Below are positions 1-64,000 of a DNA stretch of 64,000 nt, piece after piece. The position numbers and the translations under genes are program-made. Origin of the DNA: an uncultured delta proteobacterium (GTDB taxonomy: Bacteria; Myxococcota_A; UBA9160; SMWR01); assembly GCA_963832165.1 (NCBI GenBank), contig CAWHTE010000001.1, positions 83,855 to 147,854 on the forward strand, in the 5' to 3' direction. A model generated the notes under the pieces. The model did no database searches. It was not told the origin of the DNA and saw only the letters and a list, made by a program, of their open reading frames with translations. Positions within the stretch are counted from its first letter, which is position 1, and each line of letters starts with the position of its first letter.

Positions 1-13
1 CGCTCCTCCCGCT

Positions 14-1585
14 CTACACAAGCGAGCGCGTCACGAACGAGCGGAGCGGCCAGTCGCCGCCCGCATCCTCGCCGAGCAGCGCGAGCGCATCGCGGCGCAC
101 GAGGTTGAACGTGCGCTCGGCCTGCTCGAGCGTCTCCTTCTGCGAGCGCGGCAGGCCGATCTGCGGCAGGAAGTCGATGTTCTCGAGCCCGTACGAGAAC
201 ACGCCGCGGTTGCTGCGGTAGTAGTCGCCCTGCTCGCGCAGCGTCTCCTCCACGCGGCCGAACAGGCCGCGAAGTTCTCCATCGCGCGCAGCACCAGGTT
301 GCGCAGGCGGAGCTGGCGTCGCAGCCAGCCCTCGTCGAGGTGCAGGTCGGTCATGAACGGCGCGACCCACAAGTTGTGGTAGGACGCGATGTCGAAATCC
401 CACTTGAGCCGCATCAGCTCGTACGAGCCGATCATTCCGTACAGGCCGCGGTACAGGCGCATCACCGCCTCGTGGCGGAAGTCGAGGAAGCGGTCGTAGA
501 GGTCGATCCGCTTCGCGAGCGCGTCGGCCGGCTCGCCGTCGGCCTCGCGCGCGACGATGTCGGTGATGAAGTCGCACTCGAGCGCGACGAAGTCGAGCCC
601 GGGGCTGTAGAGCGGGTCGGTCGCGGTCGCGCCCTCGCCGACGAGCGCCCAGCGCCCGTGTCCGAGGAAGCGCTTCGTGCCGTAGGCGATCCGCGCGAAG
701 CTGCCGTGATCGATCACCTTCGAGTCGGCGAGGATCTCGCGCAGCGCGCGGTGCCCGTCGAGGAACGCGCGGAACCCCTCCGGGCTGCGCACGACGCGAT
801 CGCGCGCGGGCGTTCCGACCACGCCGACGCTCGTGACCCCGCCGCGCAGCCGGATCAGCCACACCCAGTAGCCCGGGTTCAGGAAGTGGATCGTCGAGAG
901 CCCGCGCGTGGTGTGGCGCACGCGGCCGTGGAACGTCTCGTCGCTCGATCCGGTCGACGTCGGCGAGCCCCTCGAAGCGGCCCCACGCCGAGCCGATCAG
1001 GTGATGCGGCTCGGGCACGCGCAGGCCGAGCTGGCGCGCGAGCGTGCCCTGGCGCCCGGCCGCGTCGATCACCCAGCGCGGACGCACGCGCTCGGTGCCC
1101 GCGGGTGTCTCGACGGTGAGCTCGTGGCGCTTGCGACCCTCGCCCAGCGCGATCTCGGTGACGCGCGCGCCGATCCGCACCTCGATGCCCTCGCTGCGGC
1201 ACATCTCGATGAGGTCCGTCTCGAGCCGCGCGCGGTCGAGCTGGAACGCGGCGTGGAACGGCAGGTTGATCGTGCCGAGCTCGCTCATCTCGGTGAGCGG
1301 GGTGTTGCGCTTCGGGCCGTCGAAGAAATAGCGGATGCCGTTCTTCGGCAGGTGATTCTCGTACAGGTACTGCGCGAGCTTCTGGCGGCGCACGAGGTAG
1401 TGCGCCGCGATCTCGACGGTCGACTCGCCGACCTTGAACGCTCCCCCGCCGCCGCCGCGCTCGAACACGGTGATCGAGAGATCCGGCAGGCGCATGCGCA
1501 GCTGGCGCGCGAGCAGCGTGCCCGCGATGCCGCCGCCGACGATCGCGACATCGGGCCCTGCGCTGCGCCTTCGGCGCCGCTTCAC
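14..1585 (-). pseudogene. Flavin-dependent halogenase-like FAD monooxygenase (tryptophan-halogenase family); reading frame broken twice as assembled
   Basis: The start is GTG 1585 (GTGA overlap with the upstream stop at 1582). The N-terminal GxGxxG (VAIVGGGIAG) and KVGEST lie in the frame of ORF 14..2374. The middle part (NPGYWVWLIRL, TDPLYSPGL) lies in the frame of ORF 31..921. The C-terminal part (EETLREQGDYYRSNRGVF...) returns to the first frame. The junctions are at about 935-955 and 265-280. Confidence 0.75.
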
Positions 1586-2304
1586 AGCATCCCTCCGTTC
1601 ACCGAGATCACCTGTCCCGTAACATAGGACGCACCCTCGGAGAAGAGAAACGCCACCACGGCCGCGACCTCCTCGGGCCGTCCGAGCCGGCGCATCGGGA
1701 TCTGCGGCAGGAGCGGCTCCGCGGCTGCAGCGTCGACCATGTCGGTCTCGATCAGCCCGGGCGCGACGCAGTTCACGGTGATCTCGCGCTTCGCGAGCTC
1801 CTGCGCGAGCGACTTCACGGCGCCGATCAGGCCCGCCTTGGACGCGGCGTAGTTCACCTGCCCGCGGTTGCCGACGATTCCCGCCAGCGACGACATCGCG
1901 ACGATCCGCCCGCCGTCGTGCGCGCGCACCATCGGCATCACGATCGGGTGCAGCGTGTTGTAGAACCCGTCGAGGTTCGTGCGCAGCACGCGGTCCCAGT
2001 TTTCGCCCGAGAGCGACGGAAACGCCGCGTCCGCGCGGACGCCCGCGTTGTGGACGGCGCCCCAGAACGGCCCGTGCTCGGCGATCGCGCGCTCGAGCTC
2101 GCTGCGGCACGCGTCGCGGTCGGCCACGTCGCAACACAAGAGCGTCGCTTCGGCGCCGAGCTTGCGCACTTCGTCGGCGACGGCGCGCGCGGCCTCGTGC
2201 TGGCTGCGGTAGTGGATCGCCAGCGCGAAGCCCTGCTCGGCGAGCGCGAGCGCCACCGCGCGCCCGATCCCGCGGCTCGCGCCCGTCACGAGCACGCGCC
2301 TCAT
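1582..2304 (-). CDS. fabG: 3-oxoacyl-ACP reductase, SDR family (FabG-like ketoreductase of the polyene cluster)
   Basis: The start [15 protein letters not shown] contains the TGxxxGIG motif. The catalytic YAASKAG motif is present. There is an ATGA overlap with the upstream dehydratase stop (2301-2304). The start is in frame within ORF 1582..2598. Confidence 0.9.
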
Positions 2305-2756
2305 GCCGAGAATCTCGTGTGTCCGGAGAGGCCCGGCAGCACGTTGAGGCGAGCCTCGGCGAGCAGCTCGCCACCGGGCGCGTCGAACACCGCGCAGTCG
2401 AACGCGAGCAGCTCGCGGCGGCCCGCGGCGTGGCGGGCTGTCACCTCGAGGCGCTGTGCCGGGTCGAAGCCCGCGCAGTGGAACGTGACCCGGCGCGATC
2501 CGATCAAGAGCGCCGGCAGCTGCTCTTCGCCCCGCGCGCGCCTGCGCAGACTGCCGTCGGCGGCCGCGCACTGCGCCATGTACTCGAGCGCGATCCAAAC
2601 GGGCACGCGGCCGCTGGCGTCGCGAAACAGCGGGCTCTGCGACGGATTCACGCCGCAGCGCGTTCCGCCATCGTCGTGCCCGAGCACGCGCTCGAGCAGG
2701 CGCATCGCTCCGGCCTGGGGCAGCAGCTCGGCGATCGGCGGAAAGTCGCTCGTCAT
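2301..2756 (-). CDS. Hot-dog fold 3-hydroxyacyl-ACP dehydratase-like protein (APE-cluster type)
   Basis: This is the C-terminal 151 aa of the composite ORF 2301..5204 ([24 protein letters not shown]...). There are ATGA overlaps at both ends (2753-2756 and 2301-2304). Its position matches the dehydratase of APE/xanthomonadin loci. Confidence 0.7.
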
Positions 2757-3476
2757 GCCCGGCTCCACAGATCCGGCGCGCGCTGCAGCATGCCCCCGAT
2801 CAGGCGCAGATAGGCCCAGGCCAGGCGCGGATAGTCGCGCGCGAGGCTGAAGTGGGAGACGCCGTCGGGGGGGTAGATCACGCGCGTCGGCACCGTCGCG
2901 ATCGGGGTTCCGTGCCACACCAGTCGCACGGCGAACTCGGGCTCGAAGTCCATCCAATCGCCCGTCTGCGACGATTCGAGCACCGTCGAGCGCGGGTGCG
3001 AGCGGCACACCGCGGAATCCGCACAGAGGATCGGGCACCGCGCGCGAGAGACACGCGAGCCACACCAGCCCGCGCGACAGCTGGCGCGCGTAGATGCGCG
3101 CGAGCGGAGCGCTCGCGTCGAACTCGGGCACGCCGAGCACGAGCGCGTCCGGGTGCGCGCGGATCGCGGCGACGAAGCGCGACACGTCGCCCGTGTCGTG
3201 CTGAGCGTCGGCGTCGAGCTGCACCACGTGCGTGAAGCCGCTCGCTGCGGCGGCGCGGTAGCCGGTCTTGAGCGCGGCTCCCTTGCCGCCGTTGCGCGCG
3301 CGCCGGACGACAGTCGTGCTCGCGCGCGCGGCGGTCACGCGCTGCAACGCATCGCGCGTGGGCTGCGCGCTGCCGTCGTCGACGATCAGGCACGGAATGT
3401 CGGGAGGCAGCCCGGCCACGACCTTCTCGATGGTCGTCGGGTGGTCGAAGATCGGGATCAGGACGCAGATCTTCAT
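2753..3476 (-). pseudogene. Family 2 glycosyltransferase; one frame switch near 2980-2990 as assembled
   Basis: The N-terminal part MKICVLIPIFDHPTTIEKV...VDDGS...QLDADAQH...PLCGFRGVPLAPAL is in the frame of ORF 2301..5204. The C-terminal part LESSQTGDWMDFEPEFAVRLVWHGTPIATVPTRVIYPPDGVSHF is in ORF 2753..3010. There is an ATGA overlap with the ligase stop at 3473. Confidence 0.8.
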
Positions 3477-5221
3477 CGCCGGCGCTCCAGACGGCCGCGC
3501 CCGCTCGCGAACGATCGCTCGGCGCGGTCCGCGTCGCCGAGCGAGAAGCGGAAGCGGTCCGCGTCCTCGAGCGCGACGCGCAGCACCACCTCCTGTCCCG
3601 GCAGCAGCACGTCGTGGAACTTGAGCGCCTCGAGCGACGCGAGTACGGGCGCCTCGCCGAGCAGCTCTTCGAGCGCCTGCATCGCGAAGTGCACCTGCAC
3701 CGCCCCGGCGACCATGGGCGCGCCCGGGAAGTGTCCGTCGAGATGGGCCAGATCCCACGGGATGCGCAGGCGCATCTCGATCGCGTCGTCGGCGCGAGCG
3801 GTCGCGAGCAGCTCGGGCGCATCGGGCGGGGCGTCCGTGGCGAACAGCGCGCGCAGTGCTTCCTGGGTCACCTTGCCCTGCGCGTTGGTCGGCAACGCCG
3901 CCACGAAGCGCCACGCGCGCGGCACGAGCACGCGCTCGAAGTACGCGGCCAGATGCTCGGACAGCGCCTTCGCGAGCGCGCGGCGTCCGTCGGACGCCAC
4001 CGCGTCCCAGGCCGTGGCCGACGGCACCACGACCGCCGCCACGCGCGGCTCGAGGGCCAGCAGCACCGCGTCCTGCACGCTCGCGTGCGCGCGCAGCCGC
4101 TCCTCCATGTCGGGCAGTGAGAGGCGCTTCTCGCCGACCTTGATCACGCGGTCCGCGCGTCCGAGCAGATGAAACTCTCCGGTGTCGGTGAAGGACGCGC
4201 GGTCGCCGGTCACGAAGCGTTCGCGGCCGGTCGTGGCGGATTCGCCTGCGCTCACGAATGGCGATGTGATCGCGAGGCAGTCCGTCGCGGGATCGATGTC
4301 CGCCTCGACGCCGGGCATGAGCTGCCACGCTTCGTCGCCGCGCCGCTGCTGGCGCACCGCGGCGCCGCCCGTCTCCGTCGATCCGTACACCTCGATCGGC
4401 GCGTCGCCGAGCGTCTCGGCGGCGCGCAGCGCGAGGTCGGTCGCGAGCGGTCCTCCCGACGAGAAGATCGCGCGGCAGCTCGCGCGCCGCCGCGATAGCT
4501 CTCCGCGCTCCACGAGATGGCGCAGCGTGACCGGCGTCGTCACCACGGCGAACGGTACGTCGCCGCTCGAGTGTGGCGCGAGCTCCTCGGGGTGCAGCAC
4601 CGCGCTGCGCAGGAACGGCCGGCCGCTCGCGAGCGGCCACAACACGCGGAACAGCAGGCCGTAGAGGTGCTGGGGCGCGACGGTCGCGAGGATCCGCGCG
4701 TCGGGGCCGAGCTGCGCCGCGAAGCGCTGCTCGAGCACCGCGACCTCGTCCTCGAGGTGGCGCACCGCCTTCTCGATGCGCCGGCCCTCGCCGGTCGTGC
4801 CCGACGTGAACAGCACCGCGAGCGGCGCGTCGCGATCGAGTCGCACCGGGGGCTGCGCACCAGCCGCGCCCGCGGCCTCGAGCGGGTGCCAGCACGGCAG
4901 ATCGGAGAGCGCGTCGGGGGGATCTCCGTCGAACAACGCGCCGTGCACCTTCTGCGCGAGCTCGCGCAGCATCGCGGGCTGACGCGACGGTGCGAGCACC
5001 GCGCGGGCGCCCGTGTGCGCGATCGCGAGCAGCCCGACGGCGAATGCGTAGACGTCGTCGCAGTGCAGCAGGAGATCTCTGCCCTGGGCGGGCGACAGGC
5101 GCGCCGCGAGCGCGGCCACGTCGCGCCGCAGGTCCGCGTCGCTGCGCTCGCCCTCGCGGCCGAACGCCACGAGCCGGTCGCCGCGCGGCTCCGCCGCGAA
5201 CCAATGCGAGAGGCCGAGCAC
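3473..5221 (-). CDS. AMP-dependent synthetase/ligase fused to a C-terminal FabA/FabZ-type hot-dog domain (aryl or acyl:ACP ligase type)
   Basis: Adenylation motifs are present: LFTSGTTGEG, YGSTETGG, GDRASFTDTGEFHLLGRADRVIKVGEKR and NAQGKV. The C-terminal part carries LDGHFPGAPMVAGAVQ, a dehydratase His motif. Confidence 0.9.
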   Translation of the reverse strand: MLGLSHWFAAEPRGDRLVAFGREGERSDADLRRDVAALAARLSPAQGRDLLLHCDDVYAFAVGLLAIAHTGARAVLAPSRQPAMLRELAQKVHGALFDGDPPDALSDLPCWHPLEAAGAAGAQPPVRLDRDAPLAVLFTSGTTGEGRRIEKAVRHLEDEVAVLEQRFAAQLGPDARILATVAPQHLYGLLFRVLWPLASGRPFLRSAVLHPEELAPHSSGDVPFAVVTTPVTLRHLVERGELSRRRASCRAIFSSGGPLATDLALRAAETLGDAPIEVYGSTETGGAAVRQQRRGDEAWQLMPGVEADIDPATDCLAITSPFVSAGESATTGRERFVTGDRASFTDTGEFHLLGRADRVIKVGEKRLSLPDMEERLRAHASVQDAVLLALEPRVAAVVVPSATAWDAVASDGRRALAKALSEHLAAYFERVLVPRAWRFVAALPTNAQGKVTQEALRALFATDAPPDAPELLATARADDAIEMRLRIPWDLAHLDGHFPGAPMVAGAVQVHFAMQALEELLGEAPVLASLEALKFHDVLLPGQEVVLRVALEDADRFRFSLGDADRAERSFASGRGRLERRR

Positions 5222-5231
5222 GGCTACTCGC

Positions 5232-5519
5232 CTAAGCGTTCGCGCGGTCGGCCCCTGCGCGCTGGTCGGCCACGAACGCCGCGAGGCTCGAGACGGAAGC
5301 GAAGATTCTCTGGTTGCGCTCCGGATCGTCTTCGATCGCGACGCCGTAGCGCTCCTCGAGCGCCATGGCGAGCTCGAGTGCGTCGATCGAATCGAGTCCG
5401 AGCCCTTCGACGAAGAGCGGAGCGTCGGTCTCGATCTCCTCGGGCTGAACGTCTTCGAGCGCGAGCGCTTCGACGATCAGCTTCTTGATCTCGGCCTCGA
5501 GCCCACTAGCAGATGCCAC
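5232..5519 (-). CDS. Acyl carrier protein
   Basis: The protein is 95 aa with the phosphopantetheine site LGLDSIDALE. It overlaps the acyltransferase 3' end by 14 nt. Confidence 0.9.
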   Translation of the reverse strand: MASASGLEAEIKKLIVEALALEDVQPEEIETDAPLFVEGLGLDSIDALELAMALEERYGVAIEDDPERNQRIFASVSSLAAFVADQRAGADRANA

Positions 5520-6360
5520 GGTCCCACCTCTTCTCGAAATAGTCCTGGAGTGCGGCGGTCAGGCGCCGGGCGCCGGCTGACATCGATTCGCCCTCGCGCA
5601 GATGATCGGCGGGATGGATCGGGTCCCCCACCTCCACGCGCCATACCGGACACCGCTCGGGGACATCGGCGAACGCCTGTCCCTTCATCAGCGTGCGAGG
5701 GTGTACGCTGATCACGACCGGCACGATGTCACATCCCGCGAGCAGCGCAATCTGCGCGGCGCCGCGTTCGAAGGCGCGCAGGCCCTCGGGCGGCGTGCGC
5801 GAGCCCTCGGGATACACCACGAGGTTTCGCCCCGCGCGCAGGCGCTCGATCGCGTGGCGCACCATCACCGGACCGCGCTCGGCGCGCAGATAGCCCGCCC
5901 CCTCGACGCAGCGGCGCAGGAACGGGTTGTCGCCCCAGTCCGCGTTCACGATCAGATCGGCCTGGGGCATCACGCTGAGCAGGATCGGTGTGTCGATCAG
6001 CGAGGGATGGTTGGCCACCACGACGACCGGGCCCCTGCGAAGCGCCTCACCGCCGTGCACCGAGACGCGCGCCACGCCGCACGCATGGCTGAAGCGTACC
6101 CAGAGCCCCATCCCGCGATGGATCGCGTACTGCGCGCGCAGGTCGGTGCCGTGGCCTCGACCGCGCAGTCGCGCGGCGAGGCGTTGCAGTGGCAGCACGA
6201 TGAACCCGAGCGCGAGCGTGTCGAGCGCGAAGGTCGCGAAGCCGAGCGCCCGCAGCGCGACCCGCCACGGCCGGAACGGCGCGGCCGGGGTCGCTCGCAC
6301 GTTGGCCGACTTCGCATTTTCCTGAATCACTGTGGCCACTTGTGCGCGCAAGTCTATCAC
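5506..6360 (-). CDS. Lysophospholipid (1-acyl-sn-glycerol-3-phosphate type) acyltransferase
   Basis: The NHxxxxD motif (ANHPSLIDT) and the YPEGSRT motif are present. There is an N-terminal membrane helix. It is the first gene of the minus-strand operon. Confidence 0.85.
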   Translation of the reverse strand: MIDLRAQVATVIQENAKSANVRATPAAPFRPWRVALRALGFATFALDTLALGFIVLPLQRLAARLRGRGHGTDLRAQYAIHRGMGLWVRFSHACGVARVSVHGGEALRRGPVVVVANHPSLIDTPILLSVMPQADLIVNADWGDNPFLRRCVEGAGYLRAERGPVMVRHAIERLRAGRNLVVYPEGSRTPPEGLRAFERGAAQIALLAGCDIVPVVISVHPRTLMKGQAFADVPERCPVWRVEVGDPIHPADHLREGESMSAGARRLTAALQDYFEKRWDRGIC

Positions 6361-6429
6361 CCGGCGAATCGCGGTCGCAATCGAATACGGCCGGGCGCCG
6401 CACTGTCGCCGCGTTAGAATCCGCCCGTT

Positions 6430-7107
6430 TTGCGGCGATCTCCGGCCTCACACCGACGGTATCGATCGCGGGGCGCCGTGCGGATCGCGGCGCTGTGCGC
6501 GGGAGTGCTGCTCGCGCTGCCGGCGTCGGGCGAGCCGCCCGCGACGCTCGAGGCGCTGATGCAGGGCATGGCCGGGGCGCCGGGCGTGGTGGCCCGCTTC
6601 CGCGAGCAGAAGCAGCTCGCGCTGCTCTCCGAGCCGCTCGAATCGCGCGGCACGCTCTACTTCGTGCCGCCGAATCGGCTCAGCCGCGAGACGAGCGAGC
6701 CCAGCCAGACGCGGCTCGTGATCGACGGGGACCGCTTCTTCTTCCGGGACGCCGCCGGGAGCGAGGCGATGGATCTCTCCGCGAGCCCGATTGCGCGCGC
6801 GTACGTCAGCAACTTCATCGTGCTGTTCAACGGAGATCTCGCGGCGCTGCGCCAGCGCTACGAGCCACGCTTCACCGCCGACGCGAAGGGCTGGACGCTC
6901 GAGCTCGTGCCGCGCGCAAAGCGGCTGCGCGAGTTCATCGAGCGCGTGACGCTCGTGGGTCACGCGCGCACGCTCGACCGGATGGAGCTCGTCGAGGTGG
7001 GCGGCGACCGCACGACCACATGGTTCGAGGCGGTGCGCACCGATCGCGCGTTCAGCGACGAGGAGCTCGCGCAGATCTTTCGGAAGCCGTCCGCTCCCGT
7101 GCAATGA
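6430..7107 (+). CDS. LolA-like outer-membrane lipoprotein carrier protein (APE export type)
   Basis: A signal-like N-terminus AALCAGVLLALPASG is followed by a LolA-like body (RFREQKQLALLSEPLESRGTLYFVPPNRL). The true start may be GTG 6478. There is an ATGA overlap with the MMPL start. Confidence 0.75.
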   Translation: MRRSPASHRRYRSRGAVRIAALCAGVLLALPASGEPPATLEALMQGMAGAPGVVARFREQKQLALLSEPLESRGTLYFVPPNRLSRETSEPSQTRLVIDGDRFFFRDAAGSEAMDLSASPIARAYVSNFIVLFNGDLAALRQRYEPRFTADAKGWTLELVPRAKRLREFIERVTLVGHARTLDRMELVEVGGDRTTTWFEAVRTDRAFSDEELAQIFRKPSAPVQ

Positions 7108-9470
7108 GCGATCGCGCGATCCGCTGGCTGTTCGGGGTCGTGCTCGCCGCGCTCGGAGCGTGGACCGCGACGCACGTCGAGCTCTCCACGGACATCAGCC
7201 GCTTCATGCCGGCCGAGAGCGATGCCGAGCTGGCCTCGCTGGCGTCGCGGCTCTCGGACAGCGAGCTCACGCGCACGATGATCCTGACCGTGGGCGCGCC
7301 AGACCCCGTTGCGGCCGTGGCCGCCGCGCGCTCGCTCGCCGAGCGCCTGCGCGCGCACCCCGAGCTCGAGAGCGTGCGCAGCGGCGTCGACCCCGAGCAG
7401 CTCGAGGAGGTGTATCGGCTCTACTTTCCGCGCCGCCACGCCTTCGTCTCCGAGGATCCCGAGCGCGAGATCCCCGCGCTCGCGGCGCCCGACGCGCTGC
7501 GCCGGCGCGCGCGCGAGGTGCGCGAGAGCCTCGCGCTCCCGACCGCCGCGCTGACCAAGCGCCTCGCGACGAGCGATCCGATCGGCGCATTCGAGCGACT
7601 CGTCGGACGGCTGCGCAGCCAACGGCCGCCGCTCGACATGCTCGACGGCAGCTTCGTCACGCCCGACCACCGTTTCGCGGTGGTGTTCCTCACCACGCGC
7701 TCCTCCGCGTTCGACTCCGATCCGCAGGCGCGCCTGCTCGCGGACATCGACGCGGCGTTCGCAGAGATCGCGGGCGCGAGCTCTGCTCCGCTCGCGCTCG
7801 AGAAGAGCGGCGCGAACCGCTTCGCCGTGGCCGCCGAGGCCGGCATCCGGCGCGACATGAACTGGATCATCGCGGTGTCGTCGCTCGGCGTCGCGGTGGT
7901 GTTCATCGCGTTCCTGCGCTCGCTGCACTACTTCCTGCTCGTGGTGCTGCCCGCGGTGTCGGGAATCGTCGTCGCGACCGCGGTCACGCGGCTCGCGTTC
8001 GGGCGCATCGACGGTGTCACGATGGCGTTCGGCGCGTCGCTGATCGGCGTCGCGATCGACTACTCGATCCACGTGCTCGACCACCACGCGCTCGATCCGA
8101 GCGCCGAGATCCGCACGCTCGTGCGCAAGCTGCGCGCGTCGGTCGCAGTGGGCGGGCTCACCACGATGGCGAGCTTCGTCGGGCTCGCGTTGACCTCGTT
8201 CCCGGGCTTCCGCGAGATCGGTTTCTTCTCGACGGTGGGGATCGGCGTCTCGATCGCGGTGACGCTGTTCGTGCTGCCCGCGTTCCTGTCGGGCGAGCTG
8301 CCGGGGCGATCGGTTCCGCCGCTCGCCGCGCGCGTCTCGGGGGCGTTCGGCGACGCGGTGCGCGGGCTCGCGGCGCGCCCGCGCGTGCTCGCGCTCGTGC
8401 CGATCGCGTGCATCGCCGCGACGGCGGTGTTCGCGCCGCGGCTGGATTTCGACGACGACCTCACGCATCTCATGTCGCTCGATCCCGGGCTGCGCGCCGA
8501 GGAGGAGCGCGTGCGCGCGCGCGTCGCGCGCGAGGATTCCGGGCGCGTGATCTTCGCGCTCGGCGCCGACGCCGACGAAGCGGTCGCGCGCAACGACGCG
8601 GTGGCGGAGCGGCTCGCGGCCGCCCACGCGGCGGGGCGGATCGGCGAGTTCCGCTCGCTGCACGCGCTGCTCTGGTCGCGCGAGCTGCAGCAGCGCAACC
8701 TCGCCGCGCTCGGTGCGATCCCCGACCTCGCCGACCGCGTCGAGGCTGCGTTCGCAGCCGAGGGCTTTCGCGCGGAGGCGCTCGCGCCGTTCCGCGCCGC
8801 GCTCGCCGAGCCCGCGCCTGCGCCGCTCGACGCAGCGGCGCTGCGCGCCTCACCGCTGCGCGATCTCGTCGCGCCGCTGCTGCTCGATCTCGGCGACCAG
8901 GCGGCGGCCGTCACCTATCTGCGCGGGAGCTCCTCGGTCGAGCAGCTCGAAGGCGAGCTCGCGGGCCTCGAGCACGTACACGTGTTCGATCAGGGGCGAT
9001 TCGCGAACGCGATCTACCGCGAGTTCCGCATCACCACGATCGAGCAGATCGGCGTGGGCAGCGGCCTCGTCCTGCTCGTGCTCGCGCTCTACTACCGGCG
9101 CCTGCGGCCCGCGCTCGCGGCATTCCTGCCCTCGCTGCTGGTCGCGGGCGCCGTGGTTGCGGTGTTCGCGGCCGTCGGCGCGCCGATGAACCTCCTGCAC
9201 GTGACGAGCCTCGTGATGGTGATGGGCATGGGCGTCGACTACGGCGTGTTCCTCGTCGACAGCGCGCGCGACCGCAAGGAGCTCGACGGCACGCTCTTCT
9301 CGCTCTTCCTGTCCTGTCTCACCACGGTGTTCGTGTTCGGCACGCTCGCGATCTCCGAGCACACCGCGCTGCGCGCGATGGGCGCGACCACGGGCCTGGG
9401 CATCCTGCTCTCGTTCGCACTCGCGCCCGTGACGCTGTTGCTGTTGCCGCGAGCCGAGCGCACGCCGTGA
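7104..9470 (+). CDS. MMPL/RND-superfamily membrane exporter
   Basis: The start is ATG 7104, in frame inside ORF 6342..9470. The protein is 788 aa with two blocks of multiple TM helices separated by soluble loops, which is typical of the APE/xanthomonadin exporter. The upstream 254 codons of the ORF are Arg/Ala shadow sequence that overlaps the LolA-like gene. Confidence 0.85.
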   Translation: MSDRAIRWLFGVVLAALGAWTATHVELSTDISRFMPAESDAELASLASRLSDSELTRTMILTVGAPDPVAAVAAARSLAERLRAHPELESVRSGVDPEQLEEVYRLYFPRRHAFVSEDPEREIPALAAPDALRRRAREVRESLALPTAALTKRLATSDPIGAFERLVGRLRSQRPPLDMLDGSFVTPDHRFAVVFLTTRSSAFDSDPQARLLADIDAAFAEIAGASSAPLALEKSGANRFAVAAEAGIRRDMNWIIAVSSLGVAVVFIAFLRSLHYFLLVVLPAVSGIVVATAVTRLAFGRIDGVTMAFGASLIGVAIDYSIHVLDHHALDPSAEIRTLVRKLRASVAVGGLTTMASFVGLALTSFPGFREIGFFSTVGIGVSIAVTLFVLPAFLSGELPGRSVPPLAARVSGAFGDAVRGLAARPRVLALVPIACIAATAVFAPRLDFDDDLTHLMSLDPGLRAEEERVRARVAREDSGRVIFALGADADEAVARNDAVAERLAAAHAAGRIGEFRSLHALLWSRELQQRNLAALGAIPDLADRVEAAFAAEGFRAEALAPFRAALAEPAPAPLDAAALRASPLRDLVAPLLLDLGDQAAAVTYLRGSSSVEQLEGELAGLEHVHVFDQGRFANAIYREFRITTIEQIGVGSGLVLLVLALYYRRLRPALAAFLPSLLVAGAVVAVFAAVGAPMNLLHVTSLVMVMGMGVDYGVFLVDSARDRKELDGTLFSLFLSCLTTVFVFGTLAISEHTALRAMGATTGLGILLSFALAPVTLLLLPRAERTP

Positions 9471-9929
9471 CGTCGAGCGCTCGCGTCGCCGCGCTCGCTG
9501 CGTTCGCGCTCGGCTGCGCCGCGTTCCCGCTCGCGGCTCCGCCGCGGATCGCCGACTGCGGCGGGCCGCTGCTCTCGACCGCCGAGATTCCGGGCGGGAA
9601 CTTCCGGCTGCGCGAGCGCGTACGGATCGCGGGCGGCGGCGTCGACCTCGCGCTCGAAGTGCTCGCGGAGCGGCGCGCGGATCGCCTGGTCGTCGTCGCG
9701 TTCAACGAGTTCGGGGCGCCGGGTGTTCTCTGCGGTGCAGAGCGGACTCGAGGTCGAGACCGAAACGAAGCTCGGCCGCGCGCTCGCGGTGTCGCCCGAG
9801 AACGTGCTGCGCGATCTGCACGAGGCGCGGTTCTTCCACCCGGAGTCGGGCGAGCGGACCGTCGTGCGCAGGACCGGCTGCGACTACAGCGCCACGTTCG
9901 TGCGCGTCGAGCGCCGGCCGCTGCGCTGA
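9467..9929 (+). pseudogene. Small lipoprotein (DUF3261-like, APE cluster associated); +1 G in run 9719-9723 as assembled
   Basis: The start is GTG 9467 (GTGA overlap with the MMPL stop). A lipobox FALGC is present. ...VVVAFNEFGAP lies in the frame of ORF 7160..10015, then VFSAVQSGLEVETE... lies in ORF 9723..9929. Deleting one G restores APVFSAVQ. Confidence 0.65.
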
Positions 9930-9950
9930 GCTCCGACCGGGGTCGGAGCT
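9929..9950 (+). terminator. Stem-loop directly after the export operon stop
   Basis: AGCTCCGACC/GGTCGGAGCT forms a near-perfect inverted repeat of 8-9 bp effective stem around CCGG. It begins at the last base of TGA 9927-9929 and is followed by GGTCTGGATT. Confidence 0.5.
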
Positions 9951-10040
9951 GGTCTGGATTCCGCGCACGCACACAGTATTGTTCCGCCGCCCCCCTCCTC
10001 GCTCCCGCGGCCTGAATTGCCCAACTCGGGGAGGAATCCG

Positions 10041-11114
10041 ATGAAGCGCCGATCGTGCGTCTTCGGCTCGGTGGCGATCAGTCTCTGCTTGGGGGGCGGT
10101 CCGATCGCCGCGGAGGAATCCGCGCCGGCGCCCGAGATCGTCGAGGAGGAATCGGCGCCCGTGCCGGAGGTTGCCGCGCCCGTCGCCGCGGCGGAGGACA
10201 CCGGAGCCGGCAACGCGGGCAGCCGGGGGTTCCATATCGTCGGCGAGCTCCTGATCGTCCAGCCCACGCTCGACGACAGCTACTTCGTGTTGACCGCACC
10301 GAGCTCGAACGTCCCGAGCGGACAGCGCAAGAACAACGAGTACGACGGCGAGCCCGCGTTCCGCTTCGGGGTCGGCTACGCGGTCGGCGACACGGGCCGC
10401 GAGCTCGAGCTCGGCTACACGTGGATCGACGCCGAGGCGTCGGAGACGGTCGGTGGGACCAATCTGTCGGCGGCGCTCGGGAGCCCCGACTTCGCCAGCT
10501 CGTTCGAAGACTACGCCGGGGTCGCGTCGGCCGATTCCGAGTTCTCGTTCCAGCGCATCGACGCGCAGGTGATCCAGTCGTGGGACCTCTCGGACGCGGA
10601 GTTCAACCTCCGGTTCGGCGTCGAGTGGGTCGACTTCCGCGTCTCCGAGGAATACGTGTTCGTGAACGCAGTGACGGCGGGCCTGGTCCATGGCGCGTCG
10701 CGCAGCTGGGGCATCGGCCCCGACGTCGGTATCGGTCTCCGCTACGACATCTGTCAGGCGTGCGGCATTCCGGGCGTGTTCTCGCTGAACCTGGGCTCCT
10801 CGGTTGGACTCGTGCTCGGCGAGACCCACTCGCGCACGACCGAGCTGATCACGGGAGTCGCCCCGAACGCGGTGCGCGACGACGAGACCTCGCGCGTGAT
10901 CCCGTCGCTGCACGCGCGCGGCGGATTCAGCTACGCGGTTCCGGTCGCGGAGCGCGTCGGCCTTTCGGTCAACGTCGGCTACCAGATCGACAGCTATCTC
11001 GACGGCGCCCGGCGCATCGCGTTCGTGGACGACGTCGCGGACGGGCTCGCCTCGACCGACAGCTACGACGTGAGCGTGCAGGGGCTCTACGCGTCGCTGG
11101 GTGTCGTGTTCTAG
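10041..11114 (+). CDS. Outer-membrane beta-barrel protein (Legionella MOMP-like family is my guess)
   Basis: The motif GGGGAGGAA precedes ATG 10041. There is a signal peptide, an acidic Pro/Ala linker, alternating beta-strand pattern, and a C-terminal aromatic end LGVVF. Confidence 0.7.
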   Translation: MKRRSCVFGSVAISLCLGGGPIAAEESAPAPEIVEEESAPVPEVAAPVAAAEDTGAGNAGSRGFHIVGELLIVQPTLDDSYFVLTAPSSNVPSGQRKNNEYDGEPAFRFGVGYAVGDTGRELELGYTWIDAEASETVGGTNLSAALGSPDFASSFEDYAGVASADSEFSFQRIDAQVIQSWDLSDAEFNLRFGVEWVDFRVSEEYVFVNAVTAGLVHGASRSWGIGPDVGIGLRYDICQACGIPGVFSLNLGSSVGLVLGETHSRTTELITGVAPNAVRDDETSRVIPSLHARGGFSYAVPVAERVGLSVNVGYQIDSYLDGARRIAFVDDVADGLASTDSYDVSVQGLYASLGVVF

Positions 11115-11115
11115 T

Positions 11116-11640
11116 TCACTTCACCGGGACGTAGTAGAGCCAGGCGTCCTGGTCGACCACGATGTCGATCAGGCTCCCGTTGCGCACGTCGAGATGGACG
11201 TAGATCGGGGTTCCCTTGTCGACGATGATCCCGTAGCCGGGGGGGAACGCCGTGTAGGTGTTCGTGATGTTCGAGCCGAGGTAGGTGCTGCCCGAGGTGG
11301 CACCGTAGGAGAACAAGCCCGGGCCCACGTACTTCGCGCGCGAGATGCAGCCCTGGGAGTCGGTCCCCGAGCACATGTACATCTGGGGTCGCGTGCTCAC
11401 CTCGATGTCGACGTAGAGGGCGAGGTCGGTCTGCTCGGCGAGCGATACGGCCAGGATCGCGATCTTCTGTGGGGGCACCCACACCCCGGCCTGGGCGCGG
11501 TGACAGGTCTTCCCCTTCAGACACATCCCCGTCGTGCTCTTGATCACGGCGGTCGAGAGCGGCTTCACCTGCGCCGGAGCCGGCGAGGGCAGGAGCAGCG
11601 CGAGCAGCAGCGCGAACGGCAGGCGGCGCAGTGTCGTCAT
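11116..11640 (-). CDS. Secreted hypothetical protein
   Basis: A clear signal peptide is present (MTTLRRLPFALLLALLLPSPAPAQ). The composition is not Arg/Ala biased. I recognise no family. Confidence 0.6.
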   Translation of the reverse strand: MTTLRRLPFALLLALLLPSPAPAQVKPLSTAVIKSTTGMCLKGKTCHRAQAGVWVPPQKIAILAVSLAEQTDLALYVDIEVSTRPQMYMCSGTDSQGCISRAKYVGPGLFSYGATSGSTYLGSNITNTYTAFPPGYGIIVDKGTPIYVHLDVRNGSLIDIVVDQDAWLYYVPVK

Positions 11641-11798
11641 CGCGTTGCGCGAGAGAGTATCGGGCCCGCGTCGCCTATGCTCCGGTGCGTCGCTGGCGTC
11701 CCCAGCCTGGTTTCGGCTCGGCGGGAATCCCGTAAGCGAGAGCGCCGGATGGACGAAGAGAGTGGGAGGAGCCGGAGGCGCGCCGGTGCGGCGAGACG

Positions 11799-13511
11799 AT
11801 GACCGCTGAACGGATTCCGCTCGATCGGCTCGGCTGGGCGCGCCATACCATCCAGGCGTTCGGGGCCTCGGATGTGGGCCGCCACGCCGTGCGGCTCTCC
11901 GTGTCGCTCGTGGTGCTGATGCTCGCGATCAGCGCGATGAACGTCGTGAACAGCTTCGTGGGCCGCGATTTCATGACGTCGATCGAGCAGCGCGACGCGA
12001 ACGCGTTCGTCTACATGGCGTTCGTCTACGTGGGGGTGTTCGCCGCCTCCACGGTGCTCGCGGTGTTGTTCCGCTTCTGCGAGGAGCGCCTGGGCCTGCT
12101 CTGGCGCCAGTGGCTCACGCGGGCGCTCGTGCTCGACTACCTCGGGATCGCGACGCCCTACCGCATGCGCGAAGCCGGCGAGATCGACAATCCCGACCAG
12201 CGGATCGCCGACGACGCGCGCATGTTCACGACCACCACGCTCTCGTTCGTGCTCATGGTGTTGAACGGCACGATCACGATCGTCGCGTTCGCGAGCGTGC
12301 TCTGGTCGATCACGCCGGTACTGTTCGCGGCCACGGTTGCGTACGCGGCCGCGGGATCGATCCTGACCGTGTGGCTCGGCCGACCGCTGATCGGGCTCAG
12401 CTCCACGCAATCCGACCGCGAGGCCAGCTTCCGCGCCGATCTCGTGCATGTGCGCGCCAACGCGGAATCCGTGGCGCTGCTGCGGCGCGAGGGGCGGCTG
12501 CGCACGCGCTTGTTGCGCCGTGTCGACGCGCTGACCGCGAATGCGCGGCGCATGATCGCGGTGAACCGCAACGTCTCGTTCTTCACCGCGGGCTACAACT
12601 ACCTGATCCAGATCATCCCGGCGTTGATCGTGGGCCCGCTGTTCATGCGCGGTGAGGTCGAGTTCGGAGTGATCACGCAGGCGGCGATGGCGTTCTCGCA
12701 CCTGATCGGGGCGTTCTCGCTGATCGTCACGCAGTTCCAGTCGATCTCCTCGTACGCCGCGGTGCTCACGCGCCTGCGCAACCTCTCCGAGGGCATGCAC
12801 CAGGCGGCGTCGGCGTCGCCGATCGTGTTCGTCCAGGAGAAGGACGCGCGCGTCGCGTTCGAGCACCTGACGCTGCGCTCGCCCGGCGATGGGCGCGTGC
12901 TGATCGCGGATCTCGACGTCGTGATCCCGTACGGCACGCGCGTGCTGGTGTCGGGGGAGAATCACGCGGCGAAGGTCGCGCTGTTCCGCGCGGCGGCAGG
13001 GGTGTGGAGCACCGGCGAGGGTCGCATCCGGCTGCCCGAGCCGGATCAGATCATGTTCGTGGCCGAGCGGCCGTATCTGCCGCCGGGCACGCTGCGCGAG
13101 GCGCTCCTGCGCACGGGACGCGAGATCGATCACTCCGACGAGCGGGTCCTCGCGGTGCTCGAATCGCTCGGGCTCGAAGCGGTGGTGGAGAGAGTGGGTG
13201 GACTCGACGTCGAGCGCGATTGGGACGATCTGCTCGCACTCGGCGAGCAGCAGCGCGTGGTGATCGCGCGGCTCGTGCTCGCACAGCCGCGCTTCGGCGT
13301 GCTGCACCGCATCGACACGACGCTCTCGCCCGATCAGGTGTCGAGCACGCTGCGTTTGCTCGCCGAGGCATCGCTCACCGCGATCGTGTTCGGAGGCGGG
13401 GACGGGCTCTCGGGCCATTTCGATTCCGTGCTCGAGCTCAAGAGCGACGGAAACTGGAGCTACGGACCCGCGGACCGCGGACCCGCGCAGCGCGAGCGGA
13501 GCGCGGGCTGA
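11799..13511 (+). CDS. SbmA/BacA-like (ABCD-type) ABC membrane protein with degenerate nucleotide-binding domain
   Basis: The TMD matches the SbmA/BacA/YddA pattern (NPDQRIADD, FRADLVHVR). The NBD motifs are decayed: Walker A reads SGENHAAKVA, the Q-loop reads AERPY, the signature reads LALGEQQR, Walker B reads VLHRIDTT, and the H-loop His is absent. Confidence 0.8.
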   Translation: MTAERIPLDRLGWARHTIQAFGASDVGRHAVRLSVSLVVLMLAISAMNVVNSFVGRDFMTSIEQRDANAFVYMAFVYVGVFAASTVLAVLFRFCEERLGLLWRQWLTRALVLDYLGIATPYRMREAGEIDNPDQRIADDARMFTTTTLSFVLMVLNGTITIVAFASVLWSITPVLFAATVAYAAAGSILTVWLGRPLIGLSSTQSDREASFRADLVHVRANAESVALLRREGRLRTRLLRRVDALTANARRMIAVNRNVSFFTAGYNYLIQIIPALIVGPLFMRGEVEFGVITQAAMAFSHLIGAFSLIVTQFQSISSYAAVLTRLRNLSEGMHQAASASPIVFVQEKDARVAFEHLTLRSPGDGRVLIADLDVVIPYGTRVLVSGENHAAKVALFRAAAGVWSTGEGRIRLPEPDQIMFVAERPYLPPGTLREALLRTGREIDHSDERVLAVLESLGLEAVVERVGGLDVERDWDDLLALGEQQRVVIARLVLAQPRFGVLHRIDTTLSPDQVSSTLRLLAEASLTAIVFGGGDGLSGHFDSVLELKSDGNWSYGPADRGPAQRERSAG

Positions 13512-13543
13512 CCGCGGTCGTCTTTCACCGCTGACGCGGTACC

Positions 13544-14323
13544 TTGCGACCCGTGGAGAAACCCCGCACGAGCTGGCTGCACCAGGTCGCACCGTTCGCG
13601 GTGATCGGGCTCGCGCTCGCCGCGTGGTGGGGCGCCGCCGCGCAGAGCGCGATCTTCCCGACGCCGCTCGAGGTCGTGGCGGGGATCGGCGAGCTCGCGC
13701 GCGAGGGCACGCTCGCGCGACACGTGATGGCGTCGCTGTTTCGCGTGACGGTCGGCTACGGCGCGGCGCTCGCGCTCGCGATTCCGCTCGGCAGCTTGAT
13801 GGGCTGGTACGGCGGCGTGTTCCGCGCGTTCAACCCGATGATCCAGCTGCTGCGGCCGATCTCCCCGATCGCGTGGATCCCGCTCGCGATCCTGTGGTTC
13901 GGCGTCGGCGACGAGTCGCCGACGTTCCTCATCTTCCTCTCGTCGTTCTTTCCGGTCGTGGTGGCCACCACCGCGGGCGTCCATCTCGTCGAGCGCCGCT
14001 ATGTCCAGGCCGCGCAGAACTTCGGCGTGGACGGGCTGCGCATGTTCCGCACCGTGGTGTTCCCGGCGGCGCTGCCGGAGATCGTCACGGGAATGCGGAT
14101 CGGTCTCGGCGTCGCGTGGCTCGTGGTGGTGGCAGCCGAGATGGTCGCGATCAACTCCGGGCTCGGTTACCTGATCATCGACGCGCGCAACGCGGGCACG
14201 CGCTACGACCTCGTGGTGGCGGGCATGGTGTTGATCGGCGCGATCGGCTTCGGGCTCGACCTCTCGATGCGCCGTCTCGAGCTGCTCGACGTCGTGCGCT
14301 GGCGTTACGACCGTGCCCGTTAA
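13544..14323 (+). CDS. ABC transporter permease, nitrate/sulfonate/taurine (NitT/TauT) family
   Basis: It is an inner-membrane component of about six TM helices with an SsuC/TauC-like sequence (NPMIQLLRPISPIAWIPLAILWFG). It overlaps the ATPase start by 11 nt. Confidence 0.85.
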   Translation: MRPVEKPRTSWLHQVAPFAVIGLALAAWWGAAAQSAIFPTPLEVVAGIGELAREGTLARHVMASLFRVTVGYGAALALAIPLGSLMGWYGGVFRAFNPMIQLLRPISPIAWIPLAILWFGVGDESPTFLIFLSSFFPVVVATTAGVHLVERRYVQAAQNFGVDGLRMFRTVVFPAALPEIVTGMRIGLGVAWLVVVAAEMVAINSGLGYLIIDARNAGTRYDLVVAGMVLIGAIGFGLDLSMRRLELLDVVRWRYDRAR

Positions 14324-16392
14324 GATCTCGATCCGCGATCTCTGGAAGTCGTATCCGCTCGAGGACGGCCGCCTGTCCGCGGTCGAGGACGTGAGCTTCG
14401 AGCTCGCCGACGGCGAGTTCGTATCGATCGTGGGTCCGTCGGGCTGCGGAAAATCGACGCTCCTGCACATGCTCGCGGGCTTCGAGCGGCCGGATCGCGG
14501 CGAGATCCAGATGGACGGCCGCGCGGTCGAGCGGCCGAGCCCGCGCGCGGTGCTGATCGCACAGCGCGGCTCGGTGTTCCCGTGGATGACCGTGCGGCGC
14601 AATCTGCTGTTCGGCGCGGTGCAGCGCTCTCGCGAAGAGCGCGAGGAGACGGTGCGCCGCTACATCGAGCTGGTCGGCCTCGTCGGATTCGAAGACAGCT
14701 TCCCCGGGCAGCTCTCGGGCGGGATGCTGCAGCGCGTGGAGGTTGCGCGTGCGCTGATGGCGCGCCCCGACGTGCTCTACATGGACGAGCCGTTCGGCGC
14801 GCTCGACGCGCTCACGCGCCTGCGCATGCGCTGCGAGCTGCAGAGCATCCTCGCGCGCGACCGCCACACCTGTCTGCTCGTCACGCACGACGTCGACGAG
14901 GCGCTGCACCTCTCGGACCGCGTGGTGGTGATGACGCCGCGCCCGGGGCGGATCCAGTGCGTGGTCGAGGTCGACACGCCGCACCCGCGCGCGCTCTCGA
15001 ACCCCGCGCTCGTGGCGCTGAAGCAGCGCCTGCTGCGCGAGCTGGGGGTTCCCGACGGCGAAGTCGAGCGCGACACGGCCGCGCCGCATCCGCGCGCGCC
15101 AGCGCGGCCGCGCGCGCTGCGGAGCGCGCCACCCGCATCCGATCCGTCGCCCGCGCGCGCGGACGTCGTGGTGGTCGGCGGCGGGCCCGCGGGCGCCAGT
15201 GCGGCCGCGATCCTCGCCGAGAACGGGCTCCGCGTGCTCGTGCTCGAGCGCGAGTCGTTCCCGCGCTATCACGTCGGCGAGTCGCTCCTGCCGGCGCTCT
15301 GGGAGCACTGGGATCGCCTCGGGGTGACCGAGCAGATCGAGTCCGCGGGCTTCGTCGTGAAGCAGGGGATCCGGTTCGCGCGCTCCGACGACCCCAAAGA
15401 CGTGGTGCTGCTCTCGGCGCAGTACCCGGAGTACTTCCCGCGCTCCTACACCTATCACGTCGATCGAGCGCGCTTCGACGCGCTCCTGCTCGACAACGCG
15501 CGCGCCAAGGGCGCCGACGTACGCGAGGGATGGACGGTCTCGGACGTGGTGATGGACGGACGACTGGGTGAAGGGCGTGCTCGCGGCGCCGAACGGCGAG
15601 GCACCGCGGCCGATCGCCGCCGACGTGGTGATCGATGCGACGGGCCGCGACTGCCTGATCGCGCGCCGCATGGGCTGGCGACGGCCCGATCCCTCGCTGA
15701 ACAAGGTCGCCCACTTCACGCAGTACGCGGGCGGGCGGCGCAGCAAAGTGGGAGATCTGCTGCATCCCACCGATCGGATCGCCGGCGCCACCACCACCGA
15801 CGTGCACACGGTCGACGGCGGATGGCTCTGGTACATCCCGCTGCACGGCGACGTCGTGAGCGTGGGCGCGGTGCTCGACGCGCACCGCGCGGGTCGCGTT
15901 GCGCGCGAGCCCGAGGCGGTGTTCGAAGCCGCGCTGGCCGCGTGCCCGAGGGTGCGCGCGCAGCTCGAGGGTGCGCGCCGCACGATGCCCGTGCAGACGA
16001 TCTCGGGAATCTCGTACATCAACGAGTCGTTCGCGGGCAACGGCTTCGTGCTCGTGGGCGATGCGTCGATGTTCGTCGACCCGATCTTCTCGGCGGGTGT
16101 CACGCTCGCGGTGCGCGGCGGGATCTACGCCGCCGACACGATCCTCGACGCGTTCCAGCTCCGCGACTTCAGCGCCGCGCGTCTCGCGTCGTACGAGGCG
16201 CGCATCCGCCCGCCGATGGACCGGATCTTCGAGCTGATCCGGCTCTGGTACGACGGCATCGATCGCCCGGACGACATGATCCGCCGCTCGCGCGACCTGC
16301 CCTGGCTGCGCGAGCGCCTCGTCGTGCTGCTCTCGGGCGGCTACGACAAGATGGACCTCGAGTCGTTTGCGCGCGCGCTGCGCGCATCGTGA
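14313..16392 (+). pseudogene. NitT/TauT-type ABC ATPase fused in frame to a flavin-dependent halogenase-like domain; halogenase part frame-switched at GGG 15566-15568 as assembled
   Basis: The ATPase part carries GPSGCGKST, LSGGMLQR and LYMDEPFGALD, and ends at about 15060. A 35-aa Pro/Ala linker with no stop follows. Then come VVVVGGGPAGAS and FPRYHVGESL. The rest (GGWLWYIPL matching WxWxIP, and FVDPIFSAGV) is in ORF 15568..16392. Removing one G gives DGRLVKGVLAAP. Confidence 0.75.
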
Positions 16393-16399
16393 GGCGCGC

Positions 16400-17263
16400 A
16401 TGATCGTCGGGCGAGTGAAGGAGATCTGGCGCTACCCCGTGAAGTCGATGGCGGGGGAGCGCCTGGAGCGCAGCGCGATCGATCGGGGCGGGTTGCCCGG
16501 CGACCGCTCGTGGGCCACGCGCGACGAGAGGCGCGGAGGGATCCGCGGCGCGAAGAAGATCCCGGACCTGATGCGCTGCCACGCGCGCTTCGTCGAGCCG
16601 CCGACGCGACAGCGGCCCGGCGCTCCCGAGATCACGCTGCCCGACGGGTCACGCCTGCGCGCGGATGCGCCCGACGCCGCTGCGCGCGTCTCCGCTGCGG
16701 TGGGCAACGAGGTCACCCTGTGGCCGCTCCAGCCCGCCGATGCGCTCGACCACTACCGCCGCGGCGCGCCCGATCACGCCGACGTCGCGACCGAGCTGCG
16801 CGCGATGTTCGGCCGCGAGCCGGACGAGCCGCTGCCGAACCTCGGCGCTTTCCCTCCCGAGCTGATGCAGTACGAGTCGCCGCCGGGAACCTACTTCGAC
16901 GCGTTCCCACTGCTGCTGCTCACGACCGCCTCGCTCGCGCGGCTGGCGCAGGCGGCGCCGCAATCGCGCGTCGACGTGCGGCGCTTCCGGCCCAACCTGC
17001 TGATCGAGACGCCGCCCGATCTCGAGGGATACGTCGAGAGCGCGTGGGCGGGCCGCAAGCTGCGCGTGGGTGGGCTGGAGATCGAGTGCACGCTCGCGTG
17101 CCCGCGCTGCGTGATGATCACGCACGGCTTCGACGATCTGCCAAAGGACCCCGCGATCATGCGCGCCGTCGTACGCGACGCGGACCAGTCGATGGGCGTC
17201 TACGCGCGCGCGCTCGGTGCCGCGCGCGTCGCGATCGACGATGTGGTGGAGCTCGTCGAGTAG
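16400..17263 (+). CDS. MOSC domain-containing protein (MOSC_N beta-barrel plus MOSC)
   Basis: The start MIVGRVKEIWRYPVKSMAGE resembles the MOSC N-terminal domain. The conserved Cys region LACPRCVMIT is present. ATG 16400 is in frame in ORF 16367..17263. Confidence 0.85.
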   Translation: MIVGRVKEIWRYPVKSMAGERLERSAIDRGGLPGDRSWATRDERRGGIRGAKKIPDLMRCHARFVEPPTRQRPGAPEITLPDGSRLRADAPDAAARVSAAVGNEVTLWPLQPADALDHYRRGAPDHADVATELRAMFGREPDEPLPNLGAFPPELMQYESPPGTYFDAFPLLLLTTASLARLAQAAPQSRVDVRRFRPNLLIETPPDLEGYVESAWAGRKLRVGGLEIECTLACPRCVMITHGFDDLPKDPAIMRAVVRDADQSMGVYARALGAARVAIDDVVELVE

Positions 17264-17307
17264 CCTAGGACGGGACGGGCGCTCGGGACGCTCGAAAAAC
17301 TAACAGT

Positions 17308-18164
17308 ATGGCCGGCAAGCTGCTCCTTATCGCTGGCGCGGTCGCGCTTCTGGTGAGTGCAGGGGTCGTCTGGGCGCTCGGGTCTGCGCTCTCTGCTGCG
17401 GCGCCGCGGGAGATCGGCGCGCCACCGGCCGGTCTCGACGCGCAGCCGTGCTTCCGAGCGAGTCGGGCAGCTCGATCCATTGCTGGATTGCGCACGGCCG
17501 CACGGGCGGTGGAGGCGTCGTGCTCGCCCATTCCGTACGCTCGAATCGCCTCGAGCTGGTCGGGCGCGCTCGGTTCCTGCAAGCTGCGGGATATGCGGTG
17601 CTGCTCTTCGACGCCCAGGCGCACGGTGAGAGTCCCGGCGAGTACATCACGTTCGGCCACCTCGAGTCGCGCGACGCAGCAGCGGCAGTGGCCTTCGTGC
17701 GCGATCGGATTCCACACGAGAGGATCGCCTACCTGGGAGTGTCGCAGGGCGGCGCCGCGGCGCTGCTCGCGTCCCCCCCACTGCCCGTCGATGCGCTGGT
17801 TATCGAGGCGGTCTATCCCACGCTGCGCGACGCGGTCCGCGACCGCATCGCGATCCGCGCCGGCCCGCTGGCGCATCTGCTCGCGCCGCTGCTGCTAGGC
17901 CAGGTCTACCTGCGGCTGGGTGTCGCTGCGGACGCGATCGCTCCGATCGAGGGGATCCGTCGCATCCGCGCCCCGCTGCTTCTTGTCGCCGGGGAGGTGG
18001 ACCGCCATACGCGACTCGAAGAATCGCGGGCGCTCTTCGCCGCAGCGCCCGAGCCGAAGACGCTCTGGGTGATCCCGGGCGCCGCGCACCAGAGCTTCCA
18101 CGCGTTCACCCGGGTGGAATACGAGCGGCGCGTGCTCGACTTTCTCGCGCGCACGCTTCGCTAG
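17308..18164 (+). pseudogene. Membrane-anchored alpha/beta hydrolase; frame switch near 17440-17450 as assembled
   Basis: The N-terminal TM helix MAGKLLLIAGAVALLVSAGVVWALG lies in ORF 17308..17898. The catalytic body lies in ORF 17448..18164, with the nucleophile elbow GVSQGG and GAAHQSF. Confidence 0.75.
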
Positions 18165-18396
18165 CGCCACTTCGAGAAGAGCCAGAGCGCGACGGAGAGC
18201 ACGGCGCTCACGAGCGGTCTGCTCGCAATGCACGACCGAGGGAGCCCACATGGGTGAGCATATGGCTCCTCGCCAGCGCTTGCGGTCGCTGAAGAGATTT
18301 GGTGCGCTGTATTGCTTCGAGGCAGAAGATCTGGGTGGCCTCCGCGTCGACTAACGTCTAATGGCGACGACTAATGCACAATTTATCGACGGCCTA

Positions 18397-18425
18397 TTGA
18401 TCCGAGTGGATCATCGCCCTAATCT
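18397..18425 (+). promoter_or_regulatory. Candidate sigma70-type promoter of the transposase gene
   Basis: TTGATC (18397-18402) is followed by a 17-nt spacer and TAATCT (18420-18425). The ATG lies 8 nt downstream, which would give a near-leaderless transcript. Confidence 0.3.
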
Positions 18426-18433
18426 ACACTTCG

Positions 18434-19117
18434 ATGCGTCGTGTAGCGGAACAGCTCGAGCTAGATCCGGTCCGACATGGGGGTCGAAGACCGAGCGCCG
18501 GGCGGAAGGCAGGGCCGAATCCGCGCATTCGACATCGGTCGCGAGGCGCGTTTGCGCATCGCGTTCCTTGTCACGTGACTTTGAAGGTCCGCGAAGGGAT
18601 TCCGTCGCTGCGCACCGTCCGACTCGTGCGCGAGCTCGAGCGTAGCTTTGCCGCCAGCTGCGAGCGGAACGACTTTCGGCTGGTCCACTATTCGATCCAG
18701 GGAAACCATGCGCACCTGATCGTCGAAGCGGACAGCGAAGCTGCACTCGGCCGCGGGATGAAGGCGATCGGTTCACGGCTCGCTAGATCAGTGAACCGCG
18801 TCTTCAGGCTTTCAGGACCGGTCCTGGCCGATCGGTATCACCTGCACGTGCTCCGCACGCCGCGCGAGGTGCGAAATGGGCTCGCTTACGTGCTGTTGAA
18901 CACACGTCGGCACGCCCCGAGGGCCGGCCGCACGCTTTCGCGTGCGTACGGAATCGATCCCGCGTCGTCGGGGCGCTGGTTCGATGGATGGAGCCGTCCA
19001 TGCGGCGCCGCCGGACCCTCGAGTCCTGCACCTACCGCCTTGCCACGAAGCTGGTTGCTCGCGGTAGGATGGAGACGAGCCGGACTCATCGATCCAGACG
19101 CGATTCCGGGACGCTGA
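18434..19117 (+). CDS. IS200-like / REP-associated tyrosine transposase (Y1 HUH family)
   Basis: The HUH motif is present in YSIQGNHAHLIVEA. The catalytic Tyr region is NGLAYVLLN. The N-terminal part PCHVTLKVREGIPSLR is typical of this family. Confidence 0.8.
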   Translation: MRRVAEQLELDPVRHGGRRPSAGRKAGPNPRIRHRSRGAFAHRVPCHVTLKVREGIPSLRTVRLVRELERSFAASCERNDFRLVHYSIQGNHAHLIVEADSEAALGRGMKAIGSRLARSVNRVFRLSGPVLADRYHLHVLRTPREVRNGLAYVLLNTRRHAPRAGRTLSRAYGIDPASSGRWFDGWSRPCGAAGPSSPAPTALPRSWLLAVGWRRAGLIDPDAIPGR

Positions 19118-19145
19118 CGCCGTTCTGGTTCGATCCGCGGCCCCG

Positions 19146-19168
19146 GCCGGCCGTTCCGCCCGGCCGGC
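19146..19168. terminator. GC-rich hairpin between convergent genes
   Basis: GCCGGCCG (19146-19153) pairs with CGGCCGGC (19161-19168) across a 7-nt loop. It sits between the transposase stop (19117) and the ligase stop (19213). Confidence 0.35.
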
Positions 19169-19212
19169 GGTCCCTTTCCTCAAAGCAAAACAGCCGAACG
19201 CGCGGCAGGTAG

Positions 19213-20628
19213 CTACCGCTGCACCTTCCCGGTCGTCGTGCGTGCGAGCGAGTCGACGATCCGGAACTCGCGCGGAACCTTGTAGGCGGGCAGTGCAGCG
19301 CGGCACGCGGCGATCAGCGCCGCGCGCGCGGGCGCGCGCTCGGGATCCTCGGCGACGATCTCGGCGACCGGAATCTCGCCGAGCCGCTCGTGCTCGCGCG
19401 AGAACACGCGGCACTCGCGCACGCCCGGAACGGCCGCGATCACGTCCTCCACCTCTTCGCAGAAGAACTTCATGCCGGCCATGTTGATCCGGTTGTGGCG
19501 CCGGCCCGCGAGGAAGAGCGTGCCGTCGGCGTCGAAGAAGCCCTGATCGCCGGTGCGGAAGCCGTCGGGCTCGAGCAGCCGCGCCGACGGCGTCCACGGC
19601 GAGAGATAGGCGTCGAACAGGCCCGGCCCGCGGATGCAGATCTCGCCCGTGCGCTCGGGAGAGCCGGGGCCGAGGATCGGCTTCCCTTCGTCGTCGCGCA
19701 GCCACACGTCGTAGGCGGGCAGCGGACGGCCTAGCGCGGTCGGCTTGCTCTCGGACTCGGAGCTGTTGAGCACGGGCAGCCCGACCTCGATGATGCCGAG
19801 CGCCTGGGCCAGTGCGAGGCCGAAGCGCGCGCGGAAGCCCGCGGCGATCTCCGCGCGCAGACCCTCGGCCGTGGAGATCGCGAGGCGCACGTCGAGCCCG
19901 ATCTCCGACGCATCCTTCGCGAGCAGCGAGTAGTGGAACGGCGACGCGTACGAGAGCGTCGCGCGCTCGCGCTGCGCGAACTCGAGTACGGGCCGCGCGA
20001 GCGAGCTCGCGGGCAAGAGGATCGTCGCCCCGAAGCGCAGGTAGAGCAGGATCGACACCACGAAGTGGTGGGCCATCGGCAGGAGCCACAGGATCCGGTC
20101 GTCGGGACCGATCGCGAGCGCCTGGTTCGCGGCGATCAGCCGCTCCGCGATCCGCGCGTGCGACAGCACCACTCCCTTGCGCTCGCTCGTGGTGCCCGAG
20201 GTGAAGCGCAGATACGCCGGGTCGAGTGCGCGGAACTCCCGCTCTTCGCGCAGCGCGCCGGGCCACGGCCGACACGTGAATCCGTCGTCCTCCGCGACGA
20301 GGCGCTGGAGCTGCGCCGCGTCGGCGAATCGATCGCGCGCGGCGCCGGCCGCGTCGTCGGGGATCGGCACGAGACAGCCACCCGCGGCCAGGATCGCGAG
20401 CGCGTGCTCGATGAAGCCCTCGCCCTGCCGCGCGACGAGACCGCAGCGCTCGCCGCGCGCGAGGCCCGCGGCGCGCAGCCGCGCTGCACCCGCGTCGAAG
20501 CGCGCGACCAGCTCGGCGTAGGAGGTCACCTGCGTCGCCCCCCCGTGATCCGCGCACAGCGCAGGGTGATCCGGGTGCGCGCGTGCGTGGGCGCGGATCG
20601 CGTCGATCGGGGCGGCGGGCGGGCTCAC
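19213..20628 (-). CDS. AMP-dependent acyl-CoA/acyl-ACP synthetase (adenylate-forming enzyme)
   Basis: The start is GTG 20628 (GTGA overlap with the upstream stop at 20625). Motifs FTSGTTSERKG, GDQGFFDADGTLFLAGRRHNRINMAGMKF and TTGKVQR are present. The remaining N-terminal part of ORF 19213..21255 is shadow sequence. Confidence 0.85.
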   Translation of the reverse strand: MSPPAAPIDAIRAHARAHPDHPALCADHGGATQVTSYAELVARFDAGAARLRAAGLARGERCGLVARQGEGFIEHALAILAAGGCLVPIPDDAAGAARDRFADAAQLQRLVAEDDGFTCRPWPGALREEREFRALDPAYLRFTSGTTSERKGVVLSHARIAERLIAANQALAIGPDDRILWLLPMAHHFVVSILLYLRFGATILLPASSLARPVLEFAQRERATLSYASPFHYSLLAKDASEIGLDVRLAISTAEGLRAEIAAGFRARFGLALAQALGIIEVGLPVLNSSESESKPTALGRPLPAYDVWLRDDEGKPILGPGSPERTGEICIRGPGLFDAYLSPWTPSARLLEPDGFRTGDQGFFDADGTLFLAGRRHNRINMAGMKFFCEEVEDVIAAVPGVRECRVFSREHERLGEIPVAEIVAEDPERAPARAALIAACRAALPAYKVPREFRIVDSLARTTTGKVQR

Positions 20629-21923
20629 GGAAGCGGATAGCCGTCGGCCTGGGCCAGGATCCGCTCGCGCACGTGCTCGGGATCCACCGACGCGAGCTGG
20701 GTGTTCTCGCGCGCGGCGAGCGCGGCGGCGATGCCGATCGCCTCGCCCGTGGCGAGCGCCGTGCCGATCACGCGCAGCGCCCCGAGCGCCTCGTGAGTGG
20801 CGGACAAACAGCGACCCGCCATCCCCAGCATCGGGGCGCTCTTCGAGACGAGCGCGCCGAGCGGCACCGAGCACGGACCCTGTGGATACTCGTAACGCGG
20901 GCGGCGGTGATCTTCCCAGAGCTCGATCGGCCACGAGGACAGCGCGACCTCTTCGCGAAAGCGCCGGCCCTCGAGCACGTCCTCGCGCGACAGCTCGATG
21001 CGTCCGATCGCGCGGCGCGTCTCGCGGATCCCGACGCGCGCGGGCCAGTCGGCGACGCGCGCGGCGGCGAACCCGGGCCGCGACGTGCGCAGGAACCCCA
21101 CCACCTGCCGCGCCCAGTCGTACGCGCGCACGCGCAGCGCGGCGAGATAGTCGGGATCGAGCGGCTCGAACGGCCGGCCTGCGAGCGGCGGAATCGTGAG
21201 CGTCGCGTAGAGCGAGCCGGGACGGACGTCGCCGCGCACCACGAGCGACTCGCATTCGGGCGGGAGCCCGCCGCTACGAGCTGCGTGCGCCACCGACGAC
21301 GACAGGCGCAGCCGCTCGAAACCTGCGAACGCCTCGCCCACCACGCCCTCGAGCCGGAAGATGAACGACGGGCGCTGCAGGATCCTGCCCTCGGCCATCG
21401 CGGTTTCGGCGCCGCCGAGCGATGCCGCGGCCGCTTCGCCGCTCGTGTCGATCACCACGCGCGCCTCGAGCGCGTCGGTGCCCGAGGGCCCGCGCAGCGA
21501 GAGCTGCGACGCGCGCCGCGAGCTCTGCGCGAGCTCGGCGCCGACCAGTGCCGTGCGCGTGCGCACGATCAGGCCCGGCGTCTTTGCGCACGTCTGCGCG
21601 GCGAGCTCCGCGAACACGGGCGGGCGGATCGGCAGATAGCGCACGCGTCCCGCGACCTCGGGGTCGCCGGCACCGCCCGCGCGCGCGAGCGCCTCGGCAA
21701 AGCGCGAGGGCAGGCCGGGATGGATGAGCTGCGGATAGTCGGTGTCCTGGAGGTAGAGGCCGCAGATCGTGTGTACGAGCGCGTGGGTAGCGTTGCCGCC
21801 CAGCGCGGGATCGCGCTCGACGAGCACCGTCGCCGCGCCCGACGCGGAAGCCGCGAGCGCCGCGGCGATGCCGGCGGGCCCGCCGCCCACCACGGCCACA
21901 TCGCAGTGTGCTGCGCCCGTCAA
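20625..21923 (-). CDS. FAD-dependent oxidoreductase (FAD_oxidored type)
   Basis: The start is TTG 21923 (TTGA overlap with the upstream stop at 21920). The dinucleotide-binding motif VAVVGGGPAGIAAALAAS is present, and the C-terminal part carries RVIGTALATGEAIG. Confidence 0.75.
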   Translation of the reverse strand: MTGAAHCDVAVVGGGPAGIAAALAASASGAATVLVERDPALGGNATHALVHTICGLYLQDTDYPQLIHPGLPSRFAEALARAGGAGDPEVAGRVRYLPIRPPVFAELAAQTCAKTPGLIVRTRTALVGAELAQSSRRASQLSLRGPSGTDALEARVVIDTSGEAAAASLGGAETAMAEGRILQRPSFIFRLEGVVGEAFAGFERLRLSSSVAHAARSGGLPPECESLVVRGDVRPGSLYATLTIPPLAGRPFEPLDPDYLAALRVRAYDWARQVVGFLRTSRPGFAAARVADWPARVGIRETRRAIGRIELSREDVLEGRRFREEVALSSWPIELWEDHRRPRYEYPQGPCSVPLGALVSKSAPMLGMAGRCLSATHEALGALRVIGTALATGEAIGIAAALAARENTQLASVDPEHVRERILAQADGYPLP

Positions 21924-23278
21924 CCGAGCAGATCCGCTGCGAGCTGATCGCGAAACACCTCGAGCTCGCCGGGTCGCCACGCATCGCGCTGACGCACATG
22001 CGTGTAGCCGACGCGGCCCGCGTGGAACGCGAGCACGAGCGCGCTGCCGGGCGACGCCGGAACCGAGGGCACGCCGAAGCCGTCTTCGATCGGAGCCCCG
22101 AAGAAGCTCTCGAGCCCGGGACAGAACTCGCCCGTGTATGCGAAGAAGAACGAGCACAGCTCGCCGCCGAGCGGGCGGCGCGCGAGGGTCCCGTACAAGC
22201 GGCTCGGCGCGAGACGCGCGAAGTCCATCGCCGCGACCCCGTTCTCGATCTGGCCGCTTCGGATCGCGCGCCGGCGCTGCTCCTTGAGCTCCCCGAGCAG
22301 CGCAGCGAGATCGTCGACGCACGGGGTCGGTACCTGGAACCAGAGCAGCGACACGCGCGTGCGGAAGATCGCGCCGTCGCTGCCCTTGGGCCGCAGATTC
22401 ACGGGCAGCGGCACGACGTAGCTCGCCGGCACCGTTCCGCGCCGGCGCATCACGGCGTGGTGTGCGCGGATCGCCGCGCCCAGATAGAAGATCATCGGCG
22501 TGAGGAAGCCCGCGAGCTCACGCGCGCGCTTCAGGATCTGCACGCTGTCGGCGCGGCTCATGTGATGGCGCGAAACCGTGAGGTCCTGGCGCGCGCCGTG
22601 TTCGGGTCCCGCCGGTGAGCACACGGGCAGGCGTCCGAGCCCGTTCATCCAGCGCTGCCACTCCATGGCCATGTTGCCGCGCTCGCTCGAGCGTTCGGGC
22701 AGCTCGACGTCGGGCGGCGCACCGGGCCGATCGGCCGCGGGCACCGCATCGGGTGCGCGCGTGCCCGCACCGCACTCGGCCAGGAACTCGACGAAACGCT
22801 CGCTGCCCCAGCCGTCGAAGAGCATGTGCAGCCACGTGAGTGCGAGATCGGTGTGGCCGTTCGCATAACGCACGGCGTCTGCGCGCAGGAGGCCCGCGCG
22901 GCCATCGGGGTGCAGCTCGTTCAGCCGCTCGGAAAAGAGCTCCGGGAGCACGGCGGGGGCATCCCAATCGCCCGGAGGCGCGCCGCGCGACTCGTGCAGC
23001 TCGAACGTGGGTCCGGCCGCGCGCGCGGCGAGATCGAGTCGATACTCGGCGAGTCCGACGACCGCACGGCGGCGGATCGGCGCTCGCAGGATCGGGTTCG
23101 CCTCCACCACCTCGCGCAGAACGCGCTCGAACGTGTCGGGCGCGAAGCCGGGACCGAGCCGGAGCACGATCTGGGACAGATGATTGGCGCGGTTCCGGCG
23201 CCGCGTCTCGGCGTCGAACGCGAGCAGGAAGGCGTCGGCCCCGGTCAACGGGAGCCGGTCATTCGCCGCGCGAAACAT
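21920..23278 (-). CDS. Condensation-domain / WS-DGAT-like acyltransferase
   Basis: The protein is 452 aa. The active-site-like motif WLHMLFDGWG matches the HHxxxDG class. It overlaps the upstream ACP stop by 20 nt. Confidence 0.7.
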   Translation of the reverse strand: MFRAANDRLPLTGADAFLLAFDAETRRRNRANHLSQIVLRLGPGFAPDTFERVLREVVEANPILRAPIRRRAVVGLAEYRLDLAARAAGPTFELHESRGAPPGDWDAPAVLPELFSERLNELHPDGRAGLLRADAVRYANGHTDLALTWLHMLFDGWGSERFVEFLAECGAGTRAPDAVPAADRPGAPPDVELPERSSERGNMAMEWQRWMNGLGRLPVCSPAGPEHGARQDLTVSRHHMSRADSVQILKRARELAGFLTPMIFYLGAAIRAHHAVMRRRGTVPASYVVPLPVNLRPKGSDGAIFRTRVSLLWFQVPTPCVDDLAALLGELKEQRRRAIRSGQIENGVAAMDFARLAPSRLYGTLARRPLGGELCSFFFAYTGEFCPGLESFFGAPIEDGFGVPSVPASPGSALVLAFHAGRVGYTHVRQRDAWRPGELEVFRDQLAADLLG

Positions 23279-23528
23279 ACTCGTGGATCGAGGCGGCCAG
23301 CGTCTCGGCCGTCTCCAGATTCTCCGGGGTGAGCAGGCTCTCGTCGGCCCAGACGCCGGTGGCCTCTTCGATCGCGAGCATGAGCTGGGTGACGGCGAGC
23401 GAGTCGAGCCCCGACTCGATCAGGTTCGATTTCGGCGTGAGATCGGGCGCCGACGCGAGCAGATCGTCGCGCAGGATCCGATGGATCAGATCCGTGAGCT
23501 TCTCGCGTGTCCAGCCGTTCACACTCAT
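23259..23528 (-). CDS. Acyl carrier protein (second ACP)
   Basis: This is the 89-aa C-terminal part of ORF 23259..24281, beginning MSVNGWTREKL. The phosphopantetheine site is SGLDSLAVTQL. Confidence 0.8.
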   Translation of the reverse strand: MSVNGWTREKLTDLIHRILRDDLLASAPDLTPKSNLIESGLDSLAVTQLMLAIEEATGVWADESLLTPENLETAETLAASIHEYVSRGE

Positions 23529-23624
23529 CCCGAAAGCAATGTAGGCGAGCGCTGGATCGGTTGCAGGGTGCAAGCGGCCGAAGGCCGCGCGCAGCGAGGC
23601 GAAGCCGAGCGAAGACCAGAAGGC

Positions 23625-24899
23625 GTGCACTATGCTGCCGTCGTGCCCCGACACGTGGCGATCCTGGGGGCGGGCCCTGCAGGCGCCTCGCTCGCGGCCT
23701 ATCTGGCGCGTCACCGCGCGCGCCGCGGCGGAGCTCCCGAGTTCGAGGTCACGCTCTTCGACGGCGGTACGCGGCCGCCGATCGTCGTCGGCGAATCGCT
23801 CGTGCCCGCGGTAGTGCCGTTCCTCCAGCGACTCGGGATCGAGGAGGAGGTGGCGTCCTACTCCACCTTGAAGCCGGGCGCGACCTTCCGCTTCGGCCTC
23901 GAAGACGTGCTCATGTTCCGCTTCAACGAGGTGCGCGGCGCGCGAACCACGTACTCCTACAACGTGCCGCGCGATCGCTTCGACGCGTCGATCCGCGGTG
24001 CCGCACTCGCAGCGGGGGCGCGCCTGGTAACGCAGAACGCGCGCGTCGAGCGCGACGGATCGGGCGAGCGCGTGCGGCTCGCGGACGCGAGCCTCGCGGC
24101 GGCCGGGCTCACGCGCCAGCCGGATTTCATCGTCGACGCAGGCGGCCGAAACCGGCAGCTCGCGCGGCTGCTCGATCTCCCGGTCGTGCAGGGCGACCGG
24201 CGCGACACCGCGCTGCACGCGCACCTCGAGGGCGTGACGCTGATCAATCCGGGCGACGTCCACACCGACCGGCTCGAGCACGGCTGGGCGTGGCGGATCC
24301 CGCTGCCGGGCCGCGTGTCCGTGGGTCTCGTGATGGACTCATCCGCGCTGCGCGAGTTCGGCTCCGACGTCGAGGAGCAGTACGACAACTACCTGCGCTA
24401 CGACCCGCTGCTCTCCGAGTGGGGCGTCACCGCGAAGCGCATCTCGCCCGTGATCAAGTACACGAACTACCAGCTGCGCCACACGCGCGGCCTCGGTCCG
24501 AACTGGGCGCTCGCCGGCGATGCGTTCGGCTTCATCGATCCGGTGTTCTCGAGCGGTCTCATGATCGCGCTCGACGGCGCGTTGCACCTCGCGCAGGCGC
24601 TGATCGCGAACAGCGAGCGCAAGCTGCGCCAGTTCGAGGTGCGCAACCTGCGCCAGCTCGAGAACTGGCAGCGCATCGTTTCCTACTTCTACAACGGGCG
24701 GCTCTTCACGCTGTTCAAGATCGGCGAGGAGATGAGCGAGCGCTGGCTCGGCCGGATGACCGACTTCCACTTCCGCCGCCACTTCCCGCGTGTCGTCACG
24801 GGCGAGGCCACCACCCACGCCTACAGCATGGGTCTGCTCGACTTCATGGTGAAATACGCGCTCTGGGACCTCGATCCCAGCGAGCGCGCGGTGCGTTAG
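23625..24899 (+). CDS. Flavin-dependent halogenase-like FAD monooxygenase (third paralogue)
   Basis: GTG 23625 (or 23643/23655) is in frame in ORF 23184..24899. Motifs VAILGAGPAGAS, VVGESLVP, HGWAWRIPL (WxWxIP) and FIDPVFSSGL are present. It is divergent from the ACP operon. Confidence 0.85.
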   Translation: MHYAAVVPRHVAILGAGPAGASLAAYLARHRARRGGAPEFEVTLFDGGTRPPIVVGESLVPAVVPFLQRLGIEEEVASYSTLKPGATFRFGLEDVLMFRFNEVRGARTTYSYNVPRDRFDASIRGAALAAGARLVTQNARVERDGSGERVRLADASLAAAGLTRQPDFIVDAGGRNRQLARLLDLPVVQGDRRDTALHAHLEGVTLINPGDVHTDRLEHGWAWRIPLPGRVSVGLVMDSSALREFGSDVEEQYDNYLRYDPLLSEWGVTAKRISPVIKYTNYQLRHTRGLGPNWALAGDAFGFIDPVFSSGLMIALDGALHLAQALIANSERKLRQFEVRNLRQLENWQRIVSYFYNGRLFTLFKIGEEMSERWLGRMTDFHFRRHFPRVVTGEATTHAYSMGLLDFMVKYALWDLDPSERAVR

Positions 24900-24906
24900 G
24901 CAAGCG

Positions 24907-26430
24907 ATGAGATTCCACGAGGAGGCCGCGCGCGACCGCTACGACGTGGTCGTGATCGGCAGCGGGCTCGGCGGCCTCACGAGCGCCGCGCTGCTCGCGC
25001 GCGCGGGCAAGAGCGTGCTGATCGTCGAACGCCACGACCGCGCGGGCGGCTATGCGCACGCGTTCCGGCGCCGCGGCTACCGCTTCGACTCCGCGGTGCA
25101 CCTCGTCTCGGGCTGCGAGCCGGTGCCGTTCGAGGGCGGCGGCGTGCTGCACGACCTGCTCAGCACGCTCGGCGTGCGCGACCGCTGCGAGTTCGTGCGC
25201 GTCGACCCGTGCTACCGCGTCGAGTGGCCCGGCATGACGCTCGACGCGCCTTGCGAGCTCGAGCGCTTCGTCGAAGCGCACGCCGAGCGCTTCCCGCGCG
25301 AGGAGAAGGGGATCCGCGGCTTCCTCGAGGACTGTCTCACGATCCGCGGCGAGGCGAGCCGCGCCGAGGAGCAGGCCGGCTCGGGCCCGCTCGCGCGTCC
25401 CGAGCGCTATCCACTGCTCCTGCGCTATCGGCGCGCCACGCTCGCGCAGGCGCTCGAGGCGCGCGTCGAAGATCCCGCCGCGCGCGCGGCGCTCGCCGCG
25501 CTGTGGCCCTACCTCGGGCTGCCGCCCTCGCGCGTATCGTTCCTCTACTTCGCGACCATGCTCACGAGCTACGTCGCCGACGGCGCCTACTACTGCCGCG
25601 GATCGTTCCAGGCGTTTGCCGACGCGCTCGTGGCCGCCGCGGTCGGCGCGGGCGGCGAGCTCTTGTTGCGCGCACCCGTGCGGCGGATCCTCGTGGAGCA
25701 GGGCCGCGCGGTGGGCGTGCTGCTCGAGAACGGACAGCACGTGCGCGCTCCGTGCGTGATCTCGAACGCCGACGCGCGCCAGACGATCGACGAGCTGTGC
25801 GGCGCGGAGCACTTCCCCGCGCGCTACGTCGCGCGCCTGCACTCGGCGCAGCGCTCGATCTCCGCGTTCGTCGTGTACGCGGCGACCTCGCTCGATCTCG
25901 CCGCGGCCGACCTCGCGCACGAGACGTTCGTGTACCGGAGCCCGGACCACGAGGCCGCGCACGCGAGCGGCGTCACGGGCGAGCCGAGCTGGTTCTCGCT
26001 CACGGTGCCGACGCTGGTCGATCCCTCGCTCGCGCCGCCCGGACAGCACCTGCTCGTGCTCACGACGCTCGTCGGCGCGCAGCAGGGCGTGCCGTGGCGC
26101 GACCTCAAGGCGGCGCGCACCGAGGCGCTGCTGCGCCGCGCCGAGCGGCGGCTGCCGGGGCTGCGCGCGTCGCTGCGGCTCGCGGAGGCGGCCACGCCGC
26201 GCACGATGGAGCGCTACACGCGCAACAGCGACGGCGCGATCTACGGCTTCGACGTCACGCCCGCACAGGTCGGGCCGGGCCGGCTCGACAACCGCACGCC
26301 GCTTCCGGGCCTCTATCTCGCCGGCCACTGGACGCGCCCGGGCGGCGGCGTCGCGGGCGTCGTGCGCTCGGGACTTCGCACGGCGGGGCTCGTGCTCGGC
26401 GGGGAATCGAGCCCGTACGCGGCCCCGTAG
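24907..26430 (+). CDS. Phytoene desaturase (CrtI)-family NAD(P)/FAD-dependent oxidoreductase
   Basis: The N-terminal part is DVVVIGSGLGGLTSAALLARAG...ERHDRAGGYA. The C-terminal part is LYLAGHWTRPGGGVAG. Confidence 0.85.
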   Translation: MRFHEEAARDRYDVVVIGSGLGGLTSAALLARAGKSVLIVERHDRAGGYAHAFRRRGYRFDSAVHLVSGCEPVPFEGGGVLHDLLSTLGVRDRCEFVRVDPCYRVEWPGMTLDAPCELERFVEAHAERFPREEKGIRGFLEDCLTIRGEASRAEEQAGSGPLARPERYPLLLRYRRATLAQALEARVEDPAARAALAALWPYLGLPPSRVSFLYFATMLTSYVADGAYYCRGSFQAFADALVAAAVGAGGELLLRAPVRRILVEQGRAVGVLLENGQHVRAPCVISNADARQTIDELCGAEHFPARYVARLHSAQRSISAFVVYAATSLDLAAADLAHETFVYRSPDHEAAHASGVTGEPSWFSLTVPTLVDPSLAPPGQHLLVLTTLVGAQQGVPWRDLKAARTEALLRRAERRLPGLRASLRLAEAATPRTMERYTRNSDGAIYGFDVTPAQVGPGRLDNRTPLPGLYLAGHWTRPGGGVAGVVRSGLRTAGLVLGGESSPYAAP

Positions 26431-26532
26431 CCGCGGGTTTCCCGCTATTGCCGCAATGAGATACGCTGCGCCCCGGTCGGCGCGCCCGCGGCGCCGGAAC
26501 CAACGAACGATCAACCCTGGGGGAGGGAAGAG

Positions 26533-26982
26533 ATGATGGTGATCCGACTTTCGAACACGCTTGCCGCCGGTCTCGCCGCAATGGGACTCGTGCTGGGCTC
26601 GGGCGCGCTGCTCTCCGGCTGCAAGTCGAGCGAGGCTGGTGCGCCGGCACAAGCGACGCCCGCCGCCGAGAAGCCGGCTGCGCCCGCGAAGGCCGAGCCC
26701 TCGAAGGCCACGACGGCGCCGGCACCCTCGGGCAGCCCGCTCTCGAAGGTCGCCACGAACATGTCGCCCGAGCAGGTGCAGGAGGTCATGGGATCGCCGA
26801 CCGGTCAGGCGAGCTACCCCACGGGCAAGACTTTCAATCCCTACAACTTCGGGAACGACAGCGGCAACCGCGTCGAGTACAAATACAAGGGTGAGGGCCG
26901 CGTCGTCTTCGCCGTTCCGAAGTGGGGAGGCAACATGAAGGTGGTGCGCGTCGATTACGACCCGGCTGAAGACGGCAACTGA
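26533..26982 (+). CDS. Lipoprotein with SmpA/OmlA (BamE-like) domain
   Basis: A strong SD (GGGGGAGGGAAGAG) is present. The lipobox is LLSGC. A Pro/Ala linker is followed by MSPEQVQEVMGSP...YKYKGEGRVVF. Confidence 0.75.
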   Translation: MMVIRLSNTLAAGLAAMGLVLGSGALLSGCKSSEAGAPAQATPAAEKPAAPAKAEPSKATTAPAPSGSPLSKVATNMSPEQVQEVMGSPTGQASYPTGKTFNPYNFGNDSGNRVEYKYKGEGRVVFAVPKWGGNMKVVRVDYDPAEDGN

Positions 26983-27002
26983 GCTTCGGCGCCCCCCCGC
27001 CG

Positions 27003-28554
27003 ATGACGGCCCAGCCCACCCCCGGCTTCGGGGAAGATGCGTCCCGGGAGGTGATCCCGATCGGGTTCGCGTCGCTCTCCGCGGCCGACGTCGTGGCGAT
27101 CGCGCGCGACGGTGCACGCCTCGAGCTCGAGCGCGATCCGGCCTATCGCGCGCGGCTCGAGGCCGGGCGCGTCGCGCTCGAAGCGGCGCTGCGCAAAGGG
27201 GTCGCGGTCTACGGCGTGACGACGGGCGTCGGCGCTTCGCAGGGCCGCGAGGTGCCCGAGTCGGAGCGCAAGCTCGTCACGCAGAACCTGCTGCGCTTCC
27301 ACGGCTGCGGCACGGGCCGCATCCTCGACCGAGAGGAATCGGCCGCGGTCGTGGTGGCGCGGCTGGTGTCGCTCGCGCGCGGCTATTCGGGCGTGCGGCC
27401 CGTCGTGCTCGAGCGCCTGGTCGAGCTCGTGAATCGCCGCATCCTGCCGCGGATCCCCGAAGAGGGGTCGGTCGGCGCGAGCGGCGATCTCACGCCGCTC
27501 TCCTACGTCGCGGCGCTGCTCGTCGGCGAGCGCGAGGCGCTCGTGGGCGGGGAAGTCGTGGACGCCGTCGGATGCGCTCGCGCGCGCGGGGCTCGAGCCG
27601 CTCGAGCTCGAGCCCAAGGAGAGCCTCGCGCTCATGAACGGCACGAGCGTGATGACCGCGCTCGCGTGCCTCTCCGTGGAGCGCGCGGCGCGCCTCGCGC
27701 GCTGGGCGTGCTCGATCACCGCGATGACGGTGCGCGCGATCGCGGGCAACCCGCGCCACTTCGAGCGCGCGATCTTCGAGCTCAAGCCGCACCCGGGCAC
27801 GCGGCGCGCGGCCGAGTGGATCCGCGAGGACCTCGAGCCGATCGCAGGGCTGCGCCCCGTTCGGCTGCAGGACGTCTACTCGGTGCGCTGCGCGCCGCAC
27901 GTGATCGGGGTGCTGCTCGATGCGCTCGCGTTCGCGCGGCAGGTGGTCGAGATCGAGCTCAACAGCGTGAACGACAACCCGATCGTCGATCCCGACACGG
28001 GCGCGGTGCTCCACGGCGGAAACTTCTACGGCGGTCACGTCGCGTTCGCGATGGACGGGCTCAAGAGCGCGGTGGCGAGCGTCGCCGATCTGCTCGATCG
28101 CCAGATGCAGCTCTTGTGCGCTCCGTCGACGAGTGGCGGGCTGCCCGAGAATCTGTCGCCGAACGGCGGCGGCAATCACGGCTTCAAGGCGATGGGCATC
28201 TCCACCTCGGCGCTCACGGCCGAGGCGCTCAAGCTCACGATGCCCGCGGCATCGTTCTCGCGCAGCACCGAATCGAACAACCAGGACAAGGTCAGCATGG
28301 GCACGATCGCCGCGCGCGACTGCCGGCGGATCCTCGAGCTCTCCGAGACGGTGGCCGCGATCGTGTTGCTCGCCGACTGCCAGGGGCTCGAGCTGCGCGG
28401 CGACGCGGGCGGCGGGCGCACGCGCGAGCTGCGCGAGCTGGTGCGCCGCTCCGTGCCCGCGCTCGCGGCCGATCGCCGCCAGGACCACGACATCGAGAGC
28501 GTGCTCGCGCGCTACCGCGCGGGAGAGCTGCGCATCGACGCGTCGCTGGTATAG
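27003..28554 (+). pseudogene. MIO-dependent aromatic amino acid ammonia-lyase (HAL/TAL/PAL family); frame switch near 27564-27571 as assembled
   Basis: The MIO triad is present in GSVGASGDLTPLSY, in the frame of ORF 27003..29009. The continuation SDALARAGLEPLELEPKESLALMNGTSVM...NDNPIVD...NQDKVSMG lies in the frame of ORF 27634..28554. Confidence 0.8.
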
Positions 28555-28556
28555 GG

Positions 28557-29009
28557 ATGGCCCCGCGAGCGGCAGTGGCCGCCGCGCGTCGCGACGTCGC
28601 CGGGGTGCGACTCCACGAAACGCGCGTGGAGCTCGACGTTCCGTTCCACCACGTCGACGCGCTCGGGATCGTCTGGCACGGGCACTATCCGAAGTACTTC
28701 GAGGCGGCGGGCATGGCGCTCCTGCGCAAGCTCACGCTCGACGGCGGCGATCTGATCGGCGAGCGCTATCGGCTCGTGGTGATCGAGACGGCGTGCCGCC
28801 ACGGATTCCCGCTGCGCTACGCCGACCGCGTCGCGGTCACGGCCTGGGTGTCCGAGTTCACGCGGCGCCTCGTGATCCGCTACGAGGTGCGCAACGAGAC
28901 CCACGGCCGCCGCGCCGCCCACGGCCACACGGCGCTCGCCACGCTCGACGCGGGCGGGCGCCTCCTGCTCGAGACGCCGGCCGAAATCGTGGCGCGGATC
29001 CGCGCGTGA
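28557..29009 (+). CDS. 4HBT-type hot-dog acyl-CoA/acyl-ACP thioesterase
   Basis: ATG 28557 lies 2 nt after the lyase stop. The YbgC/4HBT-like motif VPFHHVDALGIVWHGHYPKYFE is present. Confidence 0.75.
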   Translation: MAPRAAVAAARRDVAGVRLHETRVELDVPFHHVDALGIVWHGHYPKYFEAAGMALLRKLTLDGGDLIGERYRLVVIETACRHGFPLRYADRVAVTAWVSEFTRRLVIRYEVRNETHGRRAAHGHTALATLDAGGRLLLETPAEIVARIRA

Positions 29010-29042
29010 TCCAGTAGCATCGGTTTTCCGACGGAGGTTTGG

Positions 29043-29807
29043 ATGCAGACGGCCCCGGGCACACGACGAGATCCCCTGGAAGTTCCGCCGCACTCGCCGC
29101 TCACCGAGTATTACGAGCGCGATCGCCAGGAATACGTCGTCGATCTGTTCAACCGCACCGCGCAGCACTACGACACGATCGAGAGCCTGTTCCTGAAGGG
29201 CGGGCTCTGGTATCGGCGCTTCGGGATGAAGCGCGCGGGCATGAAGCCGGGGATGAAGGTCCTCGACATGGCGACCGGCACGGGCGCGGTCGCGCGCGGC
29301 GCCGTGCGCATCGTGGGTCCGACCGGGCGCGTGTTCGGCTGCGACCCCTCGCCGGGCATGCTCGCTCAGGCCAAGAAGGTGTTCAAAGGGCCGCTCACGC
29401 ATGGCGTCGGCGATGCGCTGCCGTTCAAGAGCGAGTATTTCGATTTCGTGACGATGGGCATCGCGCTGCGCCACGTATCGAGCCTCGCGCGCACGTTCGA
29501 GGAGTACCTGCGCGTGCTCAAGCCCGGCGGGCGCGCCTGGATCCTCGAGGGCCACGTGCCGAAGTCGAAGCTCGGCCACAGCGTGACGCGCTTCGTGTGG
29601 GCGAAGCTGATCCCGGGCATGACGCTCGTCTCGACGGGCAGCCGCGAGGCGAAGCTGCTCATGGACTACTACTGGGACACGGTCGAGAAGTGCGTGCCGC
29701 CCGAGACGATCGTGGCCGCGATGCGCGATGCGGGATTCGCGAACGTGAAGTTCGAGGTGGTGGTCCCGGGCGCGTTCTGCGAGTACACGGGCACGAGACC
29801 GAAGTAG
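29043..29807 (+). CDS. Class I SAM-dependent methyltransferase (UbiE/MenG-like)
   Basis: Motif I is VLDMATGTGAVA. The region LPFKSEYFDFVTMGIALRHV and LKPGGRAWILE are also present. Confidence 0.85.
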   Translation: MQTAPGTRRDPLEVPPHSPLTEYYERDRQEYVVDLFNRTAQHYDTIESLFLKGGLWYRRFGMKRAGMKPGMKVLDMATGTGAVARGAVRIVGPTGRVFGCDPSPGMLAQAKKVFKGPLTHGVGDALPFKSEYFDFVTMGIALRHVSSLARTFEEYLRVLKPGGRAWILEGHVPKSKLGHSVTRFVWAKLIPGMTLVSTGSREAKLLMDYYWDTVEKCVPPETIVAAMRDAGFANVKFEVVVPGAFCEYTGTRPK

Positions 29808-29819
29808 GCTGGCTGTAAC

Positions 29820-29848
29820 GGCGGGATCCGCCTTCGGCTCCTCCCGCC
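29820..29848. terminator. Hairpin between convergent methyltransferase genes
   Basis: GGCGGGA (29820-29826) pairs with TCCCGCC (29842-29848) around a 15-nt loop that contains GCC-TTC-GGC. It lies between the stops at 29807 and 29849. Confidence 0.4.
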
Positions 29849-30874
29849 CTACTTGTAGGCGACCGCTGCGCTGGCTGGGCCGCGCAGCGGGATCACCTCG
29901 GTGCGCGAGAAGCCCGCGTCGCGGCACCAGCCCGCGAAGTCGGCGCCCGTGTAGTCGAACGCTTCTCCGAACTCGATCAGCATGTTGAGCGACATGAGCA
30001 GGCCGAATGCGTTGGTGCGGCGCTCGTCGTCGATCAGATTCTCGATCGCGATGAACGCGCCGCCGTCGGGCAGCGCGTCGTAGGCCTTCGCGATCAGCAT
30101 GCGCTTGTGCTCGAGATTCCAGTCGTGGAGGATCATGCCCATCGTGATCACGTCCGCGCGCGGCAGCGCGTCCGTGAAGAAGTCGCCCGAGGCGGTCTTC
30201 ACGCGGCCGCCGAGCCCCTCCGCGGCGATCGCGCGCTTCGCGATCGGCTCGACGACGGGCAGGTCCCACGACGTGCAGGCGAGATGCGGATGGCGCGCCG
30301 CGATCAGGCGCGAGAGCAGCCCGTTCGCGCCGCCGATGTCGCAGACCGTCTTGTAGCGCGAGAAGTCGAACTTCTCCGCGAGCGCCTCGAAGTTCGGCCG
30401 CGAGATGCCCTGCATCGCGTTCATGAACCCTTCGAGCCGCGACTCGTCGCTGTACAGCGTCGCGAACATGGGCGCGCCCGTGTGCTTGATCTCGTTCTGC
30501 GGCTTGCCCGTGCGCAGCGCTTCGGTGAGATCGCCCCAGTAGCTGTACAGACGCGCTTCCAGCATCTCGAGCATCCCGCCCACGTAGGTCGGCTTGGCGC
30601 GGTCGAGGAAGTGGTCGGTCAGCGCGGTGTTGCGGTAGACCGCGCTCGCGCCGTTGCCGTCGCGCTCGAGGAAGCCGAGCGCGACGAGCGCGTCGAACAG
30701 GTCCATCGAGCCGCGCGGATGGATCCCGAGCGCGGCGCCGAGCCCGTCGCGCGTGCGCGGCTTCACCGCGAGCTCCGTGAACACGCCGAGCTCGACGGCG
30801 GAGAGCAATACCTTCGAAGACCAGAACCCGAAGCCGAGGTCGAGAATCGGTTTGGGATCGAGCGGCGCGGTCAT
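29849..30874 (-). CDS. O-methyltransferase (dimerisation domain plus class I SAM domain)
   Basis: The start is ATG 30874 (ATGA overlap with the upstream stop at 30871). The SAM motif is VCDIGGANGLL. MILHDWNLEHK is typical of the COMT/CrtF-like family. Confidence 0.85.
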   Translation of the reverse strand: MTAPLDPKPILDLGFGFWSSKVLLSAVELGVFTELAVKPRTRDGLGAALGIHPRGSMDLFDALVALGFLERDGNGASAVYRNTALTDHFLDRAKPTYVGGMLEMLEARLYSYWGDLTEALRTGKPQNEIKHTGAPMFATLYSDESRLEGFMNAMQGISRPNFEALAEKFDFSRYKTVCDIGGANGLLSRLIAARHPHLACTSWDLPVVEPIAKRAIAAEGLGGRVKTASGDFFTDALPRADVITMGMILHDWNLEHKRMLIAKAYDALPDGGAFIAIENLIDDERRTNAFGLLMSLNMLIEFGEAFDYTGADFAGWCRDAGFSRTEVIPLRGPASAAVAYK

Positions 30875-31305
30875 TTCGCCACCGGCTTCTCGATCTTGGC
30901 GCCGTCCATCGACCAGTAGCCGCGCAGCGCCTTGATCCTGTGCTCGTCGTCGATCGTGTACGTGAAGATGCCGTGCACGCTCATCTTCGTCCCATTCGGG
31001 AACGTGGTCGTGAGCGTGAGCACGTGCGCGGACTCGTTGCCGGCCGCGAACGACTCGTGCGCGGTGATCTCGACGCTCTGCGTCGGCGCGAGATTCTTGT
31101 CCCAGAACTCCTCGGCCTCGCCCTTGCCGCGAAAGCCCTTGCCCGTGGGATTGGTCGGGCCGATTCCGATCGGGTCCTCGATCGCCACGTCCTCGGCCAT
31201 CAGCTCGAGCCACTGCTCGCGCGCGCGCGCCTGCACGCAGCGCCAGGAGTGGTGCGCAGCCAGTATCGCGGGGTGAATGTCCTTGCTGCTCATGGGATCC
31301 TCCAC
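30871..31305 (-). CDS. SnoaL-like / ketosteroid-isomerase-like NTF2-fold protein
   Basis: The protein is 144 aa and non-biased, with a pattern typical of NTF2-like small enzymes (W..C......W..L...D..I.DP). The start may be the second ATG, 12 nt downstream. Confidence 0.6.
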   Translation of the reverse strand: MEDPMSSKDIHPAILAAHHSWRCVQARAREQWLELMAEDVAIEDPIGIGPTNPTGKGFRGKGEAEEFWDKNLAPTQSVEITAHESFAAGNESAHVLTLTTTFPNGTKMSVHGIFTYTIDDEHRIKALRGYWSMDGAKIEKPVAK

Positions 31306-31314
31306 GAGTCCAGA

Positions 31315-33290
31315 TTACAGCGCTGCGGCGACGCGTGTCGCCTCCTCGGTGGCCTTGCGGATCAGACCCAGGCCCGTGCAGTCGCCGACCGCGTGGGCTT
31401 CGGGGACCTCACCCTTCACGGCGTCGAAGAACGAGGTATCGGCCTCGAGCTCGCCCGCGATCACGATCGTGTCGGCGAGGATCTCGTGGCGCGAGCCGCG
31501 CTCGGGCCGGATCGCGATGCCGCGCGGCGTGATCTCCTCGTACGCGACGCCCGTGTTCACGGCGACGCCGAGCCGGTCGAGCGCGTCCATGTGCTCGGTG
31601 AGGCGCTTGGTGCCGACCTCGGGCGCGAGCCGCTCGCCGCGCTCCACGATCGTCACGGTGCGCCCGCGCAGCGCGAGCAGCTCGGCGAGCTCGAGCGCGG
31701 CGAGGTCGGCGCCGACCACCACCACGCGCTTGCCGAACGGCATCCACAGACGCGAGGCAGCGCGCAGCTGCAGCGGAGAGAGCCAGCGCGCCGCGGGCCG
31801 CAGCCACTGGCGCAGCTGCGGGCCGCTCTTCACGTGCCGCTGATCGTCGCCGGGGATCTTCGGCAGCACGACGCGGCCGCCCGTCGCGACCACGACCGCG
31901 TCGGGCGCGAGCGCGCGCACCGCTTCGGGGGAGAGCGCGCGGCCGCGCCGGATCTCGATCGGCAGACGCGCCACTTCGCTGCGCAGGAACGCGAGGAACG
32001 ACGCGTTCTCGGGGTGCGCCATCGCGGCCCAGACCAGCGAGCCGCCGAGGTAATGCTCGCGCTCGACGAGCGTCACGCGGTGGCCGCGCAGCGCCGCGAG
32101 TCGCGCGGTCTCGAGCCCGCCCGGCCCCGCGCCCACGATCACGACGCGCTTGGGCGCGGACGTCGGCGCGAGCGAGAGCTCGCTCTCGCGGCCGGAGAGC
32201 CCGTTGACCGCGCAGCTCATGTTCGCGCTCTCCATCGAGTCGATGCAGTTCTCGCAGGAGATGCATGACCGCGGATCTGCGCGCGGCGCCGCGTGCGCAG
32301 CTTCTCGGGCAGGTCCGGGTCGGCGAGCAGCGGGCGCGCCATCACGATCAGATCGGCATCGCCGCGCTGCAGAATCGCCTCGGCGAGATCGGGATCGTGG
32401 ATCCGGCCGACCGTCATCACGGGCACGTCGACGGCGTTCTTCACCGCGCGCGCCCCGCCGACGTTGTGCGCGGGGCCCCAGTGCGATCCCGTGATGATCA
32501 TGGAAGTGAGCCGGTCGATCACGCCGCCCGACACGTGGAACGCGTCGACGCCGGCCTCCACGAGCCGCGGCGCGATGCGCGCCGTGTCGTCGATCGTGCG
32601 CCCGCCCGGCGTGCGCTCGTACCCCGAGATGCGCAGCGTGATCGGGAAGTCGGCGCCGACCTCCCGGCGGATCGCGCCGAGTACCTCGAGGAGGAATCGC
32701 AGCCGCGTGTCGCGCTTGCGACCCGCATACTCGTCGCCGCGCTTGTTGCGCCACGGCGAGAGGAACGAGCCGAGCAGCATGTAGCCGTGCGCCGCGTGCA
32801 GCTCGATGCCGTCGTAGCCGGCCTCGCGCACGCGCCGCACCGCCGACGCGTACTGGTCGAGGATCGCGGGCAGCTCGTCGGCCGCGAGCTCGCGCGAGGG
32901 CGAGCCCGTGAGGTAGGACGTGACCACCGACGGGCCCAGGCTCGGGATCTTCTCCATCTGCGGCGAGAGCGCATCCGGGCCCGCGTGCACGATCTGCGGC
33001 TGCACCTTGGCGCCGTGGGCGTGGATCGCATCCGTGATCGCGCGGTGCGCGTCGATCACGTCGTCGCTCGAGAAGTGCATCGACTGGGGCACTTCGCGGT
33101 GCCGGCGGTCGACCACGCACGCCTCCAGCGTGATCAGGCCCACGCCGCCGCGCGCGCGCGCGGCCAGGTAGTCGATCAGGCGGCGCGTGGGCAGCTGGTC
33201 GAGACCCGCGTAGCCCGTCGTCATCGGCGACATCACGATCCGGTTCTTGAGCTGCATGCTCCCGATCGAGATCGGTTCGAGGAGCAACAT
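31315..33290 (-). pseudogene. 2,4-dienoyl-CoA reductase (FadH)-like enzyme: OYE-type FMN domain, Fe-S linker, FAD/NAD(P) domain; frame switch near 32268-32275 as assembled
   Basis: The OYE domain lies in ORF 32217..33290 (MSPMTTGY, HAAHGYLL-like HAAHGYMLLGSFLSP). CISCENCIDS and the VVIVGAGPGGLE Rossmann part lie in the frame of ORF 31315..35754. Confidence 0.8.
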
Positions 33291-33301
33291 TGTTCGATCT
33301 C

Positions 33302-33367
33302 CGCTCGCCTACGGCTCGCTGCGCGCGCCCTTCCGATGGCCTTCGCTCGCCTGCGACTCGCTGCGCG
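33302..33367. repeat. Two 24-nt units of a short repeat family (copy A), 42-nt period
   Basis: CGCTCGCCTACGGCTCGCTGCGCG (33302-33325) and CGCTCGCCTGCGACTCGCTGCGCG (33344-33367) match at 22 of 24 positions. They are related to 47146-47169 and share the flank GCGCGCCCTTC...GGCCTTCGC with 47086-47110. Confidence 0.6.
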
Positions 33368-34862
33368 AAACTTGCGGGCGCTTGCTGGGGGCTGGTTCCC
33401 ATGCGGGCATCGCGGCCGCATTGCGGCCCGCGACGCGTCCGAAGAAGGTCGCCTCGCCGATCGAGAGCCCGCTCGCATAGCCGCGGCCCTCGAGGCACAG
33501 GCCCGCGGTATTGCGGCCCGCCGCGAACAGGCCCGGGATCACCGCGCCCTCGGGCGTGACCACCTCGGCGCTCGCGCGAATCGCGAGGCCGCCCAGCGTG
33601 AACACTCCGTAGAACGAGTTCGCGGTGCTGCAATCGAGCGCCGCGAACGGCGGCACCGAGAGCGGGCGCAGGTACTTGGGCGCCTTGTGGAAGAGCGGAT
33701 CCTCGCCGCGCGCGGCCGCGCGGTTGTAGCTCTCGAGCGTGTGCACGAGCTCTCCCTCGGGCATGTCCAGCGCGCGCTCGAGCGCCTCGAATGATTCCTC
33801 GACCGCGGCGACCTTGTGCAGCGCCTGGGTGCGCCCGTAGATCTCGTCGTCGACGACGAGGTACGCGCGGCCGCTGCAGCGGTACACCATCGCGTCGCTC
33901 GTGCGCCCGAGATACGCGTCCTCGTTGATGAAGCGCTGACCCTGCGCGTTCACGAGCACGCCCTTGAGGTGGCTCGCAGGCGGGTAGTAGGCGTTCAGCA
34001 CGAGGCCCTCGTGCATGTTCGCGGTCGCCGCGCCCGCGCCGGCGCCGATCCGGATCCCGAGGCCGTCGTCGCCGGGCGAGGCGGCCTTCCAGTTGCACTG
34101 GAGCAGCTCGGGCGCGTGCTCCGCGACCATCGCCGGGTTCATGATGAAGCCGCCCGCGCACAGGATCACGCCGCGGCGCGCCGCGATCGCGAGCTCGGCG
34201 CCCGCATGCTTCGCGATCACGCCGACGACGCGCCCGTCCTCGCGCTGCACGAGGCGCAGCGCCATCGTGTCGTTCAACACCGCGGCGCCGGCACCGTCGC
34301 TCGCGCGCAGCAGGCACTCCATCAGGTAGCCGCCCGCCTCGCCCGCGCGCGCGGGCTTGTGGCCGCGCGGCGCGGGGACCGCGGCCTCCGCGAACGGGTG
34401 CACCTCCTCGTTGCCGCTGTAGAAAAGGCATTCGTCGCCGAACGTGTGGGTGGTCTTCTCCGCGACGTAGCTCTCGCGGAACTCGACGCCGTGCGAGCTG
34501 ATCCACGCGAAGTGCTCGAGGCTCTGCTCGCAGAACGCGCGCACCTTCTCCTCGTCGGACTGTGTGCCCGCGGCCATCCGCACGTGCTTGAACATCTCCT
34601 CGACGGAGTCCTCGAAGCCGCACGCCTTCTGGATCCGCGTGCCGGCGCCGAAGTACATCACGCCGGTCGAGAGCGCCGTGGTGCCGCCGCCGCGCCCCAT
34701 CCGCTCGAGCACGAGCGTGTCCGCGCCCGCGCGCGCCGACTCGATCGCGGCGCACGCGCCCGCGCTGCCGTGTCCCACGATCACGACGTCGTGCACGCGG
34801 TCCCAGCCCGAGAGCGACTCGGCGCGCTGCGCGCGGGTCGGGCTCGGGTCCCGATCGGACAC
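33309..34862 (-). CDS. FAD-binding dehydrogenase, 3-ketosteroid-delta1-dehydrogenase / fumarate reductase flavoprotein family
   Basis: The start is GTG 34862. The dinucleotide-binding motif VVIVGHGSAGACAAIESARAG is present, as is the C-terminal LFAAGRNTAG. The last approximately 30 codons run into the repeat element and may not belong to the native C-terminus. Confidence 0.8.
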   Translation of the reverse strand: MSDRDPSPTRAQRAESLSGWDRVHDVVIVGHGSAGACAAIESARAGADTLVLERMGRGGGTTALSTGVMYFGAGTRIQKACGFEDSVEEMFKHVRMAAGTQSDEEKVRAFCEQSLEHFAWISSHGVEFRESYVAEKTTHTFGDECLFYSGNEEVHPFAEAAVPAPRGHKPARAGEAGGYLMECLLRASDGAGAAVLNDTMALRLVQREDGRVVGVIAKHAGAELAIAARRGVILCAGGFIMNPAMVAEHAPELLQCNWKAASPGDDGLGIRIGAGAGAATANMHEGLVLNAYYPPASHLKGVLVNAQGQRFINEDAYLGRTSDAMVYRCSGRAYLVVDDEIYGRTQALHKVAAVEESFEALERALDMPEGELVHTLESYNRAAARGEDPLFHKAPKYLRPLSVPPFAALDCSTANSFYGVFTLGGLAIRASAEVVTPEGAVIPGLFAAGRNTAGLCLEGRGYASGLSIGEATFFGRVAGRNAAAMPAWEPAPSKRPQVSRSESQASEGHRKGARSEP

Positions 34863-34865
34863 GGC

Positions 34866-35732
34866 CTAGACCCGCCGAGCGAGCTCGGCCAGCTCGTCGA
34901 CGAAGCGCAGCATGCCGTCGATCGCGGACGGTCCGGCGAAGCCCGCGGGCGAGAGCGCCACGAGCCGGTGCACGCCGAGCTCCGCATACTGCTTCACGAG
35001 GTCGGGCGTGATCGGCGGCGGCGGCGTCACGCTGATCTCGAGCGGCCCGAGGTTCGCGGGACGCAGACCGGCGCGCTCCGCCTCGCGGATCCAGTCGAGC
35101 GAGCGCGCGGTGAGCTCGGGGTTGGTGAAGAAGCCGTACCAGCCGTTGCCGCGCGCGGCTGCGCGCCGCGCGGCGGGCCGGCTCATCCCGCCGATCACGA
35201 TCGGCGGGTGCGGCTTCTGCACCGGACGCGGGTGCGCATCGATACCCGAGAAGCGGAAATAACGGCCCGAGAACGTCGGCTTCTCCTGGGTCCAGAGCGC
35301 GCGCAGCGCGTCGATCGCCTCGTCGGTGATCGCGCCGCGCTCCTCGTAGTTCGCGCCGAGCGCGCGGAACTCGGGCTCCAGGTAGCCCGCGCCGAGGCCG
35401 AAGATCAGCCGTCCACCCGACACGGCGTCGACGCTCGCGAGCTCCTTCGCGAGCTCCACGGGGTTGCGCTGCGGCAGGATGATGATGCCCGTGGCGAGCT
35501 TGACTCGCTGCGTGTGCGCCGCGAGGTGTGCGAGCGCGACCGACGGATCCAGGAACGGCGTGCGCGGCGCTGCGGGCGACGGCGGCGCCTGCGGGTCGGG
35601 CAGCACGACGTGCTCGCCGGTCCAGAGCGATTCGAGCTCGGATTCCTCCGCGTGGCGCGCGACGTGCACCATCGCGGCTACGTCCGCGCACAGGCCGAAG
35701 TTGATCCCGAACAGTCCGATCTTCATGTCCAT
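34866..35732 (-). CDS. Luciferase-like (LLM class) flavin/F420-dependent oxidoreductase
   Basis: The LLM pattern is present (GINFG, LATGIIILPQRNP, RLIFGLGAGY, PHPPIVIGG). Its start codon overlaps the upstream TAA by 1 nt (TAATG). Confidence 0.8.
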   Translation of the reverse strand: MDMKIGLFGINFGLCADVAAMVHVARHAEESELESLWTGEHVVLPDPQAPPSPAAPRTPFLDPSVALAHLAAHTQRVKLATGIIILPQRNPVELAKELASVDAVSGGRLIFGLGAGYLEPEFRALGANYEERGAITDEAIDALRALWTQEKPTFSGRYFRFSGIDAHPRPVQKPHPPIVIGGMSRPAARRAAARGNGWYGFFTNPELTARSLDWIREAERAGLRPANLGPLEISVTPPPPITPDLVKQYAELGVHRLVALSPAGFAGPSAIDGMLRFVDELAELARRV

Positions 35733-37420
35733 TACGCTCCGCGCAGTACCTCACCCGGCAGTGCGCCGGTGGGTTTGCCGTGCTCCATCGCGGGCACGCC
35801 GTTCACGATCACCATCTCGTAGCCCTGGGCATCGACGAAGTAGCGCTCGGTGCCGGCCGGGAAGTCGCGCACCACGGTGTGCTCGCTCGCAGAGAGATTC
35901 GCGCGATCGAAGAGCACGAGGTCGGCCTTCGCGCCGGTGCGGATCACGCCGCGGTCGACGAGCCCGTGCACCGCGGCCGGCATGCCCGCGAGCCGCCACA
36001 CCGCGTGCTCGAGCGAGATCGGATCGGGCACCCAGTCGGTGAGCAGAAGCGTCGTGTAGTCGGCTCCCGTGAAGCTCGCGAGGTGGGCGCCGCCGTCGCT
36101 CGAGCCCGCCATCACGAGCGGATCGAGCACCGACTCGCGCACGACGTTGGCGATGAACGCCTGCGCAGCGGGATTCGGCCGCGTGCGCCAGCCCGTCTGG
36201 AGATCCTCGGCGATCGACACGTCGAGGAACGCGTCGAGCGGGTCGCCGCCGCGCTCGGCCGCGAGCTCGACGGCCGAGCGGCCGATCCACGCGCGGTTCT
36301 TCTCGTCGCGTACGTATTCGACCTCGAGCACCTCGATCGGGAACGGCGCCGCGCGCTGGACGCTCTTGAGCTCGTGGCGCATCCGGTCGCGCAGCGCCGG
36401 ATCGGCGAGCTTGCGGCAGCGCTCCGCGACGCTGCCCCCCTGGAGTGCGGAGAGCCACGCGGGCATCTCGTCGAACACGAACGTGTCGGCGAGCCGCAGG
36501 TGCAGTCCGAGCCGCTGCGAGGTGAACTGCGGGTGGATCCGCACGCCGCGAGCGCGCGCCTCGTGCATGAACTCGAGCGTGCGCTGCCAGGCCATCGGGG
36601 CGTCGGGCGTGGGGCCGAGCGGCCCGATCTCGACCGGCTTGCCCGACGCGGCGGCGATCGCGTAGAGCAGCGCGCGGTCGGCGTCGTCGTGTCCGACCGA
36701 GTGACTGCGCGGGATGATCTCGATCGCGCCGTACGGGAACTCCGCGAGCACCGAGCACAGCTCGGTGATCTCCTCGGGCGTCGCGAAGTTCGACGGCACG
36801 CCGCGTCCGTCGGCGCCGACGTGGATGTCGAGCTGCGAGGTGGAGAATCCGACCGCGCCCTCGCGCATCGCCGCGCGCACGAGCTCCTTCATCGCAAGCG
36901 TCTCGGCGGGCGTGGCGGCCCGCTCGGACGCCGCGTCGCCCATCACGTAGCGGCGCACCGCGGAGTGTCCGACGTAGCCTCCGACGTTCAGCGCGAGCTT
37001 GCCCTCGAGCCGGCGCCAGTAGTCGGCGAACCCGCCGCCCTTCCAGCGGAAGCCCTCGCGCATCGCGTCGCGCGACATTCCCTCGACGCGCGTGAGCATG
37101 CCCGTGAGCCAGTCGACGTCCTCGGGCCTGGCGGGGTAGAGCGTGAACCCGCAGTTGCCCGTGAGCACGGTGGTGACGCCGTGCTGCATCGCGGGCGAGG
37201 CGACCGGATCCCAGTCGAGCTGGACGTCGTAGTGCGTGTGCACGTCGATGAAGCCCGGTGCAACCACGAGCCCGTCCGCGTCGACCACGCGCAGCGCGTC
37301 GCCCGCGACGCGGCCGATCGCGGCGATCCGCCCGTCCCGTACTGCGATGTCGGCGGTGTAGCCCGGGAGCCCAGTGCCATCGACGACGTTGCCGCCGCGG
37401 AGCAAGAGGTCGTAGGTCAT
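35732..37420 (-). CDS. D-aminoacylase-type amidohydrolase
   Basis: The start is ATG 37420 with a GAGGTGGA SD. The metal site is PGFIDVHTHYD. The N-terminal part DLLLRGGNVVDGTG is typical of N-acyl-D-amino-acid deacylases. The remaining 321 N-terminal codons of ORF 35732..38383 are shadow sequence. Confidence 0.8.
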   Translation of the reverse strand: MTYDLLLRGGNVVDGTGLPGYTADIAVRDGRIAAIGRVAGDALRVVDADGLVVAPGFIDVHTHYDVQLDWDPVASPAMQHGVTTVLTGNCGFTLYPARPEDVDWLTGMLTRVEGMSRDAMREGFRWKGGGFADYWRRLEGKLALNVGGYVGHSAVRRYVMGDAASERAATPAETLAMKELVRAAMREGAVGFSTSQLDIHVGADGRGVPSNFATPEEITELCSVLAEFPYGAIEIIPRSHSVGHDDADRALLYAIAAASGKPVEIGPLGPTPDAPMAWQRTLEFMHEARARGVRIHPQFTSQRLGLHLRLADTFVFDEMPAWLSALQGGSVAERCRKLADPALRDRMRHELKSVQRAAPFPIEVLEVEYVRDEKNRAWIGRSAVELAAERGGDPLDAFLDVSIAEDLQTGWRTRPNPAAQAFIANVVRESVLDPLVMAGSSDGGAHLASFTGADYTTLLLTDWVPDPISLEHAVWRLAGMPAAVHGLVDRGVIRTGAKADLVLFDRANLSASEHTVVRDFPAGTERYFVDAQGYEMVIVNGVPAMEHGKPTGALPGEVLRGA

Positions 37421-37458
37421 TGGAGTTCCACCTCTTCGATGGGCGCTTGCGGACTTAC

Positions 37459-37488
37459 ATAGTACACGAAATGTTTTTGAGCGGTCAA
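37459..37488 (-). promoter_or_regulatory. Candidate sigma70 promoter for the amidohydrolase operon
   Basis: On the minus strand, TTGACC (37488-37483) is followed by an 18-nt AT-rich spacer and TACTAT (37464-37459), about 38 nt upstream of ATG 37420. This is the only AT-rich patch in the neighbourhood. Confidence 0.4.
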
Positions 37489-37491
37489 CGA

Positions 37492-37995
37492 CTAGAGCAC
37501 GATGGGCCGGTCCGGCTGCTCGCCGCGGCCCGGGCCGCGTGCGGGGAAGTGGCGCGCGAGCAGGTCGCTCGCCGCGCGGATCCCCGCGAGCGCGCCAGCC
37601 TCGTAGCGGCCCGCGCGCAGCTCGGTCTCCATCGCGCGGCAGATCGCCTCCCAGTCGGCAGGGCTCACCACCGCGGCGAGGCCGCGGTCGGCGACGATCT
37701 CGACGTCGCGGTCCGCGAGCAGGAGATAGATCAACACGCCCGTGTTGTGCTCGGTGTCCCAGACGCGCTGCTCGCTGAATACCTCGATCGCGCGCGCGCG
37801 CGGCGTGATACCGCGCAGGATCGCGCGCGGATCGAGCGCGCCTTCCACGGCGAACCGGATCTCGGGCTCGTGTCGCCGCTCGCCTTCCGCGATCGCGGCT
37901 TCGATCGCGCGCATCGCCGCGTCGGGGAAGCGCCGGTGCACGAGCGACGAGCTCGTGGCGAGATGACGCAGGAGTCGTGCCAGATCGATCACCAT
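37492..37995 (-). CDS. TPM-domain protein (second, soluble member of the LemA-TPM-TPM triad)
   Basis: The start is ATG 37995, in frame in ORF 37492..38208. The sequence EIRFAVEGALD...NTGVLIYLLLADRDVEIVADRG matches the TPM phosphatase-like fold pattern. Confidence 0.7.
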   Translation of the reverse strand: MVIDLARLLRHLATSSSLVHRRFPDAAMRAIEAAIAEGERRHEPEIRFAVEGALDPRAILRGITPRARAIEVFSEQRVWDTEHNTGVLIYLLLADRDVEIVADRGLAAVVSPADWEAICRAMETELRAGRYEAGALAGIRAASDLLARHFPARGPGRGEQPDRPIVL

Positions 37996-38852
37996 CGCCC
38001 CGATGCGCCGCCGCCGCCGAAGCCCCCGCCGCCTCCCGAGAATCCGCCACCACCGCCGAATCCGCCTCCACCGAATCCGCCGCCCGACCACCCTCCACTC
38101 GCCCAACCTCCTCCCTGTCCGCGCACTCCGGGGCGGCTGAACAGGATGAAGAGGAAGGTGAATACCGCGAGCGCAGTCGCTGCCGTGGCGGTTCCGATGA
38201 TCCACCACGCGAGCGCACCCGCGAGCCCGCCCGCGGCCGTCGCGCCGACCAGGCGATTGAGCGCGAGACGCAACAAACCGCCGACGGCGAGCGGCACCAG
38301 CAGCAGGAGCCAGATCGCGTTCTGCGACGGAATCCGACCCACTTCTCGCACGCGAGTCGGCGGTGGCAGCGGCAGCGGCTCACCCTCGATCACGCCGATG
38401 ATGCGCTCGACTCCTTCGGAGATGCCGCGGTAGAAGTCGCCCGCGCGGAAGGCGGGCACGATCACGTCGTCGATGATCCGCTTCGATACCGCATCGGGCA
38501 GCGTGCCCTCGAGCCCGTAGCCTATCTCTAGCCGTAGCTTGCGGTCGTCCTTCGCGACGATCAGGATCACGCCGTCGTCGATGCTTCCGCCGCGGCCGAT
38601 CTTCCACGCGTCGGCGACGCGGATACCGTACTGCTCGATCGTCTCGGGCTGCGTGGTCGGCACGATCAGCACGACCACCTGGCTGCCCTTCGCGCGCTCG
38701 AACGCCTCGAGGCGCGCCTCGAGCGCAGCGTGCTCGCCCGCGTCGAGCGTGCCGGTGAGGTCGGTGACGCGCGCCGAGAGCGCGGGTACGGGGACTTCGG
38801 CGGCTGCGACTCCGGCCCACAGCAACGCGAGAGCCAGCGCGCGTGCGAGCAC
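37989..38852 (-). CDS. TPM-domain membrane protein (YgcG-like) with Gly-rich C-terminal tail
   Basis: A signal peptide is followed by VTDLTGTLD...VVVLIVPT...GVILIVAKDDRKLRLEIGYGLEG and TM helices. The tail is GGGFGGGGFGGGGGFSGGGGGFGGGGASGRW. Confidence 0.8.
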   Translation of the reverse strand: MLARALALALLWAGVAAAEVPVPALSARVTDLTGTLDAGEHAALEARLEAFERAKGSQVVVLIVPTTQPETIEQYGIRVADAWKIGRGGSIDDGVILIVAKDDRKLRLEIGYGLEGTLPDAVSKRIIDDVIVPAFRAGDFYRGISEGVERIIGVIEGEPLPLPPPTRVREVGRIPSQNAIWLLLLVPLAVGGLLRLALNRLVGATAAGGLAGALAWWIIGTATAATALAVFTFLFILFSRPGVRGQGGGWASGGWSGGGFGGGGFGGGGGFSGGGGGFGGGGASGRW

Positions 38853-38858
38853 GAGCGA

Positions 38859-39488
38859 CTACTGCGGCGGCGCGGGCGCGGGGGCAGGCGCAGGTGCTTC
38901 GTTGCCGAAATCCACCGTGGGCGGCTTCGCGATCGCCTTCTCGTCTTCGACCGTGAAGCTCGGCTTGGTCTGGAAGCCGAACATCATCGCCGTGAGATTG
39001 CTCGGGAACGAGCGCACCATGACGTTGAACTCGCGCACGGCCTCGATGTAGCGGTTGCGCGCCACGGTGATGCGGTTCTCGGTGCCCTCGAGCTGGGCCT
39101 GGAGGTCGCGGAAGCCCTGATCGGCCTTCAGCTGCGGGTAGTTCTCCGCCACCACGAGCAGGCGCGACAGCGCCGAGGTCATCTCGTTCTGCGCGGCCTG
39201 GAACTTCGCGAACGCCTCCGGATCGTCGATCATCTGCGGAGTCACCTGCATGCTTCCCACGCGCGCGCGCGCTTCGGTCACTTGCGTGAGCACGTCCTTC
39301 TCGTGTGCGGCATAACCCTTCACGGTGTTCACGAGGTTGGGCACGAGGTCGTTGCGGCGCTGGTACTGGTTCAGCACCTCGGCCCACGTGGCCTTCACGC
39401 CCTCATCGAGCGTCTGCAGGCGGTTGTAGCCGCAGCCGCCGAGCAGCACCGTGATCGAGATCAGGATCGCGAGCGAGATCCGTTGCAT
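38859..39488 (-). CDS. lemA: LemA family protein
   Basis: The 209-aa protein has a lipobox-like LLGGCGYN followed by the LemA pattern NLVNTVKGYAAHEKDVLTQVTEARA...AENYPQLKADQGFRDLQAQLEGTENRI. Confidence 0.9.
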   Translation of the reverse strand: MQRISLAILISITVLLGGCGYNRLQTLDEGVKATWAEVLNQYQRRNDLVPNLVNTVKGYAAHEKDVLTQVTEARARVGSMQVTPQMIDDPEAFAKFQAAQNEMTSALSRLLVVAENYPQLKADQGFRDLQAQLEGTENRITVARNRYIEAVREFNVMVRSFPSNLTAMMFGFQTKPSFTVEDEKAIAKPPTVDFGNEAPAPAPAPAPPQ

Positions 39489-39499
39489 CGGGTCCTCCG

Positions 39500-40283
39500 T
39501 CACATTCCGTAGATCATGCGGCCACCGTCGACCGTGATCAGGTCGCCCGTGTGATAGCGCGCGGCGTCGCTGATCAGGTAGACCACGATCCCCGCGATCT
39601 CGTCGGGCTCGGCCATCCGGCCGAGCGGGATCCGCGTGATCGCCGCCTGGCCGAGCGGGTGCGCGTCGTCGAACGGCACCATCTCGGTCTTCGTGAGCCC
39701 CGCGCACACCATGTTCGCGCGGATCTGGTGCGGACCGAGCTCGAGCGCAAAGGTGCGGATCAGACCCGCCACCGCGCTCTTCGCGGCCGCGTAGTGGCCG
39801 ATCCCGGGCACGCCGGCGAAGTTGGTCAGGCTGCCCGTCGCGACGAGCGAGCCCGCCGCGATCGCCGGCCTTCACCCGCGCCACCATGTGCCGCGCGCCC
39901 TCGCGCAGCGTGATGAACGCGCCGTGCTGCGCCACGCGCAGGAGCGCGTCGTACTTCTCGAGCGTCATGTCGACGAGGGGCGAGATCGTGGCGGAGCCCG
40001 CGTTCGCGATCACGCCGTCGAGCCGCCCCATCGCCTCGAGCGCGCGCGCGAAGCCGCGCTGCTGCGCGGCCTCGTCGGAGACGTCGACCGCGTCGGTCAG
40101 CACGCGCACGCCGTGCTTGCGCAGCCGCTCCGCAGCTTCGGCGTTGCGGTCCTCGCGCCGGCCCCAGATCACCACGTCGCCGCCCGCGAGTGCAATCGCT
40201 TCGGCGAAGCCGAAGCCCAGACCCGAGTTCGCTCCGGTGATCAGCGTGACCTTGCCGGAGAGGTCGAAGGGGTGGGAGGGCAT
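39500..40283 (-). pseudogene. SDR-family oxidoreductase; extra base in CCC run 39852-39854 as assembled
   Basis: MPSHPFDLSGKVTLITGANSGLGFG lies in the frame of ORF 38859..40352. The catalytic YAAAKSA and the C-terminal part lie in ORF 39500..39811. Removing one base gives DRGGSLVATGSLTNFAG. Confidence 0.8.
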
Positions 40284-40335
40284 CGCCGCGCCACCGTAGC
40301 TCAAGCCCGGTTCGCCGCGAGTCGATCCATCGGCC

Positions 40336-40560
40336 ATGGAATCGAGACGCAAGAACGAGTGTCCGCGCTGTGGTTTCGTCTACACCGCGTTCAACAGGCC
40401 CCGGCCCGCGAACAGCACCTTCGGAGAGCGGTTCGCCCGAAGCCTGCGCGATCAGGGGCGACACGGGCTCGGAGCGTTCGGGAGAGTTCGTTATGTCGCG
40501 GCCGAACACACGCGGCCGTTCCAGTGCCGCTGCGGCACGTGGTTGCAAGCGGCTCCGTGA
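40336..40560 (+). CDS. Small zinc-ribbon protein; an in-frame TGA separates it from a downstream membrane-helix ORF
   Basis: CPRCG...CRCG forms a four-Cys ribbon. ORF 40573..40920 is in the same frame after TGA 40558-40560 and encodes hydrophobic helices (IAVLAVLHGYL, FAVPIGLWIGY). Third-position GC is lower than in the neighbours. The region would otherwise be a 450-nt gap. Confidence 0.35.
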   Translation: MESRRKNECPRCGFVYTAFNRPRPANSTFGERFARSLRDQGRHGLGAFGRVRYVAAEHTRPFQCRCGTWLQAAP

Positions 40561-40735
40561 TCGTTCGGATGGGTGGACGTTGCGGGGATCGCCGTGCTTG
40601 CGGTGCTGCATGGGTACCTGGCGGAACAGTTCCCGTGGCTGCACAACGCCTATGCGTTCGCGGTCCCGATCGGCCTCTGGATCGGCTACCGCCTCACGCG
40701 GCAAGTCGCAGTCGCGGAAGTTGCCACTCCGGCGC

Positions 40736-41758
40736 TCAGTTCACCCGCAGCCGGCTCGCGGTCCGGCGCGCCGACCAGTGGCTCTCGCGGTTGGCGAAGT
40801 AGGGCGGCCGGCTCGCGAGCACCGACGTCTCCAGCCACAGCCTCTTCAGGTGCCGCACCCGGCCTGACGACCGGTCGTCTTCGTAGGCCGTGCGCCCGTG
40901 CATCACGTGGTAGTTGTTGATGAACTGGATGTCGCCGGGGAGCAGGTCCATCAAGACGTGGTTCACCGGGTCGTCGGCCATGCGGACGACCTCGACGAGC
41001 GCCTCTCGTTGGAGCTCGGAGAGCCGGGGAGCGTCCGGATGTCGCTGCGACGCAACGATGTAGGGCGGGATGCAGCGCACGAACAGGCGCTCGTCCCATT
41101 CCGTGAAGACCGGCAGCGAGTAGTAGGGTGAGCCGCCGGGCGGCTGCTCCCCGCGGTAGTCGTACGGGAACTCCGTGTACAGCGCGGCCGCGAGGTCTGG
41201 CCGCGAACGCACGAGCTGGTTGTGGATCGTCACCGAGTTGGCGACCGCCGAGAGTCCGCCCGCCCGGCCGTTCTCGAGGCACATGAGCCCGACGAGATCC
41301 GACCCATCGCAGTGGAACGGCAGCGCCGCCCCGCCGATCTCGTTGCCCCGCGCGGTCGGATCGTTCAGGGCCTTCTGCTGATCGGTGACGTCGCCGAGCA
41401 CGTGACCGTGCTTGTTCTGCGCCCAGGGCGAACCGAGGTGCATGCCGATGCCCCAGTAGATGAGCTCCATCTCGGTTTGTGTGTAGGCCTCGCGATCGAC
41501 GCCGCGCAGTCGGACGAAGCCGCGCCCGTCGATCAGCTCGCGCTCGATGCGCGCCAACCGGGCCGCGAGCTTCGGAAGCGGGAAGTCGTCGCGTCCGAGC
41601 ACCAACACGTCCTCGGACTTCTCCATCGCGTGACGCAGTGCGCTGTCGAGCTCCGCCAGCTCGGCGTCGTCGAAGCGTTCGGTCCAGACGTCCTCGTCGG
41701 CGACGTCTCCGGCCGTCCACTCGCACCGGGGCTCGAGAATCCGGAGTTCGCGCATCAT
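40736..41758 (-). CDS. TauD/TfdA-family Fe(II)/2-oxoglutarate-dependent dioxygenase
   Basis: The start is ATG 41758 (MMRELRIL). The facial triad is HxD in PFHCDGSD plus His in NNYHVMHGR. The protein is 340 aa. Confidence 0.85.
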   Translation of the reverse strand: MMRELRILEPRCEWTAGDVADEDVWTERFDDAELAELDSALRHAMEKSEDVLVLGRDDFPLPKLAARLARIERELIDGRGFVRLRGVDREAYTQTEMELIYWGIGMHLGSPWAQNKHGHVLGDVTDQQKALNDPTARGNEIGGAALPFHCDGSDLVGLMCLENGRAGGLSAVANSVTIHNQLVRSRPDLAAALYTEFPYDYRGEQPPGGSPYYSLPVFTEWDERLFVRCIPPYIVASQRHPDAPRLSELQREALVEVVRMADDPVNHVLMDLLPGDIQFINNYHVMHGRTAYEDDRSSGRVRHLKRLWLETSVLASRPPYFANRESHWSARRTASRLRVN

Positions 41759-41821
41759 GTGTCTCCTGGGGCGGTCGGCGGCGGTACCACGGGAGTTCAC
41801 GGTACTGTAGGACCGAGCCGC

Positions 41822-43054
41822 ATGGCGAAGCCTCCCTACCGCGTCCGTCCCGAGACCGCGATCCTCACGCGGGGCTTCGACCCGTCGCTCTCGGTCGGCG
41901 CAGCGCGCCCTCCGGTCTACCGCACGTCGACGTTCGTGTTCTCGAGCCCCGAGGCCGCCGAGCGCGCGTTCGCGATCGCGCTCGGCAAGCTCTCGCCGAC
42001 CGAGAACGAGGACGTCGATCTGATCTACGCGCGCCTCTCCCACCCGAACGCCGAGATCCTCGAAGATCAGCTCGTGCCGCTCGAGCGCGCCGCGAAATGC
42101 TCCGCGGTATTCAACTCGGGGATGGCGGCAATCGCCACGTGCTGCTTCGCGTTCGTGCCGCGCGGGGCTGCGATCCTTCACACACAGCCGCTCTACGGCG
42201 GTACGCAGCACCTGATCCACCAGGTGCTCGAGCCGCTCGGCTTCACGGTGGTCGGCGTGCCGGCCGGCGATCGCGAGGCGCTCGCTCGCGCGGCCGCGAG
42301 GCTGCCCGAGCTCAAGCTCGTCTTCGTCGAGACGCCGGCCAATCCGACGCTGTGCATGACCGACATCGCGCACGCGGTCGACGTCGCGCGCGCGCACCCG
42401 GCGAAGCCGCTCGTGGCCGTCGACAACACCTTCCTCGGGCCGACGTTCCAACACCCGCTCGACATCGGCGCCGATCTCGCGATCTACTCGGCGACCAAGT
42501 TCCTCGGCGGGCAGAGCGACATTCTCGGCGGCGTCGTGCTCGCGAACGACGAGACGCTCGTGCAGGTGCTCCGCGGTGTCCGCGCGCTGTTCGGCAACAT
42601 CCTCCAGGCGGACGAGGCCTGGATCCTCGATTCGCGTCTCGCGACCGTCACGCTGCGGATGAACCGCCAGAGCAAGAATGCCCAGCGGATCGCGGAGCGA
42701 CTCGCCGCGCACCCGCGCGTGCGGCGCGTGTACTATCCCTCGCTGTTCGACGATCCCGAGCAGCAGCGGATCCGCGACGCGCAGTGCGATTTTCCGGGCT
42801 CGGTGTTCTCGATCGAGGTCGAGGGCGGCAAGCGCGGTGCGTTCGAGTTCCTGCGCCGGCTCAAGATCGCGCGCAACGCCGTGAGCCTGGGCGGCATCGA
42901 GTCGCTCGCGTGTCACCCGAAGACGACGACGCACAGCGAGCTCTCCGACGAGGAGCTCGCGACGTCCGGCATCACGGACGGGCTCGTGCGCATCTCGATC
43001 GGCACCGAGCACTGGAAGGATCTGATCGAGGATTTCGAGAGGTCGCTCTCGTAG
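41822..43054 (+). CDS. PLP-dependent Cys/Met-metabolism enzyme (cystathionine gamma-synthase / methionine gamma-lyase family)
   Basis: The start is ATG 41822. The PLP lysine motif is YSATKFLGGQSD. The N-terminal part TRGFDPSLSVGAARPPVYRTSTFVF is also typical of the family. Confidence 0.85.
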   Translation: MAKPPYRVRPETAILTRGFDPSLSVGAARPPVYRTSTFVFSSPEAAERAFAIALGKLSPTENEDVDLIYARLSHPNAEILEDQLVPLERAAKCSAVFNSGMAAIATCCFAFVPRGAAILHTQPLYGGTQHLIHQVLEPLGFTVVGVPAGDREALARAAARLPELKLVFVETPANPTLCMTDIAHAVDVARAHPAKPLVAVDNTFLGPTFQHPLDIGADLAIYSATKFLGGQSDILGGVVLANDETLVQVLRGVRALFGNILQADEAWILDSRLATVTLRMNRQSKNAQRIAERLAAHPRVRRVYYPSLFDDPEQQRIRDAQCDFPGSVFSIEVEGGKRGAFEFLRRLKIARNAVSLGGIESLACHPKTTTHSELSDEELATSGITDGLVRISIGTEHWKDLIEDFERSLS

Positions 43055-43066
43055 CGCGCAGGCGCC

Positions 43067-43444
43067 TCAGCCGCGCTGGATCACGAGCACCTCGAAGCGC
43101 CCGCTCGGGCCGATCGTCCACGACACCGCGGCGCTCACGAGGCTCACGACCAGCGAGCCCAGGAGCGCCGCGCCGAAGCCCGAGAGCATGAAGCCGTCGA
43201 GCAGCGCGGCCACGAGCGCGAGCATCGCCGCGTTGACCACGAGGATGAACAGACCGAGCGAAAGGATCGTGAACGGCAGCGTGAGCAGCAGGGCGAGCGG
43301 TCGTACCACCGCGTTCACGAGGCCGAGCAGCAGCGCGGCCACCACGATCGTCACGGTCCCCGTGATCGCCATGCCCGGCACGATCACGCTCGCGACCCAG
43401 AGCGCGAACGCACTGATCGCCATGCGCAACAGAAAACCGGGCAT
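43067..43444 (-). CDS. Phage-holin-4_2/DUF360-like small membrane protein
   Basis: The protein is 125 aa with four hydrophobic helices. GLVNAVVRPLALLLTLPFTILSLGLF is typical of the family. Confidence 0.7.
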   Translation of the reverse strand: MPGFLLRMAISAFALWVASVIVPGMAITGTVTIVVAALLLGLVNAVVRPLALLLTLPFTILSLGLFILVVNAAMLALVAALLDGFMLSGFGAALLGSLVVSLVSAAVSWTIGPSGRFEVLVIQRG

Positions 43445-43461
43445 GACGTGAGCCTAGTGGT

Positions 43462-43830
43462 TCAGTGCCGGGCGTGCCGGGCGACCTTTTCGGAATCATC
43501 TCCCGGTCCGAAATAGCTCCAGGGGTATTCCGGCTCGAGGATCGGCTCGAAGTTGGCGGGAGCCGCGATCGGCGCCGTGAGCAGCTCGTAGACGCCGATC
43601 GGCGGTCGCAGGATCGCCATGCCGAGGCCCTTGGCGAAGCCCGCGGTCCAGCCCGCGGGCGCTCCCTCGCGGCGGGTCGTCTCCATGATGTTGCCGGGGA
43701 TCTCCAGGAACGGCGTCGTCATGGCCGCGAGTCCGCGACCGGCCTTCTCGAGCGGCGTGTCCGCGCTCGAAGCGATCGGCCAGCACAACATCGCCACGGC
43801 CACCAGAAGCAAGTTGTATCGAGTCCTCAT
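43462..43830 (-). CDS. Small secreted protein resembling the exosortase-system-associated TIGR04073 family
   Basis: A signal peptide is followed by KAGRGLAAMTTPFLEIPGNI...GFAKGLGMAILRPPIGVYELLTAPI...PEYPW. The family call is made from memory of the consensus. Confidence 0.55.
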   Translation of the reverse strand: MRTRYNLLLVAVAMLCWPIASSADTPLEKAGRGLAAMTTPFLEIPGNIMETTRREGAPAGWTAGFAKGLGMAILRPPIGVYELLTAPIAAPANFEPILEPEYPWSYFGPGDDSEKVARHARH

Positions 43831-43991
43831 GACTTCATACCTCCATCACCAACGCGGCATAGAAGCAGAACACGTGCCAACTTCTCTCGGTGCATCGCGG
43901 GTGTGCGCGTTCGCGTTTGCAAAGAGGAACCCGCGCCTTTCTACAATCGCGCAGCCAGCGCAGTAGAATCGCTGTGCGCGCGGAGGTCGCC

Positions 43992-44996
43992 ATGCTGCAG
44001 CTTCGCATCCACGGCCCGAACAAGGTCAGCCTCGACGACGTGCCGATGCCCGCGCTCGGGCCGCGCGACGCGCTGCTGCGCGTGAAGGCGTGCGGCATCT
44101 GCGGCAGCGATCTCGGCTACGTGAAGTACGGCGGGGTCGCGGGACCGCGGCCCGAGCCGACGCCGATCGGCCACGAGTTCTCCGCGGTGATCGAGCGCGT
44201 GGGCGGCGAGGTGAAGCGCTACCGCGCGGGCGCGCGCGTGGTGGTGAATCCGCTCGCGGGTTCCAACCTGATCGGAAACGGCGGCGAGCTCGGCGCTTTC
44301 GGGCCCGAGCTGATCGTGCGCGAGGTCGATGCGGGCGGCGTGCTGTTCCCGATTCCCGACGACCTGCCGTTCGACCGCGCGGCGCTCGCCGAGCCGCTCG
44401 GCGTGGGCATGCACGCGGTCGAGCGCGCGCAGCTCGTGCCGGGTGAGAAGGTGGCGATCTTCGGCGCGGGTCCGATCGGCCTGATGTCGCTCGCGGCGCT
44501 GCGCTGGCGCGGCTTCGAAGACGTCGCGATCGTCGATCTATCGGAGAAGCGCCTCGGCATCGCGCGCGAGCTGGGCGCGACGCTCGCGCTCAATGCAGGT
44601 GCGGGCGACGTGTGGGGCCCGTTGTGCGAGCTGCACGGCGTCGAGAAGTGGCTCGGCATGGTTCCGTGCGCGGGCACTCACGCCTACATCGAGGCGTCCG
44701 GTGCGCCGTCGGTGATCGGCGAGATCATCGCGAAGGCGCGCCCGCGCGCGCGCATCTCGGTGGTGGCGCTGCACCGCGAATCCCGGCCGGTCGATTTCCT
44801 GTCGCTGATGGCGAAGGAGATCACGCTCACGGGCTCGATGGCCTATCCCGACGACTACGCCGAGATGGTGCGCATCCTCACCGAGGTGGACCTCTCGCCC
44901 GCGATCACGCACCGCTTCCCGCTAGCGCGCTTCGAGGAGGCGTTCGATACCGCGCGCGACGCGAGCACCTCGGGCAAGGTGATCATCGAGCCGTAG
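43992..44996 (+). CDS. Zinc-dependent medium-chain alcohol dehydrogenase
   Basis: The start is ATG 43992. Zinc ligands lie in VKACGICGSD and GHEFSAV. The NAD fold motif is IFGAGPIGLM. Confidence 0.85.
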   Translation: MLQLRIHGPNKVSLDDVPMPALGPRDALLRVKACGICGSDLGYVKYGGVAGPRPEPTPIGHEFSAVIERVGGEVKRYRAGARVVVNPLAGSNLIGNGGELGAFGPELIVREVDAGGVLFPIPDDLPFDRAALAEPLGVGMHAVERAQLVPGEKVAIFGAGPIGLMSLAALRWRGFEDVAIVDLSEKRLGIARELGATLALNAGAGDVWGPLCELHGVEKWLGMVPCAGTHAYIEASGAPSVIGEIIAKARPRARISVVALHRESRPVDFLSLMAKEITLTGSMAYPDDYAEMVRILTEVDLSPAITHRFPLARFEEAFDTARDASTSGKVIIEP

Positions 44997-44997
44997 A

Positions 44998-46170
44998 TCA
45001 AGCGCCCGTGGATTGCTGCGCGGCGATGGACGCGTAGGCCGCCGAGACGAGCCGCTCCGAGCGCGGGTCGCCCGCGATGCCGAGCTGCATCTGGTTCATG
45101 ACGTAGCCGAACGCGAGGCCCGCGGCGGGATCCGCGAGGCCGAGCGAGCCGCCCGCGCCCGGGTGACCGAATGCGGTGTCGGGGGCGTCGAGGGACAGCA
45201 TCGGCGGCAGCGCGAAGCCCGATGCGAAGCGCGTGGGCATCAGGATCACGCGGTCGGGGCCTTCGACCTGTGGCGCCACCGCTGCGGCCAGGGTCTCGGG
45301 CGAGAGCAGCCGCACGCCGTCGACCTCACCGATCAGCGACGCGTAGAAGCGAGCGAGCCCGCGCGCGGTGCCGATGCCGTTCGACGACGGCATTTCCGCA
45401 GCGTGCAGCGCGCGCGTGTTCCAGATCGGTCCGTAGGGCAGCACGCCCGACGGGCCCTCGAGCGCGCGACCGAGCAGCGTGTCGGGTCCCATGAACTTGT
45501 CGCGCAGCGCGCGCTGCTCGGGATCGCCGGGCTCGGGCGCGGTGTAGTTCGTGGCGACGCGCGGCTCGATCGCCTCGGGCAATCCGATCCAGAGCTCGAG
45601 CCCGAGCGGGCGCGCGGCTTCCTGCGCGAGCAGCTGCCCGACGGTCTTGCCCGTCACGCGCCGCACCACCTCGCCGAGGATCCAGCCGAACGTGCGCGCG
45701 TGGTAGCCGTGTGCGGTGCGGGGCTCCCAGTTGGGCTTCTGCGCCGCGATCGCGGCGCACACGGGGTGCCACGCGAACACGTCGTCGAGCGTGAGCTGGC
45801 CGTCCACCGCAGCGATTCCCGCGCGATGCGTGAGCACGTCGCGCACCGTGATCGCGTGCTTGCCGTTCGCGGCGAACTCGGGCCAATAGCGCGCGACGGG
45901 TGCGTCGAGCTCGAGTCGACCCCGCTCTGCGAGCCGGTGGACGAGCGCCGCGGTCACGCCCTTCGTCGACGAGAACACGAGCGCAGCGGTGTCGCGCTGC
46001 CACGGCCGGCCCGACTCGCGATCGGCGAAGCCGCCCCACACGTCGACGACGCGCTCGCCATTCCAGTAGACGCAGCAGGCTGCGCCCACCTCGCTGTCGG
46101 CGAGGTTCTTCGCGAACGCCTCGCGCACCCACTCGAATCCGTCCGTCCAGGCGCCGTGTACCGTCGTCAT
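44998..46170 (-). CDS. Class C beta-lactamase-fold serine hydrolase / esterase
   Basis: The start is ATG 46170. The S-x-x-K motif is FSSTKGV. The protein is 390 aa. The N-terminal part of ORF 44998..46839 is shadow sequence. Confidence 0.85.
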   Translation of the reverse strand: MTTVHGAWTDGFEWVREAFAKNLADSEVGAACCVYWNGERVVDVWGGFADRESGRPWQRDTAALVFSSTKGVTAALVHRLAERGRLELDAPVARYWPEFAANGKHAITVRDVLTHRAGIAAVDGQLTLDDVFAWHPVCAAIAAQKPNWEPRTAHGYHARTFGWILGEVVRRVTGKTVGQLLAQEAARPLGLELWIGLPEAIEPRVATNYTAPEPGDPEQRALRDKFMGPDTLLGRALEGPSGVLPYGPIWNTRALHAAEMPSSNGIGTARGLARFYASLIGEVDGVRLLSPETLAAAVAPQVEGPDRVILMPTRFASGFALPPMLSLDAPDTAFGHPGAGGSLGLADPAAGLAFGYVMNQMQLGIAGDPRSERLVSAAYASIAAQQSTGA

Positions 46171-46190
46171 CGGGGGCCTCTGTAGCAGGT

Positions 46191-47069
46191 TCAGCGCCCG
46201 CGCCGCACCTCGAGCGCGACGCCGCACAGGATCGCCGTGGCGCCGATGAGCGCGAGCGCACCCGTGCGCTCGCCGAGCCCGAGCGTGCTCGCGGCGAGGC
46301 CCACGATCGGCTGCACGAAGATCATCACGCCCATCGTACCCGCGCGCGTGCGATGCAGCGCCCAGTTCCAGAGCCACGTGACGAGCGCGGTCGAGGTCGC
46401 AGCCAGCACGAACACCCAGAGCAGCGCGGGAACCGCACGCGCGGGATCGACGGACTCCGTGCTCGCGAGCAGCGCGAGCGGCGGCAGCGTGAGCGCGACC
46501 GCCGCGAGCGAGACGCGGCCCTCGTCGTGGCGCTCGAGCAGCGACTTGGCGCCGAGCGTGTAGATCGCCCACGCGAGATGGCCGGCCGCCATCAGCACAT
46601 CGCCGAGCGCGTCGCCGAGATCGGGGCGCAGCCCGTCCTGCAGCACGACGAGCCCCGCCCCGAGCGTGCCGAGCGCGACTGCGATCGCGCGCGTGCGCGG
46701 CAGGCCCTCGGAGAGCAGGAGCGCGCTGCCGAGCACGATGCCGATCGGTTCGAGCGGCGTGAGCAGCGCGTAGGCGACCGCGGTGGAGCGCTCGGCGCCC
46801 GTCGCGAGCAGGACCTGCGGCAGCGCGAAGCCGCCCCACGAGATCAGCAGCAGGAGTGCGATGTCGCGAGCCGTCCAGGGAGCGCGGCGGCGCGGCGCTG
46901 CGCTGCGCCCGACGTGCGCGAGCGCGAACAAGAACACGATGCCGATCGCCTGGCGCGAGAACACGAGCGTCCAGGGCGGAAGGCCCGCGAGCGCGAGCTT
47001 GGTCCAGATCGGGGTGAGCCCGCCGAGCACCTGGGCGGCGAGTGCGGCGGCGAGCACGAGCGGCGGCAT
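46191..47069 (-). CDS. DMT-superfamily (EamA-like) transporter
   Basis: The protein has about ten TM helices and a duplicated EamA-like organisation, and is 292 aa. Confidence 0.8.
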   Translation of the reverse strand: MPPLVLAAALAAQVLGGLTPIWTKLALAGLPPWTLVFSRQAIGIVFLFALAHVGRSAAPRRRAPWTARDIALLLLISWGGFALPQVLLATGAERSTAVAYALLTPLEPIGIVLGSALLLSEGLPRTRAIAVALGTLGAGLVVLQDGLRPDLGDALGDVLMAAGHLAWAIYTLGAKSLLERHDEGRVSLAAVALTLPPLALLASTESVDPARAVPALLWVFVLAATSTALVTWLWNWALHRTRAGTMGVMIFVQPIVGLAASTLGLGERTGALALIGATAILCGVALEVRRGR

Positions 47070-47082
47070 GGCGCGCGCACGC

Positions 47083-47198
47083 TAGCGCGCCCTTCTCGCC
47101 GGGCCTTCGCGCTCGCTAACCGCTCGCGCTCGGGCTCCGAGCCTTCGCTCGGCTACGCCTCGCTGCGCGTCGGCCGACTCCGTCGGCCTCCTTGCTGG
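47083..47198. repeat. Copy B of the short repeat family, with an embedded perfect hairpin
   Basis: The sequence GCGCGCCCTTC...GGCCTTCGCGCTCGC...GCCTTCGCTCGGCTACGCCTCGCTGCGCG is present. The core at 47146-47169 matches 33302-33325 at 22 of 24 positions. It is followed by GGCCGAC-TCC-GTCGGCC (47172-47188) and CTTGCTGG, as in copy A. Confidence 0.6.
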
Positions 47199-47530
47199 AG
47201 CAGCGCCTTCAGATCCGGCGGGATCTCCATGCGCTCGAAGAAGCCGACGTTCGCGCCGCCCGTGTTGCCGCCGGGCGGAATGCCGAGCGCCGACCCGATC
47301 GCCGCGGCGGGCAGCCGCACGATCTGCCCCACGATCTCGCGCACGTCGCGGCGCAGCCAGCCGATGTGCAGCATCTCGACGTGCGTGCGCACGTGCGGCA
47401 CGACGTACTGCTGACCCAGGATGTGCGCGCGCTCGAGGTGGCGGAACGCGTCGTCGAGCGAGCCCGCGCGGCGCGCGGCTTCGGCCTCGCGCAGCTCGGA
47501 CTCGAACGCCGAGCGCAGCTTCGGATTCAT
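47153..47530 (-). CDS. DUF3703-like small protein
   Basis: The start is ATG 47530 (ATGA overlap with the P450 stop at 47527). FRHLERAHILGQQYVVPHVRTHVEML is typical of the family as I recall it. The 3' end runs into repeat copy B. Confidence 0.6.
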   Translation of the reverse strand: MNPKLRSAFESELREAEAARRAGSLDDAFRHLERAHILGQQYVVPHVRTHVEMLHIGWLRRDVREIVGQIVRLPAAAIGSALGIPPGGNTGGANVGFFERMEIPPDLKALLQQGGRRSRPTRSEA

Positions 47531-48774
47531 CGCGCCGAGGATAGTCGAACCCGCAGGTGATCGGGACCGCGGAAGGCGACGCCCCGGATGCACGGGGCCC
47601 GGAAGCGCGGATCGACATGGAGCTCGGCGAAGCGATCGAGCAGCGCGCCGATCGCGACGGTCGCTTCGAGGATCGCGAGGCGCGAGCCCGCGCAGTAGTG
47701 GCGGCCGAGCCCGAACGCGAGGTGCGCCTCGCCCTGCCGATCGACGTCGAAGCGGTCCGGGTCGGGGAAGCGGGTCTCGTCGCGATTCGCGGAGCCGATC
47801 CCGAGCACGAGGTCGCGGCCGCGCGCGATGCGCGTCCCCGCGATCTCGACGTCCTCCGTCGCCGTGCGCGAAAGGATCTGGATCGGCGACTCCCAGCGCA
47901 GCGTCTCCTCGAGCAGACGGCCGATCCGGCTGCGGTCCGCGCGCACCGACGCGAAGAGCGCCGGGTCGCGCAGCATCGCGAAGAGCGCACTCCCGAGCAG
48001 GTGATAGGTCGTCTCGGCTCCCGCGAGCACGAGCAGGTAGAGAAAGCTGATCACCTCCTCGTCGGTCAGCGCACCTCCAAGGGCGGTGGCCGAGGCGAGC
48101 TCGCTGATCAGATCGTTGCCGGGCCGGGATCGCTTCTGGGAGACGAGCGGCGCGAGCGCGGCCGCCATGTTCTTCACCGCGGCGAAGCCGCGCCCGGGAT
48201 CGGTCGCGACCATCGAGAGATCGGCCGACCAGCCGTGAAACGTCCTCACGTGCTCGGGCGCAAGACCGAGGATCTCCGTGAACACGCGCAGCGGATACAC
48301 GTACGTGAACTCCGCCACGAGATCGGCGGCATCCCGCTGCTCGAACGAGTCGATCACGGCCTCGGCGATCGACGCGACGATGCGCGGAAACTCACCCGCG
48401 AGCGAGCGCGGAGCGAGCGACGGCGTGATCAGGCTGCGGTGCTTCAAGTGCTCCCGGCCGTCCATTCCGATCAGCGTCCGCCCGATCACGATGCCGATGC
48501 CGCGGTCCGTGTTCGACCGGCTCGAGAAGCGCTCGTGGTCGCGCAGGACGGCGAGTACGTCGTCGTAGCGGGACACGAAGTACGAAGTCCCGGAGAGCAG
48601 CTCGACCACGGGCGCTTCGCGGCGCGCTCGGGCATAGAGCGGGTAGGGGTTCGCGATCGGCGCGGTCGGCCCGGCCAGGAACATGTCGGGGACCGTGAGC
48701 GGCAGGATCTCGTCGGTGGACCCGATCGTTTGCAGCGAACTGATATCGACAGCGGCGGCGGCTACATCGTGCAT
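47527..48774 (-). CDS. Cytochrome P450
   Basis: The heme-thiolate loop is FGLGRHYCAGSRLA, the ExxR motif is EETLRW, and the I-helix is LAGAETT. Confidence 0.9.
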   Translation of the reverse strand: MHDVAAAAVDISSLQTIGSTDEILPLTVPDMFLAGPTAPIANPYPLYARARREAPVVELLSGTSYFVSRYDDVLAVLRDHERFSSRSNTDRGIGIVIGRTLIGMDGREHLKHRSLITPSLAPRSLAGEFPRIVASIAEAVIDSFEQRDAADLVAEFTYVYPLRVFTEILGLAPEHVRTFHGWSADLSMVATDPGRGFAAVKNMAAALAPLVSQKRSRPGNDLISELASATALGGALTDEEVISFLYLLVLAGAETTYHLLGSALFAMLRDPALFASVRADRSRIGRLLEETLRWESPIQILSRTATEDVEIAGTRIARGRDLVLGIGSANRDETRFPDPDRFDVDRQGEAHLAFGLGRHYCAGSRLAILEATVAIGALLDRFAELHVDPRFRAPCIRGVAFRGPDHLRVRLSSAR

Positions 48775-48779
48775 GGATC

Positions 48780-48808
48780 AGTCAATCGAGACGCGCCACC
48801 CCTGTCAA
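48780..48808 (-). promoter_or_regulatory. Candidate promoter in front of the P450 gene
   Basis: On the minus strand, a perfect TTGACA (48808-48803) is followed by a 17-nt spacer and a weak -10 TTGACT (48785-48780). The ATG is at 48774, so the transcript would be leaderless. Confidence 0.25.
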
Positions 48809-48889
48809 CGAAAATCCGAGCGGCGAGACGAGCCGTTAGGCGCAAGTCGCGCGCAGGCGATGTGCAACTGCGACGCGAACAGCGCTCCG

Positions 48890-50629
48890 CTACGCGAGTC
48901 CGAGCTCCGCGAGCACGGCCATCTGCGCCAGGTCGCCGTCGATCACGAGGCGCCGCGTGTTGAAGGCCTCCGCGCCCGAGAGATCTCCGTTCGCGATCTG
49001 CAGATAGCTCGCCGCATCGGCACGGATCGTCACCGTGGCATCGGCGCGCTCGGCGGGCGCGGTGTCGATCGTGAGCGCGCCGTCGCGCACCGCGAGGATC
49101 CACGTGCCGCCGTGCTCTCCCGTGAGCGCGTACTGCACCACGAGCTCGACGCCCGCGGCCTTCGCGGGATCGAAGCGGCTCGCCATCGCGGCGAACAGCT
49201 GCTCGACGGAGTCGACGCGGCGGGCCGCGAGCCGCGCGGCGCGCGCCCGCTCGCGCGCGAGCACGTCGGCTTCCATCGCCGCGATCGACTCGGCGAGGAT
49301 CGCCGCGATCTGGTCCGCGCACGCGCGATCGATCGTGAGCGGAGGCGCGAGTCCCACCACCTCCGTCCCCATCGCGCGCACGTAGAGCCCGCGCTGCCAG
49401 GCTTCCGCTTCCACGCGTGCACAGGCCGAGTGCGGCTTCGAGAAGCCGCGCCGCGTCGCCTTGTCGGCGACGAGCTCGATGCCGATCATGAGCCCCACGC
49501 CGCGGATATCGCCCACGGAATCGAAGCCGCCGAGCATCTCGCGCAAGCGCTCGATCAGATAGGCGCCCACGTCGGCTGCGTTCTCGGCCAGGCGTTCGCG
49601 TTCGAGGATCTCGATGTTGGCGAGGGCCGCGGCGCAGCACGTGGGATGGCCCATGTACGTGAAGCCGTGGCTGATCGGCATCTGGTTCGGCAGCTTCGCG
49701 CTGATCGTCTGGTAGATCTCCTCGGAGACCACCGACGCGCCGAGCGGCAGATAGCCGCTCGTGATCCCCTTCGCGAGCGTCACGACGTCGGGCCGCACGC
49801 GATAGCGCTCGAAGCCGAACATCGTTCCCGTGCGCCCGAAGCCCGTCACGACCTCGTCGAGGATCAACAGGATCCCGTGGCGGTCGCAGATCTCGCGGAT
49901 GCGCTCGAAGTAGTCGTCGGGCGGGGGGATGATGCCGCCTGCGCCGTACACGGGCTCGGCGATGAACGCCGCGATCGTCTCGGCGCCGTCGCGCTCGATC
50001 AGGCGCTCGAGCTCGTCGGCGCACGCGAGCCGGCAGCTCGGATAGGTCTTGCCGAGCTCGCACTTGAAGCAGTAGGGTGCCGCGACGTGCGCGAAGCCGG
50101 GCGCCTCGGGTCCGAAGTTCCAGCGCAGCGGCATGATGCCCGTGGCGGTCATCGTCGCGATCGTGAGTCCGTGATAGGCATGGTGGCGAGCCACGATCGT
50201 CGTGCGCCGCTCCTCGCCGCGCAGCGCCCAGTAGAGGCGCACGAGCTTGATCGACGTCTCGTTGGCCTCCGACCCGCCCGACGAGAACATCACGTGCGAG
50301 AGGCCGTACTCGCGCGGGAACATCGAGCACAGCTTCTCGGCGAGCTCGATCGCGCGCGGGTGGGACTGGCCGTGGAAGGTCGTGAAGTACTCGAGCGTCT
50401 CCATCTGCTCGCGCACGGCCGCGATGATCTCGGGGCGCCCGTGCCCGACCGCCACGCACCAGAGCCCGGAGAACCCGTCGATCAGGCGGTGTCCGCGATC
50501 GTCGGTGATCCACCAGCCGTCGCCTTCGACGATCACGCGCGCGCCGTCGCTCTCCATCTCGCGTGGCGGCGTGAGCGGGTGGATCAGATGGGCGGCGTCG
50601 CGCTCGGCGAGCGGGGTCCGCCCGGGCAT
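48890..50629 (-). CDS. Class III (omega) aminotransferase fused to a C-terminal SCP2 sterol-carrier-like domain
   Basis: The aminotransferase part carries SGGSEANE, LILDEVVTGFGRTG and the PLP lysine in TLAKGITSGY. The last approximately 108 aa (48890 to about 49220) read FDPAKAAGVELVVQYALTGEHGGTWILAVRDGALTI...NGDLSGAEAFNTRRLVIDGDLAQMAVL, which matches the SCP2 pattern. Confidence 0.85.
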   Translation of the reverse strand: MPGRTPLAERDAAHLIHPLTPPREMESDGARVIVEGDGWWITDDRGHRLIDGFSGLWCVAVGHGRPEIIAAVREQMETLEYFTTFHGQSHPRAIELAEKLCSMFPREYGLSHVMFSSGGSEANETSIKLVRLYWALRGEERRTTIVARHHAYHGLTIATMTATGIMPLRWNFGPEAPGFAHVAAPYCFKCELGKTYPSCRLACADELERLIERDGAETIAAFIAEPVYGAGGIIPPPDDYFERIREICDRHGILLILDEVVTGFGRTGTMFGFERYRVRPDVVTLAKGITSGYLPLGASVVSEEIYQTISAKLPNQMPISHGFTYMGHPTCCAAALANIEILERERLAENAADVGAYLIERLREMLGGFDSVGDIRGVGLMIGIELVADKATRRGFSKPHSACARVEAEAWQRGLYVRAMGTEVVGLAPPLTIDRACADQIAAILAESIAAMEADVLARERARAARLAARRVDSVEQLFAAMASRFDPAKAAGVELVVQYALTGEHGGTWILAVRDGALTIDTAPAERADATVTIRADAASYLQIANGDLSGAEAFNTRRLVIDGDLAQMAVLAELGLA

Positions 50630-50632
50630 CGG

Positions 50633-51448
50633 CTAGCGCGCACCGCGCTTCGCGCGCGCGTCGATCGTGTTGCGCTTCACCGCGCGCCGCATGAACTCGG
50701 GTGCGACCGCCTGGATCACGTAGGCGGGCGAGATCCCGCCCGGGTAGGTGATCTCGTGCTTGCCCTTCGCAAGCGCATCCATCGTCGCGTCGACGAGCGC
50801 TTCCACCTCCACCATGCCGCGCTTCGCGGCCGGCGGCATGCGCGACAGCGCCTCCTCGTCGAAGAACGGCGTGCGGATCACGCCCGGGCACACCGTGAGC
50901 ACGTGCACGCCCGCGTCCTCGACCTCGAGCGAGAGCGAGGCGGCCAGTCCGACCATCGCGAACTTCGAGGCCGCGTAGGCCGACTCCTCGGGAGGTGCGA
51001 TCTTGCCCGCGACCGACGCGACGAACACGAGCCAGCCGCGCCGCTGCTCCACCATCGCAGGCAAGAGCGCCTTCGTGAAGTAGAGCGTTCCGAAGTAGTT
51101 CACGCGCATCACGCGTTCCATGTCCTCGACCGACCACTCGAGGAAGGTGCGGTGATGTCCGTAGCCCGCATTGTTCACGAGCATGTCGATGCCGCCCCAG
51201 ACCTCGCGCGCGCGCGCCGCCGTGGCCGCGACCTCCGCCGCGCTGGACACGTCGCACGGCAGCACCACGGCCTCGCTTCCGCCGGAGCGGATCTCGGCCG
51301 CGAGCTTCTCGAGCTCCTCCGCGCGGCGCGCCACGAGCGCCACGCGCGCGCCCTCGCGCGCGAGCCGCAGCGCGAGCGTGCGGCCGATGCCGCTCGAGGC
51401 GCCCGTCACGAGCGCGCGCAGCCCCTGGTAGGAGCGCAGCCGCGTCAT
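50633..51448 (-). CDS. SDR-family oxidoreductase
   Basis: The start is ATG 51448 (ATGA overlap with the TetR stop at 51445). Motifs TGASSGIGR, NNAG and YAASKFA are present. Confidence 0.85.
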   Translation of the reverse strand: MTRLRSYQGLRALVTGASSGIGRTLALRLAREGARVALVARRAEELEKLAAEIRSGGSEAVVLPCDVSSAAEVAATAARAREVWGGIDMLVNNAGYGHHRTFLEWSVEDMERVMRVNYFGTLYFTKALLPAMVEQRRGWLVFVASVAGKIAPPEESAYAASKFAMVGLAASLSLEVEDAGVHVLTVCPGVIRTPFFDEEALSRMPPAAKRGMVEVEALVDATMDALAKGKHEITYPGGISPAYVIQAVAPEFMRRAVKRNTIDARAKRGAR

Positions 51449-52086
51449 CGCGCGTTCTCGACGAGCGCGAGGATCACCGACTGCAGGTGCTGCTTGGTGC
51501 GCTCGCGGATGCGCGGGTCGGAGAGGTCCTTTCCGAACAGCTTCTTGTAGTGCGCAGTCGACAGGATGTGGTGGTGCAAGATTCCCTCCACGGTGATCAG
51601 CAGCAGGCCCAGATCGTGTTTGGGGGCGCCGAGCCTCTGGCCCGAGAGCGACTCGTCGATGAACTGCACCCAGCTCTGCTCCTTCAGCGAGACGCCCTTC
51701 GCGAGGCCTTCGCCGAGTGTTGCGCGTACCGAGAGCGCCACCCAGCCGCGCTTCTCGAGAAAGAAATCGAACAGCTCCTCGACGACCTTCTCGACCGTCG
51801 TCGCGAGATCGCCCTGGCCCGCGACCACCGCGCCGACGCGCTTGAGGATCTCGTCGTCCCAGCGCGAGAGCACCGCCTGGTACAGGCCCGGCTTCGAGCC
51901 GAAGTGGTGCTGGATCGTGAACGGGCGCACGCCGCATGCGCGCGAGAGCTCGCGCACCGACACGCCGCGGTAGCCGCGGTTCGCGAACAGGCGCTCGGCG
52001 CGGTCGAGGATCCGGGTGCGCGTGCGCTCGGCCTCCTCCTGCGAGCGCCGGCCGGCCGGGCGCGACTGGACTTTCTTATTGGCCAT
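51445..52086 (-). CDS. TetR/AcrR-family transcriptional regulator
   Basis: The start is ATG 52086 (MANKKVQSRPAG...). The HTH region is RILDRAERLFANRGYRGVSVRELSRACGVRPFTIQHHF. No obvious SD is present, so the start is uncertain. Confidence 0.8.
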   Translation of the reverse strand: MANKKVQSRPAGRRSQEEAERTRTRILDRAERLFANRGYRGVSVRELSRACGVRPFTIQHHFGSKPGLYQAVLSRWDDEILKRVGAVVAGQGDLATTVEKVVEELFDFFLEKRGWVALSVRATLGEGLAKGVSLKEQSWVQFIDESLSGQRLGAPKHDLGLLLITVEGILHHHILSTAHYKKLFGKDLSDPRIRERTKQHLQSVILALVENAR

Positions 52087-52119
52087 GTGTACAGTAAAAC
52101 ACCGCGCGCGCTCCGAGTC

Positions 52120-52131
52120 AACGCGCGCGTT
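52120..52131. promoter_or_regulatory. Perfect 12-bp palindrome in the TetR/dehydrogenase divergent intergenic region (operator candidate)
   Basis: AACGCGCGCGTT lies at 52120-52131, midway between ATG 52086 (minus strand) and ATG 52170 (plus strand). TGTACA at 52088-52093 is a second short palindrome. Confidence 0.3.
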
Positions 52132-52169
52132 CCCCGAAACCCCCCGGAATCCAGGCATCTGGAGGTCGC

Positions 52170-53417
52170 ATGCGCGCGCTCGTGATCGGCAGCGAGATGG
52201 CGCGGCTCATCGTCACCCGGTTGCTCGCCGCGCTCTCGCCGCGCGCGTTCGTGGGCCCGACCTCGACGCTGCGGCTGTGCGAAATCCCCGAGCCCACGCT
52301 GCCGGCACCCGATTGGGCGGTCGCGCGCACGCGCCTGTGCGGTCTGTGCGGCAGCGACTACAAGCAGGTGTTCATGAACGGGGCGTTCGACAGCCCGATG
52401 ACCGCGATGATCTCGTGGCCGCAGGTGCTCGGGCACGAAGTGGTCGGCGTGATCGACGAGGTCGGACCCGCAGCGACGCGCCGCCGGATCGGCGAGCGCG
52501 TGGTGTTGAACCCGTGGCTGTCGTGCGAGACGCGCGGCCTGCCGCTGTGCGACTGGTGCGAGGAGGGCGACCTCGCGCAGTGCCTGAACTTCGCGCGCGG
52601 CAGCGCGGCACCCGGCATCCACACCGGCAACAGCTCGACCGCGACGGGCGGATTCGCGCAGCGCGTGCCCGCGCACGAATCGCAGTGGATCCCGATTCCC
52701 GACGAGATCAGCGACGACGCGGCCGTGCTCGCCGACCCGTTCTCGGTCTCGCTGCACGCGATCCTGCGCACGCCGCCGCCGCCGGGCGGCACCGCGCTCG
52801 TGTACGGTGCCGGCACGCTGGGTCTGTTCGCGATCGCGATCCTGCGCCTGCTCCACCCGCACGTACGCGTGCTCGCGGTGGCGCGCTTCGATCACCAGGC
52901 GCAGCTCGCGGAGAAGTTCGGTGCGGATCGCGTGTTTTCTTACCGGCCGGCGCTCGGGATCATCGAGGCCGTCGCGGAGGCGTGCGGCGCCGAGATCGCG
53001 CGCCCCTGGAGAGGGCTCCCGATGCTTCTCGGCGGTGCCGACGTGGTGTACGACACCGTGTCGTCGCCCGAGACTCTCGAGGTCGGACTCCGGATCGCGA
53101 ACATCCGCGGGAGCATCGTGGCGCTCGGCGTCGAGCCGCCGCGCCGCTTCGAGTGGACGCCGCTCTACTTCAAGGAGATCTCGATCGTCGGATCGAACGG
53201 CTTCGGGATCGAGGAGTACGACGGGCGCCGGCAACACGCGATCGAGTGGTACTTCGAGTTCCTGCGCACGAAGCAGATCGATCTGACTCCGATCATCACG
53301 CACCGCTTCCCGCTCGCGGGCTACCGCGATGCCTTCATGACCTGTTATTCGCAAGGCGACAACGGCGCCGTGAAGGTGCTGTTCGACCGCTTCACCGACG
53401 AGGAGACTTTGCGATGA
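52170..53417 (+). CDS. Zinc-dependent alcohol dehydrogenase family protein (long form)
   Basis: Zinc ligands lie in LCGLCGSDYK and GHEVVGV. A structural Zn Cys cluster lies in CETRGLPLCDWCEEGDLAQC. The NAD fold motif is VYGAGTLGLF. Its stop overlaps the next start (ATGA at 53414-53417). Confidence 0.85.
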   Translation: MRALVIGSEMARLIVTRLLAALSPRAFVGPTSTLRLCEIPEPTLPAPDWAVARTRLCGLCGSDYKQVFMNGAFDSPMTAMISWPQVLGHEVVGVIDEVGPAATRRRIGERVVLNPWLSCETRGLPLCDWCEEGDLAQCLNFARGSAAPGIHTGNSSTATGGFAQRVPAHESQWIPIPDEISDDAAVLADPFSVSLHAILRTPPPPGGTALVYGAGTLGLFAIAILRLLHPHVRVLAVARFDHQAQLAEKFGADRVFSYRPALGIIEAVAEACGAEIARPWRGLPMLLGGADVVYDTVSSPETLEVGLRIANIRGSIVALGVEPPRRFEWTPLYFKEISIVGSNGFGIEEYDGRRQHAIEWYFEFLRTKQIDLTPIITHRFPLAGYRDAFMTCYSQGDNGAVKVLFDRFTDEETLR

Positions 53418-56400
53418 GCCGCGTGCTCTTGGGAATCGATCTCGGAGGCGGCAGCGTCCACTGCACGCTGCTGGACGCCGACACGGGCGCGCGCTTCGAG
53501 GCCGCGCTCGCGATCACGAGCCAGTCGGCGGAAGGCACGAGCGGCCTCGGCTACGAGATCGCCACCGATGAGCTCTGGGCGCGCGTGGGCGAGACCACGC
53601 GCGCGGTGCTCGCTTGCGCGGGCGCCACGGGCGATGCCGTCGCGGGCGTGTCGGTGACAGCGATGCGCTTCACGTCGGTGGTGCTCGACGCGGCCGGCGA
53701 GGTGCTGTTCGCGGTGCCCAACCGCGATGCGCGCTCGGTCGGCGAGAGCATGCGGATCGCGGCCGAGCGCGGCCAGGCGGTGCTCGCGACCAGCGGCATG
53801 TGGCCGCTGCCGATCCACGCTGCGCCGCGCCTGTCGTGGCTGCGCAGCGCGCGGCCTGACGTGTTCGGGCGCGCGGTTACGCTGCTCTCGCTCTCGGACT
53901 GGCTGAACTTCCGGCTCTGCGGACGGCGGATCACCGACGAGACACAGGCGGGCTGCACGGGCCTGTTCGATCTGCGCAAACGCGAGTGGAACGCGGAGCT
54001 GATCGACGCGTTCGGGCTGCCGCGCGCGATCTTCCCCGAGGTGCGACCGTCGGGCGAGCGGATCGGCGAGCTCGACGCGCGCGCCGCGCGCGAGCTCGGG
54101 CTCGCACCCGGCACGCCCGTGGCGCTCGGCGGCGGCGACACGCGCTGCGGACTGCTCGGCGCGGGCGCGATCGCCGACGGCGACGTGGGCCTGATTGCGG
54201 GAACCACCGCTCCGCTCGAGCTCGTGACCGACGAGCCCGTGATCGACGGCGAGGGACGGCTGCGCAGCGGGCTTCACGCGGTGCCGGGGCGTTATGTGCT
54301 CGAGGCGAACGTGGGACCGGTCGGCGAGGGCCTGGCCTGGCTCGCGCGCCTGCTCCACCCGGACGACGCGCGGCCCGACGACCGCTTTGCGGCCGAGGCT
54401 TCGACCGCGGCGATCGGCTCGGCCGCGATGCTCGCGAACGTGGGCGCACTCGTGGCGAACGATCGCCAGCCCGCTTTCCCCGTCGGCATGTACTCGCTCT
54501 CCCACATGACGGGCACGCAGGGGCGCAGTGCGCGCGCGAGCCTCGCGCGCTCCGCGCTCGAGGGAGTGGCGTGTGCGGTGCGCGCGAACCTCGAGCAGCT
54601 CACGCGCGTCACGGGGCGCGATCTGCGCCGCATTCATCTCGCGGGCGGGCTCTCGCGCAGCGCGCTGTTCGCGCGGATCCTCGCGGGCATCACGCGCGCC
54701 GAGGTGGTGCGCGCGGCGGCGCCCGAGGCGACCGGCCTCGGCGCTGCGCTGTGCGCGGGCATCGGCGCGGGCGTGTTCGCGGACGCGCTCGACGCGGTGA
54801 GCCACGGCGTGCGCGCAGCGGAGACCTCCGCGCCGCAGGCGGCCGAGGCCGACGCGTACGAGCGGCTCTACGAGAGCTGGAGCGAGCTGCGCGACGCGGC
54901 CGAGCAGACCACGGCGCCGATCGCGATGCGCCACACGGTTCCGGCCGCGCTCGCCGCCTCGCAGCGCAACGGGCGGCGCGCCAAGGCCGCGCATCGGCCC
55001 AAGGCGCTCGTCACCGCGGCGTTCGACGACGCGTCGATCGAGCGGCTGCGCGGCTTCGCCGACGTCGAATACGCGAGCTTCCGCGACCGCATGCAGCTGC
55101 TCACGGGCGCGAGCCTGGTCTCGGCGCTCGCCGACTGCGACGTGCTGGTCACCGAGGTCGACGTCGTCGACGCGAAGGCGCTCGAAAAGCTTCCGAACCT
55201 GCGCGTGGTGGCGGCCTGCCGCGGCGACGCCGTGAACGTGGACGTGGCCGCGTGCAGCGCGTTCGGGATCCCGGTGCTGTTCGCGCCGGGCCGCAACGCC
55301 GACGCGGTGGCCGACCTCACCGTCGCGTTCCTGCTCAACCTCGCGCGGCGGCTGCCCGCGGCCACGAAGTTCCTCGCCGACCCGGCGGTGACGGCCGGCA
55401 ATCTCGCGGCGATGGGCAAGGCGTTCCGGGGCCTGCAGGGCTACGAGCTCTGGTCGAAGACGGTGGGTCTGGTCGGACTCGGCGCGGTCGGGCGCGGCGT
55501 GGCGCGCCGGCTCTCGGGCTTCGGCGTGCGCCTGCTGGTCGCCGATCCGTACGTCTCCGCGGAGGAGGCCGCGCTCGCGGGCGCCGAGAAGGTCGAGCAG
55601 GGCGAGCTCCTGCGCACGAGCGACTTCGTGAGCCTGCACGCGGCCGTCACCGACGCGACGCGCGGGCTGCTCGGCCCCGCGCAGTTCGCCGCGATGAAGC
55701 CCGGCGCGTATCTGATCAACACCGCACGCGCGGCGCTGGTCGACGAGGCCGCGCTGCTCGCGGCGCTCGACAGCGGGCACCTCGCGGGCGCTGCGCTCGA
55801 CACGTTCGCGGTCGAGCCGCCCGGCGCCGATCACCCGCTCGTGCGCCACGGCAGCGTGATCCACACGCCGCACATCGGCGGCAACACGAACGAGGTCGCT
55901 GCGCACCAGGGCCGGAGTATCTCCGATGCGCTCGAGCAGCTCGTGCGCGGTGAGGCGCCGCGCTGTCTGCTCAATCCCGAGGCGCTCGCGGGCTTCAGCT
56001 GGACGGGTTCGCGCCGCGTGCCGACGGCCGACGAGCTCACCGCGCTCGCCAATCGCGCGGGCCCGGCCGTCACCGACCTGCAGCGCGACGCGCAGGCCGA
56101 GGCCCAGGAGGAGAAGCTCGAGCCGAGCGCCGCGCCCGCGGAGACGGTCGCGGCGATGAAGCGGATCCTCGAGACGTTCACGGCCGCGATGGCGCAGGAC
56201 GAGCGCGTGCACGCGTTCAGCGCCGACAAGGACGTCGCGCTCTACTTCGTGCTGCCCGACATCGGCCTCGACCTCCACATCGCGCTGCGCGAGGGACGGG
56301 TCTCGGGCGGGCTCGGCAAGCCCGAGGGTGGCTCCGTGGTCCAGCTGCGCATGCGCGCGGCGATCCTGGACGGGATGTTCACGGGCAAGGTGAACGCGAT

Positions 56401-57229
56401 GGAAGCCGCGATGCAGGGCGAGGTCGCGTTCACGGGCGACGCCGGCAAGGCGATGGCGATCCAGCAGCTCCAGGGCGACATGCGGCGGCTCTACAGCGCC
56501 GCGCGCGAAGAGGTGGGCGATCCGGGCGACCTCGCCGCGATTCCGCAGCCGGGCGCGGCGCCGGGCGCCGCCGCTGCGGCGAAGCCCGTCGGCTCCGACG
56601 ACGTCCGCGTCGAGATCGTCTCGATCACCCAGGAGCTCTACGAGAACCAGGTGATCACCGCGACGGGCGGCAACGTGTGCGCGCGGATCCCGGGCAAGCC
56701 GGACGAGGTCTGGATCACGCCGAGCCAGCTGTTCAAGGGCGATCTGCGGCCCGAGGTACTCGTGCGGATCGACCTCGATGGCAAGTCGCTCGACGAGGGC
56801 TCGCGCTCGGCGTCGTCCGAGTGGAGCATGCACACGCAGATCCTCAAGAAGAAGCCCGAGGCGAAGGCCGTGATCCACGCCCACGCGCCGTTCGCGACCA
56901 CGCTCGCGAACACGGGGCTGCCGTTCCTGCCGATCAGCACCGAGGCCGCCTTCTTCGGCGACATCCCGCGCGTGCCGTTCATCATGCCCGGCACCGACGC
57001 GCTCGCGGAGGCGGTCTCCGAAGCGATGAAGGACAGCTGGGCCGTGTTCATGGTGAACCACGGGCTGGTCGTGTGCGGGCGCAGCCTGCGCCGCGCGGCC
57101 GACATGGTGGAGATCGTCGAGCGCTCGGCACAGCTGATCCTGGGCTGCTATGCGGTGGGCAAGGAGCCGCCGGTGCTGCCCGAGAAGACGGTCGCGATGC
57201 TGCGCAAGATGGGCGATCTGGTCGCGTAG
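53414..57229 (+). CDS. 1271-aa four-domain fusion: FGGY carbohydrate kinase, D-isomer 2-hydroxyacid dehydrogenase, SCP2-like domain, class II aldolase/adducin domain
   Basis: The ORF is uninterrupted in one frame. The FGGY part (53414 to about 54910) carries GIDLGGGS, ALGGGDTRCG and HLAGGLSRSA. The 2-HADH part (about 55003-55990) carries GLVGLGAVGRGVA, NTARAALVDE and TPHIGGNT. The SCP2 part (about 56140-56520) carries VALYFVLPDIGLDLHIAL...GKVNAMEAAMQGEVAFTGDAGKAM. The aldolase II part (about 56605-57229) carries SSEWSMH, VIHAHAP and MVNHGLVVCG. Confidence 0.85.
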   Translation: MSRVLLGIDLGGGSVHCTLLDADTGARFEAALAITSQSAEGTSGLGYEIATDELWARVGETTRAVLACAGATGDAVAGVSVTAMRFTSVVLDAAGEVLFAVPNRDARSVGESMRIAAERGQAVLATSGMWPLPIHAAPRLSWLRSARPDVFGRAVTLLSLSDWLNFRLCGRRITDETQAGCTGLFDLRKREWNAELIDAFGLPRAIFPEVRPSGERIGELDARAARELGLAPGTPVALGGGDTRCGLLGAGAIADGDVGLIAGTTAPLELVTDEPVIDGEGRLRSGLHAVPGRYVLEANVGPVGEGLAWLARLLHPDDARPDDRFAAEASTAAIGSAAMLANVGALVANDRQPAFPVGMYSLSHMTGTQGRSARASLARSALEGVACAVRANLEQLTRVTGRDLRRIHLAGGLSRSALFARILAGITRAEVVRAAAPEATGLGAALCAGIGAGVFADALDAVSHGVRAAETSAPQAAEADAYERLYESWSELRDAAEQTTAPIAMRHTVPAALAASQRNGRRAKAAHRPKALVTAAFDDASIERLRGFADVEYASFRDRMQLLTGASLVSALADCDVLVTEVDVVDAKALEKLPNLRVVAACRGDAVNVDVAACSAFGIPVLFAPGRNADAVADLTVAFLLNLARRLPAATKFLADPAVTAGNLAAMGKAFRGLQGYELWSKTVGLVGLGAVGRGVARRLSGFGVRLLVADPYVSAEEAALAGAEKVEQGELLRTSDFVSLHAAVTDATRGLLGPAQFAAMKPGAYLINTARAALVDEAALLAALDSGHLAGAALDTFAVEPPGADHPLVRHGSVIHTPHIGGNTNEVAAHQGRSISDALEQLVRGEAPRCLLNPEALAGFSWTGSRRVPTADELTALANRAGPAVTDLQRDAQAEAQEEKLEPSAAPAETVAAMKRILETFTAAMAQDERVHAFSADKDVALYFVLPDIGLDLHIALREGRVSGGLGKPEGGSVVQLRMRAAILDGMFTGKVNAMEAAMQGEVAFTGDAGKAMAIQQLQGDMRRLYSAAREEVGDPGDLAAIPQPGAAPGAAAAAKPVGSDDVRVEIVSITQELYENQVITATGGNVCARIPGKPDEVWITPSQLFKGDLRPEVLVRIDLDGKSLDEGSRSASSEWSMHTQILKKKPEAKAVIHAHAPFATTLANTGLPFLPISTEAAFFGDIPRVPFIMPGTDALAEAVSEAMKDSWAVFMVNHGLVVCGRSLRRAADMVEIVERSAQLILGCYAVGKEPPVLPEKTVAMLRKMGDLVA

Positions 57230-57230
57230 T

Positions 57231-57851
57231 CTACGCCGAGTCGACTCTCGCCCGGAGCGCCGTCCGTTCCGCCGCGGTGACCACGCGCGGCGCGCACACC
57301 AGCGCGCCGGTCGCGTCGAAGAACGGCCCGCGGCGGTGATCGCCGCGCAGCCGCGCGGCGAGAGCGATCCAGAAGAGCCGGAGGATCACCGACGCAGGAA
57401 AGCGGTCGTGCGCATCCAGCTGCTCGCGATGCTTCGCGAAGCGGGCGTGACCGCGGGTGCGGATCGGTCCGAGCACCTGCTCGCGCGCGCTCTCGGGCGC
57501 ATCGATGCAGCTGTGGATCAGGCCCACGAACGGCACCTGCCGCGAGGCGAGCGTATTGCCGATCGGGGTGCGGCAGCACGCCGCGTACCAGCGCACGAGG
57601 CCGCCGGGTGCGAGGCGCATGCAGGCCAGGCGATCGGCGCCCGCGCTGATCTCGAGATGGGCGGGAGACATCTGGAAGATCTCGGTGCCGCCGTGTTCGT
57701 CGAGCGTCTCCTTCGCGGCGTCGAGGAAGTGCGCGAACGCCTGGCAGTCGTCGCAGTAGCAGTAGACGCGGTTCCCGAGCTCGCCCGAGACGCCGCGCGC
57801 GCTCCCGCGCAGCGCTCCGCAGCTGCATCGGATCGGGAGATCGGCGGGCAT
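57231..57851 (-). CDS. Cys-rich GFA/CENP-V-like (DUF6151-like) zinc-binding protein
   Basis: The Cys pattern is CSCGALRG...VYCYCDDCQAF...YAACCRTPIG. The protein is 206 aa. Confidence 0.6.
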   Translation of the reverse strand: MPADLPIRCSCGALRGSARGVSGELGNRVYCYCDDCQAFAHFLDAAKETLDEHGGTEIFQMSPAHLEISAGADRLACMRLAPGGLVRWYAACCRTPIGNTLASRQVPFVGLIHSCIDAPESAREQVLGPIRTRGHARFAKHREQLDAHDRFPASVILRLFWIALAARLRGDHRRGPFFDATGALVCAPRVVTAAERTALRARVDSA

Positions 57852-57869
57852 CGGACGTGCGCCGTACGC

Positions 57870-59102
57870 CTAGCGCGCCGGCGCGAGCTCCCAGCGCAGG
57901 GGCACGCGCTTGATGCCGCCCACGAACGACGACCGCACGCGGTCGACCGGCCCCGCGAGCTCGGCGCGCACGAGTCGCGTGCGCAGCTCCTCGAACACGG
58001 CGCGGATCTCGAGCCGCGCGAGATGGGCACCCAGGCACACGTGCTCGCCGCGCCCGAAGCCGACATGGTCGTTGGGCTGGCGGTCGATCCGGAACACGTC
58101 GCCGTCGGGGAAGATCTGCTCGTCGCGGTTCGCCGACGGGTAGAACAGGCACAGCGACTGTCCGGCGCGGATCGCCTGGCCGCGCAGCGAGAAATCCTCG
58201 GTCGCGGTGCGGCAGAACTGGATCACAGGCGTCGTCCAGCGCACGATCTCCTCGATCGCGGGTGTCACGAGCGCCTCGTTCTCCTGGAGCCGCTTCCACT
58301 CGCCCGGATTCTCGAGGAACGCGAGCATGCCACCCGTCATCGCGTTGCGCGTCGTCTCGTTGCCGGCCACCACGAGCAGGAAGAGGTAGGACAGCAGCTC
58401 GACGGGGGGCAGCGCGCGCCCGTCCACAGAGGCGTTGGCCACCTCGCTCACGATGTCGTCGTTCGGCTGGCTCCGCCGGCGCTCGGCGAGCTCGTGGAAG
58501 TAGGCGAACACCTCGTGGCGCGCGCCGTCGATCGTCTTCTGCGCGTCGCCATCGCGCTGAAACTCCGGGTCTTCGGGCGCGATGACCTCGTTGGTCCAGC
58601 GGAACAAGAGCGGCCAGTCCTCGTCGGGCAGGCCCAGCATCAGCGCGATCACCGCGATCGTGATCGGCGCGGACACGTCCTTCACGAAGTCGATCTGCTC
58701 GCGCTGCGCAGCGGCGTCGAGCACGTCGCGCGTGATCCGGCGCACCTTCGACTCCCAGCCCTGCGCCGCGCGCGGCGTGAAGCGCTTGCTCGCGACCTGG
58801 CGGTACTTCGCGTGGTCGGGCGGGTCCATGTTGAGCAGATGGCGCGTCTCGCCCTCGGGCGGCGGCGGGACCTTGTTGTCGAACACCGCGAGGCGCGGCG
58901 CATTCTGGAGCGTCTTGGGGTGCTTGCCCAGCCAGACGACATCGGCGTGCTTGGTGACGACCCAGAACGGATCGAAGTTCGGCCGCTCGTACCACAACAC
59001 CGGCGCGTGCTGGCGCAGGTATGCCCACTCGCGATGCGGATAGCCGTGCTGCTCGTAGTGCTCGGGGTTCATCACGTCGATCGTCGCGAGATCGAAGCTC
59101 AT
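57870..59102 (-). CDS. Cytochrome P450 (second)
   Basis: The start is ATG 59102 (ATGA overlap with the upstream stop at 59099). The heme loop is FGRGEHVCLGAHLA, the ExxR motif is EEIVRW, and the I-helix is VAGNETT. Confidence 0.9.
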   Translation of the reverse strand: MSFDLATIDVMNPEHYEQHGYPHREWAYLRQHAPVLWYERPNFDPFWVVTKHADVVWLGKHPKTLQNAPRLAVFDNKVPPPPEGETRHLLNMDPPDHAKYRQVASKRFTPRAAQGWESKVRRITRDVLDAAAQREQIDFVKDVSAPITIAVIALMLGLPDEDWPLLFRWTNEVIAPEDPEFQRDGDAQKTIDGARHEVFAYFHELAERRRSQPNDDIVSEVANASVDGRALPPVELLSYLFLLVVAGNETTRNAMTGGMLAFLENPGEWKRLQENEALVTPAIEEIVRWTTPVIQFCRTATEDFSLRGQAIRAGQSLCLFYPSANRDEQIFPDGDVFRIDRQPNDHVGFGRGEHVCLGAHLARLEIRAVFEELRTRLVRAELAGPVDRVRSSFVGGIKRVPLRWELAPAR

Positions 59103-60397
59103 CGCGAGCCTCCGTTCGCCTTCGTCGCCACCTTCGGGAACGCGCGCGCGATCGCGAGCAGCCACTCCACGATGCGCACCACGTGCAGCGAGAGCACGGG
59201 CTTGCCGCTCGTGCACAGCGCAACCGACAGCGCGCGATCGGGGTCGGCCCACGAGAAGATGTTCGAGAATCCCAGGTGTCCGAACGCGCTCTCGCTGTCG
59301 GGCCCGAACAGCGAGAAGTTGGGGCTGCCGAGCATGAAGCCGAGCCCGTAGCGGAGCGGGAAGCCGAGCGTGAAGTCGACCTCCCACCACGCGGACTCGC
59401 CTGTGGCGTGGCGGATCGTCGCGGGGTCGAGCACGCGCACGCCGTTCTGCTCGCCGCCGTCGAGCAGGCACTGGTAGAACGCACACAGCTCGCTCGCGGT
59501 GGTGACCACGTTCGCGGACGGGATGATCCCGGTGAGGTAGCGCGGATCGTTCGCGAGCTCGATCACGTGCTCGATGTCGGCCCCGAGCGCGTTGCGCAGG
59601 ATCGCCGAGCCGGGCCACGGCACGGGCGGACCCGTCACCGCGTCGCGCGCAACGAGCGGCAGATCCTCCTTGCCCACGCCGTAGCGCATCCAGCGGTAGC
59701 CGAGCGGCTCGATCAGCTCGCGCTCGAGCACGGTGCGGATGTCGGACCCCGTGACCCGCCGCACCACCTCGGCGAGCACGAAGCCGCCCGAGACGGCGTG
59801 ATAGGCGAGCACGCGCCCGGGCCGCGACCGCAGCTCCGCGTCGCACATGATCTCGACCACCTTCTCGGGCTGACCGAGCAGATCGAGGTCCATCGACTCG
59901 GGCGGCAGATTCGGGATGCCGGCCTTGTGCGCGAGCAGGTGGCGCAACGTGATGCGCTGCTTGCCGTGCTTGGCGAACTCGGGGATGAAATCGCACACGC
60001 GGTCTTCGAGGTGCAGCACGCGCTTCTCGTCGAGCTTGTGGATCACCATCGCCGTGATCGCCTTGCTCGCCGAGAAGATGTCGAACGGGGTCTCGGTGCT
60101 GACCGAGAGCTTCGGCGCGTCGGGCGGGTCCTGCGGCGCGTTACCGCGCGCGTGGCCGATCGCGCGGTTGAGCACCACGACGCCCTGGCGCCGCACGCAC
60201 AGCGACAGCGCGGGGTGTACGCCCGTGGCGTAGATCGCCTGCGTCGCGTCCCACACGCGCTCGACTTCGGCGGCCGCCACGTCCGAGCCGCCGGGATCCT
60301 CGGGGCCCACGTCGAGGTTTTCTTCGAGGTCGCGCGGGAGGCGACACCGCTTCGTGCCGGGCAGGTTCAGCTGACCGATCCAGTGGAGGGGGTCCAT
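59099..60397 (-). CDS. Beta-lactamase-fold serine hydrolase
   Basis: The S-x-x-K motif is FSASKAIT. The preferred start is ATG 60397 (MDPLHW), because the longer ORF start at 60439 would overlap the SWIM gene. Confidence 0.8.
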   Translation of the reverse strand: MDPLHWIGQLNLPGTKRCRLPRDLEENLDVGPEDPGGSDVAAAEVERVWDATQAIYATGVHPALSLCVRRQGVVVLNRAIGHARGNAPQDPPDAPKLSVSTETPFDIFSASKAITAMVIHKLDEKRVLHLEDRVCDFIPEFAKHGKQRITLRHLLAHKAGIPNLPPESMDLDLLGQPEKVVEIMCDAELRSRPGRVLAYHAVSGGFVLAEVVRRVTGSDIRTVLERELIEPLGYRWMRYGVGKEDLPLVARDAVTGPPVPWPGSAILRNALGADIEHVIELANDPRYLTGIIPSANVVTTASELCAFYQCLLDGGEQNGVRVLDPATIRHATGESAWWEVDFTLGFPLRYGLGFMLGSPNFSLFGPDSESAFGHLGFSNIFSWADPDRALSVALCTSGKPVLSLHVVRIVEWLLAIARAFPKVATKANGGSR

Positions 60398-60422
60398 GGG
60401 GGGATCTCTTTCTGTGGGTTGA

Positions 60423-61748
60423 CTACGACTTTTCATCATCCTCGTTCACGGCGCCCGCGCCCAGGTAGACGTCGAGACCCGTGATCGAAGCGTTGCGGTA
60501 GGTGCGCGCCATCGCGGCTTCACAGTTCGATTGGCCGCGCCAGAACGGGAAGCCGCCGAGCCGCGCCACGATCGCGCCGGGCTTGCGCGGGATGCGCACC
60601 TCGATCGCCTCGTCGCGGCTGCGCACGGCGCCGCCCCAGAACACCTCGGGATCCTCCGGGAGCGGCTCGTCGGGAATCACGCGCTCGGGCGGCGGCTCGA
60701 TCACGGCGATGTTCGGCGCCACGAACGGCTCGCCCTCGTCCCCTTCGAGCAGCTCGCCGTCGGCTCCGTACGTGGGCTCGGAAGACGATGGCGGCATCGG
60801 CGCCCGCGGGATCGCCGCGGGTCCGAGCGCCGCGAGCAGCTCGCTGCGCTCCATGCCGCGAAGCTGGAAGATCAGGAACGGATCGCGGTCGAACTCCTCG
60901 CCGAGCAGGTAGTAGACGGCCGCCACGTGCTTGCATGGGTTCGCGTTGTCGGGGCACGAGCACGCGGCCTTGAGATCGCCGCTCGCGTTGGGGAAGAGCG
61001 ACAGGCGCTGCTCTTCGAACACGCTCTCGATGCTTTCGGGGATGGTCCCCATGCCGAGTTCGACGGCGATGTCGGGGCGCTGCGCGAGCGCGCGCGTGAG
61101 CTTCTTCCAATCGGTGCTCGACAGCATCGAGAAGTGCATGCGCACGAGATACGGTGCGTCGCGCGAGCCCTGAACGTGCGCGGTGACGAAGCCCTTGCCG
61201 ATCTCGATGTCGACGATGTGGCCCTGGCGCGCGTAGTTGCGGCCGCGTCCGAGCCGACGCCCGACCGCGAACCGCTCGAGCACTTCCACCCAGCGCCGCG
61301 CCCACCAGTTCTCACCGGTGCGCCCGCGCCGCGGGCGTCCGCGTTGATTGTTGTTGCGCTGCGGTCGCCCTTGTCCGCGCCCGCGCCGGTTCCGGCCGCC
61401 GCTCTTGCCGCGCTGCTGGCCCTGCCAGCCGCCGCCGCCATTCCCGCCGCGCTGCGCACCATCGCCGTCGTCGCCGTCGTCGTGGAACACCTCGAGGTCG
61501 CGGAACAGCTCGGGCGGCCTCGCCGCGACGTCTGCGCCGCTCGCGCCCTCCACGCCCGGCGCGGCCGTCGGCGCGGCGTTCCAGGATCCGTTTCCGCCCG
61601 CGCCGCCGTTCTGCGCGTTCGGATCGACCGGGCCGCTCGGACCGCCGGGACCGCGCCCGCCGCGCCGGCGCCGCGGCCGTCGCCGCCGGCGGCGGGGTTC
61701 TCCGCCGCCTCCGCCGACTTGTCCGCCGCCCGGGCCTTCTTCGCTCAT
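60423..61748 (-). CDS. SWIM zinc-finger protein with approximately 150-aa N-terminal Arg/Gly-rich low-complexity region
   Basis: The start is ATG 61748, 2 nt after the helicase TAG. The SWIM CxC...CxH motif is CSCPDNANPCKHVAAV. The conserved part begins at WWARRWVEVLERF...RGRNYARQG. Confidence 0.8.
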   Translation of the reverse strand: MSEEGPGGGQVGGGGGEPRRRRRRPRRRRGGRGPGGPSGPVDPNAQNGGAGGNGSWNAAPTAAPGVEGASGADVAARPPELFRDLEVFHDDGDDGDGAQRGGNGGGGWQGQQRGKSGGRNRRGRGQGRPQRNNNQRGRPRRGRTGENWWARRWVEVLERFAVGRRLGRGRNYARQGHIVDIEIGKGFVTAHVQGSRDAPYLVRMHFSMLSSTDWKKLTRALAQRPDIAVELGMGTIPESIESVFEEQRLSLFPNASGDLKAACSCPDNANPCKHVAAVYYLLGEEFDRDPFLIFQLRGMERSELLAALGPAAIPRAPMPPSSSEPTYGADGELLEGDEGEPFVAPNIAVIEPPPERVIPDEPLPEDPEVFWGGAVRSRDEAIEVRIPRKPGAIVARLGGFPFWRGQSNCEAAMARTYRNASITGLDVYLGAGAVNEDDEKS

Positions 61749-61750
61749 CG

Positions 61751-64000
61751 CTAGTCCCGCACCGCGTCCTTGCGCAGCGAGAACACCTCGTGCAGCTCCG
61801 CGTTGGAGAGCTCGGTGATCCACTGCTCGCCGGTGCCCACGATGTCCTCGGCGATCGATCTGCTTGCGCTCGATCATCTCGTCGATGCGCTCTTCGAGCG
61901 TTCCGACGCACACGAACTTGTGTACCTGCACGTTGCGCGTCTGGCCGATGCGGAACGCGCGGTCGGTGGCCTGGTTCTCGACGGCGGGGTTCCACCAGCG
62001 ATCGAAGTGGAACACGTGGTTGGCGCCGGTCAGGTTGAGACCGAGGCCGCCCGCCTTGAGCGAGAGCACGAACACGGGCGGCGCATCCGAGCCGCCGGCC
62101 TGGAAGCGCTCGACCATCTGATCGCGTCGCTTCTTGGGCGTGCCGCCGTGCAGGAAGTACACCTCGCGACCGAGCTCGTCCTGCAGATGCTCCTGGAGCA
62201 GCTTGCCCATCTCGGCGAACTGCGTGAACACGAGCGTGCGATCGCCCGCGAGCGTGACCTCCTCGAGCATCTCGGAGAGGCGCGTGAGCTTGCCCGATCG
62301 CTTGGGCAGCTCGGAGCCGTCGCCGAGGAAGTGCGCCGGGTGGTTGCACACCTGCTTGAGCTTCACGAGCGTCGCGAGGATCACGCCGCGCCGCTCGATG
62401 CCCTCGGCGTCCTCGAGCTTGCGCTCCGCCTCCTTCACGACCTGCTCGTAGAGCGTGCCCTGCTCGCCCGTGAGCGTGCAGAACACCTTCATCTCGAGCT
62501 TGTCGGGCAGGTCGGAGATGATCGCGCGGTCGGTCTTCAGGCGGCGCATGATGAACGGCTTGGTGATGTGCGCGAGCTTCTCGACCGCGTCGGGATCGCG
62601 GTGGGCCTGGATCGGCACCAGGAAGTCGCGGCGGAACTGCTCCTGGCTGCCGAGGAAGTCGGGGTTCAGGAAGTCCATGATCGACCACAGGTCGCCCACG
62701 TGGTTCTCGACCGGCGTGCCCGTGAGCGCCGCGCGGTAGTCGGCCATCACGGCGCGCACTGCCATCGACTGCTTCGTGTCCGGGTTCTTGATGTTCTGCG
62801 CCTCGTCGAGGATCACGCCCGCCCAGCGCATCGAGCGCAGGTCTTCGAGATCGCGCTGGACGAGCGCATAGCTCGTGAGCACGAGCGCGTGGTCCTGCGC
62901 ATCGGAGACGAATTCGTAGCCCTTCTTCCGCTGCGGGCCGTGGTGGATCATCGTGCGCAGGTCCGGCGTGAAGCGCGCGGCCTCGCGCTCCCAGTTCGCG
63001 AGCACCGAGGTGGGGCACACGAGCAGCACGGGGCGGTCCTCGCCGTTGTTCCGCTCGCGCTCGATCAGCGCGAGCGTCTGGATCGTCTTGCCGAGACCCA
63101 TGTCGTCGGCGAGACAGGCGCCGAGCTCCCAGCGGCGCAGGAACTCGAGCCAGGCGAAGCCCTTCTCCTGATAGGGCCGCAGCGCGCCGATGAAACCGGG
63201 CGGTGTCGCGAGCGGCTCGATCGCGTTCTTGTCCGAGAGCCGCTCGAGCAGCGCGCCGAGCCAGCCCGTGGCCCGCACGCCCTCGAAGTGGATGCCCGCC
63301 GACGAGTCGGCGGCGCCGAGCGCCATGCGCACGATCTCGCGCGCGGTCACCTCGCCGCCGCGGCGGTTCTTGTAGAACTCGAGCGCTGCGTGGATCTCCT
63401 CGACGCTCGTCTGCACCCAGTGGCCGCGCACGCGCTGGAGCGGCTCCTTGAGGCGCGCGAGGTCCTCGAGGTCGCGGCCCGAGAGCGGGTTGCCCGCGAG
63501 ACACACCTCCCAGTCGAACGCGACCGTTTCGTCGAGACGCGGCTCGTAGTCGAGCTCGGTCTGCTCGGGCGTGCGTACGCGCGCGCGCACCGAGAGCCGA
63601 TGGCGCGTGCTGCCGCCGGTCCACCACTCGGGCAGGATCGTGCCGAAGCCCGCCTGCTCGAGCGCGGGCGCGGTCTGGGTCAGGAACTCGTGCGCGCCGC
63701 GCGCGTCGAGCGAATAACCCGACGGTTTGCGCGAGCGCAGGCTCATCTCGATCTTCGGGCACACCCCGGCCGCCTGCGCGAGCGAGAGCAGGAGCGTCTG
63801 GTGCACGTCGCTGCCGGAGCGCTGCAGCGCGGCCGCCTTCCGGCCGCGCAGGATCCACGCGTCGGCGGTCGGCACGAGCAGCGACGGGTCGTCGGTGCCC
63901 TGGAGCAGGTAGCGCACGTACCAGCGGCGCTGACCCGGGCCGCATCGCCTCGCGCGTGCGCGCCTTGTTGTTGCGCTTGCCGTACGGTCGCTTGCCCCGC
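61751..64000 (-). pseudogene. SNF2-family (RapA/HepA-like) helicase, N-terminus beyond the window edge; last approximately 35 codons in another frame as assembled
   Basis: The helicase motifs are LADDMGLGKT, ILDEAQNIKN, TGTPVENH and LKAGGLGLNLTGANHVFHFDRWWNPAVENQATDRAFRIGQ. After ...IDEMIERKQ the conserved tail AEDIVGTGEQWITELSNAELHEVFSLRKDAVRD-TAG (stop at 61751-61753) is in a different frame. The switch is near 61852-61860 (ATCGATCG). As assembled, the ORF reads through into the SWIM gene. Confidence 0.8.

Follow-up and report, generated by a model that had tools for sequence, protein, structure and literature searches.

A probable aryl-polyene lipid gene cluster of mosaic arrangement in an uncultured high-GC bacterium

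Two divergent groups of genes at positions 14-9950 of a 64,000-nucleotide stretch of contig, here called the window, raise the question of whether they belong to a membrane-pigment pathway, and if so where its ketosynthase (KS) and chain-length factor (CLF) are encoded. The initial annotation had assigned the genes to the aryl-polyene (APE) and Xanthomonas pigment type while recording that neither a KS nor a CLF occurs in the 64 kb. The region is very probably the central part of a lipid/membrane-pigment biosynthetic gene cluster of the APE/xanthomonadin/flexirubin family, and is predicted to encode a type II polyketide system resembling fatty acid synthase (FAS). Systems of this kind are already known; the arrangement found here is a mosaic, and the full cluster is far larger than the ten genes first noticed. 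Pfam and NCBIfam searches confirm the domain content of all ten of these, including the complete gene set proposed for the minus-strand operon:

14..1585, minus strand: halogenase-like flavoenzyme of about 523 aa; the CmlS halogenase profile matches it piecewise in different frames
1582..2304, minus strand: ketoreductase of the ApeQ/FabG2 type; TIGR01831, 349 bits (cut-off 338.85)
2301..2756, minus strand: ApeP-like hot-dog dehydratase; PF22817, 23.8 bits (below the cut-off of 27)
2753..3476, minus strand: GT2 glycosyltransferase; PF00535, a homologue of E. coli ApeJ over the N-terminal half of the latter
3473..5221, minus strand: fusion of an adenylating, ApeH-like AMP-ligase with an ApeI-like hot-dog dehydratase, 582 aa; PF00501 plus PF22818
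5232..5519, minus strand: acyl carrier protein (ACP), ApeE-like; NF006617, 104.8 bits (cut-off 70)
5506..6360, minus strand: lysophospholipid acyltransferase (LPLAT), ApeD-like; PF01553, 74.5 bits

The start/stop overlaps of four nucleotides reported for this operon are all present, as GTGA at 1582 and as ATGA at 2301, 2753 and 3473. The feature tests used the ape core set of Grammbitter et al. (10.1101/2020.12.19.423268), and the genetically characterised ape cluster of E. coli CFT073 served as the comparison set for BLASTP. Homologues of 12 of the 18 CFT073 Ape proteins are found (ApeC, D, E, G, H, I, J in its GT2 half, L, M, O, P and Q), with weak similarity for ApeI, ApeL and ApeG, whereas the same search finds none of ApeR, the thioesterase ApeK or ApeA. 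Direct comparison thus gives the APE assignment good support, and the best matches in the PDB are the ApeO:ApeC (6qsp_A/B) and ApeI:ApeP (6qsr_A/B) complexes of Xenorhabdus. The ketoreductase shows 54% identity to ApeQ (E = 9e-96; NF004200, 364 bits), and the ACP, which ApeF also matches weakly (E = 4e-5), shows 50% identity to ApeE. The LPLAT shares 36% identity with ApeD (E = 8e-27). The GT2 enzyme aligns with residues 8-242 of ApeJ at 42-43% identity; its top NCBIfam match is the polyprenyl-phospho-GalNAc synthase PpgS, with a score far under the cut-off, and the relatives L005 and L007 also have the acyltransferase half of ApeJ, which this locus lacks.

The ligase fusion matches ApeH over residues 2-460 (32% identity, E = 2e-52) and ApeI over residues 491-580 (28% identity, E = 2e-7). 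The ApeI-like domain, at residues ~490-580, scores 29.4 bits with PF22818 (cut-off 28.5), and 6qsr_A matches residues 488-576 (E = 2e-5). The top NCBIfam model of the ligase is the 4-coumarate-CoA ligase TIGR02372, at 102 bits and below the cut-off of 334.7. This fused architecture is common to more than 1000 database proteins. The separate gene at 2301..2756 supplies the second half of the ApeI and ApeP dehydratase pair, with 32% identity to E. coli ApeP (E = 2e-12) and 33.6 bits to 6qsr_B (E = 4e-7). The flavoenzyme, which is intact in L001 and L005 (519-535 aa), keeps a GGGIAG motif, the lysine of FKVGEST and a variant WVWLIR motif in three of three orthologues.

The divergent operon had been described as encoding a LolA-like carrier, an MMPL exporter and a small lipoprotein, which the domain searches corroborate:

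~6430..7107, plus strand: LolA-like periplasmic carrier, ApeL-like; PF03548, PF19574
7104..9470, plus strand: MMPL/RND-type exporter, ApeM-like; PF03176, with matches to the HpnN and HAE3 families
9467..9929, plus strand: DUF3261-like small lipoprotein in the ApeN position; lipobox-like ALGC, and an L005 orthologue over the DUF3261 cut-off
9930..9950, plus strand: hairpin GCTCCGAC-CGGG-GTCGGAGC with a perfect GC-rich stem of 8 bp, directly 3' of the operon's last stop codon

These genes are also coupled, through ATGA at 7104 between the carrier and the exporter and GTGA at 9467 between the exporter and the lipoprotein. The carrier has a signal-peptide-like N-terminus and is 25% identical to ApeL (E = 4e-9), and the exporter is 24% identical to ApeM (E = 5e-29). 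BLASTP with E. coli ApeN gives no match to the lipoprotein, whose intact L005 orthologue reaches 25.2 bits with DUF3261 against a cut-off of 22.3. The hairpin had been called strong; the stem does exist, but its folding is unexceptional for the local G+C content (z = -1.5, equalled in 16 of 200 shuffles), it is followed by no U-tract, and a terminator scan does not call it.

The missing ketosynthase can be accounted for. A tblastn search with the KS and a search with PF13723 find no KS or CLF inside the window, and place the sole cluster-type pair at 77.9-79.8 kb of the same contig (C1), which is where the first of the two alternatives originally offered, a location left of position 1, would have it. 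In window coordinates the pair reads:

-5962..-4779, plus strand: ketosynthase, ApeO-type; NF006618, 422.7 bits (cut-off 407)
-4778..-4044, plus strand: CLF-like gene, ApeC-type, directly after the KS; PF13723, 159 bits

The KS shares 44-45% identity with E. coli ApeO, carries the Cys/His/His motifs and scores 271 bits with chain A of 6QSP, the X. doucetiae ApeO-ApeC structure (PMC8358021); the CLF scores 74 bits with chain B and is 30% identical to ApeC (E = 3e-22). The ApeR of CFT073 matches just this ApeO-type KS (28-31% identity), no other cluster-linked KS is found in the genome, which is 89% complete, and the remaining KS matches, on contig C3 and at ~34% identity, have the appearance of housekeeping enzymes. 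The absence of ApeR would be tolerable because ApeO-ApeC by itself yields full-length polyene in vitro (PMC8358021), and xanthomonadin-type clusters likewise have one KS (PMC3691225).

On the other side of the core, the cluster takes in an ammonia-lyase gene, a further operon with an ACP and a ligase, another two halogenase-like genes, one CrtI-like gene and genes for methyltransferases:

19213-20628, minus strand: second module, AMP-ligase (Pfam)
20625-21899, minus strand: second module, FAD_oxidored (Pfam)
21920-23278, minus strand: second module, 452-aa protein without a family; faint Condensation match only (E = 0.014)
23259-23552, minus strand: second module, ACP2 (Pfam)
23622-24899, plus strand: Trp-halogenase-like flavoenzyme; PF04820, 91.9 bits
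24913-26430, plus strand: CrtI-family desaturase-like enzyme; PF01593, and TIGR02734 at 201 bits, below cut-off
about 26979..28554, plus strand: aromatic amino-acid ammonia-lyase (MIO enzyme); PF00221, split into profile positions 1-162 and 165-465
29028-29807, plus strand: UbiE-like methyltransferase (NCBIfam/Pfam)
29849-30880, minus strand: aromatic-type O-methyltransferase (NCBIfam/Pfam)

The extended parts lie contiguously within ~23 kb in the relative G031, where the second module (19213..23552) is contiguous with the core and the Trp-halogenase-like and CrtI-like genes stand directly upstream of the KS-CLF pair; in L007 the module adjoins the core. ACP2 is no evident orthologue of ApeF. 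The methyltransferase genes (29028..30880) are syntenic in G005, and the O-methyltransferase weakly resembles E. coli ApeB (26% identity, E = 3e-7). The lyase has the MIO triad in GASGDL, a Phe-His pair at the selectivity switch and NQD, of the Gln type, at motif 2. The Phe-His pair fits none of the tyrosine (TAL, His-Leu), phenylalanine (PAL, Phe-Leu) or histidine (HAL, Ser-His) ammonia-lyases, and specificity is not readable from the sequence of these enzymes (PMC3992019). The lyase, a candidate source of the aryl starter, is an integral member of the cluster, since nine other genera have it at a distance of 0.6-1.7 kb from the ligase. No candidate for a chorismatase of the XanB2 type is found among the Pfam/NCBIfam-annotated ORFs from -16 to +37 kb, and the predicted route to the starter is through the lyase and not through such an enzyme.

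Several of these genes are not intact as sequenced. Seven single-base frameshifts hit the genes for the GT2 enzyme, the flavoenzyme, the DUF3261 lipoprotein, the KS and the lyase, so that three of the ten core genes are affected. The flavoenzyme is read as three frame pieces (+1 nt at ~945, -1 nt at ~269), the GT2 gene has an extra nucleotide at ~2986 and the lipoprotein gene another at ~9719, both seen against L005, the KS gene has lost one at ~-5799, and the lyase gene has gained one at ~27568 relative to an intact orthologue of 535 aa in G005. If the indels were real, the five genes would be pseudogenes, this copy of the cluster would be inactive and the pigment would not be made. Such decay is improbable, yet it is the alternative that survives best. 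The frameshifts are concentrated here, since a frameshift tracker finds four in 16 kb and comparison adds more, where the genome averages 0.45 per 10 kb and the 95th percentile stands at 3 per 16 kb; the 4.2 kb rpoB gene is undamaged, the indels lie outside long homopolymers, and the extended cluster is split by an insertion of IS size (~1 kb) that is absent in L009. Against this, there are no in-frame stops and no other damage, and the shifted pieces all keep 87-91% identity to their intact orthologues together with the high third-position GC of coding sequence. The intact rpoB can be listed on this side as well, nearby genes outside the cluster are also affected (at 11790, 15555 and 32260), candidate frameshifts form dense patches elsewhere in the genome, and the nearest relative, the long-read contig L006, has similarly split genes. 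Bacterial mutation is usually biased towards deletions; here five of the seven indels are insertions of one nucleotide, which is contrary to that bias and typical of long-read consensus error. The frameshifts are therefore most likely assembly errors of a long-read metagenome-assembled genome (MAG).

With the genes taken as functional, a pathway in six steps can be proposed. By deaminating Tyr, Phe or, less probably, another aromatic amino acid, the ammonia-lyase would form an aryl-acrylic acid, which the adenylation domain of the ligase-dehydratase fusion may load onto the ApeE-like ACP, as its homology to ApeH implies. The KS and the CLF, encoded 4-6 kb to the left of position 1 and clearly homologous to ApeO/ApeC, would form a heterodimer that elongates this starter with malonyl units; the ApeQ-type ketoreductase would act on each beta-keto group, and the ApeI-like domain together with the ApeP-like enzyme would carry out the dehydrations. 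The cluster lacks an enoyl reductase, so that a conjugated polyene would result. The halogenase-like flavoenzymes and the methyltransferases may then decorate the ring. The LPLAT and the GT2 enzyme, if they act like ApeD and ApeJ, would join the acyl chain to a glyco- or phospholipid anchor, and transport of the lipid to the outer membrane would fall to the MMPL pump together with the LolA-like carrier and the DUF3261 lipoprotein.

It is very unlikely that the product is instead a non-aryl lipid, in which case the ligase would load an ordinary or hydroxy fatty acid, the LPLAT, GT2 and MMPL proteins would remodel or export a membrane glycolipid, and the likeness to APE clusters would reflect shared FAS-like parts. 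The specificity of the ligase is not fixed by its sequence, the LPLAT, GT2, LolA and MMPL proteins are generic lipid-handling parts, and known APE lipids also bear a non-aryl conjugated C26:5 acyl chain (10.1101/2020.12.19.423268). In the MAG of the same genus (L001/G005), which is 71% complete, no KS is found, either near the operon or elsewhere. The distribution among relatives argues for the aryl polyene, since of the 21 related genomes with the operon, 20 also have a KS-CLF pair of the ApeO/ApeC type and 19 have the lyase, whose gene is a neighbour in most genera. Over 41 genomes, counted as independent of phylogeny, co-occurrence with the ligase is significant for both the CLF (20/1/6/14, Fisher p = 1.4e-5) and the lyase (19/2/3/17, p = 1.1e-6). 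The co-occurring genes lie 3-19 kb apart on one contig in 12 genomes, and L005, L006, L007, G031 and G008 share the same architecture including the KS-CLF pair. Further points against an ordinary fatty acid are the accompanying O-methyltransferase of aromatic type, the halogenase-like enzymes (up to three), the polyene expected where enoyl reductase is lacking, and the top matches, which are Ape proteins throughout.

An aryl-polyene lipid cluster remains the preferred reading, and one of its close counterparts among known systems is the ape cluster of E. coli CFT073 and Xenorhabdus doucetiae (apeA-apeR, the APEL pathway), with which it shares the KS:CLF and ApeI:ApeP-type pairs, the export trio of LolA, MMPL and DUF3261 proteins, and the local gene orders D-E-H-I-J and L-M-N. 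It differs in lacking ApeR, which is a second, FabB-like KS, as well as ApeK, ApeA and the acyltransferase half of ApeJ; in having one ACP in the core operon where the ape cluster has two (ApeE and ApeF); in the fusion of ApeH and ApeI, although the wording 'ApeH-Nt' suggests a similar ApeH fusion in A. baumannii (PMC8358021); and in the convergent KS-CLF pair at its far end and the halogenase-like flavoenzymes. It also encodes an ammonia-lyase, whereas the starter proposed for E. coli is 4-hydroxybenzoate from ubiquinone biosynthesis.

The xanthomonadin-type clusters of Xanthomonas, Lysobacter enzymogenes (ORF1-17) and Azoarcus (the arcuflavin arc genes) have, as here, one KS next to a CLF-like protein described as an N-terminal KS domain, these pairs being ORF17/ORF16 and ArcK/ArcJ (PMC3691225, PMC3949708). 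Also shared are a GT2 enzyme resembling DPM synthase, a halogenase gene, which here is a prediction, two hot-dog dehydratases, a ketoreductase, an AMP-ligase, an ACP, an acyltransferase, and LolA with an exporter (PMC3691225, PMC3949708), a likeness to the Xan and Arc proteins that is judged from published gene descriptions. Unlike these clusters, the present one would give the role of starter supply to the conserved lyase, adds the module of ACP2, 452-aa protein, FAD_oxidored and ligase as well as CrtI-like genes, and occurs in a lineage outside the Proteobacteria in which they were described.

The flexirubin clusters of Chitinophaga pinensis (flxA-flxY) and Flavobacterium johnsoniae also encode an ammonia-lyase, which supplies an aryl-acrylate starter as is predicted here, and share type II FAS-like polyene assembly, a LolA-like protein, a glycosyltransferase and an exporter; the FlxA of Chitinophaga has proven TAL activity, its motif 1 being atypical and its motif 2 of the TAL/PAL type (PMC3992019). 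That the locus is a flexirubin cluster proper, whose polyene is esterified to a dialkylresorcinol and not placed on a glyco- or phospholipid anchor, is suggested by the predicted FlxA-like priming and by partial matches to the NCBIfam models FlxA, FlxB and LolA2_flexi, but has very little probability, as these equivalog models score far below their cut-offs (FlxA, NF053541, 101 and 189 bits for the two lyase pieces against 700; FlxB 258 against 340; LolA2_flexi 67.6 against 125), no DarA/DarB-like or KAS III gene occurs among the annotated ORFs of the 53 kb from -16 to +37 kb, the ligase is of the ApeH type, dehydratase-fused and predicted to load an ACP, in contrast to FlxY, which is a free 4-coumarate-CoA ligase, five KSs are given for Chitinophaga against a single KS-CLF pair here, and the description of the Chitinophaga cluster has no mention of halogenase genes (PMC3992019).

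The presence of a lyase, a single KS-CLF pair and a halogenase, together with the absence of ApeR, makes the aryl-polyene cluster one of mixed type, with the predicted lyase priming of flexirubin clusters and the single KS-CLF pair and halogenase gene of xanthomonadin clusters. A more tentative proposal, for which the odds are rather against than in favour, is that the cluster of this lineage represents a distinct APE subtype, making a lyase-primed, possibly multiply halogenated aryl-polyene lipid, in which the conserved extra module (ACP2, the family-less, condensation-like 452-aa protein, FAD_oxidored, the second ligase and CrtI-like desaturases) may make another acyl chain, possibly a desaturated one, or attach it. 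If this were true, the outer-membrane lipid so formed would be structurally unlike APELs, xanthomonadins and flexirubins.

Aryl-polyene (APE) clusters are considered the most widespread BGC family of Gram-negative bacteria and their products guard against oxidative stress. The locus at 14-9950 of the window is a member of this family. The window spans C1:83855-147854 of the source genome, a MAG of 5.5 Mb in 11 contigs (about 70% G+C, 89% complete, 2% contamination). Because its G+C content is high, spurious ORFs are numerous, and genes were therefore delimited by third-position GC and a codon-usage tracker and then by homology. Domain and profile searches identified a minus-strand operon of seven genes, which is followed by a divergent operon of three:

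Genes of the core locus
14-1585, minus strand, halogenase-like flavoenzyme
1582-2304, minus strand, ketoreductase (FabG2-type)
2301-2756, minus strand, ApeP-like dehydratase
2753-3476, minus strand, GT2
3473-5221, minus strand, AMP-ligase fused to an ApeI-like hot-dog domain
5232-5519, minus strand, ACP
5506-6360, minus strand, LPLAT
about 6430-7107, plus strand, LolA-like protein
7104-9470, plus strand, MMPL transporter
9467-9929, plus strand, small protein with a lipobox, last gene of the divergent operon

The four start/stop overlaps described for the minus-strand operon by the initial annotation are present (GTGA at 1582 and ATGA at 2301, 2753 and 3473), and the plus-strand operon is also coupled, through ATGA and GTGA overlaps. 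A sigma-70-like promoter was not found in the divergent intergenic region. The hairpin reported after the plus-strand operon does exist, with a perfect 8-bp stem 3' of the last stop codon (9930-9950), but it is not the strong structure it was said to be, being of ordinary strength against shuffled sequences (z = -1.5); with this score and without a U-tract, its reading as a canonical intrinsic terminator is unsupported. The intact orthologue of the small lipobox protein in L005, a long-contig relative, passes the DUF3261 threshold. The WVWLIR motif of the flavoenzyme, in which Arg replaces Pro, is kept in the intact orthologues of L005 and of the same-genus locus L001 and is thus a lineage trait rather than damage.

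Homology and profile searches of the contig and genome found no KS or CLF gene within the 64-kb window, in agreement with the initial annotation, and the first of its two explanations, that these genes lie further to the left, is true. Extension along the same contig recovered an APE-type KS-CLF pair at -5962 to -4044 (negative coordinates lie left of the window start), the only one of its type in the genome:

Genes of the left flank
-802 to about -130, minus strand, ApeG-like membrane protein
-2545 to -627, minus strand, DUF3556 membrane protein
-3993 to -2546, minus strand, phytoene-desaturase-like flavoprotein
-4778 to -4044, same strand as the KS and abutting it, CLF-like gene (PF13723, 159 bits)
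-5962 to -4779, strand opposite to the ApeG-like, DUF3556 and desaturase-like genes, KS (NF006618, 422.7 bits, cut-off 407)

The window edge had hidden the ketosynthases, which is a practical warning. The best PDB matches of the KS and CLF are chain A (271 bits) and chain B (74 bits) of 6QSP, the ApeO-ApeC heterodimer of Xenorhabdus doucetiae, and ApeO-ApeC alone is able to make the full-length polyene in vitro (PMC8358021). The ApeP-like protein and the C-terminal domain of the ligase match chains B and A of 6QSR, respectively. The source genome and L005 encode the KS and CLF as two adjoining genes; in the long-contig relatives L006 (20226-21767) and L007 (17137-19104) they form one fused protein of 644-655 aa. 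In the source genus, and also in L005 and L006, the DUF3556 and desaturase-like genes separate the KS-CLF pair from the ApeG-like gene; in the source genome (-3993 to -627) both are frameshifted. In G008, a genome of the same family, a second KS with 31% identity to the ApeO-type KS follows directly after the CLF (C111:38422-39240) and may be an ApeR-like helper that the source genome lacks.

The proteins of the E. coli CFT073 apeA-apeR region (L014) were compared with those of the locus by BLASTP, with intact L005 orthologues substituted for frameshifted genes:

E. coli Ape proteins and their counterparts at the locus (identity, E-value)
ApeO, KS, 44-45%, 1e-101
ApeC, CLF, 30%, 3e-22
ApeQ, FabG, 54%, 9e-96
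ApeP, ApeP-like DH, 32%, 2e-12
ApeH, ligase residues 2-460, 32%, 2e-52
ApeI, ligase residues 491-580, 28%, 2e-7
ApeE, ACP, 50%, 1e-26
ApeD, LPLAT, 36%, 8e-27
ApeJ residues 8-242, GT2, 42%, 2e-63
ApeL, LolA-like protein, 25%, 4e-9
ApeM, MMPL transporter, 24%, 5e-29
ApeG, membrane protein, 23%, 7e-6

No counterpart of ApeR, ApeK or ApeA was detected at the locus by BLASTP. Every item of the published APE core definition (KS apeO/R, ACP apeE/F, CLF apeC, DH apeI/P, KR apeQ and transporter apeM) is found, with the exception of ApeR and a clear ApeF. In E. coli ApeJ (L014:41212-42888) a GT2 is fused to a Lip_A-type acyltransferase; the two are encoded by separate genes in L005 (11827-13679), L007, the same-genus locus L002, G008 and G031, a genome from a different family; the acyltransferase gene is absent from the source locus, L006 and L001, the last of which also has no GT2. 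Together, the KS-CLF pair on the left flank and these homologues support the APE-family reading that the initial annotation had proposed.

More than 1000 database proteins homologous to the ligase-hot-dog fusion share its architecture, and a few of these are further fused to an ApeP-like domain. L005 (78% identical), L006 (79%) and L007 (59%) share the layout ...DUF3261-MMPL-LolA <> LPLAT-ACP-ligase/ApeI-GT2-(LipA-AT)-ApeP-FabG-flavoenzyme-membrane protein-(DUF3556)-KS/CLF. Among the source genome and 40 relatives the ligase fusion occurs in 21 genomes, including five of the six other genomes of the same genus, and is accompanied by PF13723 in all but a 71%-complete MAG (20/21; Fisher p = 1.4e-5, without phylogenetic correction); in 12 genomes a single contig carries both genes, separated by 3-19 kb. 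Public labels of the same-genus genomes conflict, L001/G005 being deposited as 'Myxococcota bacterium' and L002/G006 and L003 as 'uncultured Spirochaetales'; at 70-72% G+C, Myxococcota is presumably the better fit. Aryl-polyene BGCs have already been reported in Myxococcota MAGs by means of antiSMASH (PMC11821767).

The cluster is larger than 14-9950, as further genes were confirmed to the right:

Genes of the right-hand extension
19213-23552, minus strand, second operon: ACP2, 452-aa protein without a family, FAD_oxidored, AMP-ligase
23622-24899, Trp-halogenase-like gene
24913-26430, CrtI-family gene
26979-28551, aromatic ammonia-lyase
29028-30880, UbiE-like and aromatic O-methyltransferases

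In G031 every module is contiguous within about 23 kb, in the order membrane protein-flavoenzyme-FabG-ApeP-(gap)-GT2-ligase-ACP, lyase-LolA-MMPL, lig2-FADox-452aa-ACP2 and Trp-halogenase-CrtI-KS-CLF, from which it follows that the modules form one BGC. In the source genome and in the related loci L006 and L009 they are separated by genes for a Legionella_OMP-type porin, an SbmA-like ABC protein, a halogenase-fused ABC importer, a MOSC protein and a hydrolase. The hydrolase gene and the second ligase operon are separated by an insert of about 1 kb (18165-19212) that is found only in the source genome; the syntenic gap in L009 is 32 bp. The 452-aa protein (21920-23278, minus strand) is conserved in the second module of G031, G005 and L009; apart from a faint hit to a Condensation domain (E = 0.014), searches of Pfam, NCBIfam and the PDB gave no match for it. 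The ammonia-lyase accompanies the ligase fusion in 19 of the 21 genomes (p = 1.1e-6, not corrected for phylogeny), at a distance of 0.6-1.7 kb in nine other genera and displaced by 15-22 kb in the source genus.

The lyase carries the MIO triad GASGDL and, aligned with the RsTAL H89F structure 2O78, has a Phe-His pair at the Watts selectivity switch, a combination that matches neither TAL (His-Leu) nor PAL (Phe-Leu) nor HAL (Ser-His). In the alignment its second motif, NNQDKVSMG, has the Gln typical of TAL/PAL and not the Glu of HAL; the protein falls short of the HutH cut-offs, and the best model for its C-terminal part is that of the BagA/FevW tyrosine ammonia-lyases. The first motif of the flexirubin TAL FlxA is likewise atypical, and according to its authors specificity is unpredictable from sequence (PMC3992019). 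The best NCBIfam model of the ligase is 4-coumarate-CoA ligase, below cut-off. A starter of coumarate or cinnamate type would be the most economical reading.

Several genes of the cluster are frameshifted, and comparison with intact orthologues located the indels as follows:

Indels in cluster genes
about -5799, -1 nt, KS
about -216, +1 nt, membrane protein
about 269, -1 nt, flavoenzyme
about 945, +1 nt, flavoenzyme
about 2986, +1 nt, GT2
about 9719, +1 nt, DUF3261 lipoprotein
about 27568, +1 nt, lyase

The DUF3556 and desaturase-like genes are split too, and more shifts occur near 11790, 15555 and 32260. The last looks like a frameshift as well: at 31318-33308 (minus strand), the Pyr_redox_2 and OYE (Oxidored_FMN) ORFs of a 2,4-dienoyl-reductase-like gene correspond to a single uninterrupted ORF of 1150 aa in G005. 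Assembly error is the likeliest cause of the indels and can be held with considerable confidence. The shifted segments each retain 87-91% amino-acid identity and a coding-type composition, and the frameshifted genes contain no nonsense mutations. Insertions account for five of the seven indels, and no clear methylation-type motif is common to them, their shared context being a loose CG/GCG one. The codon-usage tracker gave 248 candidate frameshifts genome-wide (0.45 per 10 kb), which are patchy, the cluster region ranking among the densest few percent of 16-kb windows. Dense patches of candidate same-strand frameshifts without a stop codon also occur at C2:0-36 kb, C3:344-368 kb and C7:244-268 and 920-944 kb of the source genome, with as many as 10 of them in 16 kb where the genome median is 0, which suggests local assembly or polishing problems and not a uniform error. 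Similar split genes are seen in L006, a related long-read contig. That the cluster is truly decaying and the indels are real mutations is improbable, and the notion of an assembly that is error-ridden throughout is rejected, since rpoB is intact and the candidates are patchy. Local assembly indels can pass for pseudogenes, a second practical warning.

A single KS paired with a CLF-like protein, together with genes for a halogenase and a DPM-synthase-like GT2, marks xanthomonadin-type clusters (PMC3691225, PMC3949708). The source cluster shares the single KS-CLF and a halogenase-like gene with these and its presumed lyase priming with flexirubin clusters; its architecture is closest to the former and its priming logic to the latter. 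The locus adds little in principle. The system is a variant of the well-known APE kind with a conserved extra module. It places the APE family within an uncultured high-GC lineage in a mosaic form, in which presumed lyase priming is combined with a single KS-CLF, a halogenase-like gene and the extra module, and this uncharacterised four-gene ACP/ligase module accompanies the cluster across an order.

Follow-up and report, generated by a model that had tools for sequence, protein, structure and literature searches.

A cluster of ten genes in a 64,000-nucleotide stretch of DNA from an uncultured member of the Myxococcota (hereafter, the window) encodes two enzymes that each carry a fused SCP2 domain. 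This raises two questions: (i) whether the two enzymes serve one pathway and (ii) what that pathway acts on. The cluster is of a Myxococcota type, with two widespread SCP2-fused enzymes side by side, which together probably cut a sugar-like polyol or aminopolyol head off a greasy lipid.

Gene content and organization of the cluster

All ten genes and all domain calls were confirmed as real by Pfam matches and third-position GC (0.88-0.94). The domain assignments of the preliminary description hold, including both SCP2 domains (each above the Pfam threshold), and its three ATGA/TCAT overlaps, at 51445, 47527, and 53414, are all present in the sequence. A fourth overlap, at 59099-59102, couples a hydrolase gene to a P450 gene.

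One arm lies on the minus strand. It starts with a TetR-family regulator (51445..52086; TetR_N 6e-14) of 213 aa from an ATG at 52086. A longer ORF reaches 52158, but the start at 52086 (MANKK) is more likely because it aligns with the start of the orthologue in a close relative (locus L001). The regulator's stop is overlapped by the start (TCAT at 51445) of a classical SDR oxidoreductase (50633..51448; 271 aa; adh_short 9e-59). Next is a 579-aa class III omega-transaminase with a C-terminal SCP2 domain (48890..50629; Aminotran_3 4e-103), which matches omega-transaminases in the PDB at up to 1.7e-130. Its SCP2 domain scores 45.7 bits in Pfam against a cutoff of 21.3 (8.6e-12), and the protein also matches Alkyl_sulf_C (9e-10). 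The same fusion occurs in >110 clusters at 61-91% identity. It is followed by P450-A (47527..48774; 415 aa; Pfam p450), a CYP107/CYP109-like hydroxylase whose top PDB matches (1e-46 to 2e-62) are 6gmf, 4rm4, 5l90, and Vdh-type enzymes. The stop of P450-A is overlapped (TCAT at 47527) by the start of a 125-aa DUF3703 protein (47153..47530; PF12487, 9e-40), a gene kept beside the cluster in L001 and L019.

On the plus strand, a 415-aa Zn-dependent MDR dehydrogenase of the polyol/threonine-dehydrogenase type (ZnADH; 52170..53417; ADH_N, ADH_zinc_N) has weak NCBIfam matches to Tdh, IolM, and idonate and galactitol-1-P dehydrogenases. It is coupled by ATGA at 53414 to a four-domain megaenzyme. With the preferred TetR start, the divergent intergenic region between the arms (52087..52169) is 83 nt long. 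Alignment with L001, L019, and L020 revealed conservation of the block 52087-52109 and of GAGTCAACG. The palindrome AACGCGCGCGTT at 52120-52131, earlier proposed as a TetR operator, is present; it is not significant, as perfect 12-nt palindromes number 88 in the window versus 83 expected, and it is not conserved in the orthologous regions of these three loci. A CG-rich hairpin at 52103-52129 was not above chance.

A third arm, on the minus strand, converges on the megaenzyme. Its members are those previously named, in a corrected order: outward from the megaenzyme come a DUF6151 protein, P450-B, and a serine hydrolase. The first gene (57231..57851) is separated from the megaenzyme by 1 nt and encodes a Cys-rich, 206-aa protein earlier called GFA-like and Zn-binding; its DUF6151 match passes (1e-36), whereas its GFA match (5e-4) is below the cutoff. 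It has only a partial match in L001 and none in L019, and its membership of the cluster is doubtful. P450-B (57870..59102; 410 aa) is CYP125/CYP124-like, with PDB matches to a reconstructed CYP125 ancestor (CYP125MRCA, 4e-110), CYP125 (2e-77), and P450terp and CYP124 (~1e-74). It accompanies the cluster in L001 only; a 40% identical homologue adjoins the megaenzyme in L057. Its start overlaps (TCAT at 59099) the stop of a beta-lactamase-fold, LipE-like hydrolase (59099..60397; Beta-lactamase 2e-54) of 432 aa from an ATG at 60397, with a longer ORF reaching 60439. The hydrolase matches the NCBIfam lipase LipE at 1e-122, yet its 410 bits fall short of the cutoff (750), and it is syntenic in L001 only.

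Domains and catalytic residues of the megaenzyme

The megaenzyme (53414-57229, plus strand; 1271 aa) combines FGGY_N/C, 2-Hacid_dh(_C), SCP2, and Aldolase_II domains in Pfam. Residue conservation was assessed across 29 homologues (48-86% identity), and the functional residues of all three catalytic domains are invariant. The FGGY kinase (aa 1-451; 53414..54766; FGGY_N 1e-40, FGGY_C 6e-21) retains its Asp pair (D9, D242) with G11 and G411-G412. Its top PDB match is LsrK (5ya0, 5e-50), and in NCBIfam it is far nearer LsrK/XylB (2e-68 and 2e-62) than glycerol kinase (1e-36). LsrK and XylB phosphorylate their substrates at a terminal CH2OH beside a CHOH. The second domain, a D-isomer 2-hydroxyacid dehydrogenase (aa 528-858; 54995..55987; 2-Hacid_dh_C 8.5e-52), is closest to the PGDH family (~5e-46 against PGDH structures), which oxidizes a CHOH beside a CH2OP. 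It retains the NAD-binding GxGxxG (G688/G690/G693) with D711, and the Arg-Glu-His triad (R772, E801, H820).

The third domain (aa ~905-1035; 56126..56518) matches Pfam SCP2 at 1.2e-7 (32.4 bits versus a cutoff of 21.3). An AlphaFold model of this segment (pLDDT 93.5) supports the SCP2 fold: its best 46 Foldseek PDB matches are exclusively SCP2 folds, including alkylsulfatase C-domains, SCP2, UbiJ, and the SCP-2L domain of MFE-2, and by this modeling the nearest structures are lipid-binding SCP2s. The fourth domain is a class II metal-dependent aldolase (aa 1063-1271; 56600..57229; Aldolase_II 2.5e-45). Its best PDB match by sequence is 6btd (5e-26), ahead of FucA (2e-22), and its Foldseek TM score to FucA/6btd is 0.86-0.90. 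Three His (H1155, H1157, H1216), E1136, and the phosphate-site N1087 and S1134-S1135 are invariant, and such a conserved phosphate site agrees with a substrate that comes from the fused kinase. Retro-aldol cleavage is not certain, because the equivalent of FucA Tyr113 is absent (Ile here; Thr against the 6btd Tyr) and the family in NCBIfam also contains epimerases, dehydratases, and decarboxylases. NCBIfam scores are similar for FucA, AraD-like, Ru1P aldolase, and OtnC decarboxylase.

Homologues occur as SCP2-aldolase, dehydrogenase-SCP2x2-aldolase, kinase-dehydrogenase-SCP2-aldolase, and kinase-dehydrogenase-SCP2x2-aldolase proteins. SCP2 is tandemly duplicated in longer homologues and always directly precedes the aldolase; the SCP2-aldolase pair is the constant core. 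Parts of this design have known counterparts. L-fucose/L-rhamnose catabolism (FucK or RhaB with FucA or RhaD) likewise uses an FGGY kinase to give a ketose-1-phosphate and a metal-dependent class II aldolase to give DHAP and an aldehyde, and FucA shares the fold and the metal and phosphate ligands. That route, however, has an isomerase acting on an aldose, where the megaenzyme has a dehydrogenase predicted to act on a polyol phosphate, and it lacks the single-chain fusion and inserted SCP2. In 5-deoxyribose salvage, or the DHAP shunt (DrdK-DrdI-DrdA), whose aldolase 6btd is also near the top by fold, DHAP is clipped off a sugar with a non-polar far end, but by separate soluble enzymes without SCP2 and with an isomerase replacing the dehydrogenase; its kinase is of another family. 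Both 5-deoxyribulose-1-P and fuculose-1-P aldolases yield DHAP plus an aldehyde. The peroxisomal MFE-2 and SCPx of eukaryotes also fuse lipid-catabolic domains to an SCP2 thought to hold the hydrophobic substrate, although their SCP2 stands at the C terminus, not inside the chain, and the catalytic domains differ (SDR, hydratase, and thiolase on CoA esters).

All three catalytic families are adjacent, unfused and without SCP2, on a Streptomyces atratus plasmid (NZ_CP109382.1), beside a SorC-type sugar-binding regulator and an MFS transporter (32% identity to megaenzyme residues 3-859, 28% to the aldolase domain). The existence of this unfused trio shows that these activities belong to a single pathway unit. 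M. tuberculosis Rv0729-Rv0728c-Rv0727c is presumably another such trio; we found no functional characterization of the actinobacterial trio in the literature.

Conservation and genomic neighborhoods of the two SCP2 fusions

The preliminary description treated the cluster as a single candidate pathway. Co-conservation supports this only in part, as the full cluster recurs in no genomes but close relatives (77-84% identity), one of which lacks some of the genes. Only in the window's own clade (L001, L020) do the transaminase-SCP2 and the megaenzyme adjoin each other; of the other 76 dereplicated megaenzyme groups, just those of L001 and L020 have a true transaminase-SCP2 orthologue near the megaenzyme. 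L019 (a 77% relative) keeps DUF3703-SDR-TetR divergent from ZnADH-megaenzyme and lacks the transaminase-SCP2, P450-A, and the P450-B/hydrolase arm; the coupling of ZnADH to the megaenzyme and the divergent SDR-TetR are conserved in L001, L019, and L020. Outside the clade, the transaminase-SCP2 forms a triad with SDR and TetR in four of five independent contexts (L015, L016, L017, L098/L099), with no megaenzyme within 10 kb in any of the five. The SDR is 35-40% identical to those adjoining transaminase-SCP2 homologues in L015, L016, L017, and L098, loci that adjoin polyamine-type genes (arginase family, agmatine deiminase, CN-hydrolase). In L100 the fusion is beside RPE65 oxygenases. Outside close relatives, the SDR+TetR+transaminase-SCP2 triad and the four-domain megaenzyme are separate conserved modules. 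The synteny of L001 also takes in plainly unrelated EamA and SNF2 genes.

We surveyed 77 dereplicated, independent megaenzyme loci. In at least 14 of them a P450 or KshA-like Rieske oxygenase lies within 300 bp of the megaenzyme, at least 12 have an acyl-CoA ligase within 1.5 kb, and 9 have a TetR upstream. These counts are lower bounds, since ORFs in the high-GC metagenome loci were called only crudely. Other neighbors include VOC, Amidohydro_2, acyl-CoA dehydrogenases, Thiolase_C_1+DUF35, MaoC, and CoA-transferase III; some flanks are of beta-oxidation or steroid-side-chain type. Directly upstream of the megaenzyme in ~13 independent loci is a P450 34-39% identical to P450-A. The TetRs heading TetR-P450-megaenzyme operons (L032-L035, L052) share 28-31% identity with the cluster's TetR across at least 60% of the latter. 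The similarity of the cluster's TetR to the TetR_C_41 regulators of the transaminase-SCP2 triad is confined to the HTH. Three distant loci (L078, L087, L097) have a class III aminotransferase close to the megaenzyme, versus ~0.4 expected by a rough estimate. Each of these has an extended SDR directly upstream of the megaenzyme, and one also has a ZnADH orthologue. A ZnADH orthologue is found close to the megaenzyme in L003 (66%) and L078 (53%), and another (52%) adjoins the triad in L017. Some contexts are non-lipid: the homologue in L002 lies among capsule genes and that in L014 among sugar/PTS genes. The window's cluster has neither an acyl-CoA ligase nor an aldehyde dehydrogenase nearby.

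A candidate pathway and its alternatives

The hydroxylation, alcohol oxidation, transamination, phosphorylation, and aldol cleavage proposed earlier are consistent with the capabilities of the domains. Between tailoring and dismantling a lipid, which had been left open, the neighborhoods of megaenzyme homologues favor dismantling. From gene content, domain integrity, catalytic-residue conservation, and neighborhood statistics, all observed directly, we infer a reaction order, a lipid substrate, a catabolic direction, and a mode of regulation. Tentatively, a lipid-bound polyol is phosphorylated, oxidized, and retro-aldol-cleaved to DHAP and a lipid aldehyde. The center of the locus would be a module for the breakdown of a hydrophobic compound bearing a terminal polyol or aminopolyol, with the SCP2 domain gripping its greasy tail. 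The kinase would place phosphate on the terminal CH2OH, the PGDH-like dehydrogenase with NAD+ would oxidize the neighboring CHOH to a ketose-1-phosphate-like head, and the FucA/DrdA-like aldolase would release DHAP, leaving the lipid as an aldehyde shortened by three carbons. This aldehyde may, in most lineages, be oxidized to an acid and activated by the neighboring acyl-CoA ligase for beta-oxidation; the adjacent P450 or Rieske oxygenase may add a hydroxylation at some step of the pathway. In the window's clade the module appears extended by the translationally coupled ZnADH, which with the SDR, transaminase-SCP2, and P450 could turn amine or carbonyl forms of the head group into a kinase-ready alcohol. 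TetR probably acts in the promoter region that both arms share and keeps them repressed in the absence of the lipid. Bacteriohopanepolyols are an attractive candidate substrate. We found no description of this head-group-clipping sequence in the literature. Counting against it are the missing transaminase-SCP2 link outside the clade, the L002 and L014 contexts, and the lack of a nearby ligase or aldehyde dehydrogenase. In addition, D-2-hydroxyacid dehydrogenases usually act on 2-hydroxy acids, not polyol phosphates, and an SCP2 fold can have a solely structural role, as it does in Eis-type proteins.

The separate distribution of the two fusions favors an alternative, that the cluster is an accidental mosaic, in which two or three independent modules with different substrates became joined in one lineage: a TetR/SDR/transaminase-SCP2 module (with P450-A/DUF3703) for a hydrophobic amine, ZnADH-megaenzyme, and an operon of CYP125-like P450, esterase, and DUF6151. 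The polyamine and RPE65 contexts of the transaminase-SCP2, the genes missing from L019, and the reach of L001 synteny into unrelated genes are in keeping with this. The two SCP2 domains moreover have no specific similarity (E 0.5), which weakens the earlier argument that their double occurrence implies a shared hydrophobic substrate. We nevertheless consider a mosaic somewhat unlikely, given that ZnADH orthologues accompany both modules, that aminotransferases recur near distant megaenzymes, that the genes are tightly packed and overlapping around a single divergent promoter region, and that two SCP2 genes within 8 kb are improbable by chance if the genome has only a handful. It is more doubtful that the megaenzyme is simply the actinobacterial trio fused, acting on a small soluble polyol or sugar acid and ending, for example, in DHAP-forming cleavage or decarboxylation, with SCP2 structural or for oligomerization. 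The sugar-type regulator and transporter beside the trio, the sugar genes of L014, and the undiscriminating aldolase scores agree with that possibility, but all fused forms, and SCP2-aldolase proteins that stand alone, keep SCP2 and sometimes carry it twice, the structures nearest to this domain bind lipids, and the main neighbors are oxygenases and lipid/CoA-thioester catabolic genes, not sugar transporters.

Biosynthetic tailoring is the least probable reading. Here the kinase and dehydrogenase domains would generate DHAP on the spot from glycerol, the aldolase would join it to an SCP2-presented lipid aldehyde, and the transaminase would aminate the product to an aminopolyol lipid. Myxobacteria do produce unusual lipids, and SCP2 is next to the aldolase only. 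The pairs of transaminase and reductase-type extended SDR (NAD_binding_4) in L078, L087, and L097 resemble the reductive-amination pairs in natural-product pathways (PMC10829540). Against tailoring stand the kinase's distance from glycerol kinase, the catabolic neighbors (acyl-CoA ligase, acyl-CoA dehydrogenases, thiolases, TetR repressor), and a cluster without synthase, PKS, or acyltransferase.

Two catabolic systems bear comparison with the proposed head-group clipping. With bacterial steroid side-chain catabolism (CYP125, FadD-type ligases, ChsE/ChsH, Ltp2-DUF35, KshA) the cluster shares the CYP125-like P450-B, and distant megaenzyme loci share the KshA-like Rieske, Thiolase_C_1+DUF35, MaoC, acyl-CoA dehydrogenases, CoA-transferase III, and acyl-CoA ligases, but KshA/B, KstD, Hsa, and Ltp genes are all absent from the cluster itself. 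To our knowledge, steroid degradation has no kinase or phosphate-dependent aldolase step, fumonisin detoxification has no kinase or aldolase stage, and FumI has no SCP2. In fumonisin detoxification, the esterase FumD hydrolyzes the toxin and the class III aminotransferase FumI then removes the amine of this aminopolyol lipid; by enzyme type, these steps resemble the serine hydrolase and transaminase of the window's cluster.

The megaenzyme family

The real interest of this locus is a large, uncharacterised, and mechanistically suggestive family of fused enzymes, represented here by a 1271-aa protein (53414-57229, plus strand) that we refer to as the megaenzyme. It carries FGGY kinase, 2-hydroxyacid dehydrogenase, SCP2, and class II aldolase domains. 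This architecture is present in all of the best 120 matches (43-100% identity), which derive from Myxococcota, Halioglobus, "Deltaproteobacteria," Acidoferrales, and "Bacteroid…" MAGs and have only generic protein names. A single-sequence scan of genome contigs recovered only eight loci, and statistics needed a profile-based scan of metagenome contigs, which identified 367 stretches encoding relatives. At 90% identity, the family divides into 200 or more clusters; its hosts include Myxococcota, Halieaceae, Spongiibacteraceae, Novosphingobium, and MAGs labelled Acidoferrales or "Bacteroid…". No member has a characterised function in the sources searched, and literature searches for FGGY plus class II aldolase plus SCP2 fusions and for Rv0727c-Rv0729 returned nothing relevant. 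A biochemical function established for one member would extend to the annotation of hundreds of genes.

The kinase has the two actin-like FGGY domains, recognized by FGGY_N (1e-40) and FGGY_C (6e-21), and matches the LsrK structure at 5e-50. It falls into no named equivalog (LsrK, XylB, GlpK, FucK), the best being LsrK with 231.5 bits versus a cutoff of 528. The second domain is a D-isomer-specific 2-hydroxyacid dehydrogenase (2-Hacid_dh_C, 8.5e-52; 209 bits to the PGDH NCBIfam, cutoff 454). The C-terminal domain is of the class II aldolase/adducin (FucA) type, as judged by its metal, Glu, and phosphate residues, and a model of residues 860-1271 (pLDDT 85.7) aligns in Foldseek with FucA and with 6btd, an aldolase of the 5-deoxyribose pathway (TM 0.86-0.90). 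Across 29 homologues (48-86% identity), invariant positions include D9/G11, D242, and G411-G412 in the kinase, covering its N-terminal DxGxx motif, a catalytic Asp, and glycine-rich ATP loops, and the GxGxxG glycines (G688/G690/G693), D711 (NAD), and the triad R772-E801-H820 in the dehydrogenase. Also invariant in the aldolase are the metal-binding H1155, H1157, and H1216, E1136 (equivalent to catalytic Glu73), and the phosphate site N1087 and S1134-S1135 (FucA Asn29, Ser71-Ser72). This invariance of catalytic residues indicates that all three catalytic domains are under selection. Given the retained phosphate site, a phosphorylated substrate is expected, and it could be supplied by the fused kinase. 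The equivalent of Tyr113', which FucA uses in C-C cleavage, is missing (Ile aligns to it in FucA, and Thr to the Tyr of 6btd), so this domain is a candidate aldolase rather than a certain one. The class II aldolase family also holds non-aldolase chemistries.

The preliminary description placed SCP2 domains in two proteins of the locus, and both assignments are sound. Pfam scores are 45.7 and 32.4 bits versus a gathering cutoff of 21.3, and a model of megaenzyme residues 900-1045 (pLDDT 93.5) adopts the alpha/beta SCP2 fold with its five-stranded sheet. Each of the best 46 PDB matches to this model has an SCP2 fold; lipid-binding alkylsulfatase C-domains rank first, followed by SCP2 proteins, UbiJ, and the SCP-2L domain of MFE-2; structural SCP folds of the Eis type appear only from rank 48 onward. 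The megaenzyme SCP2 could be structural. The two SCP2 domains lack specific similarity to each other (E 0.5), and the view that one is a copy of the other was rejected.

A representative search identified SCP2-aldolase as the constant core across architecture variants. These include a stand-alone SCP2-aldolase (P0250, 373 aa), a kinase-less protein with dehydrogenase, two SCP2, and aldolase domains (P0262, 987 aa), and a full-length form with SCP2 in tandem (P0044, 1476 aa). Plasmid searches yielded no full-length fusion of either SCP2 protein, and turned up an unfused trio on Streptomyces atratus plasmid NZ_CP109382.1 (L102, 5354-8717). There, an FGGY kinase and a 2-hydroxyacid dehydrogenase are convergent with a class II aldolase, SCP2 is absent, and the trio adjoins a sugar-binding regulator, an MFS transporter, and an SDR. 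With identities of 32% and 28% to the matching megaenzyme parts, this apparently uncharacterised three-gene module is homologous to the megaenzyme. Kinase, dehydrogenase, and aldolase thus make up one pathway unit, with SCP2 as the addition that defines the fused family.

Gene cluster and its conservation

Because the window has a G+C content of ~70%, ORFs were screened by third-position GC. On the minus strand are genes for a DUF3703 protein (47153-47530), a cytochrome P450 (P450-A, 47527-48774), a class III aminotransferase with a C-terminal SCP2 domain (transaminase-SCP2, 48890-50629), an SDR (50633-51448), and a TetR regulator with two possible starts (51445-52086 or 52158). On the plus strand, a Zn-dependent MDR dehydrogenase (ZnADH, 52170-53417) precedes the megaenzyme. 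Converging on the megaenzyme end from the minus strand are genes for a DUF6151 protein (57231-57851), a second P450 (P450-B, 57870-59102), and a beta-lactamase-fold hydrolase (59099-60397). Every Pfam call, both SCP2 domains included, exceeds its gathering score, so the genes and domains first described are confirmed. Overlaps at 51445, 47527, and 53414 are present in the sequence, and a fourth of the ATGA type, absent from the preliminary description, joins the hydrolase stop to the P450-B start (59099-59102). The hydrolase, P450-B, and DUF6151 genes form a tight minus-strand operon; its end and the megaenzyme stop are 1 nt apart, leaving no room for a terminator. None of the cluster's proteins reaches a curated NCBIfam cutoff. 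The kinase comes nearest to LsrK, the dehydrogenase to PGDH, the aldolase to FucA/AraD/OtnC, the hydrolase to LipE, and the transaminase to PRK07481-type omega-transaminases. No gene for ferredoxin or ferredoxin reductase was found among those annotated in and around the cluster.

Transaminase-SCP2 has a class III omega-transaminase fold (Aminotran_3, 4e-103, profile positions 11-401), with the motifs DEVVTGFGRTG and TLAKG accounting for the PLP lysine and for an Asp to bind the pyridine nitrogen. It matches omega-transaminases in the PDB at up to 1.7e-130 and is predicted from its sequence to be of the amine:pyruvate type, with no NCBIfam equivalog cutoff reached (best 500 bits versus 575). 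Conservation of the fusion is striking: the best 120 matches have 61-91% identity, and several are from Acidimicrobiia and other actinobacterial MAGs; a literature search for such fusions returned nothing relevant. A ready-made omega-transaminase with a built-in predicted lipid-binding domain may interest biocatalysis.

The two arms had been proposed to form one co-conserved pathway. Dereplication of metagenome, genome, and look-up loci at 90% left 77 megaenzyme loci, and transaminase-SCP2 shares a neighbourhood with the megaenzyme only in two close relatives, L001 and L020 (82-84% megaenzyme identity). The two genes are not adjacent in a third relative (L019), in the 73 other dereplicated megaenzyme loci, or in five transaminase-SCP2 contexts, and no true transaminase-SCP2 orthologue occurs near a dereplicated megaenzyme outside the window's clade. 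L001, a Myxococcota MAG (84%), has the complete arrangement; since flanking EamA and SNF2 genes are kept too, this reflects general synteny. L020 (83%) retains transaminase-SCP2 through megaenzyme. L019 (77%) retains DUF3703, SDR, TetR, ZnADH, and the megaenzyme, and is without transaminase-SCP2, P450-A, and the P450-B/hydrolase arm. Here (69-3168), DUF3703 and SDR are 16 nt apart and the 3.1-kb segment encoding transaminase-SCP2 and P450-A is missing; these therefore behave as an insertable or deletable two-gene unit.

Outside the window's clade, four of the five independent transaminase-SCP2 contexts (L015, L016, L017, and L098/L099) have a triad of transaminase-SCP2, SDR, and TetR_C_41 regulator, and none of the five has a megaenzyme within 10 kb. 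The fusion is coupled to an arginase-family gene in L098, lies near agmatine deiminase and CN-hydrolase genes in L015, and is beside two RPE65 oxygenases, a Rieske protein, and a P450 in L100. A 52% orthologue of ZnADH adjoins it in L017 and a 53% orthologue accompanies the megaenzyme in L078, making ZnADH the one gene linked to both modules. The most fitting view of the locus is that of an assembly specific to this lineage, built on a conserved ZnADH-megaenzyme/TetR-SDR core into or beside which the widespread transaminase-SCP2 (together with P450-A) and the CYP125-like/esterase operon have been placed.

Neighbour counts for the megaenzyme are minimum values, since short contigs are common and some genes in high-GC loci escaped ORF calling. 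An acyl-CoA ligase is encoded just 3' of the megaenzyme, within 1.5 kb, in at least 12 groups. A P450 lies directly upstream on the same strand in ~10 groups (34-39% identical to P450-A, above the identity to P450-B), and in 9 groups a TetR precedes it. A KshA-like Rieske oxygenase is an immediate neighbour in 7-9 groups, and a small VOC/glyoxalase-fold protein is directly downstream in 5. The P450 and Rieske oxygenases may be alternatives to each other. Other recurring neighbours are Amidohydro_2, acyl-CoA dehydrogenases, Thiolase_C_1 plus DUF35, MaoC, and CoA-transferase III. Typical layouts are TetR-P450-megaenzyme-(VOC)-ligase, and Amidohydro_2 and Rieske genes transcribed away from megaenzyme-VOC-ligase. 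In a rarer layout, seen in L078 (13930-17973), L087 (2805-6618), and L097 (3126-7550), an extended SDR (Epimerase/3beta-HSD/NAD_binding_4) immediately precedes the megaenzyme, and a class III aminotransferase without SCP2 is close by. Three aminotransferase co-occurrences versus ~0.4 expected by chance (a rough estimate) suggest that this "amine" variant is real but minor. L097 also encodes a TPP enzyme, a second 2-hydroxyacid dehydrogenase, an M28 peptidase, and an alpha/beta hydrolase, and an aldehyde:ferredoxin oxidoreductase in L087 hints that its host is an anaerobe. Some loci have no lipid theme, being located among capsule genes (L002) or sugar/PTS genes (L014). The L002 homologue, 52% identical, is from Halioglobus sp. 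Uisw_031 (NZ_CP159826.1), a cultivable host.

Predicted chemistry and candidate substrates

LsrK and XylB phosphorylate a terminal CH2OH beside a CHOH, PGDH oxidizes a CHOH beside CH2OP, and FucA/DrdA-type aldolases convert ketose-1-phosphates to DHAP and an aldehyde. The usual substrates of D-2-hydroxyacid dehydrogenases are acids. We infer that the megaenzyme may carry out phosphorylation, oxidation, and retro-aldol cleavage, in that order, on the polyol portion of a molecule with a hydrophobic tail. This would yield DHAP together with a lipid aldehyde, and the latter could be oxidized and then activated by the neighbouring ligase. If this mechanism is right, it would be a new bacterial attack on lipids, in which the polar polyol head is handled like a sugar by kinase, dehydrogenase, and aldolase and harvested as DHAP, and the hydrophobic remainder is passed to beta-oxidation. 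Dismantling of a lipid-anchored polyol or amine, one of two roles originally considered, accounts for the evidence better than tailoring does. The earlier interpretation is partly supported; co-conservation of transaminase-SCP2 and megaenzyme across divergent genomes does not hold.

Speculatively, and with only a slim chance of being correct, the megaenzyme family would be the missing enzyme of bacteriohopanepolyol breakdown. These compounds suit the chemistry because bacteriohopanetetrol has a 5-deoxyribitol-like tetrol at C32-C35, 35-amino forms are common, and C32 acids are known breakdown products. Phosphorylation of bacteriohopanetetrol at C35, oxidation at C34, and C32-C33 retro-aldol cleavage would release DHAP and the C32 hopanoid aldehyde from which C32 hopanoic acid, dominant in sediments, derives. 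Via transaminase-SCP2, SDR, and ZnADH, 35-aminobacteriohopanetriol could be converted to the aldehyde and then to the tetrol. The remaining side chain might be shortened as in steroids by the acyl-CoA ligase, acyl-CoA dehydrogenases, MaoC, and Ltp2/DUF35-type neighbours. A literature search for hopanoid catabolic genes found no paper. The megaenzyme is a concrete enzyme candidate for geochemical questions such as bacteriohopanepolyol side-chain shortening. A glycerol-ether substrate was dropped by reasoning only, as a retro-aldol reaction is impossible on alkyl-DHAP.

P450-B is CYP125/CYP124/P450terp-like (4e-110 to a reconstructed CYP125 ancestor), a type that hydroxylates terminal methyls of sterol or branched-lipid chains, and its gene shows translational coupling with that of the LipE-like hydrolase. 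This CYP125-like protein is the only feature shared with steroid catabolic clusters of the KstR type; Ksh, KstD, Hsa, Chs, and Ltp genes are absent from 47-60 kb of the window. Cluster membership of the P450-B/hydrolase arm is uncertain because it is syntenic only in L001; in another megaenzyme locus (L057), a 40% homologue of P450-B adjoins the megaenzyme. P450-A is CYP107/109-like. The ATP-dependent 25-hydroxysteroid kinase/lyase system of Sterolibacterium was rejected as an analogue, as its kinase is a phosphotransferase (APH) family member and no lyase is known for it (PMC8449060).

Regulatory region and other genes of the window

The two arms share an 83-nt region if TetR starts at 52086. 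The palindrome at 52120-52131, previously suggested as the TetR operator, is real but unremarkable, given 88 perfect 12-nt palindromes in the window versus 83 expected, and it is absent from the orthologous regions of L001, L019, and L020. A block at 52087-52109 and a GAGTCAACG motif are conserved in the orthologous intergenic regions and are better operator or promoter candidates. A hairpin at 52103-52129 was discarded as no more than chance level. Over most of its length, the window's TetR shares 28-31% identity with the TetRs of TetR-P450-megaenzyme operons. It was rejected as the TetR_C_41 regulator of the transaminase-SCP2 triad, to which its similarity is limited to the HTH.

At 60423-63917 is an SNF2-family helicase with a SWIM-type C-terminus and a Gly/Arg-rich low-complexity insert (approximately aa 690-790). 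Relative to L001, its N-terminal segment is 97% and its C-terminal segment 72% identical, with the insert in the gap between. At 40736-43054, ORFs for a TauD-family dioxygenase (minus strand) and a Cys/Met-metabolism PLP enzyme (plus strand) overlap by ~320 nt as called; the latter probably starts later, because its Pfam match begins at residue 127.

A separate secondary-metabolite-type cluster (1582-30874) is reminiscent of aryl-polyene or flexirubin-type loci. It encodes an AMP-binding protein with an ApeI-like dehydratase domain (3473-5221), an MMPL protein (7104-9470), a second AMP-binding enzyme (19213-20628), and a Trp-halogenase-like protein (23184-24899), along with a FabG-like SDR, an SbmA/BacA-like ABC protein, an FAD oxidoreductase, an amine-oxidase/desaturase-like protein, and two methyltransferases. 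An aromatic amino-acid lyase ORF (27634-28554) covers profile positions 185-466 only; its N-terminal third is absent from this frame, pointing to a frameshift, a pseudogene, or an incorrectly placed start. Another redox-catabolic unit may be the minus-strand operon at 31315-35732, which encodes a luciferase-like monooxygenase, an FAD_binding_2 protein (KstD/fumarate-reductase type), an Old Yellow Enzyme, and a Pyr_redox_2 protein.

Follow-up and report, generated by a model that had tools for sequence, protein, structure and literature searches.

A conserved fusion of a class III omega-transaminase with an SCP2 domain, possibly acting on hydrophobic carbonyls or amines

Among biocatalysts for chiral amines, omega-transaminases are workhorses, limited in practice chiefly by their poor handling of bulky, poorly soluble substrates. 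The window studied here, a stretch of 64,000 nucleotides from an uncultured delta proteobacterium, encodes a protein, AT-SCP2, in which a transaminase of this kind runs directly into an SCP2 domain. Is this fusion a genuine enzyme, what would the SCP2 domain do for a transaminase, and does the protein belong to the pathway of the SCP2-containing megaenzyme encoded beside it? The features of the gene and its operon on which the answers depend are collected in Table 1.

Table 1. Positions in the window of the AT-SCP2 gene, its parts and the other genes of its operon.
Feature	Position	Strand	Evidence
AT-SCP2 gene, 579 aa + stop	48890..50629	(-)	ORF; Pfam Aminotran_3 + SCP2; AlphaFold
Class III omega-transaminase domain, residues 1-455	49265..50629	(-)	PDB 6io1, Foldseek, active-site residues
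Codon of the PLP lysine K287 (TLAKGITSGY)	49769..49771	(-)	aligns with Lys289 of 6io1
Codon of R418, carboxylate-binding 'flipping' arginine	49376..49378	(-)	aligns with R416 of Tr-omega-TA
Cys187-x2-Cys190-x8-Cys199-x3-Cys203 motif, candidate metal site	50021..50071	(-)	alignment A1
Ala/Arg-rich helical linker, residues 456-472	49214..49264	(-)	AlphaFold model
SCP2 domain, residues 473-579	48893..49213	(-)	Pfam, domain model, Foldseek
SDR oxidoreductase, directly upstream of AT-SCP2	50633..51448	(-)	Pfam adh_short E 3e-58; stop 3 nt before AT start
TetR-family regulator, first gene of the operon	51445..52158	(-)	Pfam TetR_N E 5.7e-14
Cytochrome P450 (CYP107/109-like)	47527..48774	(-)	Pfam p450; 115 nt downstream of AT-SCP2
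DUF3703, last gene of the operon	47153..47530	(-)	Pfam DUF3703 E 9e-40; ATGA overlap with P450

The transaminase part is complete, as a preliminary description of this DNA had claimed, and has the PLP lysine in TLAKGITSGY. The Pfam profile Aminotran_3 (PF00202) matches residues 31-447 with an E-value of 3.9e-103 (345.7 bits against a cut-off of 30.5) and is covered from position 11 to 401 of its 403 positions. The best PDB match of the domain is the omega-transaminase of Thermomicrobium roseum (Tr-omega-TA, 6io1; E 1.7e-130), with 47-48% identity over about 450 residues, and Foldseek gives a TM(target) of 0.90 to omega-transaminases. The PLP lysine and the PLP-anchoring Asp/Glu (K287, D258 and E225) align with K289, D260 and E227 of 6io1 and are invariant in 71 sequences. 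All seven active-site residues, L19, W57, F85, Y152, V261, K287 and R418, match Tr-omega-TA: L19, F85, Y152, W57 and V261 are the equivalents of L23, F89*, Y154, W61 and I263 in its dual-recognition pockets, and its flipping Arg416 corresponds to R418, which is at least 90% conserved. Because the small pocket (W57, V261) is kept, the sequence predicts a terminal aldehyde/primary amine or a methyl-ketone/2-amine as substrate, and not an internal ketone. None of the 25 listed NCBIfam matches, among them the named models PRK07481, PRK07480, PRK07036, AptA, BioA and daptide aminotransferase, reaches its curated cut-off, the top one being PRK07481 with 500.3 bits against 575.

The claim that the frame runs without interruption into an SCP2-like domain of ~108 aa is equally well founded, the SCP2 fold occupying residues of about 473-579, roughly 107 aa. 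Pfam assigns SCP2 (PF02036) to residues 486-574 (E 8.6e-12, 45.7 bits against a cut-off of 21.3) and the related Alkyl_sulf_C (PF14864) to residues 474-575 (E 9.3e-10, 39.2 bits against 27), and the signature NG-LSG-AF...DGDL of SCP2 is kept. A single-sequence PDB search with this part was marginal (E 0.04, all top matches being SCP2 or alkylsulfatase), so a fold search was needed. The AlphaFold model of the domain (pLDDT 91) retrieves first the C-terminal domains of alkylsulfatases (E about 1e-7, rmsd 2.1-2.3 Å) and then SCP2, MFE-2 and UbiJ, with a Foldseek probability of 1.00 and TM values of 0.5-0.7 to SCP2, SCP-2L, mosquito SCP-2 and UbiJ, as befits the alpha/beta SCP2 fold with its five-stranded sheet and packed helices. 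HMM, AlphaFold and Foldseek thus all uphold the SCP2 homology of the extension. Its nearest relatives are fused to KshA-like Rieske oxygenase, acyl-CoA synthetase, thiolase, ChsH2-type and SDR enzymes, and SCP2 relatives are overwhelmingly joined to lipid enzymes.

The two parts form one protein. Between the domains the frame has neither a stop nor a frameshift, GC3 is uniform throughout, and the GC contents of the three codon positions (0.69/0.49/0.93) are typical of real genes in this window of 70% GC. The AlphaFold model of the whole protein (pLDDT 87.2, pTM 0.88) is confident across the domain junction. The Ala/Arg linker of the preliminary description is present at about 458-471 (ARERARAARLAARR); the model predicts it to be the end of a single long helix (435-468) and not a disordered tether. 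Moreover, of the 119 best database clusters besides that of the protein itself, 116 have the fused architecture at 577-585 aa. Their identities are 61-89%, most are from Acidimicrobiia, and the sources are ENA, JGI, NCBI and Logan; the genome representatives include 22 fused loci. To explain the fusion as an artefact of assembly or annotation, or as two genes joined locally by a recent indel, therefore has a negligible chance of being right in the face of a layout repeated in 116 independent clusters, an unbroken frame and a confidently modelled junction; nothing in its favour was found, although the gene is frameshifted in two nanopore-derived relatives (L022 and L046). As the SCP2 homology is real, and no orthologue has the SCP2 domain as a separate gene, both grounds on which the preliminary description would have given up the fusion fall away. 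AT-SCP2 is a genuine two-domain enzyme, a fold-type-I class III amine:pyruvate omega-transaminase followed by a long helix and an SCP2 domain of the alkylsulfatase-C type.

How old is this architecture, and is it maintained? Some orthologues are unfused and end at the linker (residues 456-472). No stand-alone SCP2 gene was found at their loci, either by tblastn at 1e-6 or by a profile search of six-frame translations with E of at most 1, and positive controls in these searches gave 5e-50 and 8e-47. The fusion is ancestral in a compact, mostly Acidimicrobiia clade and has been cleanly lost at least twice (two nested losses). The unfused orthologues keep the same SDR-TetR context, and the SCP2 domain is therefore dispensable for the core reaction. 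The fusion is under purifying selection, with dN/dS of 0.31-0.41 (about 0.33) in the SCP2 domain and 0.14-0.21 (about 0.16) in the transaminase domain, the former evolving at about twice the rate of the latter. Full-text literature searches for an SCP2 or sterol-carrier domain joined to a transaminase found no paper on this architecture; AT-SCP2 is a conserved but unstudied enzyme.

The genetic context supplies partners for the enzyme. The operon order TetR-SDR-AT-SCP2-P450-DUF3703 is that of the subclade to which the window belongs and recurs in three relatives (L001, P0007 and P0012), all of which keep the pairing of P450 with AT-SCP2, and DUF3703 is kept in P0007, P0012 and the same-genus genome G151. 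L001, the closest relative, is labelled Myxococcota, but this label is taken to be wrong, since L001 is the same contig as that of the same-genus G153 and the genome of the window encodes WhiB. Gene spacing is tight, with no terminator between AT-SCP2 and P450; a promoter and terminator scan of 47000-52300 found nothing informative within the operon, and the one hairpin resembling a terminator is in the intergenic region of TetR and ZnADH. Across orthologous loci an SDR adjoins the AT-SCP2 orthologue in about 26 of 33, and a TetR gene adjoins most. The SDR and TetR of the window differ in subtype from their counterparts at most loci, with about 38% identity, so their role as partners is argued from analogy and not from orthology. 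The PDB neighbours of the P450 are steroid, vitamin D and macrolide hydroxylases, and the recurrent neighbours of AT-SCP2 (Amidohydro_3, PhyH, GNAT, TetR_C_41, SDR and DUF3703) receive only generic names from NCBIfam and Pfam, which give no substrate clue. Near AT-SCP2 there is no conserved aldehyde dehydrogenase, which a simple primary-amine catabolic route would predict.

The adjacent protein with an SCP2 domain is the FGGY-2HADH-SCP2-aldolase megaenzyme, and AT-SCP2 could be imagined as a dedicated step of its pathway, for example (de)aminating its lipid aldehyde or amino-polyol lipid. SCP2 domains in both proteins speak for this, as does the divergence of the two operons, in the window as in L001 and P0007, from a single region under TetR control. 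The distribution of the two genes makes it improbable. The megaenzyme is present in 21 of 31 relatives, whereas AT-SCP2 occurs in 1 of 151 genomes of the class; in relatives, twelve megaenzyme loci are without a class III aminotransferase to a distance of 8 kb, their recurrent partners being a P450 and TetR. Conversely, P0012 (an orthologue with 84% identity) keeps the operon and lacks the megaenzyme, which is also missing within 7-10 kb of about 27 other AT-SCP2 loci. In the same-genus G151, TetR-SDR-DUF3703 stands opposite ZnADH-megaenzyme and lacks exactly AT-SCP2 and P450; by comparison with this genome the two come and go as one unit. Nor are the two SCP2 domains of the window close paralogues; their recent duplication is rejected, since BLASTP between them gives E-values of 0.15-0.8. 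As a general rule, the hand-over within one pathway that had been proposed earlier is not supported by these counts and loci. The tie between AT-SCP2 and the megaenzyme is local and does not hold outside the genus, and the two SCP2 proteins are neighbours through recent gene-cassette history, not conserved pathway partners.

What, then, does AT-SCP2 act on? On the present comparative analysis, it probably (about 0.55) transaminates a hydrophobic carbonyl or amine recruited by the SCP2 domain. The SCP2 domain would bind an amphiphilic, poorly soluble carbonyl or amine by its apolar portion and hand it to the transaminase funnel, or take it from the SDR or the P450; such capture might increase the concentration of substrate at the enzyme and keep a reactive lipophilic aldehyde or ketone shielded. 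With pyruvate/alanine as co-substrate, the operon, presumably controlled by a ligand-sensing TetR, would convert alcohol, carbonyl and amine into one another on a hydrophobic scaffold. It may run from P450 hydroxylation through SDR oxidation to transamination, or in reverse, with lipophilic amines or amides deaminated as a source of nitrogen or carbon. The hydrophobic amine or aldehyde substrate put forward in the preliminary description is plausible, given the lipid- and steroid-type SCP2 relatives, the alkylsulfatase folds and the SDR and P450 partners, and its support is indirect. The premise that soluble transaminases are limited to small amines was too strong, because the subfamily includes enzymes active on bulky hydrophobic amines.

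Two other substrates deserve consideration. The transaminase might act on small soluble amines of the putrescine, cadaverine, beta-alanine or GABA type, as SpuC does, with a role for the SCP2 domain outside substrate handling, for example in stabilising the oligomer, in docking to a membrane or a partner, or in regulation. Its best NCBIfam and PDB relatives do include putrescine, polyamine and beta-alanine:pyruvate transaminases and GABA types, the same operon context surrounds unfused orthologues, constraint on the SCP2 domain is relaxed, and polyamine-type genes (arginase family, agmatine deiminase and CN-hydrolase) are neighbours of two orthologues. This appears unlikely, however: every NCBIfam match stays below its curated cut-off, the pocket matches the aromatic-amine-active Tr-omega-TA and not a diamine-specific site, the conserved partner is an SDR and not an aldehyde dehydrogenase, the polyamine neighbours are not kept across loci, and the SCP2 relatives belong overwhelmingly to lipid enzymes. 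Far less credible is a role like that of HpnO, a class III aminotransferase on a lipid aldehyde, in which a hopanoid side-chain aldehyde would be aminated to aminobacteriohopanepolyol. The genome encodes a squalene-hopene cyclase, and an SCP2 domain would suit a hopanoid; yet the cyclase gene (shc) lies on contig C4 and AT-SCP2 on C1, which leaves the hopanoid link as a rival of low probability. In addition, AT-SCP2 is patchy even within the genus, with same-genus genomes lacking the gene, it sits in a TetR-regulated accessory operon, and no hpn genes occur in about 30 orthologous loci.

The transaminase domain has a further undescribed feature. Cys187, Cys190, Cys199 and Cys203 are invariant in alignment A1 and in all orthologues, fused and unfused, and lie in a confidently modelled loop. 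The CxxC-x8-CxxxC motif is absent from the proteobacterial relatives and from all solved omega-transaminases, and is a candidate metal site; a metal bound there would be structurally new for the class III transaminase family. Taken together with a hydrophobic substrate, this allows a bolder proposal, which we advance only tentatively: AT-SCP2 may be the first transaminase from nature to carry its own lipid chaperone, the SCP2 domain, which would hold a water-insoluble aldehyde or ketone, made by the co-transferred P450 and the SDR, and pass it on to the PLP site. An undescribed class of lipid amine would result, unless the pathway degrades such amines in reverse, and the four clade-specific cysteines would form a metal-binding, possibly redox-sensitive, element unknown in class III transaminases. 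If AT-SCP2 does transaminate hydrophobic substrates, a PLP enzyme would join the few catalytic domains known to recruit SCP2, and the engineering of transaminases toward such substrates would gain a template. A so far unrecognised metabolism of lipophilic amines or amides would also be indicated for uncultured Acidimicrobiia, which are widespread in soil, groundwater and freshwater.

Among known systems, the closest are the (S)-selective class III amine:pyruvate omega-transaminases, such as Tr-omega-TA (6io1), the enzymes of Vibrio fluvialis and Chromobacterium violaceum, and SpuC-type polyamine:pyruvate transaminases. The solved relatives are single-domain proteins of about 450 aa without the C-terminal helix and SCP2 domain, both of which AT-SCP2 has. 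In their layout, type III alkylsulfatases (SdsA1, Pisa1, SdsAP and YjcS) are like AT-SCP2: their catalytic domain is soluble, and an SCP2-type domain follows it at the C-terminus. They act on long-chain amphiphiles (long-chain alkyl sulfates). AT-SCP2 differs from them in having a PLP transaminase in place of the metallo-beta-lactamase-fold sulfatase and in lacking the central dimerisation domain, and sequence identity to them is only 15-24%. Its N-terminal domain being Aminotran_3, AT-SCP2 resembles the alkylsulfatases in how it works and is not a member of their family. The SCP2 fold likewise accompanies enzymes for water-insoluble substrates in SCPx (thiolase-SCP2), MFE-2 (HSD17B4; dehydrogenase-hydratase-SCP2L) and UbiJ/UbiT (ubiquinone metabolon), but none of these partners is an aminotransferase, and CoA-thioester chemistry is not implied for AT-SCP2. 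Finally, CpkG-type polyketide-alkaloid transaminases, plant GAME12 and HpnO are class III enzymes that aminate hydrophobic aldehydes, often obtained by oxidation (P450, dehydrogenase) or thioester reduction. These enzymes have no SCP2 domain and are located in biosynthetic clusters, whereas AT-SCP2 belongs to a small TetR-regulated operon of patchy distribution.

The AT-SCP2 gene, encoding a class III omega-transaminase with a C-terminal SCP2 domain, starts 3 nt past the stop codon of the SDR gene upstream, and its GC content by codon position (0.69/0.49/0.93) matches that of genuine genes in this ~70% GC window, the signature of a real gene. The aminotransferase with its TLAKGITSGY motif, noticed earlier from the sequence, was recovered in this frame, with Pfam Aminotran_3 covering residues 31-447 (E 3.9e-103). 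An HMM search of the kind proposed in the preliminary description placed SCP2 in the same frame at residues 486-574 (E 8.6e-12; 45.7 bits, gathering score 21.3), together with the related Alkyl_sulf_C at residues 474-575 (E 9.3e-10). The transaminase-SCP2 fusion is confirmed. Its architecture is uncharacterised, and a literature search found no paper on it, yet it is already visible in databases, where JGI auto-annotation reads 'aminotransferase/putative sterol carrier protein'. Elsewhere in the window, a 497-aa ORF scores as a truncated SDR (residues 34-159) with a LemA domain (323-482) behind it; this is an unusual fusion, or else the ORF lister ran two separate genes together.

Coordinates of AT-SCP2, its motif and associated features
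Feature	Location	Strand	Remark
AT-SCP2	window 48890..50629	-	uninterrupted ORF, 579 codons
Cys187-x2-Cys190-x8-Cys199-x3-Cys203 (CxxC-x8-CxxxC)	window 50021-50071	-	residues 187-203 of AT-SCP2
Megaenzyme	window 53414-57229	+	single protein combining FGGY kinase, 2-hydroxyacid dehydrogenase, SCP2 and class II aldolase
P450a + AT-SCP2 cassette gap	window 47531-50655 vs L069 (G151:C303) 998-1035		otherwise collinear TetR-SDR-DUF3703-EamA operon
SDR-LemA ORF	window 38859-40352	-	
AT-SCP2 with two RPE65-type oxygenases and Rieske oxygenase	L062 8760-13251		
Frameshifted AT-SCP2	L022 10001-11716; L046 10001-11719		
WhiB gene	G000:C2:30088-30279		window's genome
Squalene-hopene cyclase and further SCP2 match	G000:C4:294989-295933 and C4:210345-210599		window's genome

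The fusion recurs in other genomes. In a cluster search of a 5.8-billion-protein collection, both PF00202 and PF02036 are present in 116 of the best 119 other clusters. The fused clusters are 61-89% identical and 556-644 aa long (mostly 574-588; a single truncated entry has 444 aa), and those with a named source come from Acidimicrobiia/Acidimicrobiales MAGs. The whole family collapses to one representative when clustered at 50%, and thus forms a compact clade. Among 185,579 species genomes, 22 orthologous loci are fused and 6 unfused; a tree of the transaminase domain only shows an ancestral fusion with nested unfused forms, which requires two losses. Unfused orthologues terminate 5-20 residues beyond the last transaminase helix, and a profile search of six-frame translations of the complete loci, with controls at 5e-50, detected no ORF for SCP2. 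Both objections foreseen in the preliminary description, that the extension lacks SCP2 homology or that orthologues carry SCP2 as a separate gene, therefore fail. The SCP2 domain is under constraint, but with a dN/dS of 0.31-0.41 across its core it is less constrained than the transaminase domain (0.14-0.21). Several frameshifts interrupt the gene in two long-read MAGs of the MFD series (L022 and L046), probably as homopolymer assembly errors and not as pseudogenes. The closest relative, locus L001 (DATFWW010000173.1, G153:C173), is grouped in the genus of the window's genome, which carries a WhiB gene and whose gene relatives are from Acidimicrobiia; the record label of L001, 'Myxococcota bacterium', is probably wrong. 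The labels of L016 ('Bifidobacterium') and L021 ('Acidobacteria') seem to be in error in the same way.

A single-sequence search of the SCP2 part against PDB was marginal (E 0.04), though the top matches were all SCP2, MFE-2 SCP2L or alkylsulfatase. The AlphaFold model of the whole protein (71-sequence alignment; mean pLDDT 87.2, pTM 0.88) comprises a transaminase fold, a long helix at 435-468 and a helix/five-strand SCP2 fold at 475-575, and the 'Ala/Arg linker' described earlier is part of that single helix. In Foldseek comparison with PDB, omega-transaminases cover only the first ~450 residues (TM 0.90 target-normalised, 0.70 query-normalised), and the SCP2-bearing extension is absent from solved transaminases. 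Modelled alone, residues 456-579 (pLDDT 91) are best matched in structure by the SCP2-like domains at the C-termini of YjcS, Pisa1, SdsA1 and SdsAP, all alkylsulfatases (E ~1e-7, rmsd 2.1-2.3 A), followed by human SCP2, MFE-2 SCP-2L, mosquito SCP-2 and UbiJ.

The closest solved structure to the transaminase domain is 6io1, the (S)-selective amine:pyruvate omega-transaminase of Thermomicrobium roseum (E 1.7e-130), ahead of further amine, polyamine and beta-alanine:pyruvate transaminases. Its substrate and catalytic residues are L23, F89* and Y154 (P-pocket), W61 and I263 (O-pocket), K289 and R416 (PMC6502798). Transferred via a HMMER alignment, these correspond to L19, F85, Y152, W57, V261, K287 and R418, each invariant or at least 90% conserved (n=71), which marks AT-SCP2 as a canonical dual-recognition omega-transaminase. 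Every NCBIfam match falls short of its curated cut-off (500 bits for the best, where 575 are required), and the protein is thus not assignable to any named equivalog. The clade is further defined by a four-cysteine motif, which sits in a loop modelled with confidence (pLDDT 88-92), is invariant across all fused and unfused orthologues, and is missing from proteobacterial relatives at <=42% identity and from every solved omega-transaminase. An obvious guess is a candidate structural zinc site, possibly Fe-S; either, if true, would be new for class III transaminases.

Two neighbours recur over ~33 orthologous loci: an SDR, present at ~26 of them, and a TetR regulator that is in most cases of TetR_C_41 type. 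The genes are most commonly ordered SDR-TetR-AT on one strand, and their junctions overlap or nearly do so. Less regular are an Amidohydro_3 hydrolase (517-610 aa, ~10 loci), a 410-aa Zn-dehydrogenase, a PhyH dioxygenase and a 361-aa GNAT protein. The window's subclade (window, L001, P0007 and P0012; 84-89% identity) instead has TetR-SDR-AT-SCP2-P450-DUF3703, and its SDR and TetR show only ~38% identity, or undetectable similarity, to the majority type; the kinds of partner were therefore kept while the actual genes changed. The adjacent cytochrome P450 gene, P450a, lies 115 nt 3' of AT-SCP2 with no terminator between them, and is similar to hydroxylases of the CYP107/109/106/125/142 types, whose substrates are macrolides, vitamin D and steroids. 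Occasional neighbours include acyl-CoA dehydrogenases and a thiolase (L058) and, at L062, where SDR and TetR are lacking, a Rieske oxygenase together with two carotenoid/stilbene cleavage oxygenases of RPE65 type. Such oxygenases generate hydrophobic aldehydes.

The preliminary description also envisaged hand-over within the cluster involving the nearby megaenzyme, which is divergent from the TetR operon in the window, L001 and P0007. That the two share a pathway is improbable, and any such sharing would be local. In P0012 the five-gene operon is present and the megaenzyme absent. The megaenzyme occurs in 21 of 31 relatives (45-84% identity), whereas AT-SCP2, in a search that scored only nine candidates per genome, was found among 151 class genomes only in the window's own and is absent from two near-complete same-genus genomes. 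In relatives, all 12 megaenzyme loci examined (L071-L082) are free of class III aminotransferases within 8 kb; the recurrent partners are P450 and TetR (directly 5' on the same strand in 4 of the 12). In the same-genus genome G151, EamA-DUF3703-SDR-TetR lies opposite ZnADH-megaenzyme without P450a and AT-SCP2; its DNA aligns with the window on both flanks and exactly these two genes are missing, so that a cassette was cleanly inserted or deleted with its edges at gene boundaries. The SCP2 domains of the two proteins also show no close paralogy. Taken together, distribution, loci, the G151 gap and non-paralogy make the pairing a cassette-level event within one genus. The earlier interpretation is thus supported in part, as regards a conserved, true fusion but not as regards a general link to the megaenzyme.

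The SCP2-domain profile, searched against 1.84 billion representative proteins, matched stand-alone SCP2 proteins of ~110 aa and various fusions besides fragments of the same family. Ten fusions scanned include a KshA-like Rieske oxygenase, an acyl-CoA synthetase with ChsH2 zinc-ribbon, a thiolase, an FMN reductase, and SDR or ketoacyl-synthase III-like domains with ChsH2 OB-fold; the partners are mostly domain families of steroid and lipid side-chain catabolism. Such bacterial enzymes have this SCP2 subtype once or twice per protein (P0169, P0219, P0135, P0142, P0140, P0155, P0154, P0183 and P0214), and P0127, P0131 and P0136 consist of two or three tandem SCP2 domains. The window's genome has six SCP2-domain ORFs in total; on contig C4, a further strong match in a 259-aa frame lies 85 kb from a squalene-hopene cyclase.

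A fold like that of the alkylsulfatases, the partnership with P450 and SDR, and occasional neighbours such as those at L062 and L058 converge on an amphiphilic or lipophilic amine/carbonyl as the most economical reading of the substrate. Because the small O-pocket (W57, V261) is kept, terminal aldehydes/amines, or methyl ketones/2-amines, would be predicted. Polyamine-type neighbours at two orthologous loci count against a hydrophobic substrate, as do the unfused orthologues, whose existence makes SCP2 accessory. AT-SCP2 is best classed as an omega-transaminase with an SCP2 accessory domain. The alkylsulfatases, whose substrates are long-chain alkyl sulfates, share this order of parts, with the catalytic domain first and an SCP2-like domain at the C-terminus (PMC5426288).
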